From the NCBI RefSeq assembly GCF_044704955.1, contig NC_092006.1:5270001-5334000 (forward strand): a DNA stretch of 64,000 nucleotides, read 5' to 3'. The notes beneath the pieces are model-generated. The model worked only from the letters and a program-made list of their open reading frames with translations. It made no database searches and was not told the origin of the DNA. Positions 1 through 64,000 of this stretch are shown one piece after another. Source of the stretch: Pristiophorus japonicus. Taxonomy: Eukaryota. Both the position numbers and the translations under genes were made by a program. Every line of letters begins with the position of its first letter. The stretch's first letter is position 1.

Positions 1-67
1 CATAGGTCATTGGGTCACAATCCCGGCACTCCATCCCTAACAGCACTGTTAGGAGCACCTTCACCAC

Positions 68-1745
68 AGCGGACTGTCGAACTCGTTTGGCAGAACGTCT
101 CATCGCCAGAGCTGTCACACAAGCACCAAGACGTAGCTTGGTTGGCGGTGAGGAGGGCCTTACCCGTCAGAGCCTTCATGCACAGCCGACGTCCCAGCAA
201 CTCGGCACGGTGCCCCCTTCGGGATTGCGCCTTCGCAAGGCAGGTTTGGAAAGAGATGCAGTGGTTGCTGTCGAGGTTCATCCCGAGCAGCTCCGTAACA
301 CAGGACCCTGTGCTCTAGGGGCTGTTCCCAGGGACACACACCCAGACATCACCTGCTGCTGGAGGGCCATCAACTCAGTCAAAGACGCTCTTCGGTCTTG
401 CCGAGACTTGCTGGTCTTCCAGAGCAAGGAGATGTCCACGTCTGCGTGTTGCAGACTGGCGCAATCCACGATCCAGGATTACGTGCTGAGGGACGCACTT
501 AAAATTGGTGCAGTCGCCGCGAAGGCACGGTGGGGAAGGGCCACAGTTTAAAACCCTTCTGTCACGGTAAACCCAGGGGCAGGAATCAGTACAAAACTCC
601 CCTCGGGTCGTACTTTTTTAAAATTTCGAAGTATACTTTATTCATATAAAAATCTGTACAGTACATTCAAAAGCAGTTCAGTACATTTAGCTGCGGTCAG
701 CAATCCCATACACTACATTTGGGTGCTGACGGAAGTTCCGTTCGATACATTTCCTTGCTTTTCAGTTCAAGTACAATTCAGTACAATATGGGATACCTTG
801 TAGTACATTCGACAAATTACATTACACGTGTCACTATACATTACACGGAATGGGTGACGGTACATTTACATTTTTTCTTTTCAACGTGCATTACGAAACA
901 GACCTTACATTGTACATGGTACTACATAGGTGTTTACAGATCATGGTGCTCCATGTACACAAAAAAGAAGTTATAAGTACGGCCCGAGGGGAGTTTTGTA
1001 CTGATTCCTGCCCCCGGGTTTACCGTGTCAGAAGGGCTTTAAACTGCGGCCCTTCCCCACCATGCCTTTGCGGCGACTGCACCAATTTTAAGTGCGTCCC
1101 TCAGCACGTAATCCTGGATCGTGGATTGCGCCAGTCTGCAACACGCAGACGTGGACATCTCCTTGCTCTGGAAGACCAGCAAGTCTCGGCAAGACCAAAG
1201 AGCGTCTTTGACTGAGTTGATGACCCTCCAGCAGCAGGTGATGTCAGTCTCGGTGTGTGTCCCTGGGAACAGCCCGTAGAGCACAGAGTCCTGTGTTACG
1301 GAGCTGCTCGGGATGAACCTCGACAGCAACCACTGCATCTCTTTCCAAACCTGCCTTGCGAAGGGGCAATCCTGAAGGAGTTGGGTGACAGTCTCGGGCT
1401 GTACTTGTTAATCTGCTTGTATACATAGAGCACCATGTACTGACAAACACCTGTGTTTGTGCCATGTACAATGCAAGTCTCTGCACTGTTTAGTAACTTG
1501 TAAAGAAATGTAAATGTATTCTCACCCCGTTCCGTGCACTGCTTTCAACTGCACAGCGCTACATGTAACATGATTTACGGATTGTACTAAACCGTACCTT
1601 GAAATGAAATGCACTCGAGTGCATTGTACGGAACTGCTGTCAGCATCCAAACGAATTGCATGGAATTGCTGGCCACAAGTTGCTGAACTATTTTCCAATG
1701 TATTGTGAACATTTTATATGAATAAAGTATATTTTTGGAAAACAA
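68..1745 (+). mobile_element. Tx1/L1-clade non-LTR retrotransposon 3' fragment containing a nested inverted copy (~613-1396)
   Basis: zf-RVT-like C-terminal peptide (WLAVRRALPV...CP..DC.FARQVW) on both strands; AATAAA plus A-rich tails at ~1721-1749 (+) and ~614-642 (-). Confidence 0.75.
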
Positions 1746-2131
1746 AAACACGGACTGCAGCGGTTCAAGAAGGCGGCTCACCACCACCTTCTCAAGGGGC
1801 GATTGGGGATAGGCAATAAATGCCGGCCTGGCCAGCGACGCCCAGATCCTGTGAACGAATCAAACACAATTCTAAACTTTTAACTGCCAAAATTAATAGT
1901 CAGAACAGTGTAAAATGTGCACACCCATACCGTAATCTTTCCGCCATGCTCTCCGAACGACAATGCAGCAAAGCTCTTCGCGTCCACTCTGCAACTCGCA
2001 CTAGCCTGGCCACTGTGACGCACAGACGCTGGCCACATCTCAAGTGCATGAAGGATGGGATTGCTCAGGGCACGGCACCCAAAAGGCTTAGGTCGTAATA
2101 GTTTCCACTGCATCTGAAGGGGCTGCAACCG

Positions 2132-2133
<2 letters not shown>

Positions 2134-2163
<30 letters not shown>
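2134..2163. repeat. (GT)n microsatellite about 80 bp upstream of the gene A ATG
   Basis: Direct reading. Confidence 0.95.
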
Positions 2164-2164
<1 letters not shown>

Positions 2165-2244
2165 ACGGAACATTTGTCGCCCTCTCCGACTGTAGAATGT
2201 TCTGAGCGAGCACGGGAATAGCTGAGTGTGCCCCCGGCCCCAGG

Positions 2245-5200
2245 ATGTTGCTGGAAGCGTTTCCCCTGATCCTCACACTCCACCACGTGTGTTGGAATTA
2301 CGGTGAGTGACCCGTGCTTGGGACTAGCCAAAAACGGGAAACAAGGGGACTGTGTTTGCGGAGTTGAAAATGTGACCCAGCTTTTGCCCCGATATTTTCG
2401 CCCCCTCTCCCTATCTCTGTAACCTCCTTCAGTCCTGCAACCCTCCCTATCTCTGTAACCTCCTTCAGCCCTGCAACCCTCCCTATCACTGTAACCCCCT
2501 CCAGCCCCTCCAACCCTCCCTATCTCTGTAACCCCCTCCAGTCCCTACACCCCTCCCTATCTCTGTAACCCCCTCCAGCCCCTACAACCCTCCCTATCTC
2601 TGTAACGCCCTCCAGCCCCTACAACCCTCCCTATCTTTGTAACGCCCTCCAGCCCCTACACCTCTCCCTATCTCTGTAACCCCCTCCAGCCCCTACACCC
2701 GTCCCTATCTTTGTAGCCCCCTCCAGCCCCTACAACCCTCCCTATCTCTGTCACCTCCTCTAGCACCTACACCCCTCCCTATCTCTGTAACCCCCTCCAA
2801 CCCCTGCAACCCTCCCTATCTCTGTAACCCCCTCCAGCCCCTGCAACCCTCCCTATCTCTGTAACCTCCTCCAGCCCTCCAAACCCCCCGAGATCTCTGC
2901 GCTCCCCAATTCTCTTGAACAACCCCAATTGTAATGACTCAACCATCGGTGGCCGTGCCTTCAGCTGCCTGGGCCCCAAGCTCTGAAACTCCCTCCCTAA
3001 ACCTCTCCGCCTCTCTCTCCTCCTTTAAGACGCTCCTTAAAACCGACTTCTTTGTCCCAGCTTTTGATCATTACCTAATATCTCATTTTGTGACTCGATG
3101 TCAAATTTCCGTGAAGCGTCTTGGGACATTCAATTACGTTGAAGGCGCTTTATAAAAGATATTTTGTTGTTGATAATGTTGGTTTACTTTCAGGTCCTTC
3201 TATAAGGCTAAGCAAAGGCAAAGTAGAGAATAGGTCCAATCTGCCATAACTAAAGGCAATAATGCCGCTGGTCTTAAGTTACAGGCGATGGGTTTGAAAG
3301 TGGCCTCTCTCCATCTCTCAAAAATCAACATGAAGAAATTGTATTTATATAGCGCCTTTAATGTAGTGTCCTGGGGCCAATATTTATCCCTCAACCAACA
3401 TCGCTAAAACAGATGATTTGGGTCATTATCAAATTGCTGTGTGTGGGAGCTTGCTGTGCGCAAATTGGCTGCCGCGTTTCCCACATTACAACAGTGAGCA
3501 CACTCCAAAAAAAGGGCTTCATTGGCCGTAAAGCGTTTTGAGACGGCCGGTGGTCGTGAAAGGCGCTATATAAATCCAAGTCTTTCTTTCTTTTTAGTAA
3601 AACGCTTCACAGGAGAATTATTTTTAAAAATTTGACCCCGAGCCACATGAGGAGATATTAGGGACAGGTGACCAAAAGCTGGGTCAAAGAGATCGGTTTG
3701 AAGGAGCGTCTTAAAGAAGGAGAGCGAGGCGGAGAGGTTTAGGGAGGGAGTTCCAGAACTTGGGGCCCAGGCAGCTGAAGGCACGGCCACCGATGGTGGA
3801 GCGATGGAAATCAGGGGATGGGCAAGAGGGCAGAATTGGAGGAGTGCAGAGATCTCGGAGGGTCGTGGGGGCTGAAGAAGGTTACAGAGTTAGGGAGGGG
3901 TGTATGGGTTAGAGGAGGTTAAGAGATAGGGAGGAGTGTAGGGGCTGGAGAGGGTTACAGAGATCGGGAGGAGTGTAGGGGCTGGAGGGGGGTTACAGAG
4001 ATAGGGAGGGAAATAGTGGCTGGAGGGGGTTACAGAGATAGGGAACGGTTTAGGGGCTGGTGGAGGTTACAGAGATAGGGAGGGGTGTAGGAGCTGGAGG
4101 AGGTTACAGAGATAGGGAGGGGTGTAGGGGCTGGAGGAGGTTACAGAGATTGGGAGGGAAATAGTGGCTGGAGGGGGTTACAGAGAAAGGGAACGGTTTA
4201 GGGGCTGGTGGAGGTTACAGAGATAGGGAGGGGTGTAGGAGCTGGAGGAGGTTACAGAGATAGGGAGGGGTGTAGGGGCTGAAGGAGGTTACAGAGATTG
4301 GGAGGGGTGTAGGGGCTGGAGGAGGTTACAGAGATTGGGAGGGGTGTAGGGGCTGGAGTGATTTACAGAGATAGGAAGGGGTGGAGGGGCTGGAAGGGAT
4401 TACAGAGATAGGGAGCGGTTTAGGGGCTGGAGGGGGTTACAGAGATAGGGAGGGGTGTATGGGTTAGAGGAGGTTAAGAAATTGGGAGGGGTGTAGGGGC
4501 TGGAGGAGGTTACAGAGATTGGGAGGGGTGTAGGGGCTGGAGGAGGTTACAGAGATAGGGAGGGGTGTAGGGGCTGGAGGGGGTTACAGAGATAGGAAGG
4601 GGTGTAGGGGCTGGAGGGGATTACAGAAATAGGGAGTGGATTAGGGGCTGGAGGAGGTTACAGAGATAGGGAGGGGTGTAGGGGCTGGAGGAGATTACAG
4701 AGATAGGGAGGGGTGTAGGGGCAGGAGGTTACAGAGATAGGGAAGGTGTGTAGGGGCTGGAGGAGGTTACAGAGATAGGAAGGTGTGTAGGGGCTGGAGG
4801 GGATTACAGAAATAGGGAGGGGTTTAGGGGCTGGAGGGGGTTACAGAGATAGGGAGGGGTGTAGGAGCTGGAAGAGATTACAGAGATAGGGAGGGGTGTA
4901 GGGGCTGGAGGTTACAGAGATAGGAAGGGGTGTAGGGGCTGGAGGAGGTTACAGAGATAGGGAGGGGTGTAGGGGCTGGACGAGGTGACAGAGATAGGGA
5001 GGGGTGTAGAACTGGAGGAGGTGACAGAGCTCGGGAGGGGGCGCGGCCATGGGGGGGATTTAAACACAGGATGTGAATTTTGAAATCGGGGCGTTGTTTA
5101 ACCAGGAGCCAGTGTGGGTCAGCGAGCACAGGGGGCGATGGGTGAGCGGGACTGGCTGCGAGTTGGGACACAGGTCGGGGCTGCAGAAGTGTGGGATGAA

Positions 5201-8200
5201 CTGGCGTTGAAGGCGCGGGGGTTGGAGCGGACAAACCGTCTCTAATGGGACCCCCCCCCCTCTGTCCAGTCGCAGGATCTGAACCCTTCACTGTGACGGC
5301 GGCAGCCGGGGAGACGGTGGAACTGGAATGCCGCCTGGATTACGAAGTGGAAATCGTGGACAGCTACTTCTGGTACAAGCAACTCGTGGGGGAAGCGCCC
5401 AAGTTGGTGCATATACCAGCCTGCCGTGGAACCGTCTGCAAGTTTACTTCGAAGAGACGGCGCAACAAATATATCCTGGTCCTGCAAATCCTGAAAGTGA
5501 ACACTTCTGACGCCGCGTCCTACTCCTGTGCTGATAGGGATGGCTATGCTCCCCTTAGGAACGGTTCCTTGCTGCTGGTTGGAGGTAAGAACAAAGCCCG
5601 ATTGAATTCATCCCATGCACATGCGATTAAAATTGCATTAGCCAGAATTTAACTGTTTCTTCCATCTCCATCCCCACCCAGACAGTTCCACGCCTAAGAC
5701 CGATGTGCTGGTGTTTGTGACTCCAGGGGAGCCACCTGTGAGGGAAACCATCCCCTTGGTGTGTCTGGTGACCGGCGTGTCCTCCAGGCAAATTGCCATT
5801 TACTGGAACGTGTCGGGACAGTTCGTCGCGGGACGGAGCGAGGTCGGCACCCTGGACCCCAACGGGACCTACAGCATCAGAAGCCACGTGATGGTCGGGG
5901 CGGAGATCTGGAGCAACAGAGGGGTCTGCACTTGTATCGTCGAGCTGGGGTCGCCGGGCAAGTCTTGGAGCAAGAGCGTGTCCCGTCCCGAAGCGGCAAC
6001 AGGTGAGTCATAGAAACATCGAAACATAGAAAATAGGGGCAGGAGCAGGCCATTCGGCCCTTCGAGCCTGCACCACCATTCAATATGATCATGGCTGATC
6101 ATGCAACTTCAGTACCCCATTCCTGCTTTCTCTCCATACCCCTTGATCCCTTTATCCGTAAGGGCCACATCTAACTCCCTTTTGAATATATCCAACGAAC
6201 TGGCCTCAACAACTTTCTGTGGTAGAGAATTCCACAGTTTCACAATTCTCTGAGTGAAGAAGTTTCTCCTCATCTCGGTCCTAAATGGCTTACTCCTTAT
6301 CCTTAGACTGTGACGGGGAGCTCGGTTGCGAACGTGTAACATCAGTTGGACTGGTTCTCTTGCCCCTATTAAGCAACTCCGCGGGTCAAACACAGAGAGA
6401 TATCTATCAGGAGAAACAGTGCAGCCAGCCTATTGGGAAATACCTTGAAATAAGCCCACCCGTCCCAGGTCTTGTAAATAATTTCTCTGCTCTCGACTGC
6501 CCTTCGATTTCTGCCTGTCACCTTCGAATTATAGACTTACACAGCACAGAATCAGGGGTCACCCATTTAAGACAGAGATGAGGAGGAATTTCTGCACTCA
6601 GAAGGTTGTAAATCTGTGGAATTCACTGCCTCGGAGAGCTGTGGAAGAACATAATAACATAAGAAATAGGAGCAGGAGTCGGCCATTCGGTCCCTCGAGC
6701 CTGCTCCGCCATTTAATACGATCATGGCTGATCCGATCATGGACTCAGGTCCACTTCCCTGCCCGCCCCCTTAATCCCTTATCGATTAAGAAACTGTCTA
6801 TCTCCGTCTTAAATATATTCAATGTCCCGGCTCTCTGAGGCAGCGAATTCCACAGATTTACAACCCTCTGAGAGAAGAAATTTCTCCTCATCTCAGTTTT
6901 AAATGGATGGCCCCTTATTCTAAGATTATGCCCCCTAGTTCTAGTCTCCCCCATCAGTGGGGATCATTGAATAAATTTAAGACAGAGAGAGACAGTTTCT
7001 TAGCCGATAAGGGACTAAGGGGGCGGGCAGGGAAGTGGAGCTGAGTCCATGATCGGATCAGCCATGATCTTATTGAATGGTGGAGCAGGCTCGAGGGGCC
7101 GAATGGCCGACTCCTGCTCCTATTTCTTATGTTCTCATGTATATTCTATATCGGGAGAAACAATGCAGTCTGTCTGTTAAAAAATATGTTGAAATAAGCT
7201 ATGGTCACCCTCCAAACCAGGCCTTTTAAATATTTTCTCTGCTCTTGACTGCCCTTCGATTTCGGCGTGTCATCTTAGAATTATCGAATACAGCACAGGA
7301 GTCGGCCATTCGGCCCCTCGAGCCTGCTCCATCATTCAATAAGATCACGGCTGATCTTCGACCTCAACTCCACAATCCTGCACTGTCCCCACTTGGTTCC
7401 CCTCGAGTCCAAAAATCTATTACTCCCTGTCTCAACGACTGAGCCTCCATAGCCCTCTGGGGCAGAAAATTCCAAAGATTCACCACCCTCTGAGTGAAGA
7501 AATTCCTCCTCATCTCAGTCCTAAATGGCCGACCCCTTATCCTGAGACTGTGTGCCCCCTGGTTCTAGACTCCCCAGCCCGGGGGGAAACATCCTCCCTG
7601 CATCTACCCTGTCGAGCCCTGTCAGAATGTTGTATGTTTCAATGAGATCACCTCTCATTCTTCCAAGCTAGGAGTTTACAACATAGAAACATAGAAATTT
7701 ACAGCGCAGAAGGAGGCCATTTCATCCCATCGTATCCACACCGGCCGACAAAGAGCCACACAGGCCTCGGTCAGCAGCCCTGAAGGTTACATATAAACCT
7801 ACGAACGATGAACAATGACGGAAAGGCAAAGAGCACCCAGCCCAACCAGTCCGCCCCACACAACTGCGACACCCCTTACACCGAAACATTCTACACTCCA
7901 CCCCAACCATTGTCCAATTAGCCCCATTCCCCCAACCTTTTCCCCACAGTCCTGCAAAGTGTCACTCTCCAAGTATTTATCAAATTCCCTTTTGAAAGTT
8001 ATTAATGAATCTGCTTCTACTGCCCGCCAGCGCGTCTTGGAATAATTTTAAGATTAAAATCTATTTTAATTTTAATTTTGACTTGTGGATATCTGCAAAT
8101 CAGACATATTACCCTCGGGTTGTGACACTTCAGCGAAATCGGGTTATCGTTCCAGTTTAAGGATAAGGGGTAAGCCATTTAGGACCGAGATGAGGAGAAA

Positions 8201-11200
8201 CTTCTTCACCCAGAGAGTGGTGAACCTGTGGAATTCTCTACCACAGGAAGTTGTTGAGGCCAGTTCGTTGGATATATTCAAAAGGGCGTTAGATGTGGCC
8301 CTTACGGCTAAAGGGATCAAGGGTTATGCAGAGAAAGCAGGAATGGGGTACTGAAGTTGCGTGATCAGCCATGATCATATTGAATGGTGGTGCAGGCTCG
8401 AAGGGCCGAATGGCCTACTCCTGCACGTATTTTCTATGTTTCTATGTTTACAGCTCATAAAAAATAAGGGTGGATGTACATAAATCTTTGAAGGTGACAG
8501 AACAAATTGAAATGGTTGTTAATAATACATACAGAATCCTTGGGTTTATTAATAGACTACAGAAGCAAGGAAGTTATGCCAGACGTATATAAAGACAACA
8601 GTTGGGTCACCGCTGGAGTACTGTGTCCAATTCTGGGCACTGCACTCTAGGAATGATGTCAAGGCCGTGGAGAGGGCGTGGAGGAGATTTACGGGAATGG
8701 TCCTGCACTGGTACGCTCGCGGCCTTCCGCGAGAGGTGGGCACCGGAGGGACTGGAGTGCATCATCACCCCCCCGCCCCCGGCAGACAAATTTTCATTTG
8801 AATTCAGTTGATGGCCAAAACCGAATTTGTTTTCTTGTCGATCTTAGTGCCCCCTCTAATAAGGGGGCATTTGATTTTCGATTGACTGTTTCAACTAAAA
8901 TAGTTGCAGACCTGTTGATTGCGTCCTTAAAAAAGAGGGCACTTGATTTGAAAGTTTTACGCAAAATAGTTGAGGGACTTCAGTGAGGTGGAGAGACTTG
9001 AGAAACTGGGATTGTTCTCCTCAGGAGAAACTTCTTTACCCAGAGAACGGTGAGAATGTGGAACTCGCTGCCACAGGGAGGGGTTGAGGCTAATAGTATC
9101 GATGTATTTAAGGGGAGGCTGGATAAACACATGAGGGAGAAGGGAATAGAGGGATATGCTGATAGATTTAGATGAGGAAAGACGGCAGGAGGCTCGAGTG
9201 GGGCATAAACACCGGCACGGACTGGTTGGGCCCAATGGCCTGTTTCTGTTCCATATTGAGTAGACTGGGTCTTTACTCGTTGGAGTTCAGAAGGATGAGG
9301 GGTGATCTTATAGAAACATTTAAAATAATGAAAGGGAAAGACAAGATAGAGGCAGAGAGGTTGTTTCCACTGGTCGGGGAGACTAGAACTAGGGGGCTCA
9401 GCCTCAAAATACGGGGGAGCCAATTTAAAACCGAGTTGAGAAGGAATTTCTTCTCCCAGAGGGTTGTGAATCTGTGGAATTCTCTGCCCAAGGAAGCAGT
9501 TGAGGCTAGTTCATTGAATGTATACATACAGAATCCTTGGGTTTATTAATAGACTACAGAAGCAAGGAAGTTATGCCAGACGTATATAAAGACAACAGTT
9601 GAGTGAGAATGGTCTGCTCCTGCACCTATTTTCTATGTTTCTATATAATCCTGTGTAATAGTGCAACTTATTCCATTGGCGAGCATTCACTCGTCCAATA
9701 TTGGTCGCGTTGGTTGGTTTGTGGTTTCAAGTCACAGATAGATAGATTTTTAACCAATAAGGGAATTAAGGGTTACGGGGAGCGGGCGGGTAAGTGGACC
9801 TGAGTCCACGGCCAGATCAGCCATGATCTTGTTGAATGGCGGAACAGGCTCGAGGGGCTAGATGGCCTACTCCTGTTCCTAATTCTTATGTTCTTATGTT
9901 CTTATGTTCTTAGATCCGATGTAATCCTGTGTAATAGTGCAACTTATTCCGTGCTTGCTATTGAGGGAGTGCAGCGAAGGTTCATCAGTATGATTCCCGG
10001 GACGGCAGGACTGACATATGAGGAGAGACTGGATCGACTGGGCTTATATTCCCTGGAATTTAGAAGAATGAGAGGGGATCTCATAGAAACATATCAAATT
10101 CTGACGGGACTGGACAGGTTAGATGCAGGAAGAATGTTCCCGATGTTGAGGGAAGTCCAGAACCAGGGGTTACAGTCTAAGGATAAGGGGTAAGCCATTT
10201 AGGACCGAGATGAGGAGAAACTTCTTCACTCAGAGAATAGTGAACCTGTGGAATTCTCTACCACAAAGAGTTGTTGAGGCCAGTTCGTTAGATATGTTCA
10301 AAAGGGAGTTAGATGTGGCCCTCATGGCTAAAGGGATCAAGGAGTATGGAGAGAAAGCAGGAAAGGGGTACTGAGGGAATGATCAGCCATGATCTTATTG
10401 AATGGTGGTGCAGGCTCGAAGGGCTGAATGACCTGCTCCTGCACCTATTTTCTATGTTTCTATATAATCCTGTGTAATAGTGCAACTTATTCCATTGGCG
10501 AGCATTCACTCGTCCAATATTGGTCGCGTTGGCTGGTTTGTGGTTTCACAGCCCGCGTTGGATGCGCCTAAATTGTAACTGGGTCGCGTTTCTCACAAGT
10601 GAGTCGCAGAAAGAGTGGCTTGACCCAGCAACATTTTCTAAGTGTCCTGTCTTTGCAGACTGGTGTACACCGATCCTTCCGTTTGCAATTCGTGTCTCGG
10701 CGATCTTGGTTCTAGTACTGATCCTTATTATTCTGTGTCATCATAACTGCGGCAGACGAGGTGAGTGTTTATATCCGTCAAAAATATCTTTTATAAATGC
10801 TTGTTCAACGTGAGTCCCTTCTCGTATCTTTCGATACTAATTTACAGTGAACTGTTTCAGAAGGACGAGACAAGAGGCCCCGCCAGGAAAGGTGAGTAAT
10901 TGAACTATTTGCAAAGTTGATCAATGAGAGTCTCGCTGGGTTTAACACCGCGTCAGAACCAGTTTAACCCCAACTCTGATTCCAGTGCCAGATATTATTT
11001 GTGTTTTCCACGTTCTTTTTGAGTATGGTTCCAAGACCATTCCACAACTCTGTTCTCGGTATTTACGGCACGTGGCCACGGATTCACAGGAGGTAGAAAA
11101 GTAAAATACTGCGGATGCGAGCAATGTGACAGATACAGAGTTACAGACAGAGAGAGAGAGACAGACAGAGTCAGACAGACAGAGACAGCGACACAGAGAG

Positions 11201-12568
11201 AGAGGCAGAGAGATAGAGAGACAGACAGAGAGAGACAGGGACAGGCAGAGACAGCGACACAGAGAGAGAGAGAGACAGCGACAGAGAGAGAGAGAGAGAG
11301 AGGCAGAGATTGAGAGCGAGAGAGAGAGACAGAGACAGCGACGGAACAAGTTAGAGATGTAACCGGGTTTAAGCTCCACTTTCTCTGTACTTGCTGGAAA
11401 CATTTTTCCTACATTAAAACAATGACTACACTTCAAAAAAGTATGCCATTGGCTGTAAAGTGCTTTGGGAGCCCAGTGGTCGCTACAGAAACGCCAGTCT
11501 GTCTTTGTTTCATTTCTGTTTTATCTCTAACGTTCTCTCGAAGGGTAACAGACCTGAAAGGTTAACTCAGTTTCTCTCCACAAATGCTGCCTGACCCGCT
11601 GAGCATCACAAGAAGTAATGTTTGTCTCCTGTTTCTGTTCCCACACGGTTTCAGCTCCAGAGGGACAGTGAACAGAGCAGGAGGAGGTGAACCACACTTG
11701 GATGAGTTGGATTGAAATGTTGGCGCAAATAGAACGTCAAATGCAGGATATTTCAAAATTCAATTGGGTCATTGCCCGCCTTCAAAATATTCTCCTGTCT
11801 GCCGGACATCCAGAAAGGCTAATTACTGCTTAGTCATGCCAATTAATAATGTATCAGATTGTTAAATAATGTATCGGGTGGACAGTAGACTCCGGGGGTA
11901 GATCGTCCGTGCCCATCTATTGGTGTATTGGACCATTGGTGTATTGGACCATTGGTGTATTGAACCATTGGTTTATTGCACCATTGGTTTATTGGACCAT
12001 TGGTGTATTGCACCATTGGTGTATTGGACCATCAGTGTATTGGGGGAACATTGGTGTATTAATGGACCATTGGTTTATTGGGGGTCATAGGCTTAATGAT
12101 GGACTATTGGCGCTCAGTGCCTCTATAATTTATTATAAATGAGCCGGTCTTGACAATAATTAAATTCAAATTCTTAACTATTTATACACAGTTGACACCC
12201 ATCAAATGGAGGCAAGGCAGACACATCAGGGTACAAGACATGTAAGTAAATTCATTGACCCTGTTGCAATAATATACAGGAACTTGCCGATTTTCTGGGT
12301 ATCGCATGCAAATAATTGGCTTGTCTCTTTCAAAGAGCTGGCACGGGCACGATGGGCCGAATGGCCTATGCCTGTGCTGTATCATGCTACGATTCCTTGA
12401 AACGCGATTGCGGGACGGGATAGTTTGAGCTGCCTTTCGAATAACTTGGAACTTGTCGATATTTAACGTGTGTTCCTGTCTCAGGGCGCCCCGCAAGACC
12501 AGACTTTCTACGCCTCTCTGCAATTCAAAGCCGCGGAAAAGTCATCAAGAAAGAAGGCGGGTCGCTGA
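2245..12568 (+). CDS. Gene A: non-rearranging V-C1-TM IgSF receptor, 8 coding exons, ~330 aa, TM Arg, cytoplasmic TFYASL motif
   Basis: Exons: 2245-2302 (MLLEAFPLILTLHHVCWNY, gtgagt donor), 5270-5584 (V), 5682-6002 (C1), 10659-10760 (DWCTPILPFAIRVSAILVLVLILIILCHHNCGRR), 10861-10891, 11655-11686, 12192-12241, 12485-12568 (GAPQDQTFYASLQFKAAEKSSRKKAGR*). All GT-AG; phases 1,1,1,1,2,1,0 join into 993 nt with one terminal stop. The small cytoplasmic exons are the least certain. Confidence 0.85.
2400..2885. repeat. 37-bp minisatellite, C-rich orientation, within a LINE-like relic
   Basis: Unit about ccctccctatctctgtaaccccctccagcccctacaa. Confidence 0.9.
3860..5040. repeat. 37-bp G-rich minisatellite (~30 copies); also at 53875-54200
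   Basis: Unit gggaggggtgtaggggctggaggaggttacagagata. Confidence 0.92.
5270..5584 (+). CDS. Gene A V-domain exon (V plus degenerate J in one exon)
   Basis: GETVELEC...FWYKQ..GEAPKLV...DAASYSC...LRNGSLLLV; ctaat branch point, pyrimidine tract and cag acceptor; gtaaga donor. Alternative in-phase acceptor 6 nt downstream. Confidence 0.93.
5682..6002 (+). CDS. Gene A C1-like domain exon
   Basis: VLVFVTP...IPLVCLVTG...IYWNVSG...PNGTYSIRSHVMV..EIWS..GVCTCIV; phase 1/1; follows a 97-bp intron. Confidence 0.92.
6010..10463. mobile_element. Cluster of 5'-truncated CR1 LINE fragments, both strands, in gene A intron 3
   Basis: Repeated RRNFFTQRVVNLWNSLP peptide, shared 3'UTR, (ttctatgt)n or (ttcttatg)n tails. 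Confidence 0.9.
10659..10760 (+). CDS. Gene A stalk/TM exon
   Basis: tttgcag acceptor, gtgagt donor, hydrophobic run containing an Arg, stalk Cys. Confidence 0.85.
11128..11342. repeat. GA/CAGA-rich microsatellite
   Basis: Direct reading. Confidence 0.9.
11918..12080. repeat. 16-bp tandem repeat (ttggtgtattggacca)n
   Basis: About 8-9 degenerate copies. Confidence 0.85.
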
Positions 12569-13106
12569 TGAGAACCCCGGAGGGGTTTCTAGCCGGTGGA
12601 CGAGGGAGGAGACGGAACTCGCAAAGAAGAATGCCCAGCCCGGCGGAGATAAGACTGAAGCCACAGAGACTCCAATCAAACATCCGGGGGCTGGGCTTTG
12701 CACTTCACATCGCTGGCCTAGTGCCCATATATCACCCAAAATGCCCTGCTATCGCCCATTTCACTTCGCTGACCTATCGGCGAGTGGAAAATCGCGATAC
12801 AAAAAATGGGCGATGTTCCAGCGATCAGTAAGGCTGACACATCGACCATCGCTGGAACATCGTTCATTTTTTGGGCGATAGTCTAGCCTACCTCCCTGTG
12901 TTCGGAAGGGTTTGCAAACACTCTTTCTGTTGAATGTAAAAGACCCGTGCTTTGAGTATTGTAAAGATGTCCCACTGTATTAGTGAGACCACCATTTAGA
13001 CCAGGGTCTTCTCAGTTTCCTGATTCTCTGAATCTTTTTCTGCTGACCCTGTAATTCCAGTCAGTAACAAGATTGGGGTTTTTTTTGTCGCAAATGCTTG
13101 AATATA

Positions 13107-13117
13107 AATAAAATAAA
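13107..13117 (+). promoter_or_regulatory. Probable poly(A) signal of gene A (overlapping AATAAA pair)
   Basis: aataaaataaa about 540 nt after the stop codon. Confidence 0.6.
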
Positions 13118-13258
13118 TGGTCCTTTGACTGTAATGATGCACAGGAGGTTCCTATCGTTCAATGCTTCACTTACAATTAAATGTCATCTGGATAAAACTT
13201 CGCTGGCTCTGAGCTGCCAATATCAGTCCTGAATTGAAAGAGTGTTAGTGGCGATATT

Positions 13259-15525
13259 CATAGAAACATAGAAAATAGGTGCAGGAGTAGGCCATTCGGC
13301 CCTTGTAGCCTGCACCGCCATTCAATGAGTTCATGGCTGAACATGCAACTTCAGTACCCTATTCCTGCTTTCTCGCCATACCCCTTGATCCCCCTAGTAG
13401 TAAGGACTACATCTAACTCCTTTTTGAATATATTTAGTGAATTGGCCTCAACAACTTTCTGTGGTAGAGAATTCCAAAGGTTCACCACTCTCTGGGTGAA
13501 GAAGTTTCTCCTCATCTCGGTCCTAAATGGCTTACCCCTTATTCTTAGGCTGTGACCCCTGGTTCTGGACTTCCCCAACATTGGGAACATTTTTCCTGCA
13601 TCTAACTTGTCTGAACCCATCAGAATTTTAAACGTTTCTATGAGGTCCCCTCTCATTCTTCTGAACCCCAGTGAATACAAGCCCAGTTGATCCAGTCTTT
13701 CTTGATAGGTCAGTCCCGCCATCCCGGGAATCAGTCTGGTGAACCTTCGCTGCACTCCCTCAATAGCAAGAATGTCCTTCCTCAAGTTAGGAGACCAAAA
13801 CTGAACACAATACTCCAGGTGTGGCCTCACCAAGGCCCTGTACAAATGTAGCAACACCTCCCTGCCCCTGTACTCAAATCCCCTCGCTATTCACTGTCTG
13901 AGGCCGCGATAGGCTTAATTGCTTACAGACTAACAACAGGAGAGAAACGAGGGCAGAGATGCAAGGAATTTATCCATTTTACCTTTGGCTTGTGTGTTTT
14001 GGTATGTGTAGTAATTATAGAATGGTTACAGCACAGAGGAAGGCCATTTGGTCCATCGAGTCCGTGCCGACTCTGAACAAGTCCAACTCACCCCCTCGTC
14101 CTTTCCCCGTAGCCCTGCAAAATTCTTTCCTTCAGATACTTACCCAACTCCCTTTTGAAAGCCCCGATTGAGTCTGCCTCCACCACCCTCTCAGGCAGCG
14201 CATTCCAGATCCCAACCACTTGCTGCGTAAAAACGTTTTTACTCACGTCGCCTTTGGTTCGTCTACCAATCGCCTTCAATCTGTGTCCTCTGGTTCTCCA
14301 CCCTTCCACCAATGGGAACAGTTTCTCTCGATCTACTCGGTCCAGACCACCCATGATTTTGAACATCTCGATCAAATCTCCTCTCAATCGTTTCTGCCCC
14401 ACGGACAACAACCCCGGCTTCTCCAGTCTCGCCCCGTCACTGAAGTCCCTCATTCCTGGAAGCATTCTCGTAAATCCTTCCTGCACCCTCTCCAAGGCCT
14501 TCACATCCTTCCCACAGTGCGGTGCCCAGAATTGGACACAATGCTCCAGTTGGGGGCCAAACAGATAACTTCCCCACTTTTCCACTCTACACCTCAACTT
14601 ATGGACCCCAGATACCCGTCAGCCTTTGTAACTGCTTTCTCAACCTTGCTAGAACGACTGTCCGAGACAGATGAGTGAGTGTAGCATGGCTTGGGAGGAC
14701 TGGATGACTTTGGACCTGTGGTCCCCAAAGCTCTCCATAACTGGGGGCTTTGCTCAAGTCAGGTCTGGGTCTGTTGTAGACTAATGGGTTGCGATGGTTT
14801 ACCATTATCATTGGATCACGCGACCACCAGGATGGTAGAAGGCGAGCAAGATAATATTTATCTTTCTCTTTCCCATGGCAACTAGTGATGATTTCAACAT
14901 TCACACCCCATCTAGACTCAGCTTTACTTTCCTATCTTATACCGTTACCATCTCAATTCGGCCCATTGTCCCCTTTTGCCTCTCTAATCTCTCCTGCCTT
15001 CCCCCCGATCACAGACCTTCCTGTTTGTTCTTTCATAAGAACATAAGAACATAATATAAGAACATAAGAATTAGGAACAGGAGTAGGCCATCTAGCCCCT
15101 CGAGCCTGCTCCGCCATTCAACAAGATCATGGCTGATCTGGCTGTGGACTCAGCTCCACTTACCCGCCCGCTCCCCGTAACCCTTAATTCCCTTATTGGT
15201 TAAAAATCTATCTATCTGTGACTTGAATACATTCAATGAGCTAGCCTCAACTGCTTCCTTGGGCAGAGAATTCCACAGATTCACAACCCTCTGGGAGAAG
15301 AAATTCCTTCTCAACTCGGTTTTAAATTGGCTCCCCCGTATTTTGAGGCTGTGTCCCCTAGTTCTAGTCTCCCCGACCAGTGGAAACAACCTCTCTGCCT
15401 CTATCTTGTCTATCCCTTTCATTATTTTAAATGTTTCTATAAAATCACCCCTCATCCTTCTGAACTCCAACGAGTAAAGACCCAGTCTACTCAATCTATC
15501 ACATTAAGGTAACCCCCTCATCTCC
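13259..15525 (-). mobile_element. Three CR1 3' fragments (13259-13890, ~14030-14650, 15035-15525)
   Basis: [19 protein letters not shown]...RRNFFTQRVV peptides and CR1 tails. Confidence 0.9.
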
Positions 15526-16854
15526 GCCCCTGCCTCTTTCCTCCCCTCCCCCTTTCACTATCCCCTTTGCACTTCCTTAAAAAGAAAGACTTGCATTTAT
15601 ATAGCGCCTTTCACGACCACCAGGCATCTCAAAGTGCTTTACAGCCAATGGAGAGTACCTTTGGAGTGTAGTCACTGTTGTATTGTGGGAAACGCGGCAG
15701 CCGATTTGCGCACAGCAAGCTCCCACAAACAGCCATGTGATAATGACCCAGATCATCTGTTTGTTATGTTGGTTGAGGGATAAATATTGGCCCCAGGACA
15801 CCGGGGAGAACTCGAAATAATGCCTTGGGATTGTTTATGTCCACTGAGAGAGTAGATGGGCCTCCACCAAACAAAATAGTTTCTCTCTATCTAGTCTATG
15901 AAATAGTTAAATCGCCTTAATCACCTCAATTAGATAACCCCCTAATCTTTTATACGCAAGGGGGGTCTGTGCACACTGTCCTTATAAGTTAACCCTTTTT
16001 GCCCAACATGGTACTGGTGAACTTAAAGGCTCTTTGTAAAAACCTACAATATAAATTAACATTAACAAGAACACTGGGTCGCTGGGAATTTATTCAAACT
16101 CTCATAAGATGTTTTGGGAAGTTTCTGGGCGATGGATTTGAACGGGTCTTTGCCAGGATTGTTGCTGTTCCCGAATCTCATCCGGTTGTACCTGCTGATT
16201 CCAAAGTGATCGGAAGGGGAGTGATTAAACTGACTCTGGTGGATAACGCAATGTAACTACCTGTGGTACAGCCCTGTTTCTGGCTCAATATCTCCTCTGG
16301 GTAAAGAAGTTTCTCCTGAATTCCCCATTGATGGCCCCTGGTTCTAGTCTCTCCCACAAGTGGAAACACTCCACGTCTACCCTATCGAACCCTTTCAGAA
16401 GCTTAAAGACCTGTATCTTGTTGACCCTCCGTCTCTTTTCGAGGGCCCCAGCAGGTTCAGCCTTTCCTGATGGCAAAACCTCTTAGTTCTGGTATCGTTT
16501 TAGTCAATCTTTTTTGCACCTTATCCAGTGCCTCTATATTGTTTTTATGATACGGAGAGCAGAACTGTGCACAGTGCCCCAAGTGTGGTCTAACCAAGGT
16601 CCGATACAAGTTTAACATAACTTCCCAACTTTTCAATTCTATCCCTCTACAAATGAACCCTGGTTCTTTGCTTGTTTTAATGAGCTTGTTAAGCTATGTC
16701 GCTACATTTAGTGATTAGTGTATCTGTACCCCAGATCCCTCTATTCCTCTACCTCATTATGGAAACTTATTTTCTAAGAAGGAACAGATATTTATAATAG
16801 ATAACGAATTGCTGACAAAATCACTTCACTGCATTATTATGAACATACAGAACA

Positions 16855-17732
16855 TACATTTATATAGTGCTTTTCACGACCACCGGACATCTCGAAGTGC
16901 TTTAAAGCCAATGAAGTACTTTTGGAGTGCACTATTGTAATGTGGGAAACGCAGCAGCCAATTTGTGCACAGCAAGCTCCCACAAACAGCAATATGAAAA
17001 TGACCCAGATATTCTGTTTTATTTTGTTAATTGAGCGATAAATATTGGCCAGGCTACCGGAGATAATTCCCCTGCTCTTCTTCGAAACAGTGCGATATTT
17101 TATATCCAGATGAGAAAGCAGCTTGGTTTAATGTCACATCCGAAACACGGCACCTCCGACACTACAGCGCTCCCGCAGTACTGCCCCTCCGACAGTGCGG
17201 CGCTCCCGCAGTACTGCCCCTCCGACAGTGCGGCGCTCCCGCAGTACTGCCCCTCCAACAGTGCGGCGCTCCCGCAGTACTGCCCCTCCGACAGTGCAGT
17301 GCTCCCTCAGTACCGCCCCTCCAACAGTGCGGCGCTCCCTCAGTCCTGCCCCTCCGACAGTGCGGCACTCCCTCAGTACTGCCCCTCCGACAGTGCGGTG
17401 CTCCCTCAGTACCGCCCCTCCAACAGTGCGGCACTCCCTCAGTATTGCCCCTCCAACACTCCATCAGTACTGCCCCTCCGACAGTGTGGTGCTCCCTCCG
17501 CACTGCCCTCCCTCAGTACTGCCCCTCCCACAGTGCGGCACTCCCTCAGTACTGCCCTTCCCACAGTGCGGCGCTCCCTCAGTACTGCCTCTCCGACAGT
17601 GCGGTGCTCCCTCAGCCCTGCATTGCAGTGTCAGTCTAGATTTTTGTGCTCAAGTCTCTGGAGTGGGACTTGAACCCACAACCTCTTGTCTCAAAGGCAA
17701 GTGTGCTGCCCACTGAGCCACAGCTGACACTT
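16855..17732 (-). mobile_element. tRNA-headed SINE (Deu/SacSINE-like) with internal 33-bp tandem expansion at 17150-17620
   Basis: B-box-like gggttcaagtcccactcc on minus near 17660-17680; conserved 3' tail; unit ctccctcagtactgcccctccgacagtgcggcg. Family name recalled, not searched. Confidence 0.7.
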
Positions 17733-18027
17733 AAAAGGAGCTGCTGGGTTTAAAATAATCCAGTTTCAATAGTAAATGTGACAAGGTTCACCTCCAGGAC
17801 ACAGCCAGAGAATGTTTGGGATCCATGTAAACGCCAGCTTTAATATCAATGCAGCTTAAACCTGGAATCAGTGTCTGAGTTGCCCCAGAGGTCCTTAGCC
17901 CCACATAAATCACATTTGCTCTATAAATGTGCGCTGTAAATCAGCATTAGAGATACACTGAGCGCATCTGGGCTTGAACGTTCAAAGAGCAGGAATCGCA
18001 AACGCAATGCTGGGGTTTGACAACCTG

Positions 18028-18033
18028 TTTATT
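18028..18033 (-). promoter_or_regulatory. Probable poly(A) signal of gene B
   Basis: AATAAA on minus; the paralogous flank of gene C has ATTAAA at the aligned position (29043-29048). Confidence 0.5.
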
Positions 18034-18848
18034 TGTATTTGTAACATCGGACAGTGAGCCGTGTTAACTACGACTTGAATAATATCGTGCTCACAGACAG
18101 CACAATGCATTTAAGAACAATACAAGCGAGGAGAGACAAGCCGGGACTGAACGGAAATGGCAGGCGACGTGTCGTCTTCGGAGTAGCGGATGATGGGTCA
18201 AGAGAGGATTTCGACATGTTTCGAAGCTCCCGCAGAATTCCCCGTTTGCAAAGCGGCTTGAAATTGCACCGGTGGTGTTTCGGCGTTAAGGTTCTCCAAT
18301 CGGCGTTACAATGGTTCTGCGTTGGTCAGTTTCCTCTTGCGATTAATTATTGATCAATGCGCATCAGATCGACAGAGTTCTTATATTCAGAGGAAAGGTT
18401 GGATAGGCTGGCGTTGTTGTCTTTGGAACAGAGGAGGCTGAGGGGAGAGCTAATTGAGGTGTGTAAAATGCTGAGGGGCCAGGATAGAGTGGATAGGACG
18501 GACCTGTTTCCCTTGGCAGAGGGGTCAACAACCAGGGGGCATAGACTGAACGTAATTGGGGGGAGGTTTAGAGGGGAGTTCAGGAGAACTTTGTTCACCC
18601 AGAGGGTGGTGGGGGTCTGGGGCGGAGCTCGCTGCCTGAAAGGGCGGTAGAGGCAGAAACCCTCACCACATTTGGATGTGCACCTGAAGTGCCGTAACCT
18701 ACAGGGCTACGGACCAAGAGCGGGAAAGTGGGATTAGGCTGGGTGGCTCTTGGTCGGCCGGCCCGGACACGATGGGCCGTAATGGCCTCCTTCCGGGCTG
18801 TAAGTTTCTAGCGTTTCTATGGTTTCAGAGGAAACTTTCCACCATGCT

Positions 18849-21800
18849 TCATATCCATGAGCTGTTCACTTTCCTTTCCTGTCGGACTGTTGGATCCGCC
18901 TTAAATGCCAGTTGGGCGTAAAGAGTCTATGAGAGAAAACAGAAACCATTATCGCGGCTCACATCATCACCATCGGAACGGAGTGACAGGAGGAGGCCAT
19001 TCAGCCCCTCGAGCATGTTCCCCCACTCAATAAGATAAGAACATAAGAAATAGGAGCAGGAGTCGGCCATTCGGCCCCTCGAGCCTGCTCCGCCACTTAA
19101 TGAGATCATGGCCGATCTGATCATGGACTCAGCTCCACTCCCCTGCCTGCTCCCCATAACCTCTTATCGCCATCGTTCAAGAAACTGTCTATCTCTGTCT
19201 TAAATTTATTCAATGTCCCGGCTTCCACAGCTCTCTGAGGCAGCAAATTCCACAGATTCACAATCCTCTGAGAGAAGAAATTTCTCCTCATCTCAGTTTT
19301 AAATGGGCGGCCCCTTATTCTAAGATCGTGCCCCCTAGTTCTAGTCTCCCCCATCAGTGGAAACATCCTCTCTGCATCCACAGCTGATCCTGTATCTTAA
19401 CTCACTCTACCCACCTTGGTTCCCTAACCCTTAATCCCCTTACCCAACAAGAGTCGATCCACCTCTGTCTTGACATTTCCAACTGACCCCTGACCTCGAC
19501 AGCTTTTTGGGGGAGAGAGTTCCAGATTCCCGCTCCCCTTTGTGTGAAGAAGTGTTTCCTGTCATCACCCCTGAACGGTCTGGCTCGAAATTTAAGGTGA
19601 CGTCCCCTTGGTCTGGACTCACCCCGCCAAAGGAACTCATTTCTCTCTCTATCCACCTATCGAACACTTTAATCATCATAAACAACTCGATTAGATCGCC
19701 CTTTAATCTTCTATACTCCAGGGAATAAAAGCTTAGTCTGTGCGACCTGTCTTAATAATTTAACGCTTTTAGCCCCTGTATTATTAGTTAGGCCACAGCT
19801 GAAGTACTGCGTGCAGCTCTGGTCACCACATTACAGGAAAGATGTGATTGCACTGGAGAGGGTGCAGAGGAGATTTACCAGGATGTTGCACTGGAGAGGG
19901 TGCAGAGGAGATTTACCAGGATGTTGCACTAGAGAGGGTGCACAGGAGATTTACCAGGATGTTGCACTAGAGAGGGTACAGAGGAGATTTACCAGGGTGT
20001 TGCACTGGAGAGGGTGCAGAGGAGATTTACCAGGATGTTGCACTGGAGAGGGTGCAGAGGAGATTTACCTGGATGTTGCACTGGAGAGGGTACAGAGGAG
20101 ATTTACTAGGATGTTGCACTGGAGAAGGTGCAGAGGAGATTTACCAGGATGTTGCACTGGAGAGGGTGCAGAGGAGATTTACCAGGATGTTGCACTGGAG
20201 AGGGTGCAGAGGAGATTTACCAGGATGTTGCACTAGAGAGGGTGCAGAGGAGATTTACCAGGATGTTGCACTGGAGAGGGTACAGAGGAGATTTACCAGG
20301 ATGTTGCACTAGAGAGAGTACAGAGGAGATTTACCTGGATGTTGCACTGGAGAGGGTACAGAGGAGATTTACTAGGATGTTGCACTGGAGAGGGTGCAGA
20401 GGAGATTTACCAGGATGTTGCACTAGAGAGGGTGCAGAGGAGATTTACCAGGATGTTGCACTGGAGAGGGTGCAGAGGAGATTTACCAGGATGTTGCACT
20501 AGAGAGGGTGCAGAGGAGATTTACCAGGATGTTGCACTAGAGAGGGTGCAGAGGAGATTTACCAGGATGTTGCACTAGAGAGAGTACCGAGGAGATTTAC
20601 CAGGATGTTGCACTGGAGAGGGTACAGAGGAGATTTACTAGGATGTTACACTAGAGAGGGTGCAGAGGAGATTTACCAGGACATTGCACTAGAGAGGGTA
20701 CAGAGGAGATTTACCAGAATGTTGCACTAGAGAGGGTACAGAGGAGATTTACCAGGATGTTGCATGGACTGGAGAATTTTAGCGACGAGGAAAGATTGGA
20801 TAGGCTGGGGGTTGTTTTCTCTGCAACAGAGGAGGCTGAGGGGAGACCTGATTGAGGTGTATAAAATGATGAGGAGCCTGGATAGAGTGGATAGGAAGGA
20901 TCTGTTTCCCTTGGCAGAGGGGGTCAACAACCAGTGGGCATAGATTGAAAGTAATTGGGCGGAGGTTTAGAGGGGATTTGAGGGGAAATGTCTTCACCCA
21001 GAGGGTGGTGGGGGTCTGGGGCGGAACTCACTGCCTGAAAGGGAGGTAGAGGCAGAAACCCTCACCACATTTAAAAAGTACCTGGATGTACACTTGAAGT
21101 GCCGTAACCTACAGGGCTACGGATTGAGAGCGGGAAAGTGGGATTAGGCCGGGTGGCTCTCGGTCGGCCGGCGCGGGACACGATGGGCCGAATGGCCTCC
21201 TCCCGCGCAGTAAACTTCTGTGATTCTATGATTATTCTGTCAACTTGTAATTATATATAATCGCCAACTTAAAATATAGACCGATATTTTGTAATCTGTT
21301 TTTGCAGTTCTATCAAAATAAACTGCTTTCCTGCAGAGTTCATTGTGCAAAGTTTTATAGAATCGTTAACTATGAATCTTAACCGTTGGATTAAGGATGA
21401 GTGCAGGTAACTGCAAGGTGTCAAGCAAAGACAATTATTTTCACTCTCACCTCCTTATCTCTTGCACCTGGTCTGGAATCCGTGAATTTCTCATCGCTGG
21501 CCGTGTTACCTGAAATAAAGGGAATGCAATCTAAGTCTAAATGCACACACATTTCACGCTGACATGCACCGAGCCAAACGTTGTTTCCTTCAGGTAATTA
21601 TCCAACTCCCTTTTGAAAGCCACGTTTGAGTCTGCCTCTACCACCCTCTCAGGCAGTATGTTCCAGACCCTAACCACTCGCTGCTTAAAAATAGTTTTTC
21701 CTCATTTCGCCTTTGCTTCTTCTGCCTTAAATCTGTGTCCTCTGCTTCTCCACCCTTCTCCCAACGAGAACAGTTCCTCTCTGTCTGGACCCCTCACGAT

Positions 21801-23358
21801 TTGGCCATCCTGACTTGGGCATAGGTCATTGGGTCACAATCCCGGCACTCCATCCCTAACAGCACTGTTAGGAGCACCTTCACCACAGCGGACTGTCGAA
21901 CTCGTTTGGCAGAACGTCTCATCGCAAGAGCTTTCACACAAGCACCAACATGTAGCTTGGTTGGCGGTGAGGAGGGCCTTACCCGTCAGAGCCTTCATGC
22001 ACAGCCGACGTCTCAGCAGCACGGCACGGTGCCCCCGGGCCGGCTGCGGGGCGGACGAGACTGTCACCCATCTCCTTCAGGATTGCCCCTTCGCGAGGCA
22101 GGTTTGGAAAGAGATGCAGTGGTTGCTGTCGAGGTTCATCCCGAGCAGCTCCGTAACACAGGACCCTGTGCTCTACGGGCTGTTCCCAGGGACACACACC
22201 CAGACTGACATCACCTGCTGCTGGAGGGCCATCAACTCGGTCAAAGACGCTCTTCGGTCTTGCCGAGACTTGCTGGTCTTCCAGAGCAAGGAGATGTCCA
22301 CGTCTGCGTGTTGCAGACTGGCGCAATCCACGATCCAGGATTACGTGCTGAGGGACGCACTTAAAATTGGTGCAGTCGCCACAAAGGCACGGTGGGGAAG
22401 GGCCGCAGTTTAAAGCCCTTCTGACACGGTAAACCCAGGAGGCAGGAATCAGTACAAAACTCCCCTCGGGCCGTACTTGTAACTTCTTTTTTGTGTACAT
22501 GGAGCACCATGATCTGTAAACACCTATGTAGTGCCATGTACAATGTAAGGTCTGTTTCGTAATGCACGTTGAAGAGAAAAATGTAAATGTACCGTCACCC
22601 ATTCCGTGTACTGTATAGTGACACATGTAATGTAATTTGTCGAATGTACTACAAGGTATCCCATATTGTACCGAATTGTACTTGAACTGAAAAGCAAAGA
22701 AATGTATCGAAAGGAACTGCCGTCAGCACCCAAATGTAGTGTATGGGATTGCTGACCGCAGCTAAATGTACTGAACTGCTTTTGAATGTACTGTACAAAT
22801 TTTTAGACGAATAAAGTATATTTTGAAATTAAAAAAAATAACACAGTAACTGGATAGATTGGCCGCGCCTCCCGACCGCCGCTACCTGACTGCCGGGTCC
22901 TGCAGCTCCAGCTCGCCATCACCGTCACCATCAGGAGGAGGAGAAGCACCACCGGGCAAGTCACCAAAACCCATAAACTACAGTCGCTGTGCAGCGGGAG
23001 CCCTGTACACAAGGGGGAAAAACAGCCTCTTAGTTAAAAAAAAATCCCGTAACCCAAGCCCTCTGCTTCTCGCAGGAGGTTCAGGGAGACCCAATACCAT
23101 CTTCCAGGGTCCACGAGGGTTAGATACTCAATACCAAGTCNNNNNNNNNNNNNNNNNNNNNNNNNNNNNNNNNNNNNNNNNNNNNNNNNNNNNNNNNNNN
23201 NNNNNNNNNNNNNNNNNNNNNNNNNNNNNNNNNNNNNNNNNNNNNNNNNNNNNNNNNNNNNNNNNNNNNNNNNNNNNNNNNNNNNNNNNNNNNNNNNNNN
23301 NNNNNNNNNNNNNNNNNNNNNNNNNNNNNNNNNNNNNNNNNNNNNNNNNNNNNNGTGT

Positions 23359-23427
<69 letters not shown>

Positions 23428-26400
23428 GGAGGTGCAACGAGACCTGGGTGTCATGGTACATCAGTCATTGAAAGTTGGCATGCAGGTACAGCAGGTGGTG
23501 AAGAAGGCAAATGGCATGTTGGCCTTCATAGCGAGGGGATTTGAGTATAGGAGCAGGGAGGTCTTACTGCAGCTGTACAGGGCCTTGGTGAGGCCTCACC
23601 TGGAATATTGTGTTCAGTTTTGGTCTCCTCAGCTGAGGAAGGACATTCTTGCTATTGAGGGAATGCAGCAAAGGTACACCAGACTGATTCCCGGGATGGC
23701 AGGACTGACATATCAAAAAAGGCTGGATCGACTCGGCTTATATTCACTGGAATTTAGAAGAATGAGAGGGAATCTCATAGAAACATATAAAATTCTGACG
23801 GGATTGGACAGGTTAGATGCAGGAAGAATGTTCCTGATGTTGGGGAAGTCCAGAACCAGGGGTCACAGTCTCAGGATAAGGGGTAAGCCATTTAGGACCG
23901 AGATGAGGAGAAACTTCTTCACTCAGAGAATTGTGAACCTGTGGAATTCTCTACCACAGAAAGTTGTTGAGGCCAGTTCGTTGGATATATTCAAGAGGGA
24001 GTTAGATGTGGACCTTACGGCTAAAGGGATCAAGGGGTATGGAGAGAAAGCAGGAATGGGGTACTGAAGTTGAATGATCAGCCATGATCATATTGAATGG
24101 TGGTGCAGGCTCGAAGGGCCGAATGGCCTGCTCCTGCACCTACTTTCTATGTTTCTATATTTGGACGGACGGATAGATGGTAAACAGACAGATAGTTTAC
24201 AGATAATACAACACTTGGTAAAGCAGTGGATCAGGATGAGGATAATTATAGGCTGCAGGAGAGCACAGACGGGTTGGTGAAATGGCCGTCAGCACGGCCG
24301 GTGGGGTTCAAAGCGGGGAAGTGTTAAGTGTTTCAGTTTGGGAGGGGTAACATGGACAGACAATGTACTGTGAATGGCATCGAGCGAGCACGTGATCCAC
24401 CGGAAATGGCAGTATATTATTCTCCAATTTGACCCATGGATCGCCCAGGAATATACCTGCTCTCCCAGCAGGTAGATATGACCTAGCAGGACAGAAGGAC
24501 CTTATAATTGAGAAAGCTAAACATTGAGAGATCTGGGAGAGGTAAATCATTGAGATACTTACACACGAATTTGCAGAAAGGAAGATAATTTGAATGTATA
24601 ACGTGACAGGGCTAACAATGATCTCTTACATCACCATTGAAGATATTAGTGAAGGAGAATAGTTACCGCTCAGCGATGAGATGCTTTCACTGATGAAATT
24701 GCCGGTGGAATTGACTGGAACGGCGCAAGTGCAGACAGCGCCACTCCGCCATGTTTCCGCCGAGACGCTGAGGTGACTCCCGACCGTGAGCGTCCCGTCC
24801 GGCTCGGTGGTCCCGGAGTCGCTCCGTCCCTCGGCGAGCCGTCCCGAAACATTCCAGCGGACGGGAAGGGAATCGGGAGTCAGGCTTCTGACCAGACACA
24901 GCAGCGGGACCCTCGCCAGCGAGGGAATTTCGTCCTGCGGCGGAGTTAAGAGCTGTATTTCCGGAGACCCTGCCGAATTTGGGGAGGATTAATATTCGAC
25001 AGAAATCGCTCGTTATTTACAATGAAATTCGTAAACAAATTCTTACCTGTAATGAGCAATTTCGAGCCGTTTCCGAATATAAGGTGCAATAGACTAGATT
25101 TCTTAGCTGCGCAGAAATACACCCCTGAATCGTTCCCCTGGACCTCGTTCACAATCAGAGAGTAAATATTGAATTTGTCTTCAATTTGTCCGGAAAATCT
25201 CCCTTCAGGAATATTGTAGTTCCTCACAGTGTAAACTTTCTGGAGAGGTCCTCGGTTCTGCTGCTTATACCACTGCACAGCTCGAGTCAGCAACTGACCA
25301 GCGTGACAATCCGCCTTGAAGGTACTGCCAACCGAGAGAGTCTGGACCGACGGACTCTGGGCGAAATAGTCCTGGGAGGCAATAACTGAGAGAAGAACAT
25401 GGTCACCACGGGGTCTGTTACAACAGGAATAAACACCGCTTCAGATCAAGAAACCCACACAGCAGTGAACGGTGAGAGAGGCGCTCGTGTTAAAGGAGCC
25501 TCATTTCTAATTGAGTTCAATGCTGAGGGTTAACATTGAGCCAATAACAGGAGGACAGAAGGAAGGAAGAGAAAAAAAGAAAGAGAAAGAGAAAGAAATA
25601 GAGAGAGAGAAGGAAAGAAAGAGAGAGAGCGAGAGAAAGAGATAGAGAGAGAAAAGAAANNNNNNNNNNNNNNNNNNNNNNNNNNNNNNNNNNNNNNNNN
25701 NNNNNNNNNNNNNNNNNNNNNNNNNNNNNNNNNNNNNNNNNNNNNNNNNNNNNNNNNNNNNNNNNNNNNNNNNNNNNNNNNNNNNNNNNNNNNNNNNNNN
25801 NNNNNNNNNNNNNNNNNNNNNNNNNNNNNNNNNNNNNNNNNNNNNNNNNNNNNNNNNNNNNNNNNNNNNNNNNNNNNNNNNNNNNNNNNNNNNGAGAAAC
25901 AGATAGAGAAAAAGAAAGAAAGAGAGAGAGAAAGAAAGATAAAGAGATAGAGAGAGGGAAAGAAAGAGTTGGATTTATATAACGCCTTTCGCAACCACTG
26001 GACTCAAAGTGCTTTACAGCCAATGAAGTACTTTTTGAAGTGTAGTCACTGTTGTAATGTGGGAAACACGGCGCACAGCAAGCTCCCACAAATAGCAATG
26101 TGTTAATGACCCAGATCATCTGTTTTCGAGATGCTGATTGAGGGATAAATATTGGCCCCAGGACACCGGGGAGAACTCCCCTGCTCTTCTTCGAAATAGT
26201 GGCCGTGGGATCTTTTACGTCCGCCCGAGAGAGCAGACGGGGCCTCGGTTTAACGTCTCAGGCAATAGATGCAGAATATTGACATTGGGTCTATTTCCCA
26301 CCAGCCTGAGATATTGCAAGATGCTAATATCAGCGAACGCAGCGCGCAATCTCCGACTCGGCTGACGAGCTCGCTGATCTTACGCCGCAGTTCCGCCATG

Positions 26401-26466
26401 GATTACCAGCAAATTCGACTGACCTGGAAAGAGAAGGGCGAGCACGCAGGGAGCTAAGCGATGCAT
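18849..26466 (-). CDS. Gene B: VJ-C1-TM receptor, 6 coding exons, ~312 aa, uncharged TM, TLYAQL motif
   Basis: Exons (minus): 26466-26424 (MHRLAPCVLALLFP), 25385-25047 (VJ), 24969-24667 (C1), 23002-22886 (GLPLHSDCSLWVLVTCPVVLLLLLMVTVMASWSCRTRQS), 21509-21451 (GNTASDEKFTDSRPGARDKE), 18926-18849 (TLYAQLAFKADPTVRQERKVNSSWI*). 939 nt in frame; exon sizes 43/339/117/59 equal those of gene D. Confidence 0.88.
19790..21232 (+). mobile_element. CR1 fragment with internal 38-bp tandem amplification (19847-20762, ~24 copies)
   Basis: Unit gttgcactggagagggtgcagaggagatttaccaggat encodes the CR1 segment ALERVQRRFTRML. Confidence 0.9.
21888..22840 (+). mobile_element. Tx1/L1-clade 3' fragment in intron 4 of gene B
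   Basis: CPRAGCGADETVTHLLQDCPFARQVW (CCHC-type), 3'UTR, aataaa and A tail. Confidence 0.8.
23141..23354. other. Assembly gap; a second gap lies at 25660-25893
   Basis: N runs next to microsatellites. Confidence 0.99.
23427..24160 (+). mobile_element. CR1 LINE 3' fragment
   Basis: 211-aa ORF matching the CR1 ORF2 C-terminus, plus 3'UTR. Confidence 0.93.
24667..24969 (-). CDS. Gene B C1-like exon
   Basis: SPEIQLLTPP...VPLLCLVRSL.PDSLPVRWNVSG...PDGTLTVGSHLSVSAETWRSGAVCTCAV; follows a 77-bp intron. Confidence 0.92.
25047..25385 (-). CDS. Gene B germline-joined VJ exon
   Basis: FAQSPSVQTLSVGSTFKADC...VQWYKQQ...PEGRFSG...YSLIVNEVQGNDSGVYFCAAKKSSLLHLIFGNGSKLLIT: canonical Cys/Trp/Cys, DSGxYxC and FGxG J motif in a single exon. 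Confidence 0.95.
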
Positions 26467-27019
26467 TGTCTGCGACCTGAGGCGTTTGCTGTCCAACTCC
26501 ACACTGACGCTTTGCCGGGAGGTCTTTGCGCCCGCAAGCGACGTGAAATGCACACAGCTTGCAGAACGTGCGTTTAAAAATAGCGGTCTGGAAAATCCAA
26601 CCCGGTGCAAAAGCTGGCTGCGGGTTTCCTGTTGACACACGAGGCGCCCACGCACAGATGTGCCTGCAAAGGGCAATGTGTTACAGCTGGTCTGAAGGGT
26701 GCTGTGCAGTCGAGACCCATTAAACCGTGAACTAACGCCAGGCGGTGCAGAATTCCACACACCGTGTACCGCTTGTGCAATTCGAGTGGCCGCGGGGGAA
26801 TTATCCCGTTTCCGAGTGTTGCGATCGATTGGTCCAGAATGCATTCATTGATACACCCTTACTCGTACCAACAAAAAATGGATCACATTCTGCCCAGAGA
26901 ATGCCCTTCAAATTCTTACACTGGTAAAAAAGCAGGCACAAGGCCTCTTTTTTTTTTTACCAGCGTAAGAGTTTAAAGCAACAGGAAAATAAAATATTAT
27001 CACCTATTAGCTGTAGGCT

Positions 27020-27500
27020 GCAGGACTATAGAACTGACCACACTCGATCAGCTCTACTGGGCAGGCCACATAGTTCGCATGCCAGACACGAGACTCCCAA
27101 AGCAAATGCTCTATGCGGAGCTCCGTCATGGTAATCGAGCCAAAGGTGGGCAGAGGAAACGTTACAAGGACCACCCTCAAAGCCTCCCTGGTAAAGTGCG
27201 ACATCACCACCGACACCTGGGAGACCCTGGCCGCAGACCGCCCGAGGTAGAGAACGTCCATCCGGGAGGGCGTTGAGCCCTTCGAGTCTCGACGCAAAGA
27301 GCGTGAAGAGGTCAGGCACAGGCAGCGGAAGGAGCGCGCGGCAAACCAGCCCCACCCACCCCTTCCCCCGCCGAATGTCTGTCCCACCTGTGACAGGGTC
27401 TGTGACTCTCGTATCGGACCGTTCAGCCACCAGAGAACTCACTTTGGGAGTGGAGGCAAGTCTTCCCCGATTCCGAGGGACTGCCTGTGATGATGATGAT
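27020..27500 (+). mobile_element. RTE-clade LINE 3' fragment; related pieces at 43520-43830 and 31930-32400
   Basis: MPDTRLPKQMLYAEL..G.R..GGQRKRYKD motif; (tga)n tail. Confidence 0.75.
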
Positions 27501-27504
27501 ACGA

Positions 27505-28350
27505 TCAATGAACTGGTCAGGTGGGCAGAACAGCGGCAAATGGAATTCAATCCAGAGAAGTGTGAGGTAATGCATTTGGGGAGGGCTAACAAGGCAAGGG
27601 AATACATTGAATGGTCAGACACTGAGAAGTGTAGAGGAACAGAGGGACCTTGGAGTGCAGGTCCACAGATCCCTGAAGGTAGCAGGCCAGGTGGATAAGG
27701 TGGTTAAGAAGGCATACGGAATACCTGCCTTTATTAGCCGAGGCATGGAATACAAGAGCAGGGAGGTTATGCTTGAACTGTATAAAACACTGGTTAGGCC
27801 ACAGCTGGAGTACTGCGTGCAGTTCTGGTCAGGAAAGATGTGATTGCACTGGAGAGGGGGCAGAGGAGATTTACCAGGATGTTGCCGGGACTGGAGAACT
27901 TTAGCGATGAGGAAAGATTGGATAGGCTGGGGTTGTTTTCTTTGGAACAAAGGAGGCTGAGGGGAGAGCTTATTGAGGTGTCTAAAATTACGAGGGGCCT
28001 GGATAGAGTGGATAGGACGGACCTGTTTCCCTTGGCAGAGGGGTCAACAACCAGGGGGCACAGATTTAAAGTAATTGGGGGGAGGTTTAGAGGAGATTTG
28101 AGGGGAAATTTCTTCACCCAGAGGGCGGTGGGGGTCTGGGGCGGAACTCACTGCCTGAAAGGGTGGTAGAGGCAGAAACCCTCACCACATTTAACAAGTA
28201 CCTGGATGTGCGCTTGAAGTGCCGTAACCTACAGGGCTATGGACCGAGAGCGGGAAAGTGGGATTAGGCCGGGTAGCTCTTGGTCGGCCGGCGCGGACAC
28301 GATGGGCTGAAACGGCCTCCTTCCGTGCCGTAAATGTCTATGATTCTACG
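27505..28350 (+). mobile_element. CR1 fragment of a second subfamily; also at 18390-18820 and 33515-33945
   Basis: MEFNPEKCEVMHLG / [18 protein letters not shown] peptides. Confidence 0.88.
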
Positions 28351-29179
28351 ATTCGTACTTATGCCAACATAAATAGCCCACATTCTGCCCGGCGTATGCC
28401 CATGAAATTCTGACGCTGGCCAAAGCAGGAGCAAGTGGGTAGCACTCTCGTCTCAGAGTCAGAAGGTTGTGGGTTCAAGTCCCACTTCAGAGATTGAGCA
28501 TACAACCCAGGGATGGAATACTTCTCGACCTGGAGTCCAGCTTGGTGCTGTCTATAATCCACATTTTTTCATTTCCTGGATTATCCAGCTAACCAATTAC
28601 TCACATGAACGTTCCTTTCTACGTAAGTAAGAATAACATGCAGCACAGCTCAATGCAAAATCCAACGTGCATGTTTTGGTAAACTGATAAAACCTTATAT
28701 CTGAATAACATTTTAAAAATGGCAAGTTATGACAGTAAACAGCAATAAGAGTGTATACCCGGCTATAATCCACAAACCCCCGCATTCAAAGTACATAATG
28801 AAGTGAAAACAATATGTATTTTCTCACTCTGACATTGCAATGACTCAGTAACGATTTCCCAGTCAATTGGTCTTGCAACAGTGCCTGAGCTATCCTGTGG
28901 GTCCTTGGTTTCACTGACACACCGCACACATTTGTTCTTTCAATCTGTGCTGTAAATCGGCCGCAGAGATATTCTGAGCGCATCTGGACCGAGCGATCAA
29001 AGAGCAGGATTCACATCCACAACGCTGGGGTTTCAAAACCAGTTTAATTTATCTGTAAACATTACATATGAATTATATCACGTGCTGTATAAAGATGTAC
29101 TCAGCACGGAAACCACAAATACAAGAATTTGGCATTACAATACTTGAAATTAGTTGAGTATATTCAAGACGGAGAGCGA

Positions 29180-31930
29180 TATAGGAGCAGGAGTTGGCCA
29201 TTCAGCCCCTCGAGCCTGCTCCGCCATTTAATACCATCATGGCCGCTCTGATCATGGACTCAGCTCCCCTTCCCCGCCTGTTCCCCATAACCCTTTACTC
29301 TCTTATCGCTCAAAAATCTGTCTATCTCCACCTTAAATATATTCAATGACCCAGCCTCCACAGCTCTCTGAGTCAGCGAATTCCACAGATTTACAACCCT
29401 CTGAGAGAAGAAATTCCTCCTCATCTCAGTTTTAAGTGGGCGGCCCCTTATGCCCCCCCAGTTTTAGTTTCGCCTATGAGTGGAAACATCCTCTCTGCAT
29501 CCACCTTGTCGAGCCCCCTCATTATCTTATATGTTTCCATTAGATCACCTCTCATTCTTCTGAACTCCAATGAGTAGAGGCCCAACCTACTCAACCTATC
29601 CTCATAAGTCAACCCCCTCCGGAATCAGCCGAGTGAACCTTCTCTGAACACCCTCCAATGCAAGTATATCCTTCCTTAAATACGGAGACCAAAACTGCAC
29701 GCAGTACTCCAGGTGTGGCCTCACCAATACCCTGTACATTTGTAGCAGGACTTCTCTGCTTTTATACTCCATCCCCCTTGCAATAAGGCCAACATTCCAT
29801 TCCAGTTGAGATCGAAGATCGGCCATGATCTTATTGAATGGCGGAGCAGGCTCGAGGAGCCGAATGGCCTCCTCCTGCTCCTAATTCGTATATTCTAAAA
29901 TAGAGATTAAACTGAACAGTAACCGACATATCATCGTAAGAACAGTGGCCCAACACAACGCTATGTAAGAGTCCATTTCAATGGTAGAGTTTTCGATTGG
30001 ACCCAATTGGGAAATCGCGCCCAAACTATGTTTGAAATTGCACCGACTGTCCGGCAAAACAGAGGAAGCTTTGCACTCCATATCGTCTTTCCTTTCCCAT
30101 CGGAGTGTTGGCTCCGTGTTAAATGCCAGCTGGGCATAAAGAGTCTGTGAGAGAAAACAGAAACAATTACCACGGCCCACATCTTCAGCGTCGGAACAGT
30201 GGGACAGGAGAGGGCCATTCAGCCCTTCGAGCCTGTTCCCCCATTCAGTTTGATCATGGCTAATGTGTATCTGAACTCCATCCGCCCGCCTTAAATACCC
30301 TCGCCCAACACCAATCTTTCATCGCAGTTTTGAACATTTCAATTGACCCTCAGCCTCAACAACTTTATGAGAGAGAGAGTTCCAGGTTCCCGCGGCCCTT
30401 TGTCTGAAGATGTGTTTCCTGACATCACCCCTGAACGGCCGGGCTCGAATTTTAAGGTCAAGCCCCCTTGTTCTGGACTCCCCAGACTCTCTCAAATTCT
30501 CTAATCATCTTAAATATCTCGATTACATCACCCTGTAATCTACACTCGAGGGAAAACAAGGCCAGTCTAAGAACATAAGAACATAAGATTTAGGAGCAGG
30601 AGTCAGCCATTCGGGCCCCTCGAGCTTGCTCCGCCATTCAATGAGATCACGGCTGACCATCGACCTCAACTCCACTTTCCTGCCCCATCTCCATATCCCT
30701 TGTTCCCCTCGATTCCGAAAATCTCTCGATCTCAGCCTTGAATATACTCAACGACTGAGTCTCCACAGCCCTCTGGGGCAGAGAATTCCAAAGATTCACC
30801 ACCCTCTGAGTGAAGAAATTCCTCCTCATCTCAGTCCTAAATGGCCAAGCCCTTATCCTGAGACTGTGTGACCCCTGGTTCTAGACTCCCCAGCCCTGAT
30901 ATGATTCAATGAGATCACATCTCATTCTTCTAAACTCCAGAGAGTATAGGCCCAGTCTACTCAACAGGTATATGCAACCTGTCCCATAATATAACCCTTT
31001 TAGCATGTTGGGACATTTTATTGGTTGTTGATAGCTCAGGTATAATTGTAGTGAATCGGCAATCCTGTGGGTATTTATAATTACTGACTGAAAATATCCA
31101 AATATAGATATTTGAATTTACTTTCAAATAAAAGGTGAATTTGTTTATTCGTTCCTGGGATGTGGGCGTGGCTGGCAAGGCCGGCATTTATTGCCCATCC
31201 CTAATTGCCCCTTGAGAAGGTGGTGGTGAGCCGCCTTCTTGAACCACAGAGGGTGGTTAAGCACCATTCAAATCGCTGTGGGTTTGGAGTCACGTATCAG
31301 CCAGACTGGGTAAGGGGCAGTAGATTTCTGTGATTTCCTTCCCTGAAACATAGAAACATAGAAACATAGAAAATAGGTGCAGGAGTAGGCCATTCGGCCC
31401 TTCGAGCCTGCACCACCATTCAATATGATCATGGCTGATCATGCAACTTCTGTACCCCTTTCCTGCTTTTTCTCCATACCCCTTGATCCCTTTAGCCATA
31501 AGGGCCACATCTAACTCCCTTTTGAATATATCCAACGAACTGGCCTCAACATCTTTCTGTGGTAGAGAATTCCACAGGTTCACAATTCTCTGAGTGAAGA
31601 AGTTTCTCCTCATCTCGGTCCTAAATGGCTTACCCGTTATCCTTAGACTGTGACCCCTTGTTCTGGACTTCCCCAACATTGGGAACATTCTTCCTGCATC
31701 TAGCCTGTCCAATCCCGTCAGAATTTTATATGTTTCGATGAGATTCCCCTCTCATTCTTCTAAATTCCACTGAATATAAGCCTAGTCGATCCAGTCTTTC
31801 TTCATATGTCAGTCCTGCCATCCCGGGAATCAGTCTGGTGAACCTTCGCTGCACTCCCTCAATAGCAAGAATGTCCTTCCTCAGATTAGGAGACCAAAAC
31901 TGCACACAATACTCCAGGTGTGGCCTCACT
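29180..31930 (-). mobile_element. CR1 fragments flanking the last exon of gene C (29180-29800, 30570-30960, 31347-31930)
   Basis: CR1 peptides and tails. Confidence 0.85.
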
Positions 31931-34900
31931 GAGGCCCTGTAGGAGGGCGATGGCTACGAAGCCAGGTCGCTGGTTGCAGTGCAGGCAGGCACAGCAGGAG
32001 GGGCGACGGAGCAGCAAGAGTCCGTAGAGGGAAGTGATCGAGGCCCAAGAGAGGCGTGAATCTGGGGCCCAGAAGAGACGAGGGCCCAGGGGCAGCACGG
32101 GCCCAGCCCACACTGTGCGATATGTGCGCGCACTAGGCCCGTGCAGCAGAGCTGGTCTCCAGTCGTCCTGGTTCACCCTTGCCCCTGGACCAAGACCTCG
32201 CTCTGTCAAGCCCCGTGTGGTGGCTGGTGTGCAACGGTCACCCCACGTTAAAAAAAAACACCCACAGGGGCCTTCCACCCTTCAGGATGTAGTTCGGGAT
32301 CTAGAATTTTAGGTTCTTTATTGAAACACTGTGAACTCATCCCTTTTTTGGCGTGGAATCAAGCCATACTCACTTCGAGGGACTGCCTATAATGATGATA
32401 CAACTGCAGTAAGACCTCCCTGTTCCTATACTCAAATCCCCTATACTGTCCTATACTCAAAGACATTAGTGACACCAGATGGGGTTTTACAATCTGGTAA
32501 TTTTATGGTCACCGTTACTTTTTAATTCCACATTTATTTGATTAATTGAATTTAAACTTCTCACCTACCATGGTGGGATTGGAATTCGGGTCCCCGGGAT
32601 TAATAGTCCAGGCGCCTGGATTACTAGCCCGCTGACATAACCACTATGCTACCGTTCTGTCGTGTTGAGCGAAGACAGCTCTTTTCCTATCTACCGCCTG
32701 GAACAGCGAACCACCCTGCAAGCGGATAAATTGGGAGTGCGGAGGAGTTTGAAGCACCTTGCGACCATCCCTACCTGACTGCCGCTCCGGACAGCCGCCA
32801 CAGACACCATCAGGAGCAGGAGAAGCGCCGCCAACAAATTCAGGACCAACCGCAATCCGTAGGCGCTCTGTGACGGAGACACTGTAAGAAAAGAGCTTTT
32901 TTAAAGAAAAAGGACGTTTCTGCAAAGAGTTAAACAAGTGCAGCCACCGAGCAAATCTGCTTGTGGAATTTCACACAAAACATTTTGCATAGTTCCCCAG
33001 CGAGCAGATATCTGAGAGGCCCCTGCTTACCGATAACTTTGCAATTAACAAGGACTGCGATGTTGCGATAGACAGGCAGACACGGGCAGACACCTGAGAG
33101 ATAGACAGATAAGAACACAAGAAATAGGAGCAGGAGTCGGCCATTTGGCTCCACAGCTGGTCTGGTCTCGGGCTCAGCTCTACTTCCCTGTCTGATAGAT
33201 AGACAGACAGACATAGAGATAGAGATAGAGAGAGAGTTAGAGAGTTAGAGAGAGAGAGGGAGATAGAGAGAGAGAGAGAGAGAGAGGGAGATAGATAGAT
33301 AGAGAGTTAGAGAGAGAGAGAGATAGATAGAGAGTTAGAGATAGAGAGTTAGAGTTAGAGATAGAGAGTTAGAGATAGAGATAGAGAGTTAGAGATAGAG
33401 ATAGAGAGTTAGAGATAGAGAGTTAGAGATAGAGAGTTAGAGATAGAGAGTTAGAGAGATAGATAGATAGAGTTAGAGATAGAGAGTTAGAGATAGAGAG
33501 TTAGAGAGATAGATCGATTGGATAGGCTGGGTTGTTTTCTTTGGAACAGAGGAGACTGAGGGGCGACCTTATTGAGGTGTATAAAATTATGAGGGGCCTG
33601 GATAGAGTGGATAGGACAGACCTGTTTCCCTTGGCAGAGGGGTCAACAACCAGGGGTCACAGATTGAAAGTAATTGGGAGGAGGTTTAGAGGGGATTTGA
33701 GGGGAAATGTCTTCACCCAGAGGGTGGCGGAGGTCTGGGGTGGAACTCACTGCCTGAAAGGGTGGTAGAGGCAGAAACCCTCACCACATTTAAAAAGCAC
33801 CTGGATGTGCGCTTGAAGTTCCGTAACCTACAGGGCTACGGACTGAGAGGTGGAAAGTGGGATTAGGCTGGGTGGCTCTTTGTCGGCCGGCGCAGACATG
33901 ATGAGCCGAATGACCTCCTTCCATGCTGTAAATTTCTATGATTCTAGGATAGACATCGCGATAGAACACAGCACAGTGGAAATGTAATCACATTTTCGAC
34001 TTTTAAGCAGGGAGGTACCTTACTCCGAACATTTATTCCCTAGCTAGACAGATAGACTTCAAAATTCAGCAAGGTAGACACTGAAACATTGAGAGATATG
34101 TGATAGGGAGATCGTGGTATAATTATACACGCAGACGCAGAAAAGGACGTAAGAATATAAGAACATAAGAAATAGGAGCAGGAGTCGGCCATTCGGCCCC
34201 TCGAGCCTACTCCGCCATTCAATACGATCCTGGCTGATCCGATCATGGACTCAGCTCCACTTCCCCGCCCACTCCCCATAACCCTTCACTTCCTTATCGC
34301 TCAAAAATCTGTCTATCTCCACCTTATATATATTCAATGTCCCAGCCTCCACAGCTCTCTGGAGCCGAGAATTCCACAGATTTACAACCCTCTGAGAGAA
34401 GAAATTCCTCCTCATCTCAGTTTTAAATGGGCGGCCCCTTATTCTGAGACTATGCCCCCTAGTTCTAGTCTCCCCCATCAGTGGAAACATCCTCTCTGCA
34501 TCCACCTTGTCGAGCCCCCTCATTATCTTATACGTTTCGATAAGATCACCTCTCATTCTTCTGAACTCCAATGAGTAGAGACCCAACCTGCTCAACCTTA
34601 CCTAAGAAGTCAACCCCCTCATCTCCGAAATCAACCAAGTGAACCTTCTCTGAACTGCCTCCAGTGCAAGTATATCCTTCCTTAAATACGGAGACCAAAA
34701 CTGCACGCAGTACTCCAGGTGTGGCCTCACCAATACCCTCTCCAGTTGTAGCAGGACTTCTCTGCTTTTATACTCTATCCCCCTTGCAATAAAGGCCAAG
34801 ATTCCATTCCAGTTGAGGTCTAAGATTGGCCGTGATCTTATTGAATGGCAGAGCAGGCTCGAGGGGCCGAATGGCCTCCTCCTGCTCCTAATTCGTATAT

Positions 34901-37900
34901 TCTAAAATAGAGGTTAGACTGAACAGTAACCGACATATCGTAGAGGGTTGTTGAGGCCAGTCTGTTAGATATATTAAAGAGGAAGCTAGATATGGCCCTT
35001 ACAGCTAAAGGGATCAAGGGGTATGGAGAGAAAGCAGGAATGGGGTACTGAGGTGAATGATCAGCCATGATCATATTGAATGGTGGTGCAGGCTCGAAGG
35101 GCCGAATGGCCTACTCCTGCACATATTTTCTATGTTTCTATGTAAGGACAGTGGCTAAATACAGCGCTATGTATTCTGAATTCCCTGTCATTCTTCTGAA
35201 CTCCATGCCTTCAATATACAAAAAGTTGCGAAGAAGTGAGACTCACATCACCATTGAAGATATTAGTGAAGGGGACACCGGCCACAGTTACCTCCCGGAG
35301 ATGCGACGCTTTCACTCAGGAGATCCCCGGTGGCGTTGATCGGAACGGTGCAAGTGCAGACGCTCAGGACGCTTCTGGCGGTATAGCTCCCGTCCGGCTC
35401 CAGCCTGCCGGGCTCGCTCCGTCCCTCGGCGGCCCGTCCCGCAACCAGCCAGCGGATGGGGAAGGAGTCCGGAGCAGCGCCCCGCACCAGACACATCAAG
35501 GGCACTCTCTCCAGCCGGGGAATCTCAGCCGGCGGTGGCGTTAAGAGGAAGAGGACCGGGGGGCCCGCTAGATGGAAGAGAAATTGGAATTAACCAGGCG
35601 CACAAGGTAGGTTTGAATTGGTGTCTCGACGCACAATTGGATGGACGAGTGGGATTACCTGTGATCACCAGCGTGGTGCCAGTCCCGAATATCAGGGACC
35701 GATTCCTGGCGTTTGGAGCAGCGCAGTAATACCGCCCAGAATCGCTCCTCTGGACGTTGTCAATGACCAGCGAATAATTCCCCGATTGCTCGCATACCTC
35801 GCCGGAAAATCTTCCCCCGGGCCTCACGAACCGTCCGGTTTTGTAAACGAGCCGCATGCCCTCTCGGTGCCAGTGTGTGTACCAGTAAACGATGCCCGGG
35901 GCCAGCCTCCCGGTCTGGCATTGAAGTTTGACCAGGCTCCCGACATCGGCCGTTAGCAGCGCCGGAAATTGGCTCAAGACCGCCTGAGACACGACAGCTG
36001 AGACAAGGTTGCGGGGGGGGGGGGACACAAAAATTAAAAAAAACACAATATTAACAACAGGTTATAGGCCCCCGAGTCACCCTGGATACCGACACATCTC
36101 AAATTCCCCTCCACTGGCGCGTCGGGAGCGCGTGTGGGACATTCCGCCGCGCTGCGCACCGTTAAATTGCGCCTCTCCGCCCGCAATTCCCACAGGCGCA
36201 CAGTCCGAGTCCGTTCGCTGTGAAATCCGCTCCAATCATTGGCGGGCACCATGGCGACTGGCTGCAGTTAAGATTGCAAAATCCTTCTCCCAAACCGATT
36301 ATGCTTCCCCCTGGTCTAACCCGGCTCTCCAATCCATCTCTCCAGGGGTTGGGGACCGGGGGGCGCTTGATTGTGTTAAAATGGGGCGATAGCTTTCTCA
36401 CTAATTCCACTAGACAGGCCCCCCTCTCCCAACGGTAGACCCTCGCCTTCAAATACCGGAGTTCACTAACATCTTTATCTCAGTTAGGGGGCAGTTCAGT
36501 GTCACATTCGCTTCCACTCACCCATCACAATGTTCGGCTCCAAAGTCGCGCTATCGGTATTGAGCGAAGCCCGCACACCTTTATACTTTGCCCAATATCT
36601 AATCTGCTTCTTAAAAAAATTATAGTTAAACGCAAACTTGTGTATCAGCGAACGATGCAACACAGGAGGCCATTCGGCCCATCAAACCTGTGTTGTGACA
36701 GAGCGACTCAATCATTCCCACTCCGCCCCTGCTCTTTCCCCACAGCCCGGCATATTGCCTCCTTTCCAAATATTTATCCAATTCCCCCGTTTGAAAGTCA
36801 CTTTTTCATCTGCTCCCAGTGCCCCTTTCAGGCAGCGCGTTCCCGAGCACAAGCTCTCAGGGCTTGAAATCACGTCCTGATCTCCCCCTCTGGTTCTGTT
36901 ACCGATTATCTTAAACATGTGTCCTCTGCTTACCCACCCTCCTCCCACTAGAAACAATCTCTCCTTCTTTACTCGATCGGAAACCTTCTCCTTATTAATT
37001 CTATACAAAACCCTTCTCCTTATTAATTCTCTCCAAAACCCTTCTCCTTATTAATTCTCTCCAAAACCCGTCTAAAATCCAAAATCCAAAAGAGCAGGAG
37101 TAAACGGGTACTTTTCAGAATGGCAGGCAGTGACTAGTGGAGTGCCGCAAGGTTCTGTGCTGGGGCCCCAACTGTTTACATTGTACATTAATGATTTAGA
37201 CGAGGGGATTAAATGCAGTATCTCCAAATTTGCGGATGATACTAAGTTGGGTGGCAGTGTGAGCTGCGAGGAGGATGCTATTAGGCTGCAGAGTGACTTG
37301 GATAGGTTAGGTGAGTGGGCAAATGCATGGCAGATGAAGTATAATGTGGATAAATGTGAGGTTATCCACTTTGGTGGTAAAAACAGAGAGACAGACTATT
37401 ATCTGAATGGTGACAGATTAGGAAAAGGGAAGGTGCAATGAGACCTGGGTGTCATGGTACATCAGTCATTGAAGGTTGGCATGCAGGTACAGCAGGCGGT
37501 TAAGAAAGCAAATGGCATGTTGGCCTTCATAGCGAGGGGATTTGAATACAGGGGCAGGGAGGTGTTGCTACAGTTGTACAGGGCCTTGGTGAGGCCACAC
37601 CTGGAGTATTGTGTACAGTTTTGGTCTCCTAACTTGAGGAAGGACATTCTTGCTATTGAGGGAGTGCAGCGAAGGTTCACCAGACTGATTCCCGGGATGG
37701 CGGGACTGACCTATCAAGAAAGATTGGATCAACTGGGCTTGTATTCACTGGAGTTCAGAAGAATGAGAGGGGACCTCATAGAAACGTTTAAAATTCTGAC
37801 GGGTTTAGACAGGTTAGATGCAGAAAGAATGTTCCCAATGTTGGGGGAGTCCAGAACCAGGGGTCACAGTCTGAGGATAAGGGGTAAGCCATTTAGGACC

Positions 37901-40234
37901 GAGATGAGGAGAAATTTCTTCACCCAGAGAGTGGTGAACCTGTGGAATTCTCTACCACAGAAAGTAGTTGAGGCCAATTCACTAAATATATTCAAAAGGG
38001 AGTTAGATGAAGTCCTTACTACTCGGGGGATCAAGGGTTATGGCGAGAAAGCAGGAAGGGGGTACTGAAGTTTCATGTTCAGCCATGAACTCATTGAATG
38101 GCGGTGCAGGCTAGAAGGGCTGAATGGCCTGCTCCTGCACCTATTTTCTATGTTTCTATGTTTCTATGTCTCCTTATTAATTCTCTCCAAAACCCTTCTC
38201 CTTATTAATTCGCTCCAAAACCCTTCTCCTTATTAATTCGCTCCAAAACCCTTCTCCTTATTAATTCTCTACAAAATCCTTCCCCTTATTAATTCGCTCC
38301 AAAACCCTTCTCCTTATTAATTCTAACCAAAACCCTTCTCCTTATTAACTCTCTCCAAAACCCTTCTCCTTATTAATTCGCTCCAAAACCCTTCTCCTTA
38401 TTAATTCGCTCCAAAACCCTTCTCCTTATTAATTCTCTACAAAATCCTTCCCCTTATTAATTCGCTCCAAAACCCTTCTCCTTATTAATTCTAACCAAAA
38501 CCCTTCTCCTTATTAATTCGCTCCAAAACCCTTCTCCTTATTAATTCTAACCAAAACCCTTCTCGTTATTAATTATCTCCAAAATCGTTCTCCTTATTAA
38601 TTCGCTCCAAAACCCTTCTCCTTATTAATTCTAACCAAAACCCTTCTCCTTATTAATTCTCTCCAAAACCCTTCTCCTTATTAATTCTATCCAAAACCCT
38701 TCTCATTATTAATTCACTCCAAAACCCTTCTCCTTATTAATTCTCTCCAAAATCCTTCTCATTATTAATTCTCTCCAAAACCCTTCTCATTATTAATTCT
38801 CTCCAAAACCCTTCTCCTTATTAATTCTATCCAAAATCCTCCTCCTTATTAATTCTCTCCAAAACCCTCCTCCTTATTAATTCTCTCCAAAACCCTTCTC
38901 CTTATTAATTCTATCCAAAACCCTTCTCCTTATTAATTCTATCCAAAACCCTCCTCCTTATTAATTCTCTCCAAAACCCTTCTCCTTATTAATTCTCTCC
39001 AAGACCCTTCTCCTTATTAATTCTCTCCAAGACCCTTCTCCTTATTAATTCTCTCCAAAACCCTTCTCCTTATTAATTCTCTCCAAAACCCTTCTCCTTA
39101 TTAATTCTATCCAAAACCCTTCTCCTTATTAATTCTCTCCAAAACCCTTCTCCTTATTAATTCTCTCCAAAACCCTTCTCATTATTAATTCTCTCCAAAA
39201 CCCTTCTCCTTATTAATTCTCTCCAAAACCCTTCTCCTTATTAATTCGATCCAAAACCCTCCTCCTTATTAATTCTCTCCAAAACCCTTCTCCTTATTAA
39301 TTCTCTCCAAGACCCTTCTCCTTATTAATTCTCTCCAAGACCCTTCTCCTTATTAATTCTCTCCAAAACCCTTCTCCTCATTAATTCTCTCCAAAACCCT
39401 TCTCCTTATTAATTCCATCCAAAACCCTTGTCCTTATTAATTCTCTCCAAAATCCTCCTCCTTATTAATTCTCTCCAAAACCCTTCTCATTATTAATTCT
39501 CTCCAAAACCCTTCTCCTTATTAATTCTCTCCAAAACCCTTATCCTTATTAATTCTATCCAAAATCCTCCTCCTTATTAATTCTCTCCAAAGCCCTCCTC
39601 CTTATTAATTCTCTCCAAAACCCTTCTCCTTATTAATTCTCTCCAAAACCCTTCTCCTTATTAATTCTATCCAAAACCCTTCTCCTTATTAATTCTATTC
39701 AAAACCCTCCTCCTTATTAATTCTCTCCAAAACCCTTCTCCTTATTAATTCTCTCCAAGACCCTTCTCCTTATTAATTCTCTCCAAGACCCTTCTCCTTA
39801 TTAATTCTCTCCAAAACCCTTCTCCTTATTAATTCTATCCAAAACCCTTCTCCTTATTAATTCTCTCCAAAACCCTTCTCCTTATTAATTCTATCCAAAA
39901 ACCTTCCCATTATTAATTCTCTCCAAAACCCTTCTCCTTATTAATTCTCTCCAAAACCCTTCTCCTTATTAATTCTATCCAAAACCCTTCTCCTTATTAA
40001 TTCTCTCCAAAACCCTTCTCCTTATTAATTCTCTCCAAAACCCTTTTCCTTATTAATTCTCTCAAAAACCCTTCTCCTTATTAATTCTCTCCAAAACCCT
40101 TTTCCTTATTAATTCGCTCCAAAACCCTTCCCTTGGTTGACTCTCTCCTAACCCCTTCCTCACTCTGGCAAAACATCGAAGGCTATCTCACCTTGGAAGA
40201 GATGGAACAGCACACAGAGACCACAGAAGCTCAT
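29881..40234 (-). CDS. Gene C: VJ-C1(10-aa deletion)-TM(Arg) receptor, 6 coding exons, ~357 aa, TLYAQL motif; could be a young pseudogene
   Basis: Exons (minus): 40234-40192 (MSFCGLCVLFHLFQ), 35997-35659 (VJ), 35567-35292 (C1), 32881-32775 (VSPSQSAYGLRLVLNLLAALLLLLMVSVAAVRSGSQ), 32697-32653 (AVDRKRAVFAQHDRT), 30144-29881 (TLYAQLAFNTEPTLRWERK...). 1074 nt in frame. Confidence 0.78.
33195..33512. repeat. Complex (AG)/(AGAT)/(AGAGTT) microsatellite
   Basis: Direct reading. Confidence 0.9.
35292..35567 (-). CDS. Gene C C1-like exon with in-frame 30-bp deletion
   Basis: 276 bp versus 306 bp in gene D; lacks SAETWRSGAV. Confidence 0.9.
35659..35997 (-). CDS. Gene C germline-joined VJ exon
   Basis: QAVLSQFP...VKLQC...VYWY...GRFSG...YSLVIDNVQRSDSGRYYCAAPNARNRSLIFGTGTTLVIT. 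Confidence 0.95.
36980..40130. repeat. 28-bp minisatellite (~70 copies) in gene C intron 1, interrupted by a CR1
   Basis: Unit ccttctccttattaattctctccaaaac. Confidence 0.95.
37090..38168 (+). mobile_element. CR1 insertion within the 28-bp minisatellite, absent from the gene D arm
   Basis: SGVPQGSVLGP, FADD and C-terminal peptides; (ttctatgt)n tail. Confidence 0.93.
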
Positions 40235-40930
40235 TATCCCTGCCCCAGGAGGGTTGAACTCTGATGCTGGGACTGGCAGCTCAGGGAGGAATGCTTGTCA
40301 GCAGGTCGGTGTGAGGCTGGTGTGAAATGCCGAGCCAATTGTGGTAAGCACGCACTGTGTTTATTAATAAATGTACGATTTGGGCTGCAAAATAGTGCCG
40401 AAGCAGAAAGCTCTGTGTGGGTTTCCTGTTTTTACAGGTAAAGAGATGAAACACACACACACCATCTGTGTTACAGAAGGCACCTCGTCTCTACGCATGT
40501 TAGTTTGACCACACTTGGAGCACTGCGCACGGTTCTGGTCTCCATCTTTCAAAAGAATATAGAGGCACTGGAGCGGGTGTAAACAAGATTCAGAAAGATG
40601 ACCCCAGAACTGAGAGAGGTTATACTGATCAGGAAAGGCTCAACAGACTGGGGCACTTTCTCCAGAAAATTACATAGTATGTGCATCACAGAAACAGACC
40701 ATTCAGCCCCACCGCTCCGTGCCGGGGTTTATGCTCCACACCAGCCCCTCCCACCTCTCTCCATCTCACCCCATCCCCATATCCTTCTATTCCTTTCTCC
40801 CTCATGTGTTTATCCAGCCTCCCCTTAAATACATCGATACTATTCGCCTCAACCCCTCCCTGTGGCAGCAAGTTCCACATCTCAGCACTCTCTGGGTCAA
40901 GAAGTTTCTCCTGAATGCCCCATTGGGTTT

Positions 40931-42400
40931 ATAAGAACATAAGAAACAGGAGCAGGAGTAGGCCATTCGGCCCCTCGAGCCTGCTCTGCCATTTAGTACG
41001 ATCATGGCTGATCTGATCATGGACTCAGCTCCACTTCCCTGCCCGCCCCCTTATTCCCTTATCGTTTAAGAAACTGTCTTAAATTTATTCAATGTCCCAG
41101 CTTCCACAGCTCTCTGAGGCAGCAAATTCCACAGATTTACAACCCTCTGAGAGAAGAAATTTCTCCTCATCTCAGTTTTAAATGGGCGGCCCCTTATTCT
41201 AAGACCATGCCCCCTAGTTCTAGTCTCTCCCATCAGTGAAAACATCCTCTCTGCATCCACCTTGTCAAGCCCCCTCATAATCTTATATGTTTCGATAAGA
41301 TCACCTTTCATTCTTCTGAATTCCAATGAGTAGAGGCCCAACCTACTCAACCTTTCCTCATAAGTCAACCCCCTCATCCCCGGAATCAACTGAGTGAACC
41401 TTCTCTGAACTGCCTCCAAAGCAAGTATATCCTTTCGTAAATATGGAAACCAAAACTGCACGCAGTACTCCAGGTGTGGCCTCACCAATACCCTGTATAA
41501 CTGTAGCAAGACTTCCCTGCTTTTATACTCCATCCCCTTTGCAATAAAGGCCAAGATTCCATTGGTCTTCCTGATCACTTGCTGTACCTGCATACTATCC
41601 TTTTGTGTTTCATGCACAAGTACCCCCAGGTCCCGCTGTACTGCAGCACTTTGCAATCTTTCTCCATTTAAATAATAACTTGCTCTTTGATTTTTTTCTG
41701 CCAAAGTGCATGACTTCACACTTTCCAACATTTTGCTCCATCTGCCAAATTTTTGCCCACTCACTTAGCCTGTCTCTGTCCTTTTGCAGATTTTTTGTGT
41801 CCTCCTCACACATTGCTTTTCCTCCCATCTTTGTATCATCAGCAAACTTGGCTACGTTACACTCAGTCCCTTCTTCCAAGTCATCAATCTAGATTCCAAG
41901 TCGCCAATACAACACTGATCCCTGCGGCACCCCCCCTAGATACAGATTGCCAATCTGAGAATGAACCATTTATCCCGACTCTCTGTTTTCTGTTTGTTAG
42001 CCAATCCTCTATCCATGCTAATATATTGCCCCCAACCCCGTAAACTTTTATCTTGTGCAGTAACCTTTCATGTGGCACCTTGTCAAATGCCTTCTGGAAG
42101 TCCAAATACACCACATCCACTGGTTCCCCTTTATCCATCTTGTTCATTACATCCTAAAAGAATTCCAGCAAATTTGTCAAACATGACTTCCCCTTCATAA
42201 ATCCATGCTGACTCTGCCTGACCCAATTTTGCTTTTCCAAATGTCCTGCTACTGCTTCTTTAATAATGCACTCCAACATTTTCCCAACCACAGATGTTAG
42301 GCTAACTGGTCTATAGTTTCCTGCTTTTTGTCTGCCTCCTTTTTTAAATAGGGGCGTTACATTTGAAGTTTTCCAATCTGCTGGGACCTCTGCAGAATCC
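40931..42400 (-). mobile_element. CR1 RT fragment, left arm only
   Basis: NYRPVSLTS, LDFQKAFDKV and FADD peptides. Confidence 0.92.
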
Positions 42401-44715
42401 ATTTATGAGTGACTGTCTTATATCGATGGCCCCCTCGTTCTGGTCTTCTCCCTCAAGTTGGAAGCATCTCTATTGTGAGGCAGAAGTGGATATGATCCAT
42501 TCAGACTTCCCTATAATGGTGGTGAGCACATATTTGAGGTATGGAGAACCCAGATGCAATGAAAATGGGTTAAGAATGTAAAAAAACACAAGATAAGGCC
42601 CGAGGACTGTGCAAGAAACAGACCTGGGAAACATAGACATAGAAACACAGAAAATAGGTGCAGGAGCAGGCCATTCGACCCTTCGAGCCTGCACCACCAT
42701 TCAATATGATCATGGCTGATCATGCAACTTCAGTACCCCATTCCTGCTTTCTCTCCATACTCCCTTGATCCCTTTAGCCGTAAGGGCCACATCTAACTCC
42801 TTTTTGAATATATCCAACGAACTGGCCTCAACAACTTTCTGTGGTAGAGAATTCCACAGGTTCACAATTCTCTGAGTGAAGAAGTTTCTCCTCATCTCGG
42901 TCCTAAATGGCTTATCCCTTATCCTTAGACTGTGACCCCTGGTTCTGGACTTCCCCAACATCGGGAATATTCTTCCTGCATCTAGAATTGGCTTCGAAAA
43001 GGCGGATCCCAAACAATAGTGAGAGTTAATAACTAACTTTACTGCATGCATTTCTGTTCGAACTATAAACGAGGTCAGGTGTAATCGAATAAACAGGGCT
43101 CGACGATTTCTGGAGACTGGGGCAAACCGGGTTCAACTGGGTGCTGTCTGTAATACACGTGTCTTAATTTCCAGAATTATCCAGATAACCAATTATTCAC
43201 ACGAGTGAATCTAGGTAAATAAGATTAACTCGCAGCACAACTCATTGCAAAATCCGTCGTCCCCTTTGAGGATTGATGGAACTTTATGTCAGAATATATG
43301 GGTTTAAAAAGAACAAGTTATGCCAGAAAGCAGCAGTAAGGGTGTGTTACCAGCTATAATCCGCAAACTCTGTATAAAACGTTGAGGGGGCTTGGAACCA
43401 GAAAAGCCAGCGTGTTGCAGACAATGTGCTGTCCCAGTATGGAGATCTGTGCTCCAATTTATTCTGTCCCAGGCCTCAAAACAGCAAATGTGCGGTTTGG
43501 TCACTCCTGGGAATCGCCACTTCTATCATCGCGGCATCCCCACCGACACCTGGGAGTCCCTGTGGCCAAAGACCAGTGGAGGAAGTGCATCCGGGAGAGC
43601 GCTGAGCACCTCGAGTCTGGTCGCCGAGAGCGTGCAGAAACCAAGCGCAGGCAGCGGAAGGAGCGTGCGGCAAACCTGTCCCACCCTCCCCTTACCCTCA
43701 ACCACTGTCTGTCCCACCCGTGACAGGGGACTGTGGCTCTCGTATTGGACTGTTCGGCCACCGAAGGACTCATGCTAAGAGTGGAAGCGAGTCTTCCTCG
43801 ATTCCGAGGGTCTGCCGACGATGATGATTATATTGTAGGACAGCTCTGTCTTCTACGTCAATGTGTATGCGCGTCGTGCACAACGGTTGATTCACATCCG
43901 AATCATTAAAAGATTTGTTTGCCAGTGATATCAAGGGCTTTTATTTTGCACTGGAAGTTGAGAATAAATGGACCTGAAACGGGAAGTTCTACTGACAGCA
44001 CTGCGGTATAGCGCCGGCTAGCGATGAAATTGATGTTGTGCAACCCCCCCCCAAAGGCCAGTTATCGCACTCAGTACCCCAGGGTGAGAGGTTCCTTGGG
44101 TATTTGACGATCCGGACATTTCTTTGGCCAGTACCGCGCGGACCCACTAATTCAAGAGGACTGGCGGGTCAGTGCTCAGTTGAAATCTGATAACCCCCAC
44201 ACAACAGAGAAATGCAGTTCATTGCAGGGGTCCCGCAAATAACCCATCTTTTAGCACCAGGAGGAGGCCATTCAGCCCCTCGAGCCTGCGGTTCCATTCA
44301 GTTAGCTCATGGGCTGATCTGTATCTTAACCCCATCCACCTGCCTTGGTCCCGTAACCCTGAATACCCTTACCCAACAAATAGCTATCCATCTTAGTTTT
44401 GACATTTTACAATTGCCCCCTCGCGCCCCCCCCCAGCCTCGACAGCTTTCTGAGGGAGAGAGTTCCACATTGCCACTACCCTTTGTGTGAAGAAGGGCTT
44501 CCTGACATCAACCCTCAATGGCCTGGCTCTAATTTTAAGGTGACATCCCCTTGTTCTGGACTCCCCCCACCAAGAGGCCATAGTTTCTCTCAATCTACCC
44601 CCTCAACTCCTTCAATCATCTTAAATACTTCAAATAGATCATTCCTTGATCTTCTATATTCAAGAGAATTCAAGCCTCGTCCATGCAAACGGTCCTCACA
44701 ATTGAACTCTTTCCC

Positions 44716-45380
44716 ATAGTGTCAGCTGTGGTTGTGGGTAGCACACTCGTCTCAGAGTCAGAAGGTCATCGGTTCAAGTCCCACTCCAGGAACTTGAGCA
44801 TATAAATCCAGGATGGCACTCCCAGTGCAGTGCTGAGGGAGCGCCGCACTGTCGGAGGGGCGGTGCTGAGGGAGCGCCGCACTGTCGGAGGGGCGGTGCT
44901 GAGGGAGCGCCGCACTGTCGGAGGGGCGGTGCTGAGGGAGCGCCGCACTGTCGGAGGGGCAGTGCTGAGGGCGCGCCGCACTGTCGGAGGGTCCGTACTG
45001 AGGGAGTGCCGCATTGTCATAGGGACGATACTGAGGGAGCGCCGCACTGTCGGAGGTGCTGTCTTTCAGATGAGACATTTAAACCGAGGCCCTGTCTGCC
45101 CTCTCAAGTGGATGTAAAAGATCCCATGGCACTATTTCGAAGAAGAGTAGGGGAGTTATCTCTGGTTCTTGGCCAATATTTATCCCTCAATCTACAAAGC
45201 AGATGATCTGGGTCATTATCACATTGCTGTGTGTGGGAGCTTGCTGTGCGCAAATTCTGCTGCCGCGTTTCTCACATTACAACAGTAACTATACTCCAAA
45301 AGTACTTCATTGCTGTAAAGCGCAGTTTGAGACATCCAGTGGTCATGAAAGGCGCTCTATAACTGCAATGGTTTTCTTCT
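44716..45380 (+). mobile_element. tRNA-headed SINE with 33-bp internal repeats
   Basis: ggttcaagtcccactcc B-box at ~44771; same body and tail as 16855-17732. Confidence 0.75.
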
Positions 45381-47217
45381 TTCTAGCCCCTGCATAATGT
45401 ATCTGTTTAAGTCTCAAATGAGGTACTGTATACTGGGATTACTCCAACCCCGGTAGATTTCTCTATTTGAACTAACCGGAACTACGCGTGAGTTGGATAA
45501 AATTTACCAAAGATATTTGATAGCATTCCATTGCTACCACAAGTCACACACCACCTCGGGATTTCCGGATCTGCTTTACAGCCAACGGAGCAACATTTTC
45601 AAGTGTGGTCACTGGTGCAATGTCGGGACACGCGGCCAATTTCCGCACAGCAAGCTCCCACAAACTCACGCTTACCAAAAGAAAATCACTAAACTGGCTG
45701 TAAAGCGCGTTGGGACGTCCTGATGTCGTGAAAGGCACTATATAAATTCCCTAAATTAAGAAGTGTGGGTTATAGACAGGCCCCAGTCTCTAGAACTTGT
45801 CGGTCCCTGTTTACCGATTACACCTAGTTCGAACAGAAATGCACACAGTAAAGTTAGTTATTTATTCTCAATATTGTTTCCGATCCTCCTTTTTCTAAGA
45901 GGAGCCAATTCTAGTTCTCGGGTCTGTTTCTTGCACAGTCCTCGGGCCTTATCTTGTGTGTTTTTACATTCTTAACACGTCTACATTACATCTGACTTCT
46001 CCATACCTCAAATATGTGCTCACCCCCCACCCCGTTATAGAGAAGGCTGTATGGATCCTATCCACTACCGTCTCACAATAGAGATGTTTCCACTTGTGGG
46101 AGAGCCTAGATCTAGGGGGCCATCACTATACGACAGTCACCCATAAATCCAATGGGGAATTCAGGAGAAACTTCATCACCCAGAAAATGGGGAGAATGTG
46201 GAACTCGCTGCCAAAGGGAGGGGTTGAAACATAGAATCATAGAAAATAGGTGCAGGAACAGGCCATTCGGCCCTTTGAACCTGCACCACCATTCAATATG
46301 ATCATGGCTGATCATGCAACTTCAGTACCCCATTCCTGCTTTCTCTCCATACCCCCTTGATCCCTTCAGCCGTAAGGACCACATCTAACTCCCTTTTGAA
46401 TATATCCAACGAACTGGCCTCAACAACTCTCTGCAGGAGAGACTTCCACAGGTTCACAATTCTCTGAGTGAAGATGTTTCTCCTCATCTCGGTCCTAGAT
46501 GGCTTACCCCTTATCCTGAGAGTGTGACCCCTGGTTCTGGACTTCCCCAACATCGGGAACATTCTTCCTGCATCTACCCGGTCCAATCCCGGCAGAATCT
46601 GAGGCGAATAGTATCGATGCATTTAAGGGGAGGCTGGATCAACACATGAGGGAGAAAGGAATAGAAGGATATGGGGATGGGGTGAGATGGAGAGTGGTGG
46701 GAGGGGCTGGTGTGGAGCATAAACCCCGGCACGGAGCGGTGGGGCTGAATGATCTGTTTCTGTGATGTACATTCTCTCTAATTTTCGAGAGAAAAGTGCC
46801 CCAGTCTGTTGAGCCTTTCCTGATCAGTATAACCTCTCTCAATTCTGGTGTCATCTTTCTGAATCTTGTTTACACCCGCTCCAGTGCCTCTATATTCTTT
46901 TGAAAGATGGAGACCAGAACCGTGCGCAGTGCTCCAAGTGTGGTCAAACTAACATGCGTAGAGACGAGGTGCCTTCTGTAACACAGATGGTGTGTGTGTG
47001 TTTTATCTCTTTACCTGTAAAAACAGGAAACCCACACAGAGCTTTCTGCCTTGGCACTATTTTGCAGCCCAAATCGTACATTTATTAATAAACACAGTGC
47101 GTGCTTACCACAATTGGCTCGGCATTTCACACCAGCCTCGCACCGACCTGCTGACAAGCATTCCTCCCTGAGCTGCCAGTCCCAGCATCAGAGTTCAACC
47201 CTCCTGGGGCAGTGATA

Positions 47218-50200
47218 ATGAGCTTCTGTGGCCTCTGTGTGCTGTTCCATCTCTTCCAAGGTGAGATAGCCTTCGATGTTTTGCCAGAGTGGGGAAGGGG
47301 TTAGGAGAGAGTCAACCAAGGGAAGGGTTTTGGAGCGAATTAATAAGGAAAAGGGTTTTGGAGAGAATTAATAAGGTGAAGGGTTTTGGAGGGAATTAAT
47401 AAGGAGAAGGGTTTTGGATAGAATTAATGAGGAGAAGGGTTTTGGAGAGAATTAAAAAGGAGAAGGGTTTTGGAGGGAATTAATAAGGAGAAGGGTTTTG
47501 GAGAGAATTAAAAAGGAGAAGGGTTTTGGAGGGAATTAATAAGGAGAAGGGTTTTGGATAGAATTAATAAGGAGAAGGGTTTTGGAGAGAATTAAAAAGG
47601 AGAAGGGTTTTGGAGGGAATTAATAAGGAGAAGGGTTTTGGATAGAATTAATGAGGAGAAGGGTTTTGGAGAGAATTAATAAGGAGAAGGGTTTTGGATA
47701 CAATTAATCAGGAGAAGGGTTTTGGATAGATTTAATAATGAGAAGGGTTTTGGATAGAATTAATAAGGAGAAGGGTTTTGGAGAGAATTAATAAGGAGAA
47801 GAGTTTGGATAGATTTAATAATGAGAAAGGTTTTGGATAGAATTAATAAGGAGAAGGGTTTTGGAGAGAATTAATAAGGAGCAGGGTTTTGGAGAGAATT
47901 AATAACGAGAAGGGTTTTGGAGAGAATTAATAAGGAGAAGGGTTTTGAATAGATTTAATAATGAGAAGGGTTTTGGATAGAATTAATAATGAGAAGGGTT
48001 TTGGATAGAATTAATAATGAGAAGAGTTTGGATAGATTTAATAATGAGAAAGGTTTTGGATAGAATTAATAAGGAGAAGGGTTTTGGAGAGAATTAATAA
48101 GGAGAAGGGTTTTGGATACAATTAATAAGGAGAAGGGTTTTGGATACAATTAATAAGGAGAAGGGTTTTGGATAGAATTAATAAGGAGACGAGTTTGGAT
48201 AGATTTAATAATGAGAAAGGTTTTGGATAGAATTAATAAGGAGAAGGGTTTTGGATACAATTAATAAGGAGAAGGGTTTTGGATAGATTTAATAATGAGA
48301 AGGGTTTTGGATAGAATTAATAAGGAGAAGGGTTTTGGAGAGAATTAATAAGGAGAAGGGTTTTGGAGAGAATTAATAAGGAGAAGGGTTTTGAATAGAT
48401 TTAATAATGAGAAGGGTTTTGGATAGAATTAATAAGGAGAAGGGTTTTGGATAGAATTAATAAGGAGAAGGGTTTTGGAGAGAATTAATAAGGAGAAGGG
48501 TTTTGGATAGAATTAATCAGGAGAAGGTTTTGGAGAGAATTAATAAGGAGAAGGGTTTTGGAGAGAATTAATGAGGGGAAGGTTTTGGAGAGAGTTAATA
48601 AGGAGGAGGGTTTTGGAAAGCATTAATAAGGAGAAGGGATTTGGAGAGAATTAATAAGGAGAAGGGTTTTGGATAGAATTAATAATGAGAAGGTGTTTTG
48701 GATAGAATTAATAATGAGAACGGTTTTGGATAGAATTAATAAGGAGAAGGGTTTTGGAGAGAATTAATAAGGAGAAGGGTTTTGGATAGATTTAATAATG
48801 AGAAGGGTTTTGGATAGAATTAATAATGAGAAGGGTTTTGGAGAGAATTAATAAGGAGAAGGTGTTTTGGATAGAATTAATAATGAGAACGGTTTTGGTT
48901 AGAATTAATAAGGAGAAGGGTTTTGGAAAGAATTAATAAGGAGAAGGGTTTTGGAGAGAATTAATAATGAGAACGGTTTTGGATAGAATTAATAATGAGA
49001 AGGGTTTTGGATAGAATTAATAAGGAGAAGGATTTTGGAAAGAATTAATAAGGAGAAGGGTTTTGGATAGATTTAATAAGGAGAAGGGTTTTGGATAGAT
49101 TTAATAAGGAGAAGGGTTTTGGATAGAATTAATAATGAGAAGGGTTTTGGATAGAATTAATAAGGAGACGGGTTTTGGATAGAATTAATAAGGAGAAGGT
49201 TTCCGATCGAGTAAAGAAGGAGAGATTGTTTCCAGTGGGAGGAGGGTGGGTAAGCAGAGGACACATGTTTGAGATAATCGGTAACAGAACCAGAGGGGGA
49301 GTTCAGGACGTGATTTCAAGCCCTGGGAGCTTGTGCTCGGGAACGCGCTGCCTGAAAGGGGCACTGGGAGCAGATGAAAAAGTGACTTTCAAACGGGGGA
49401 ATTGGATAAATATTTGGAAAGGAGGCAATATGCCGGGCTGTGGGGAAAGAGCAGGGGCGGAGTGGGAATGATTGAGTCGCTCTGTCACAGAGCCGGCACA
49501 ACACAGGTTTGATGGGCCGAATGGCCTCCTGTGTTGCATCGTTCGATGATACACAAGTTTGCGTTTAACTATAATTTTTTTAAGAAGCAGCTTAGATATT
49601 GGGCAAAGTATAAAGGTGTGCGGGCTTCGCTCAATACCGATCGCGCGACTTTGGAGCCGAACATTGTGATGGGTGAGTGGAAGCGAATGTGACACTGAAC
49701 TGCCCCCTAACTGAGATAAAGATGTCAGTGAACTCCGGTATTTGAAGGCGAGGGTCTGCCGTTGGGAGAGGGGGGCCTGTCTAGTGGAATTAGTGAGAAA
49801 GCTATCGCCCCATTTTAACATAATCAAGCGCCCCCCGGTCCCCAACCCCTGGAGAGATGGATTGGAGAGCCGGGTTAGACCAGGGGGAAGCATAATCGGT
49901 TTGGGAGAAGGCTTTTGCAATCTTAACTGCAGCCAGTCGCCATGGTGCTCGCCAATGATTGGAGCGGATTTCACAGCGAACGGACTCGGACTGTGCGCCT
50001 GTGGGAATTGCGGGCGGAGAGGCGCAATTTAACGGTGCGCAGCGCGGCGGAATGTCCCACACGCGCTCCCGACGCGCCAGTGGAGGGGAATTTGAGATGT
50101 GTCGGTATCCAGGGTGACTCGGGGGCCTATAACCTGTTGTTAATATTGTGTTTTTTTAATTTTTGTGTCCCCCCCCCCCCCCCCCCCGCAACCTTGTCTC

Positions 50201-53200
50201 AGCTGTCGTGTCTCAGGCGGTCTTGAGCCAATTTCCGGCGCTGCTAACGGCCGATGTCGGGAGCCTGGTCAAACTGCAATGCCAGTCCGGGAGGCTGGCC
50301 CCGGGCATCGTTTACTGGTACACACACTGGCCCCGAGAGGGCATGCGGCTCGTTTACAAAACCGGACGGTTCGTGACGCCCGGGGGAAGATTTTCCGGCG
50401 AGGTATGCAAGCAATCGGGGAATTATTCGCTGGTCATTGACAACGTCCAGAGGAACGATTCTGGGCGGTATTACTGCGCTGCTCCAAACGCCGGGAATCG
50501 GACCCTGATATTCGGGACTGGCACCACGCTGGTGATCACAGGTAATCCCACACGCCCATCCAATTGTGCGTCGAGACACCAATTCAAACCTGCCTTGTGC
50601 GCCTGGTTAATTCCAATTTCCCTTCCATCTAGCGGGCCCCCCGGTCCTCTTCCTCTTAACGCCGCCGCCGGCTGAGATTCCCCGGCTGGAGAGGGTGCCC
50701 TTGATGTGTCTGGTGCGGGGCGCTGCTCCCGACTCCTCCCCCATCCGCTGGCTGGTTGCGGGACGGGCCGCCGAGGGACGGAGCGAGCCCGGGACGCTGG
50801 AGCCGGACGGGAGCTATACCGCCAGAAGCGTCCTGAGCGTTTCGGCCGAAACCTGGCGCAGCGGCGCCGTCTGCACTTGCACCGTTCCGATCAACGCCAC
50901 CGGGGATCTCCTGAGTGAAAGCGTCGCGTCTCCGGGAGGTAACTGGAGCTACTGGCGGTTTGCCAAAGAGTTAGTGATAATAATGTTCATTATAGTATTG
51001 CTGGGATGTGAGGGTTTTTTTTGCACGAGAGATTGTGTAGAATGGGCCTATGTTCTCTGGAGTTTCGTATAAGATTATGAGGGGGCTTGACAAGGTGGAT
51101 GCAGAGAGGATGTTTCCACTGATGGGGGAGTCTAGAACTAGAGGGCATAATCTCAGAATAAGGGGCCGCCCATTTAAAACTGAGATGAGGAGGAATTTCT
51201 TCTCTGAGGGTTGTAAATCTGTGGAATTCGCTGCCTCAGAGAGCTGTGGAAGCCGGGACATTGAGTAAATTTACGATAGAAATAGACAGTTTCTTAACTG
51301 ATAAGTAACTAAGGGGTTATGGGGAGCGGGCAGGGAAGTGGAGCTGAGTCCATGATCGGATCAGCCATGATCGTATTGAATGGCGGAGCAGGCTCGAGGG
51401 GCCGAATGGCCGACTCCTGCTCCTATTTCTTATGTTCTTATGGAGTTTCGAAGAAGGAGAGGTGATCTCATTGAAACGTACAAGACTCTGAGGGGGATTG
51501 ACAGGGTGGATGCAGGGAGGGTGTTTCCCCCCGGGGCTGGGGAGTCTAGAACCAGGGGTCACACAGTCTCAGGGTAAGGGGTTGGCCATTTAAGACTAAG
51601 ATGGGGAGAACGTTCTTCACTTGCGATTTACTACGTTACAGGCGCTATATAAATATAAGTTGTTGTATATTGGGAGCACTAGTATGGAAAAGTAGTATTT
51701 TATAAATGACATGAGTTTGGAAAACAGCGAGACAGAGAGAGACCATATACACAAACCTGTAAATGTGGGAAGGGCAGGTTGGCGAGCTGGTTAAACTGGC
51801 TTACGGGGTACTTGAATTTATATAAGGAGATATTAGAACAGTTGACCAAAAGCTTGGTCAAAGAGGGAGGTTTTACAGAAGGAGGAGAGGCGGAGAGGTT
51901 TAGGGAGAGAGTTCCAGAGCTTGGGGCCCCAGGCAGCTGAAGGCACGGCCACCAATGGTGGAGCGATAGAAATCGGGGGGAATGCTCAAGAGGCCAGGAT
52001 TGGAAGAGCACAGAGATCACAGCCACTTACGTTGAGACAGTTCATAGTTCGTCACCATGTCTTTGATGATTCGGGCCAAAAACCAGCTTCAAACCCTCAG
52101 CGGACGAGGTTTCAGAATTTGACTGAATTATTTTGTGTTTCGCTCATTTCACAAGAGTTGTCTTTCTGCCGTTCAGAGCCCCTTCACAGCTCGACCTGCC
52201 GCTTCGCGCTTTATGCCAGCCTGGCGATGGCTCCTCTTGTGATGGGGTTGATCGGTGTCGCGGTGGCACGGCGTGGCAAGACTCGCCAACCAGGTACTGC
52301 CCGTCTGAGCCAAACCCTCAATTTCGCCTTTAGCTGAACCTCTCCCTTTGGCGTGCCGGCCTGGACATTAACGCCAGTCATCTTCTTAAACCTAGAGAGT
52401 GCAGCCACGACTGACCGAGGTACCGCTTCAAGAATAAAGAAAGCAGAAGAGGAGGTAGGTGCCACAAAGATGGGAGATGTTATTTTCATTAAAGAGCGGG
52501 GGGCGGGACTAATTGGATCATGCTTTCAAAGAGCCGACACAAGCTCGAAGGGCCAACTAGCCTCCTTCTGTGCTGTAAGATTCTATACTGGTGTCAAGTG
52601 TTTCATTGGTGTCCATGGACATGTCCGTTGTCAGTAACTTCAATGAGACATTCACATTAATACACTTGTGCCTCTCTCAGAAACAACCCAAAGCTATTCA
52701 CCTGCAATGAATTGCATAAGAACATAAGAACATAAGAATTAGGAACAGGAGTAGGCCATCTAGCCCCTCAAGCCTGCTCCGCCATTCAACAAGACCATGG
52801 CTGATCTGGCCGTGGACTCAGCTCCACTTACCCGCCCGCTCCCGTAACCCTTAATTCCCTTATTGGTTAAAAATCTATCTATCTGTGACTTGAATGCATT
52901 CAATGAGCTAGCCTCAACTGCTTCCTTGGGCAGAGAATTCCACAGATTCACAACCCTCTGGGAGAAGAAATTCCTTCTCAACTCGGTTTTAAATTGGCTC
53001 CCCCGTATTTTGAGGCTGTGCCCCCTAGTTCTAGTCTCCCCGACCAGTGGAAACAAACTCTCTGCCTCTATCTTGTCTATCCCTTTCATTATTTTAAATG
53101 TTTCTAGAAGATCACCCCTCATCCTTCTGAACTCCAACGAGTAAAGACCCAGTCTACTCAATCTATCATCATAAGGTAACCCCCTCATCTCCGGAATCAG

Positions 53201-54688
53201 CCTAGTGAATCGTCTCTGTACCCCCTCCAAAGCCAGTATATCCTTCCTTAAGTAAGGTGACCAAAACTGCACGCAGTACTACAGGTGCGGCCTCACCAAT
53301 ACCCTATACAGTTGCAGAAGGACCTCCCTGCTTTTGTACTCCATCCCTCTCGCAATGAAGGCCAACATTCCATTCGCCTTCCTGATTACCTACTGCACCT
53401 GCAAACTAACTTTTTGGGATTCATGCACAAGGACCCCCAGGTCCCTCTGCACCGCAGCATGTTGTAATTTCTCCCCATTCAAATAATATTCCCTTTTACT
53501 GTTTTTCTTCCCAAGGTGGATGACCTCACACTTTCCGACATTGTATTCCATCTGCCAAACCTTAGCCCATTCGCTTAACCTATCTAAATCTCTTTGCAAC
53601 AGTGATGTCTTGCATTTAAATAGCGCCTTTGATGTCCTAAGGCGCTTCACAGGAGCATTAGTCAGACAAAAATTAAAGGTCGAACCCCACGAGGAGAGAT
53701 TACGACAGGTGAGCAAAGGCTTGGCCGAGGAGGGAGGTTTTAAGGAGGAGAGAGGGGCGGAGAGGTTTAGGGAGGGAGTTCCAGAGCTTGGGGCCCAGGC
53801 AGCTGAAGGCACGGCCACCGATGGTGGAGCGATTATAATCAGGGATGGTCAAGAGGGCAGAATTGGAGGAGCAGTAGGAGATAGGGAGGGATGTAGGTGC
53901 TGGAGGAGAGTACAGAGATAAGGAGGGGTGTATGGGCTGGAGGAGATTACAGAGATAGAGAGGGGTGTAGGGGCTGGAGCAGGTTACAGAGATAGGGAGG
54001 GGTGTAGGGGTTGGAGGGGGTTACAGAGATAGGGAGGGGTGTAGGGGTTGGAGGGGGTTACAGAGATAGGGAGGGGTGTAGGGGCTAAAGGAGGTCACAG
54101 AGATAGGGAGGGATGTAGGGGCTGGAGGAGGTTACAGAGTTAGGGAGGGATGTAGAGGCTGGAGGAGGTTGCAGAGATAGGGAGGGGTGTAGGGCTGGAG
54201 GAGAGGCAGTACTGAGGGAGCGCCGCACTGTCGGAGGAGCAGTACTGAGGGAACACCGCACTGTCGGAGGGACCGTCTTTCGGCTGAGACGTTAAACCGA
54301 GGCACCATCTGCCCTCTCGGTTGTAAAAGATCCCGGGGCCACTATTGGAAGAAGAGCAGGGGGAGTTCTCCCTGGTGTCCTGGGGCCAATATTTATCCCT
54401 CAACCAACATCACTAAAAACAGATGATCCGGGTCATTATCACATTGCTGTGTGTGGGAGCTTGCTGTGCGCAAATTGAGCTGCCGCGTTTCCCACAATAC
54501 AACAGTGACTGCACTTCAAAAAGTACTTCATTGGCTGTAAGGCGCTTTGGGACGACCGGTGGTGGTGAAGGGCGCTATAGAAATGCACGTCTATTTCTTT
54601 TCAATATAGTTGAGCAGGAAGGTAACGGTTTTCTCGTGTTGTTCCTTCACAGACTATGTACGCGCACCTGGCATTCGCTGTGGATTAG
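47218..54688 (+). CDS. Gene D: VJ-C1-TM receptor, 6 coding exons, ~299 aa, TMYAHL motif
   Basis: Exons: 47218-47260 (leader), 50203-50541 (VJ), 50633-50938 (C1), 52177-52293 (EPLHSSTCRFALYASLAMAPLVMGLIGVAVARRGKTRQP), 52396-52454 (ESAATTDRGTASRIKKAEEE), 54653-54688 (TMYAHLAFAVD*). 900 nt in frame; AATAAA at 54901. Confidence 0.9.
47320..49200. repeat. 28-bp minisatellite (~65 copies) in gene D intron 1
   Basis: Reverse complement of the 36980-40130 unit. Confidence 0.95.
50203..50541 (+). CDS. Gene D germline-joined VJ exon
   Basis: QAVLSQFP...LQC...WY...DSGRYYCAAPNAGNRTLIFGTGTTLVIT; cag acceptor and gtaatc donor. Confidence 0.95.
50633..50938 (+). CDS. Gene D C1-like exon
   Basis: PPVLFLLTPP...VPLMCLVRG..PDSSPIRWLV...PDGSYTARSVLSVSAETWRSGAVCTCTV; follows a 91-bp intron. 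Confidence 0.92.
52717..53598 (-). mobile_element. CR1 3' fragment in the last intron of gene D
   Basis: CR1 peptides and tail. Confidence 0.9.
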
Positions 54689-54900
54689 ACCGCATCGTGA
54701 GAGCGGGAAGGGTTTGCCAATATCCTCCCGGTCCGGATCGGAAGAGTTGGGGCCTTGAGAAATACAGCGCCCACTCGCCGCGCCCTCAGTCACAACCTGT
54801 GCACGGTGACCATTCACTCCAATGTCCCCGAACTCCCAGTGTGACTTTCCTCTGCCGGTAGTTTTGATCAATCTTTGATTCTTGTCTTTATTAGCGTTGC

Positions 54901-54906
54901 AATAAA
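54901..54906 (+). promoter_or_regulatory. Probable poly(A) signal of gene D
   Basis: AATAAA about 210 nt after the stop codon. Confidence 0.6.
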
Positions 54907-55734
54907 AAACATTTTATTCTCTTTACAACCTCATGCCCACTTCGAATGCATCCGTTATCAGACACAGAGAAGCGGAATTTATTGTTGAAATCGATGATAA
55001 CTGTTGCTAAAGGGGCCAATTATCTCAGGATTTGTGTTCAGTTTAACTGTCAGAGGGACGAACGTGCATTTTAGATCACATAGAAACATAGAAAATAGGT
55101 GCAGAACAGGCCATTCGGCCCTTCGAGCCTGCACCACCATTCAATATGATCATGGCTGATCATTCACCTCAGTACCCCTTTCCTGCTTTCTCTCCATACC
55201 CCTTGATCCCTTTAGCCGTATCTAAGGGCCACATCTAACTCCCTCTTGAATATATCCAACGAACTGGCCTCAACAACTCTCTGTGGTAGAGAATTCCACA
55301 GGTTCACAACTCTCTGGGTGAAGAAGTTTCTCCTCATCTCGGTCCTAAATGGCTTACCCCTTATCCTTAGACTGTGACCCCTGGTTCTGGACTTCCCCAA
55401 CATCGGGAACATTCTTCCTGAATCTAACCTGTCTAATCCCGTCAGAATTTTATATGTTTCTATGAGATCCCCTCTCATTCTTCTAAACTCCAGTGAATAT
55501 AGGCCCAGTTGATCCAGTCTCTCCTCATATGTCAGTCCAGCCATTCCGAGAAACAGTCTGGTGAACCTTCGCTGCACCCCCTCAATAGCAAGAACGTCCT
55601 TCCTCAGATTAGGAGACCAAAACTGAACACAATATTCCAGGGGTGGCCTCACCAAGGCCCTGTACATCCCGGGAATCAGTCTGGTGAACCTTCACTGCAC
55701 TCCCTCAATAGCAAGAACGTCCTTCCTCAGATAG

Positions 55735-58592
55735 AGGACAGATGTGCAAATAGATGTTAACAAATATGATGTGATTGGGATTACGGAGACGTGGCTCCAC
55801 TATGATCAGGGCTGGGAACTCAACATCCAGGGGTATTCAACATTCAGGAAAGATAGAATAAAAGGAAAAGGAGGTGGGGTAGCATTGCTGGTTAAGGAGC
55901 AAATTAAGGCAATAGTTCGGAAGGACATTAGCTTGGATGATGTGGAATCTATATAGGTAGAGCTGCAGGATACCAAAGGGCAAAAAACGTTAGTGGGAGT
56001 TGTGTACAGACCTCCAAACAGTAGTAGTGATGTTGGGGAGGGCATCAAACATGAAATTAGGGGTGCGTGCAATAAAGGTGCAGCAGTTATAATGGGTGAC
56101 TTTAATATGCACATAGATTGGGTTAACCAAACTGGAAGCAATACGGTGGAGGAGGATTTCCTGGAGTGCATAAGGGATGGTTTTTTAGACCAATATGTCG
56201 AGGAACCAACTAGGGGGGAGGCCATCTTAGACTGGGTGTTGTGTAATGAGAGAGGATTAATTAGCAATCTCGTTGTGCGAGGCCCCTTGGGGAAGAGTGA
56301 CCATAATATGGTGGAATTCTGCATTAGGATGGAGAATGAAACAGTTAATTCAGAGACCATGGTCCAGAACTTAAAGAAGGGTAACTTTGAAGGTATGAGG
56401 CGTGAATTGGCTAGGATAGATTGGCGAATGATAATGAAGGGGTTGACTGTGGATGGGCAATGGCAGACATTTAGAGACCGCATGGATGAACTACAACAAT
56501 TGTACATTCCTGTCTGGCGTAAAAATAAAAAAGGGAAGGTGGCTCAACCGTGGCTATCAAGGGAAATCAGGGATAGCATTAAAGCCAAGGAAGTGGCATA
56601 CAAATTGGCCAGAAATAGCAGCGAACCCAGGGACTGGGAGAAATTTAGAACTCAGCAGAGGAGAACAAAGGGTTTGATTAGGGCAGGGAAAATGGAGTAC
56701 GAGAAGAAGCTTGCAGGGAACATTAAGACGGATTGCAAAAGTTTCTATAGATATGTAAAGAGAAAAAGGTTAGTAAAGACAAACGTAGGTCCCCTGCAGT
56801 CAGAATCAGGGGAAGTCATAACGGGGAACAAAGAAATGGCGGACCAATTGAACAAGTACTTTGGTTCGGTATTCACTGAGGAGGACACAAACAACCTTCC
56901 GGATATAAAAGGGGTCGGGGGGTCTAGTAAGGAGGAGGAACTGAGGGAAATCTTTATTAGTCGGGAAACTGTGTTGGGGAAATTGATGGGATTGAAGGCC
57001 GATAAATCCCCAGGGCCTGATGGACTGCATCCCAGAGTACTTAAGGAGGTGGCCTTGAAAATAGTGGATGCATTGACAGTCATTTTCCAACATTCCATTG
57101 ACTCTGGATCAGTTCCTATGGAGTGGAGGGTAGCCAATGTAACCCCACTTTTAAAAAAAGGAGGGAGAGAGAAAACAGGGAATTATAGACCGGTCTGCCT
57201 GACATCGGTAGTGGGTAAAATGATGGAATCAATTATTAAGAATGTCATAGCAGCGCATTTGGAAAGAGGTAATATGATAGGTCCAAGTCAGCATGGATTT
57301 GTGAAAGGGAAATCATGCTTGACAAATCTTCTGGAATTTTTTGAGGATGTTTCCAGTAGAGTGGACAAGGGAGAACCAGTTGATATGGTATATTTGGACT
57401 TTCAGAAGGCTTTCGACAAGGTCCCACACAAGAGATTAATGTGCAAAGTTAAAGCACATGGGATTGGGGGTAGTGTGCTGACATGAATTGAGAACTGGTT
57501 GTCAGACAGGAAGCAAAGAGTAGGAGTAAATGGGGACTTTTCAGAATGGCAGGCAGTGACTAGTGGGGTACCGCAAGGTTCTGTGCTGGGGCCCCAGCTG
57601 TTTACACTGTACATTAATGATTTAGACGAGGGGATTAAATGTAGTATCTCCAAATTTGCGGATGACACTAAGTTGGGTGGCAGTGTGAGCTTTGAGGAGG
57701 ATGCTATGAGGCTGCAGAGCGACTTGGATAGGTTAGGTGAGTGGGCACATGCATGGCAGATGAAGTATAATGTGGATAAATGTGAGGTTATCCACTTTGG
57801 TGGTAAAAACAGAGAGACAGACTATTATCTGAATGGTGACAGATTAGGAAAAGGGGAGGTGCAAAGAGACCTGGGTGTCATGGTACATCAGTCATTGAAG
57901 GTTGGCATGCAGGTACAGCAGGCGGTTAAGAAAGCAAATGGCATGTTGGCCTTCATAGCGAGGGGATTTGAGTACAGGGGCAGGGAGGTGTTGCTACAAT
58001 TGTACAGGGCCTTGGTGAGGCCACACCTGGAGTATTGTGTACAGTTTTGGTCTCCTAACCTGAGGAAGGACATTCTTGCTATTGAGGGAGTGCAGCGAAG
58101 GTTCACCAGACTGATTCCCGGGATGGCGGGACTGACCTATCAAGAAAGACTGGATCAACTGGGCTTGTATTCACTGGAGTTCAGAAGAATGAGAGGGGAC
58201 CTCATAGAAACGTTTAAAATTCTGACGGGGTTAGACAGGTTAGATGCAGGAAGAATGTTCCCAATGTTGGGGAAGTCCAGAACCAGGGGACACAGTCTAA
58301 GGATAAGGGGGAAGCCATTTAGGACCGAGATGAGGAGGAATTTCTTCACCCAGAGAGTGGTGAACCTGTGGAATTCTCTACCACAGAAAGTTGTTGAGGC
58401 CAATTCACTAAATATATTCAAAAAGGAGTTGGATGAAGTCCTTACTACTAGGGGAATCAAGGGGTATGGTGAGAAAGCAGGAATGGGGTACTGAAGTTGC
58501 ATGTTCAGCCATGAACTCATTGAATGGCGGTGCAGGCTAGAAGGGCCGAATGGCCTACTCCTGCACCTATTTTCTATGTTTCTATGTTTCTA
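55735..58592 (+). mobile_element. CR1 LINE with near-complete ORF2 (APE endonuclease + RT), broken by two in-frame stops
   Basis: GITETW, VVYRPP, MGDFN, SDH, NYRPV.LTS, LDFQKAFD, GVPQGSVLGP, FADD; stops at 55954-55956 and 57484-57486, with all three ORFs in the same frame. Confidence 0.96.
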
Positions 58593-58729
58593 TGATTAGG
58601 AGACCAAAACTGAACACAATATTCCAGGTGTGGCCTCACCAAGGCCCTGTACATCCCGGGAATCAGTCTGGTGAACCTTCGCTGCACACCCCCAGCGGAA
58701 TTTACAGCTATTTTCGTTGTATCTATAAA

Positions 58730-58985
58730 CCAGTGACCCCTGCTTAAAGGGTCACACTCCAAAGTGTCCCCTTGGTTTTTTGGGTTTTTTTTCCTGAGAG
58801 CACCAAAAACACAAATTATACAAGTGGCCCCCCTGACTAACTTAAACAAATTAAACTTTAAATATTGTGGTTCAAATTAACATTTGGTTGCCGGGCGGGT
58901 GCGGGGGGTGATGATGCACTCCAGTCCCTCGGGCGCCCACCTCTCGCAGAAGGCCGCGAGCGTACTGGTGGACACCGTGGAAGAG
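58730..58985 (-). mobile_element. 3' end of another Tx1-like element; a related piece lies at 8705-8960 (+)
   Basis: TLAAF.ERWAPEGLECII terminal peptide shared by both copies. Confidence 0.55.
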
Positions 58986-59282
58986 AACGCGCTTTACAAC
59001 CTTCCCGTTGGAGCTTGTGGGATCTTCCTGTGCGCCAAAGTGGCAGCCGCATGTCGCTACATTGCACTGGTGGCCACACTTCAAGATAAAAAGTGCGTTC
59101 ATTGGCTGGGAAACAGGGCGGGACGTCCCAAGCTCCTTGTGTGCCGCGACAGAAGACCAAAAGTCTTTCCTGACTGGTCACAATGGAAACGCTGCACAAC
59201 ATCTTTTGGTCAAGTTGTACTCAACACACACAGTTCCAGGCCAAGATACCATTGGGGAAATATACTTGCAACCCAGGGTGGA

Positions 59283-60162
59283 GCTTTGGAGGCAGTTCAG
59301 AGAAGGTTCACTCAGTCGATTCCGGAGATGAGGGGGCTTGACTTATGAGGAAAGGTTGAGCAGGTTGGGCCTCTACTCATTGGGATTCAGAAGAATTCAG
59401 AGGTGATCTTATCGAAACGTATAAGATTATGAGGGGGCTCGACAGCAGGACCCGGGGGTACTTGTGCATGAAACACAAAAGGTTAGTATGCAGGTACAGC
59501 AAGTGATCAGGAAGGCCAATGGTATCTTGGCCTTTATTGCAAAGGGGATGGAGTATAAAAGCAGGGAGGTCTTGCTACAGTTATACAGGGTATTGGTGAG
59601 GCCACACCTGGAATACTGCGTGCAGTTTTGGTTTCCATATTTACGAAAGGATATACTTGCTTTGGAGGCAGTTCAGAGAAGGTTCACTCGGTTGATTCCG
59701 GAGATGAGGGAGTTGACTTATGAGGAAAGGTTGAGTAGGTTGGGCCTCTACTCATTGGAATTCAGAAGAATGAGAGGTGATCTTATGGAAACGTGTAAGA
59801 TTATGAGGGGGCTTGACAAGGTGGATGCAGAGAGGATGTTTCCACTGATGGGGGAGACTAGAACGCGGGGGCATGATCTTAGAATAAGGGGCCACCCATT
59901 TAAAACTGAGATGAGGAGGAATTTCTTCTCTCAGAGGGTTGTAAATCTGTGGAATTTGCTGCCTCAGAGAGCTGTGGAAGCTGGGACATTGAATAAATTT
60001 AACACAGAGATAGACGGTTTCTTAACCGATACGGGGATAAGGGGGCGGGCAGGGAAGTGGAGCTGAGTCCATGATCGGATCAGCCACGATCGTATTGAAT
60101 GGCGGAGCAGGCTCGAGGGGCCGAATGGCCTACTCCTGCTCCTATTTCTTATGTTCTTATGA
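59283..60162 (+). mobile_element. CR1 3' fragment
   Basis: 200-aa CR1 C-terminal ORF and tail. Confidence 0.9.
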
Positions 60163-60411
60163 TTCCAGTGTACAATACTACCACCTTCACCTCGTATGGG
60201 AATTAAACACATACTTATACAGGGGCTCAAAGGGTTAAATTGTGTGGGCAGTTTGCACAGATGTGGCTTGATTTCCTCGATTATAGAAGATTAAGAGGTC
60301 AACCAATTGAAGCGTTTAATTTGCTTGAAGGGTTGATAGGGTCGAAAGAGAAAAATTATTTCCTCTGTTGGGGGAGTCCAGAACAAGGAGATGTAACTTT
60401 AATTTTAAAGC

Positions 60412-62045
60412 AAGTAAGACTTGCATTTATATAGTGCCTTTCACGACCACCGGACATCCCAAAGCGCTTTACAGCCAATGAAGTACTTTTCGGAGTGTGG
60501 TCACTGTTGTATTGTGGGAAACACAGCAGCCAATTTACGCACAGCAAGCTCCCACACACAGCAATGTGATAATGACTCAGAACATCTGTTTTACTGATGT
60601 TGGCCGAGGGATAAATATTGGCCCCAGGACACCGGGGAGAACTCCCCCTGCTCTTCTTCGAAATAGTTCTGTGGAATCTTTTACGTCCGCTTGAGAGGGC
60701 AGACGTGGCCTCGGTTTAATGTCTCATCTAAAAGACAGCACCTCTGATAGTGCTGCGCTCCCTCAGTCCTACCCCTCCGACAGTGCGGCGCTCCCTCAGT
60801 ACCGCCCCTCCGACAGTGTGGCGCTCCCTCAGTACCGACCCTCCGACAGTGTGGCGCTCCCTCAGTACCGACCCTCCGACAGTACGGCGCTCCCTCAGTA
60901 CCGACCCTCCGACAGTGCGGCGCTCCCTCAGTACTGCCCCTCCGACAGTGCGGCGTTCCCTCAGTACTGCCCCTATGACAGTGCGGCACTCCCTCAGTAC
61001 TGCCCCTCCGACAGTGCGACGCTCCCTCAGTACTGCCCCTCCGACAGTGCGGTGCTCCCTCAGTACTGCCCCTCTGACAGTGCGGCGCTCCCTCTACTGC
61101 CCCTCCGACAGTGCGACGCTCCCTCAGTACTGCCCCTCCGACAGTGCGACGCTCCCTCAGTACTGCCCCTCCGACAGTGCGGCGCTCCCTCGGTACTGCC
61201 CCTCCGACAGCGCGGTGCTCCCTCAGTACCGCCCCTCCGACAGCGCGAGGCTCCCTCAGTACTGCCCCTCCGACAGTGCGGTGCTCCCTCAGTACTGCCC
61301 CTCCAACAGCGCGGTGCTCCCTCAGTACCGCCCCTCCGACAGTGCGATGCTTCCTTATTACTGCCCCTCTGACAGTGCGGCGCTGCCTCTACTGCCCCTC
61401 CGACACTGCGATGCTCCCTCAGTACTGCCCCTCCGACAGTGCGACGCTCCCTCAGTACTGCCCCTCCGACAGTGCGGCGCTCCCTCAGTACTGCCCCTCT
61501 GACAGTGCGGTGCTCCGTCAGTACTGCCCCTCCGACAGTGCGGTGCTCCCTCAGTACCGCCCCTCCGACAGCGCGTTGCTCCCTCAGTACTGCCCCTCTG
61601 GCAGTGTGGCACTCCCTCAGTACTGCCCCTCCGACAGTGCGATGCTCCCTCAGTACTGCCCCTCCGACAGTGCGGCACTCCCTCAGTACTGCCCCTCTTA
61701 CAGTGCGGCGCTCCCTCAGTACTGCCCCTCCGACAGCGCGGTGCTCCCTCAGTACCGCCCCTCCGACAGCGCGGGGCTCCCTTAGTACTGCTCCTCCGAC
61801 AGTGCGGTGCTCCCTCAGTACTGCCCCTCCGACAGCGCGGTGCTCCCTCAGTACCGCCCCTCCGACAGCGCGATGCTCCCTCAGTACTGCTCCTCCGACA
61901 GCGCGGGGCTCCCTCAGTACCGCCCCTCCAACAGCGCGGTGCTCCCTCAGTATTGCCCCTCCGACAGTGCGGCGCTCCCTCAGTACTACCCCTCCGACAG
62001 TGCGGCGCTTCCTCAGTACTGCCCCTCCGACAGCGCGGTGCTCCC
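60412..62045 (-). mobile_element. SINE with large 33-bp tandem expansion (60740-62045, ~40 copies)
   Basis: Same unit as at 17150; source of the spurious (SDSAALPQYCP)n ORFs. Confidence 0.85.
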
Positions 62046-63622
62046 ACAGCTCTCTGGGGCAGCGAATTCCACAGATTTACAACCCTCGGAGAGAAGAAAT
62101 TCCTCCTCATCTCAGTTTTAAATGGGCGGCCCCTTATTCTAAGACCATGCCCCCTAGTTCTAGTCTCCCCCATCAGTGGAAACATCCTCTCTGCATCCAC
62201 CTTGTCGAGCCCCCTCATTATCTTATACGTTTTGATAAGATTACCTCTCATTCTTCTGAACTGCAATGAGTAGAGGCCCAACCTCCTCAAACAATCCACA
62301 TAAGACAACCCCCTCATCTCTGGAATCAACCGAGTGAACCTTCTTTGAGCTGCCTCCAAAGCAAGTGTATCCTTCCTTAAATACGGAGACCAAAACTGCA
62401 TGCAGTACTCCAGGTGTGGCCTCACCAATACCCTGTACAGTTGTAGCAGGACTTCCCTGCTTTTATACTCCATCCCCCTTTGCAATAAAGGCCAAGATTC
62501 CATTGGCCTTCCTGATCACTTGCTGTACCTGCATACTAACTTTTTGTGTTTCATGCACAAGGACCCCCAGGTCCCGCTGTACTGCAGCACTTTGCAATCT
62601 TTCTCCATTTAAATTATAATTTGCTTTTCTATTATTTCTGCCATTTTCCCACATTATACTCCATCTGCCAAATGTTTACCCATTCACTTAGCCTGTCTAT
62701 ATCCCTTTGCAGATTTTTTTGTGTCCTCCTCACAATTTGCTTTCCCACCCATCTTTGTATCATCAGCAAACTTGGCTACATTACACTCAGTCCCTTCACC
62801 CAAGTCATTTATATAGATTGTAAATAGTTGAGGCCCCAGCACTGATCCCTGTGGCACCCCACTGGTTACTGTTTGCCAACCGGAAAATGACCCATTTATC
62901 CCGACTCTCTGTTTTCTGTTAGTTAGCCAATCCTCTATCCATGCTAATATATTACCCCCAACCCTGTGAGCTTTTATCTTGTGCAGTAACCTTTTATGTG
63001 GCACCTTGTCGAATGCCTTCTGGAAATCCAAATACACCACATCCACTGGTTCCCCCTTATCTACCCTGCTTATTAAGGGAATCGAGGGATATGGGGATCG
63101 GGTGGGAAAGTGTTGAGGTAGAAGATGTGGTGTATTTGGACTTCCAGAAGGCATTTGACAAGATGCCACATGAAAGGTTACTGCACAAGATAAAAGTTCA
63201 TGGAGTGCGGGGGTGGGGTAATATATTAGCATGGATAGAGGATTGGCTAACTAACAGAGAACAGAGAGTCGGGATAAATGGTTCGTTCTCAGGTTGGCAA
63301 TCAGTAACTAGTGGAGTGCCGCAGGGATCAGTGCTGGGACCCCAACTATTTACAATCTATATTAACGACTTGGAAGAAGGGACCGAGTGTAACGTAGCCA
63401 AGTTTGCTGATGATACAAAGATGGGAGGAAAAGCAATGTGTGAGGAGGACACACAAAATCTGCAAAAGGACATAGACAGGCTAAGTGAGCCCACTAGTTA
63501 CTGATTGCCGACCCGAGAATGACCCATTTATCCCGACTCTCTGTTTTCTGTTAGTTCGCCAATCCTCTATCTATGCTAATATATTACCCCCAACCCCGTG
63601 AACTTTTATCTTGTGCAGTAAC
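62045..63622. mobile_element. Rearranged CR1 fragments in both orientations
   Basis: RT peptides on minus (62045-63070) and plus (63120-63490). Confidence 0.88.
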
Positions 63623-64000
63623 CAAGTCGGGATGGTGTGTGACTGGGAGGGGAATGTGGAGGTGGTGGTGTTCCCATGCGCCTGCTGCCCTTGTCCTTCT
63701 AGCGGGTAGAGGTCGTGGGTTTGGGAGGTGCTGCCGAAGAAGTCTTGGCGAGTTGCCGCGGTGCATCTTGTAGACGGTGCACACTGCAGCCACGGTGTGC
63801 TGGTGGTGGAGGGAGTGAGTGTTGAAATTGCAACTCGATATCATACAAGCACAGAAATTTACAGCACGGAAGGAGGCCATTTTGGCCCATCGTGTCCACG
63901 CCGGCCGACAAAGAGCCACCCAGCCTAATCCCACTTTCCCGCTCTCGGTCCGTAGCCCTGTAGGTTACGGAACTTCAGGTGCACATCCAAATGTGGTGAG

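Follow-up and report, generated by a model that had tools for sequence, protein, structure and literature searches.

The 64-kb stretch of the Pristiophorus japonicus genome analyzed here (64,000 nucleotides; hereafter, the window) carries three intact receptor genes (A, B, and D) and one damaged gene (C), and probably represents a four-gene segment of a larger sawshark cluster of germline-encoded, non-rearranging immunoglobulin (Ig)-superfamily receptor genes. The identity and architecture of these genes are assigned with high confidence. Four pairs of V-set and C1-set exons were identified with Pfam, at ~5.3-6.0 kb on the + strand (gene A), 25.4-24.7 kb on the - strand (B), 36.0-35.3 kb on the - strand (C), and 50.2-50.9 kb on the + strand (D), each accompanied by a leader, a transmembrane (TM) exon, and a tail exon encoding a T-x-Y-A-x-L motif. 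The V-set matches of all four genes have E values of 6e-9 to 9e-12, and the C1-set matches E values of 4e-8 and 7e-8, with that of gene C reaching only 6e-3, below the cut-off. There is one C1 exon per gene in all four genes, and no Ig exons beyond one V and one C1 per gene were found in the 64-kb window. An earlier note on this DNA had proposed four genes with a leader, a single-exon VJ, a short intron, C1, TM, and a T-x-Y-A-x-L tail; the Pfam matches and exon models bear out this arrangement. That description needs correction in that gene C is damaged and in that it had not listed the small cytoplasmic exon of A, B, and D. Overall, the interpretation offered in that note is partly supported.

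Exon models were built for all four genes, with AG/GT sites throughout and phases of 0-1-1-1-1-0. The intact genes A, B, and D consist of six exons: split leader, VJ, C1, a cysteine-bearing stalk plus TM, a small cytoplasmic exon, and a last exon that opens with T-x-Y-A-x-L. Their frames are open across all exons and their splice sites are intact, and they alone in the set of four seem to be functional. Exon lengths are equal in B and D (43-nt leader, 339-nt VJ, 117-nt TM, and 59-nt cytoplasmic exon); the corresponding exons of gene A measure 58, 309, 102, and 44 nt, and gene C deviates. The V-to-C1 intron is 77 nt in B, 91 nt in C and D, and 97 nt in A, and the leader exons precede the V exons by ~3 kb (A and D) or ~4.2 kb (C), on the far side of minisatellites. 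The J motif FGxG, previously noted in B, C, and D, is present in the exon translations of all three (FGNGSKLLIT in B, FGTGTTLVIT in C and D), with a degenerate LRNGSLLLVG in A. The T-x-Y-A-x-L tail exons map to 12503 (+), 18926 (-), 30144 (-), and 54653 (+), and in all four tail exons the frame of the tyrosine motif is the conserved one, with changes at third codon positions. Direct splicing from the TM exon to the tail exon was rejected for A, B, and D: the tyrosine motif comes into frame only if a small cytoplasmic exon is placed between the two. No conserved exon between TM and tail was detected by blastn and tblastx among the four TM-to-tail intervals; the small exon was recovered solely via the database model and splice-site enumeration.

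Gene D (+ strand) provides the reference structure. P0001 (299 aa, Pristiophorus japonicus, "immunoglobulin kappa light chain-like") matches the six translated D exons over its full sequence, and the 100% identity of the D V exon to it supports the cartilaginous-fish origin suggested previously. The leader exon (47218-47260; MSFCGLCVLFHLFQ) is identical to P0001 residues 1-14, and is followed by the VJ exon (50203-50541) and the C1 exon (50633-50938), both at 100% identity to P0001; the stalk (PLHSSTC) and TM exon (52177-52293; P0001 residues 230-268); the 59-nt cytoplasmic exon (52396-52454; SAATTDRGTASRIKKAEEE), which is present in P0001; and the tail exon (54653-54688), which encodes TMYAHLAFAVD, the C-terminus of P0001, then a stop. 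Furthermore, a 1,111-nt contig from the public run X1 aligns in spliced form to four D exons, namely V, C1, TM, and tail (pieces 50201-50539, 50631-50936, 52175-52291, and 54651-54840, the last with 3' UTR) and is co-linear with the germline VJ of this gene; the gap between its TM and tail pieces is exactly 59 nt, the length of D exon 5, and comprises 59 unplaced contig letters. The contig differs from gene D at nine places, and its source is thus an allele of D or else a paralogue nearly identical to it (P0151 type). The joining of TM and tail to V-C1 that the earlier note expected of transcripts is thereby seen for the D type, in a run of unrecorded kind, which leaves room in principle for the contig to derive from a processed copy in DNA. 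The AlphaFold model has a two-domain V plus C1 ectodomain and a TM helix.

Gene B (- strand) lies in three pieces split by two unfilled assembly gaps, one in intron 1 (25660-25893) and one in intron 3 (23141-23354). Its VJ exon (25047-25385; 339 nt, Pfam V-set) and C1 exon (24667-24969; splice sites and family identity) are followed by the stalk (PLHSDC) and TM exon (22886-23002), the cytoplasmic exon (21451-21509; NTASDEKFTDSRPGARDKE), and the tail exon (18849-18926; TLYAQLAFKADPTV... then a stop). Exon 5 resembles Scyliorhinus and Heterodontus tails that have ...RDKE or QEKE before TLYA. A candidate leader exon beyond the intron 1 gap (26424-26466; MHRLAPCVLALLFP) matches family leaders in length, Cys7, and phase. 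Exon order, strand, and phase agree across both gaps, and B is a candidate for a single continuous gene that fits on all three counts.

In gene A (+ strand), the V exon has only 24-32% identity to its counterparts in B, C, and D. The gene is modeled with a putative leader exon (2245-2302; MLLEAFPLILTLHHVCWNY), recognized as a hydrophobic ATG exon with a phase-1 GTGAGT donor; a V exon with the degenerate J motif (5276-5584; Pfam V-set E 6e-9, splice sites, and phase); a C1 exon (5682-6002; Pfam C1-set E 4e-8); a stalk cysteine (DWC) and TM exon with an Arg near the outer end of the TM segment (10659-10760; hydropathy scan, AG/GT, phase 1 to 1); and a tail exon (12485-12568; GAPQDQTFYASLQF... 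then a stop). The 44-nt cytoplasmic exon predicted at 10848-10891 puts this tail in frame and is the better of just two candidates that combine an open frame with good splice sites and a change from phase 1 to 0.

Gene C (- strand) shares with D a head-to-head inverted duplication (35292-50938) that takes in the leader regions and ends at the C1 donor, with 97% identity over 1,659 nt and 96.7% around the leader exons; past the C1 donor, no C/D similarity was found. A 28-bp minisatellite of ~67 copies fills the D leader intron (47318-49199) and has a twin in C at 38169-40158. The C leader (40192-40234; tblastn with P0001) has the same residues as that of D, and the VJ exon (35659-35997) differs from its D counterpart at 8 nt, comprising seven non-synonymous changes (7 aa) and one synonymous change, too small a number for a dN/dS reading. 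The C1 exon (35292-35567) has a 30-nt in-frame deletion that removes ten residues of the E-F loop (SAETWRSGAV). The TM exon (32775-32881; 107 nt) lacks the stalk cysteine and has a phase-0 donor, and the last exon (29881-30144; TLYAQLAFNTEPTL...), with 85% identity to the gene B tail region, reads through 87 codons to a late stop. Gene C thus combines a recently made inverted copy of the 5' half of D with a B-like 3' half. Having lost ten residues of C1, the cysteine of the stalk, and the small cytoplasmic exon, it is probably defective. It could be argued from gene C that the cluster is mostly decaying, that its genes are unexpressed relics, and that the database model is a functionless prediction: the C1 deletion, late stop, and missing stalk Cys and exon 5 accord with such decay, the seven-to-one ratio of changes between the C and D V exons is compatible with neutrality, and among the runs none on record as RNA was found. 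Nevertheless, the fact that A, B, and D keep open frames and undamaged splice sites throughout, the spliced contig of the D type, and key residues that are invariant across species that split before the shark-ray divergence make wholesale decay very improbable, and we retain the reading of three intact genes and one damaged copy.

The genes are non-rearranging: V continues into a J-like strand and splice donor within one exon, with no separate J; no recombination signal sequences (RSS) are present; and the spliced contig matches the germline VJ. A search of the 64-kb window for heptamer plus nonamer (≤2 mismatches, 12 or 23 ±1 spacer) returned zero RSS, compared with 0.17 expected from shuffles, and the absence of RSS and of separate J segments claimed from the letters alone is thus upheld. 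Germline-joined IgL or T cell receptor (TCR) genes or pseudogenes, made by RAG activity in germ cells, would also present a V fused to a J-like FGxG segment, and the window V domains do show similarity to those of IgL and TCR-alpha/delta chains (E 1e-18 to 1e-11); among solved folds, Ig lambda light chains and TCR beta chains come nearest to the AlphaFold model, and database names likewise say light chain or TCR. This origin is already contradicted on several grounds, and we give it hardly any credence. A V-C1 intron of 77-97 nt is unlike a J-C intron; the genes have exons for TM, cytoplasmic segment, and tyrosine tail, and these are spliced on; the best solved C1 matches are UrIg2 and IgH constant domains rather than IgL or TCR C (for D C1, the UrIg2 C domain, PDB 9dmx; whole-chain E 2.7e-18, best domain 32 bits); the architecture is kept at 35-56% identity in sharks and rays, with two old V lineages; and RSS remnants were not found in the window. 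Window V and C1 have only ~25-35% identity to Ig/TCR chains, versus 35-65% to their own family, and give no sign of the nesting inside a described family that the earlier note had named as a refutation. The germline-encoded, single-exon VJ-C1 reading is thus preferred.

The proposal of a multigene family is borne out by homologues throughout sharks and rays. About 30 are present, at 35-56% identity, and 27-29 of 220-320 aa were counted in at least 15 shark and ray species; the database models include P0001, P0156, P0166, and P0059. In these searches the exons of A, B, and C were used singly, and P0001 stood in for gene D. Their automated names ("Ig kappa/lambda light chain-like," "Ig heavy chain Mem5-like," and "T cell receptor beta chain-like") agree with the mislabeling that had been predicted. 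Family-wide invariants are the V Cys pair, WY, DSGxYxC, FGxG, the C1 Cys pair, the stalk Cys, and the tail YAxL; B and D carry all of them, A has LRNG in place of FGxG, and C is missing its stalk Cys along with the E-F loop of C1. Among the best family matches listed, identity is 47-55% for D V, 51-56% for B V (to V domains of other sharks and rays), ~33% for A V, and 41-67% for C1 (41-48% in A and 61-67% in B). The V of gene A is nearest to an "immune-type receptor" cluster by language-model features, and in a protein atlas SIRP and tapasin-like clusters rank next after the family's own clusters, SIRP being the first named. V domains split into two old lineages, the B type (lineage 1) and the C/D type, both of which occur in every well-sampled species and include the stalk cysteine. 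C1 exons, in contrast, cluster in part according to species, a pattern suggestive of exon exchange. The frog proteins P0178-P0182 have the same architecture (VJ-C1-TM-[I]xYxxL) at 27-33% identity, and may be PRARP-type genes. The Stegostoma relative P0115 lacks C1, and a link to V-only receptors is therefore possible.

The window proteins are predicted to be type I surface receptors, in which the V domain would bind a ligand and the stalk cysteine may permit dimerization; a homodimer prediction with two copies of the D ectodomain (P0001 residues 20-240) scored 0.14, which weighs neither for nor against pairing. When phosphorylated, the C-terminal tyrosine (ITIM/ITSM-like) would recruit SH2 phosphatases or adaptors, and the receptors would therefore most likely dampen leukocyte activation, by analogy with SIRP-alpha, NITR, and KIR-type inhibitory receptors; we put the chances of this inhibitory mechanism at roughly even. 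Of 30 family tails, 20 have T at Y-2, five have S or I, and five have D. A lone YxxL might otherwise serve as a hemITAM, activating cells through Syk in the manner of Dectin-1 and CLEC-2, or as an endocytic sorting signal of the YxxPhi kind. Judged from motif knowledge, either role would suit the single tyrosine motif per tail, the acidic residues that precede it (AEEETMYAHL, RDKETLYAHL, and RERDIYAQL), and the Asp at Y-2 in five ray sequences, but the T, S, or I at Y-2 in 25 of the 30 tails matches ITSM/ITIM patterns, frog relatives have a canonical I-x-Y-x-x-L, and the conserved Y+1 Ala and the [AT]-[FIV] after Leu exceed a plain sorting signal. We therefore regard the activating or sorting role as unlikely, albeit worth bearing in mind beside the inhibitory one.

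Single-exon VJ-C1 genes are the sought relatives of the gene that was split by the RAG transposon into antibodies and TCRs, and a conserved VJ-C1 family with tyrosine tails adds a third and far more numerous class beside UrIg/UrIg2 and NKp30. The family spans sawsharks to rays, with look-alikes in frogs, and has been concealed under "light chain-like" names; VJ-C1 receptor genes contaminate automated counts of Ig/TCR loci in shark genomes. It also offers testable material on V-C1 chain pairing and signaling before rearrangement. A more speculative and distinctly doubtful extension is that the two V lineages pair as disulfide-linked heterodimers, forming a germline alpha/beta-like receptor that would be an elasmobranch-wide, undescribed counterpart of the antigen-receptor precursor, with its own signaling tails and with exon exchange (not RAG) in a cluster approaching a megabase. 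No description of an elasmobranch VJ-C1-TM-YxxL family was found in the literature searched, outside which lay the J Immunol UrIg, PRARP, and primordial-immune-complex papers.

Comparison with known systems places these genes among several partial likenesses. TCR and IgL chains, including shark germline-joined IgL, resemble them in having a V-J-C1 ectodomain with a Cys near the membrane or at the C-terminus; unlike those chains, the window genes lack RSS or a separate J, and have a V-C intron of 77-97 nt and their own signaling tail. The RSS-flanked V and separate J of rearranging TCR/Ig loci are absent, and the window genes do not fit the germline-joined IgL of cartilaginous fish, which has an IgL C domain and a kb-scale J-C intron and is secreted without TM. 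Teleost NITRs resemble the window genes in germline VJ-type V domains, large fast-evolving clusters, and often ITIM tails; NITRs occur in ray-finned fish and have V alone or V plus an I-type domain, whereas the second domain here is C1-set. The recent work names only UrIg, UrIg2, and NKp30 as shark genes of this sort (PMC12227049, PMC10751288). In NKp30/NCR3, VJ is followed directly by stalk and TM with no C domain, in contrast to the C1-set exon of all four window genes. UrIg and UrIg2 are one gene each, UrIg with three C domains and secreted, and UrIg2 with nine or more C domains and likewise auto-annotated as an IgL chain; ITIM, SIRP, and PRARP go unmentioned in that paper (PMC12227049). 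Like the window genes, both are elasmobranch genes that do not rearrange and that combine a split leader and a VJ held in one exon with C1-type domains, but they have at least three such domains, whereas the window genes have one, together with a tyrosine tail and multigene organization. SIRP (SIRP-alpha) is similar in its V with J-like strand, C1-set domain, TM, ITIM tail, and paired or multigene organization; this likeness is one of architecture only, SIRP having V-C1-C1 and several tyrosines, compared with one C1 and one C-terminal YxxL here. PRARP is reportedly a linked gene pair of non-mammalian bony vertebrates; it shares, again in architecture only, a VJ exon that does not rearrange, a single constant-type Ig domain, TM, and a cytoplasmic tyrosine motif, and by its description as a gene pair is set apart from a multigene elasmobranch cluster with two old V lineages. 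The architecture is common to PRARP, SIRP, and UrIg-type genes and is therefore not unique to the window genes, which we file among the PRARP/SIRP-like non-rearranging receptors.

The 64-kb window is vertebrate DNA rich in repeats, and its six-frame ORFs include four V-like and four C-like Ig exons, with Pfam V-set E-values of 6e-9 to 9e-12 across the V exons and C1-set E-values of 4e-8 and 7e-8 (6e-3 for gene C). Family-wide tblastn of the window returned exactly four V-C1 pairs, one for each of genes A (+), B (-), C (-), and D (+), and left no Ig exon unpaired. The T-x-Y-A-x-L tail exons reported in the earlier note were recovered at 12503 (+), 18926 (-), 30144 (-), and 54653 (+); because their codons differ among genes A–D mostly at third positions, the reading frame giving T-x-Y-A-x-L is the conserved one. 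The four V-set/C1-set pairs, the TM and T-x-Y-A-x-L exons, and the consistent splice phases of A, B, and D bear out the architecture that had been proposed, and the VJ-C1 cluster is real, well beyond chance; the proposed role as an NK or lymphocyte receptor is a hypothesis.

An exhaustive HMMER search with the V exon of gene D as query retrieved P0001, a 299-aa Pristiophorus japonicus database model (100% identical) recorded as 'immunoglobulin kappa light chain-like'. When mapped on the window, P0001 gives the six exons of gene D, all on the + strand: leader (47218–47260), VJ (50203–50541), C1 (50633–50938), stalk/TM (52177–52293), a 59-nt cytoplasmic exon (52396–52454), and tail (54653–54688). 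Genes A, B, and D each need a small cytoplasmic exon to bridge the phase-1 end of the TM exon and the phase-0 start of the tail exon; direct TM-to-tail splicing was rejected for these genes, as the phase mismatch would lose the tyrosine motif. Splice-site enumeration ranked the known exon of D first and also yielded a 59-nt exon in B (21509–21451, -), whose ...RPGARDKE resembles the tails of Scyliorhinus and Heterodontus; in A it gave a 44-nt exon (10848–10891, +). Putative leaders were placed by hydrophobicity, length, and donor site at 2245–2302 (+) in A and, with the conserved Cys7 as a further guide, at 26466–26424 (-) in B. The final A, B, and D models have AG/GT at all junctions, phases 0-1-1-1-1-0, and open frames. 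Both N gaps of the window lie inside gene B, at 25660–25893 in the leader intron and 23141–23354 in the C1-to-TM intron; neither interrupts an exon or a reading frame, and order, strand, and phase of the exons agree across the three gap-separated pieces. As a single gene, B is a model over two gaps, and its pieces may have been scaffolded from paralogues.

The V-C1 stretch is present in one public run only (of a kind not on record), the contigs of which were placed on 50100–54900. A 1,111-nt contig of this run covers four places around gene D, corresponding to V (50201–50539), C1 (50631–50936), TM (52175–52291), and tail plus 3' UTR (54651–54840). In the contig these pieces directly follow one another, except that 59 letters, precisely the size of exon 5, stay unplaced between TM and tail; a further 100 letters 5' of the V exon leave room for the leader exon and 5' UTR. 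The contig has the join of V-C1 to the TM and tail exons that the earlier note had put forward as a check of its proposal. The contig, evidence of a kind blind to expression level and rare variants, is much more likely to originate from RNA than from a processed copy in a DNA run. It differs from D at nine positions in V and C1, and because those compared with P0151 (a 339-aa P. japonicus protein encoded outside the window) match the P0151 variant, its source is most likely an allele or near-identical paralogue of D. P0151 itself has a V 96% identical to that of D, and identical TM and tail; as its N-terminus translates non-coding sequence, an ORF immediately 5' of the V exon (it matches window positions 49942–50109), this model has probably missed the distant leader exon.

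The claim that these genes do not rearrange is upheld by the absence of RSS (heptamer-spacer-nonamer) on both strands of the whole window, by VJ in one exon, and by the contig, which is co-linear with the germline over the V-J boundary. In B, C, and D, V is unbroken, passing YxC, a short stretch resembling CDR3, and FGxG before it reaches the donor site; gene A has LRNG in place of FGxG. The V-C1 introns of genes A–D measure 77–97 nt.

Genes C and D are inverted copies arranged head-to-head, with 97% identity from ~1 kb upstream of the V exon through the C1 exon (96.7% around the leader exons); the likeness ends at the C1 donor. Their leader introns are filled with twin 28-bp minisatellites of ~70 copies and 91–92% matches, at 38169–40158 in C (~71 copies) and 47318–49199 in D (~67 copies); these arrays begin ~35–60 nt past the leader exons and make up most of the introns. 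In the C1 of gene C, a 30-nt deletion removes SAETWRSGAV (the strand E-F loop). Its TM exon is 107 nt (vs. 117) and is devoid of the stalk cysteine, and no 59-nt exon is detectable in this gene. The tail of C is B-like (85% identity) and open to a late stop; the frame is preserved (107 and 117+59 are both 2 mod 3), and the tyrosine would lie five residues from the membrane. Judged on these sequence features, gene C is probably defective. C and D differ by seven non-synonymous changes and one synonymous change, a sample too small for interpretation.

Repeats pervade the cluster. Arrays of a 37-bp unit, in both orientations, occupy 2407–2877 and 3857–5040 in the leader intron of A, and the same unit recurs in the last intron of D (53878–54203). 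A 33-bp minisatellite (unit CCTCCGACAGTGCGGCGCTCCCTCAGTACTGCC, up to 40 copies; 17153–17508, 44830–45056, and 60741–62049) is open in several frames, generating long spurious 'ALPQYCPSDS' ORFs. At 55993–58494 (+) lies a long LINE-type ORF2, split into a 497-aa and a 331-aa piece, that includes endonuclease and reverse-transcriptase-like sequence. Many shorter 3'-end fragments of this LINE (FRRMRGDLIE...RNFFTQRVVNLWNSLP) are found throughout every intron of genes A–D, and a 38-bp tandem array in the last intron of B (19848–20768; 24 copies, 94% matches) derives from part of the LINE. Copies of a SINE-like element (ORF artefact 'MIWVI..LCVGACCAQ'; 3366–3590, 25958–26261, the 45203 region, and 54284–54601) adjoin or sit within genes; one stops ~50 nt before the tail exon of D, and another borders the gap that precedes the V exon of B.

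Word-based and profile searches identified 27–29 family proteins (~220–320 aa), often several on one contig, in Heterodontus, Mustelus, Scyliorhinus, Cetorhinus, Carcharodon, Rhincodon, Hemiscyllium, Chiloscyllium, Stegostoma, Pristis, Hypanus, Mobula, and Leucoraja. Their database names conflict (kappa, lambda, gamma-1, alpha-2, 'Mem5-like', 'TCR beta-like', 'uncharacterized'), and the expectation that such genes would be mis-annotated as Ig light chain-like or TCR-like proved correct. The V cysteines, WY, DSGxYxC, FGxG, C1 cysteines, stalk cysteine, and tail tyrosine are invariant in the alignment; two family models have no tail. The architecture recurs in four frog proteins (27–33% identity), three of them with an I-x-Y-x-x-L tail. 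Among deviating models, Stegostoma P0115 (209 aa) is VJ-TM-tail with no C1, and Cetorhinus P0167 and Stegostoma P0174 stop soon after the TM, short of a tyrosine tail; these may be V-only or tail-less forms, or annotation errors.

The architecture is type I, with a V of the ligand-binding type and a C1 domain, followed by a cysteine conserved close to the membrane, a TM helix, and a C-terminal YAxL that is likewise conserved. Receptors of this kind would reside at the cell surface and could dimerise via the membrane-proximal cysteine, and phosphorylation of the tail tyrosine would recruit SH2 proteins. Position Y-2 is T in 20/30 tails, S or I in 5/30, and D in 5/30. The T/S/I-x-Y-x-x-L motif favours ITSM/ITIM-type signalling, either inhibitory or SAP-switchable; a hemITAM or a sorting signal is a possible alternative reading of this motif.

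In the V tree the family forms two lineages (99/99 support), both of them comprising sharks as well as rays; one includes B and the other C/D, and A is on a very long branch of unreliable placement. In the C1 tree, five Heterodontus genes from both V lineages cluster together, and the C1 of B lies outside the clade formed by the C1 domains of its V relatives. Because these groupings disagree with the V lineages, the V and C1 histories differ, suggesting that exons were exchanged, or genes converted, inside clusters; in the window, the chimeric gene C illustrates this.

Against known molecules, the V of D shows a generic match to V domains of Ig lambda/kappa and TCR alpha/delta (E 1e-18 to 1e-11), and for its C1 the top solved match is the UrIg2 chain 9dmx, followed by IgH constant domains rather than IgL or TCR C. 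The paper on UrIg2 (PMC12227049) describes genes with a split leader, VJ in a single exon, and several C1 domains, mis-annotated as IgL, and has nothing resembling the one-C1, tyrosine-tailed family. PRARP, a further non-rearranging receptor, is cited in PMC10751288. The AlphaFold model (pLDDT 73, both Ig domains mostly >80) comprises a V+C1 unit, TM helix, and disordered tail, and it is closest in fold to lambda light chains and TCR beta (~25% identity). Language-model neighbours are the family's own clusters, then SIRP and tapasin-like proteins. Because genes A–D belong to a widespread predicted family with architectural analogues already known, the uniqueness first attributed to them was overstated. 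PRARP, in non-mammalian bony vertebrates, has an architecture like that of A–D.

Follow-up and report, generated by a model that had tools for sequence, protein, structure and literature searches.

How did gene C, one of four receptor genes in a repeated cassette of Pristiophorus japonicus, come to carry the front of its neighbour D on the rear of its neighbour B, and does the combination reflect a dedicated way of diversifying receptors in the germline? The window analysed here is a stretch of 64,000 nt (assembly GCF_044704955.1, NC_092006.1 5,270,001-5,334,000, forward strand), and coordinates are positions within it (Table 1). The cassette, A-B-C-D, occurs 12 times, in seven distinct copies. 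To judge from their sequence, its genes encode receptors of a non-rearranging VJ-C1-TM type, each with a single TxYxxL motif. B, C and D have a 43-nt leader and a 339-nt VJ exon in 7/7 copies each, V and a J-like segment (FGxGT in gene C) lying in one exon; the C1 domain follows V (34.7 bits for Pfam C1-set on D, cut-off 21), and there is a single C1 exon per gene throughout the family. Gene D is identical to a UniRef protein of P. japonicus (P0001), and its 3' half shows one amino-acid change among seven copies. Proteins similar to gene A exist in other sharks and a ray, and relatives of the receptor family in lungfish, turtles, a caecilian and a lizard. The family is auto-annotated 'Ig kappa light chain-like'; with its one C1, TM, TxYxxL tail, multiple copies and range of relatives it fits PRARP and may correspond to it. 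In the literature searched we found no description of a multicopy VJ-C1-TM receptor array in sharks or rays, and among the papers listed under the species name none, judged by title or abstract start, on this locus.

Table 1. Features of the cassette in the window
Feature	Position	Strand	Remarks
Gene A, distant VJ-C1-TM sister gene of the cassette	5270-12600	+	Pfam V-set; 3' exon borders approximate
Gene B	18849-26466	-	Leader 26424-26466, VJ 25047-25385, C1 24667-24969
Gene B 3' exons	TM 22886-23002; cytoplasmic exon 21451-21509; last exon from 18926	-
C 3' flank	28872-29140	-	Homologous to B 17862-18125; 188/252
Gene C, whole gene	29881-40234	-
C last coding exon, with TxYxxL motif	29881-30144	-	Family stop read through in window copy
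C TM exon, 107 nt	32775-32881	-	Phase 0 end; B and D TM 117 nt, phase 1
28-nt intron block, C = B	35245-35272	-	B 24628-24655
C1 splice donor and end of C/D identity	35285-35291	-	Same in 7/7 distinct cassettes
C C1 exon, D-type	35292-35567	-	Pfam C1-set at cut-off, 21.1 bits
C joined VJ exon, D-type, 339 nt	35659-35997	-	331/339 to D; Pfam V-set on D's protein
C leader exon, D-type	40192-40234	-	GT/AG ends, open frame; 41/42 identical to D
Inner inverted arm, C side	35285-40851		Pairs with 46600-50945; 95.6-98.8% in unique blocks
Older outer part of C arm, repeat-interrupted	42401-43123		Pairs with 45780-46148; 87-88% without gaps
Upstream element common to C and B	43094-43368	-	B 28508-28777; 202/262
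Inner inverted arm, D side	46600-50945	+	Holds D leader, VJ, C1
Gene D 5' exons	Leader 47218-47260; VJ 50203-50541; C1 50633-50938	+	D = P0001
Gene D 3' half	52177-54688	+	TM 52177-52293, cytoplasmic exon 52396-52454, last exon from 54653; matches P0001

The mosaic structure of gene C is confirmed. In leader, V, intron 2 and C1 taken together, C agrees with D at 281 informative sites and with B at 10; beyond the C1 donor, it agrees with B at 96 and with D at 22 (counts made with the undeleted C of cassette U2). The original prediction, a D-type ectodomain on a B-type 3' half with a topology switch from (C,D) to (C,B) near 35285, is thus borne out. Alignments of B with C and of C with D, scored against 100 shuffles each, show the same switch. 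In introns 1 and 2, C and D are 96-99% identical and B-C does not rise above shuffles. In the first 60 nt of intron 3, B and C match at 43/51 positions (z 16) and C-D gives no alignment; B-C identity is 73/106 in the TM exon (z 13.6), 84/100 in the final 100 nt of the last intron and 50/60 in the first 60 nt of the last exon, C-D scoring under the shuffle maximum in all three. The match to B, which had been claimed for the whole 3' half, holds for TM, last-intron end, last exon and flank but is interrupted: on either side of the TM exon, 100 nt score no better than shuffles (z 1.6 before it, -1.7 after it). The intron block reported as shared with B is so, starting one base away from the position first given (35245, not 35246), and the span 29881-35300 once assigned to the gene covers its 3' half, the gene itself reaching 40234. 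The common ...ERK end is present in C but translated in only three of seven copies, by read-through of a stop; the other four terminate just before it.

Identity between C and D ends, as had been noticed, a few bases past the donor: it stops seven bases into intron 3 (35285), and the first six (GTAACT) are present in B too, leaving one D-specific base. All seven distinct cassettes have one and the same junction and no other module combination, which points to one fixed event. An 'exon-bounded' mechanism had been proposed, but the donor is simply where C/D homology stops, so that later conversion would end there anyway. The C1 exons of B and D are about 75% identical (221/293) with the donor hexamer in common, and the original crossover could have fallen anywhere within this exon.

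The surroundings of gene C bear on its ancestry. Its B-like flanks are unique sequence and equally diverged on both sides (75-77%). The 3' flank sequence lies only next to B and C (24/24 matches); all 16 matches of the upstream element lie inside the cassettes, in one orientation throughout, and on the side facing the gene it overlaps the end of the D-like tract. As D retains 27 nt of this element, it is not purely B-type, and it may be an old regulatory site held in common. The B and C units abut, B's upstream element ending at 28777 and C's 3' flank match beginning at 28872. The intervening D-like tract is 88-99% identical to D, against 75-77% for the flanks, and ends where the B-like upstream element begins; by these divergences it is younger than the flanks, outer end included. 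Its inner arm contains a 28-bp tandem array of variable length on the C side, the outer part of the C arm is present in 12/12 cassettes, and a patch near 43094-43150 is homologous in all three genes. Spacer elements between the C and D arms keep one orientation in 12/12 cassettes, ruling out flip-flop inversion between the arms. A younger D-like tract between unique B-like flanks is probably the result of a B duplicate taking on the sequence of D, the inverted gene beside it. Among 150 scored candidates for V and 150 for C1, none belonging to the family lay outside the cassettes, which leaves D as the only donor seen.

C and D are likely still trading sequence by gene conversion. They have 23 polymorphisms in common, with about 2.6 expected (15 against 2.1 over 1539 columns, with 2 fixed differences; 8 against 0.5 over 717 columns), and C/D pairs from the same cassette are slightly closer (p 0.03-0.04). 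This exchange mainly homogenises the ectodomains and, being ongoing, makes the sharp edge at the donor a mark of where homology ends.

That the fixed germline mosaic C goes back to a tandem copy of B, overwritten by the inverted D and still exchanging with it, we consider moderately probable. The whole B unit would have been duplicated in tandem (flanks 75-77%), and D would have replaced the front 7.8 kb of the duplicate, once (outer tract 87-88%), with switch points in the C1 exon plus donor and in the patch of three-way homology. Conversion would have continued across the inner arms (96-99%) and, with unrelated introns past the donor, sharpened the edge there; the four-gene cassette would then have been amplified. 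The TM exon of C lacks 10 nt relative to that of B, a search for B's 59-nt cytoplasmic exon (blastn, word size 4) detected no homologue in C, and the TM exon is predicted to be spliced directly to the last exon. The 10-nt deletion and the lost exon would leave C in frame, with a short tail and one ITIM-like motif. The TM has Arg at its outer edge and Asn inside in 7/7 copies, with 20 uncharged residues after the Arg. The gene looks to be under relaxed selection: internal stops affect two of seven copies and a C1 deletion one, so three are damaged, the window copy among them (its 30-nt in-frame deletion recurs only in its identical duplicate). D has internal stops in 0/7 copies and B in 2/7, so such damage is not peculiar to C. 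No positive selection on V was demonstrated among the copies (pN/pS 0.43-1.02). The short-tailed C is predicted to be inhibitory or redundant.

As to the direction of transfer, the DNA favours C as the recipient, with moderate confidence, and outgroup proteins point both ways: trees lean to C being derived, identities lean against it, and the AU tests are not significant. Four runs of other organisms' DNA, matched at 80% likeness, covered neither exon nor the junction and so say nothing on polarity. In the V tree B falls within a type-2 clade of 23 rows (99/96) that excludes C and D, and holding C with B is rejected (p-AU 0.0002). The tail of D groups with ray type-1 tails (98/92, long branches); in a rooted tail tree D falls with type 1 (80/81), B with type 2 (77/71) and C outside type 1. 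Tail trees placing C with D (p 0.06), outside type 2 (p 0.28) or with galeomorph type 1 (p 0.14) are not rejected. The alternative, unlikely on balance but realistic, is that C is an ordinary shark type-1 gene whose C1-to-3' half was gained long ago by B, D being a diverged-tail paralogue with a front copied from C. C's module combination is indeed the usual one in galeomorph sharks: type-1 proteins of horn shark, basking shark and smoothhound combine the C/D-type leader and V with tails whose best identity is 54-55% to B and C and 37% to D. The TM exon of C is 42% identical to type-1 and 29% to type-2 proteins (B's, 31 and 35%), its tail has the type-1 residue at 4/4 scorable sites, TM and tail together giving a profile that matches horn-shark type 1, and B's C1 has that residue at 6/7 diagnostic sites. 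On this view type-2 V genes would also have taken such halves in horn shark (P0014, for whose tail a type-2 placement is rejected, p 0.03) and catshark (P0051). Synonymous difference between B and C in TM (9.5/25) is similar to that between B and D in C1 (0.43), so that C1 may be B-related and passed from C to D. These figures, D's 27 nt and the stops in B all count against the favoured scheme. A type-1 origin of C, however, requires a lost type-2 donor, and equal conservation of the upstream element and the 3' flank ever since types 1 and 2 separated; B still has type-2 marks at the start of C1 and in TM, a tree with B's C1 in type 2 is not rejected (p 0.21), and D's ray-like type-1 tail also tells against it.

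The original prediction went further, to a RAG-independent germline route that recurrently swaps ectodomains between signalling modules at exon bounds. The array does undergo exchange, V and tail placements conflict in 3/44 rows of the best trees (C, P0014 and P0051), and a tail tree copying the V split is rejected (p 0.03). Against such a dedicated system stand the single junction, the constant spacer orientation, the pN/pS values of the V copies and the tails themselves, all of one motif class, as B, C and D have one TxYxxL motif each (tails predicted for C and D). A programmed diversification would show many products or variable junctions, where the distinct cassettes have one junction in 7/7, and we regard this reading as highly improbable. 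That C is an assembly chimera is almost certainly wrong, and largely refuted. The array does contain a repeat at an offset of 559,609 bp with 0 differences over 19,552 bases compared, a sign of local assembly trouble; but seven diverged copies all have the junction, C has intron, TM and flank sequence of its own, and a 125-nt short-read DNA contig crosses the junction (U5 copy) with 0 differences, though the run may be from the assembled sample. In three small runs from the same organism, no contig covered the bin of C's TM or that at the window start, and contigs cannot show absence; among contigs, to which the analysis was confined, a D-like V-C1 contig is the only spliced one seen, and no RNA record was listed as containing C.

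If C arose from a B duplicate overwritten by D, its mode of origin would resemble those of FCGR2C and SIGLEC11/16. PMC6563257 describes human FCGR2C as a fixed hybrid receptor gene of the Ig superfamily: non-allelic recombination, in one unequal crossover between same-strand genes with opposite motifs, joined the ectodomain of one paralogue to the tail of a second. Gene C likewise has a 5' part sister to one paralogue and a 3' part sister to another, with switch points within homology of both parents. In contrast to FCGR2C, its parents have opposite strand orientation, its origin takes two switch points, the tails are of one motif class and direction is unproven. For SIGLEC11/SIGLEC16, PMC5701461 describes two genes lying head-to-head at a distance of about 9 kb, which form a pair of inhibitory and activating receptors whose ligands have been tested. 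Their upstream region and ectodomain exons are homogenised by repeated conversion, the 3' boundary lying close to the end of an exon, without a defining motif. The leaders of C and D are 7 kb apart, head-to-head, with high identity confined to upstream region and ectodomain and with signs of repeated conversion; unlike the SIGLEC pair, both predicted tails keep an ITIM-like motif, and C is a predicted receptor. By these analogies the mechanism has precedents in the receptor clusters of mammals and is no novel means of creating diversity. In PMC12227049 and PMC10751288, UrIg, UrIg2, NKp30 and PRARP are non-rearranging VJ-C1 genes with split leader, V and J in one exon and C1-set domains, UrIg being secreted with three C1 domains and UrIg2 having nine. 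The cassette genes agree in leader, joined V and J and C1-set domain; unlike UrIg and UrIg2 they are multicopy and have a single C1 exon each, with a TM and a tail bearing TxYxxL.

The value of the locus lies in the receptor family itself, which forms a multicopy VJ-C1-TM array in sharks and rays alike. Genes with joined VJ and C1 have been discussed as remnants of the antigen-receptor precursor; should their evolution prove to run through conversion and module swaps, as in paired innate receptors, this would inform their role without RAG. One could envision, though we hold it very doubtful, an undescribed and expandable array in which two ancient V lineages were repeatedly re-coupled to each other's C1/tail modules (in sawshark C, horn shark P0014 and catshark P0051), with C as activating or decoy partner of an inhibitory D. 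If true, this would mean paired NK-type receptors built on an antigen-receptor-like scaffold, in which C combines the binding site of D with a short tail and a conserved Arg/Asn TM.

Gene C is a real, fixed mosaic and the product of known processes. As the original prediction held, it carries a D-type ectodomain on a B-type 3' half: in the B/C/D comparison, informative sites side 281:10 with D upstream and switch to 22:96 in favor of B past the C1 splice donor, these sites being linked and hence given no p-value. C and D are 95.6-98.8% identical in unique blocks from position 40851 to the donor, and no B-C alignment rises above shuffles in introns 1 and 2. Beyond the donor, C aligns with B, and not with D, at the start of intron 3 (43/51), in the TM exon (73/106), at the end of the last intron (84/100) and in the last exon (50/60); of the seven bases that C shares with D there, six are also present in B. 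The match of the 3' half to B holds in these four segments but is patchy overall, and B-likeness fails the shuffle test on both sides of C's TM exon. That exon is 10 nt shorter than B's, and the 59-nt cytoplasmic exon of B has no counterpart in C. Since the two losses total 69 nt, the direct TM-to-last splice predicted for C would keep the frame, a match that has a one-in-three chance by itself.

Each of B, C and D contains a 43-nt leader, a 339-nt exon in which V and a J-like motif are joined, C1 and TM exons and, in its last exon, a single TxYxxL motif; Pfam assigns V-set and C1-set domains. C and D lie head to head, their leaders 7 kb apart. A UniRef protein of Pristiophorus japonicus labeled "immunoglobulin kappa light chain-like" is identical to gene D.

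Features of the locus (window positions unless the contig is named)
Feature	Position	Strand	Remark
Window	C32:5270001-5334000		four related genes; genome size 5.9 Gb
Gene A	5270-12600	+	conserved sister VJ-C1-TM gene; closely resembled by proteins of horn shark, catshark, zebra shark and a manta ray (P0082, P0101, P0103, P0111)
Gene B		-	
C1 of gene B	24667-24969		
Gene C	29881-40234	-	
TM exon of gene C	32775-32881		Tyr replaces the conserved Cys before the TM
C1 of gene C	35292-35567		10 residues missing, second Trp among them
D-like tract in gene C	35285-43123		lies between B-like flanks
28-bp tandem array, C intron 1	36984-40158		LINE fragment on the C side; intron length varies from cassette to cassette
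Gene D		+	
28-bp tandem array, D intron 1	47291-49223		intron length varies from cassette to cassette
Long LINE-like element behind D	55085-58594		reverse-transcriptase-like sequence; its 3' fragments fill introns of all four genes
Retrovirus-like open frames	G000:C32:5224305-5228713		between two cassettes; judged by eye

The four-gene cassette repeats 12 times, with a spacing of about 110 kb, over about 4.69-6.0 Mb of G000:C32, and its spacer elements keep a single orientation in 12/12. Five of the cassette copies are found again exactly 559,609 bp away, and the one such pair compared has 0 differences in 19,552 bases. These repeats probably reflect an artifactual duplication in the assembly, or one of very recent origin, and we therefore count seven distinct cassettes, which were read together with 20 kb of an eighth. 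The junction is identical in all seven, no other module combination occurs among them, and in one copy (U5) a 125-nt contig from a DNA run, possibly of the assembled sample itself, spans it with no difference. The D/B junction of C is one event. The proposal that such swaps form a germline diversification route is not borne out by a single fixed junction.

C and D still exchange sequence. When seven C and seven D copies are compared over 1539 columns free of gaps, covering 1 kb of intron 1 through C1, two differences are fixed and 15 polymorphisms are shared (12 of these outside CpG), where independence would predict 2.1. In the promoter and leader, 717 columns have 12 fixed differences and eight shared polymorphisms, against 0.5 expected. 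C-D pairs from the same cassette are slightly closer than permuted pairs (p 0.037 and 0.027). Continuing exchange tracts stop at the end of homology, which accounts for the sharp C/D edge. Identity does end at the C1 donor, where the breakpoint had been predicted, but for this reason the original crossover cannot be placed there.

Gene C is, somewhat more probably than B, the recipient. B and C directly adjoin each other as tandem units; their 3' flanks align at 188/252 and an upstream element at 202/262, and matches to both were found only within the cassettes. The outer limit of C's D-like tract is a patch common to B, C and D; the tract's outer end is at 87-88%, which makes it younger than the B/C flanks. 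Beyond the known cassettes, no further family V or C1 appeared among the 150 scored candidates per search. The simplest order would be duplication of gene B, overwriting of the duplicate by D, continued conversion and cassette amplification. Counting against it, 27 nt of that upstream element persist beside D, and the element may be a regulatory site of old, common origin.

Of the 61 proteins from three protein searches, 43 went into the alignment; the 18 left out were two sawshark D entries and models that were partial, fused, tailless or isoforms. The trees were built from 41 proteins of sharks and rays together with B, D and the C of cassette U2, which lacks the deletion. For V, a clade of 23 rows, the type 2 of the two V lineages, contains B (99/96), C and D falling with the rest, and the constraint joining C to B is rejected (p-AU 0.0002). 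For the tail, D groups with ray type-1 genes (98/92, where long branches meet), with B and C on the type-2 side (90/83); once six outgroups are added, D groups with type 1 (80/81) and B with type 2 (77/71), and C lies outside type 1. These tail trees lean towards C as the recombinant, but none of the tail tests on C reaches significance (p 0.06, 0.14, 0.28, 0.32). Simple identity favors the opposite view: C's module combination is found in galeomorph type-1 genes, its TM is 42% identical to type 1 vs 29% to type 2 (set without horn shark), and it has type-1 residues at 4/4 tail sites. The swap may thus predate the sawshark lineage, or B may be the recombinant. The C1 of B has type-1 residues at 6/7 diagnostic sites, though its V is type 2, and B itself may carry an older converted C1. 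In the automatic gene models of horn shark P0014 and catshark P0051 a type-2 V is joined to a type-1 C1 and tail, and placing the P0014 tail within type 2 is rejected (p 0.03); on these models, V and C1-tail were probably re-coupled more than once in shark evolution.

The swap had been thought to join ectodomains to different signaling modules. A single TxYxxL is present in each of the three predicted tails, however, ITIM- or ITSM-like by consensus, which gives no indication of a change in signal. C's TM has an Arg at its outer edge and an Asn inside in 7/7 copies, but 20 uncharged residues come after the Arg, which leaves adaptor coupling a weak lead. C and D are at most a candidate activating and inhibitory pair. 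Internal stops interrupt C in 2/7 copies (L005 and L030, cassettes U1 and U5), B in 2/7 (L023 and L029, cassettes U3 and U5) and none of seven D copies; those in B and C represent birth-and-death turnover of genes in this array. Gene C looks to be under relaxed constraint: besides the stops in 2/7 copies, the family stop is read through in 3/7, and the window's copy has two lesions (C1 deletion, Cys to Tyr), neither of which recurs in the other six distinct copies. Among copies, pN over TM plus tail reaches 0.023 in C against 0.002 in D. The sole spliced V-C1 contig found has D alleles at 15/17 listed sites, the best C copy reaching 11.

FCGR2C is likewise a hybrid gene from non-allelic recombination (PMC6563257), and the head-to-head SIGLEC11/16 pair, like C/D, undergoes conversion that spans the upstream region and ectodomain, there stopping near an exon end (PMC5701461). 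The A-D family is of the non-rearranging VJ-C1 type, and is not UrIg (PMC12227049, PMC10751288, PMC11599192). A literature search, with subscription journals mostly outside its coverage, found no description of this locus. Relatives of the family were found in lungfish, turtles, a caecilian and a lizard. Its best match may be PRARP. The main interest of the locus lies in this receptor family, more than in the mosaic structure of gene C.
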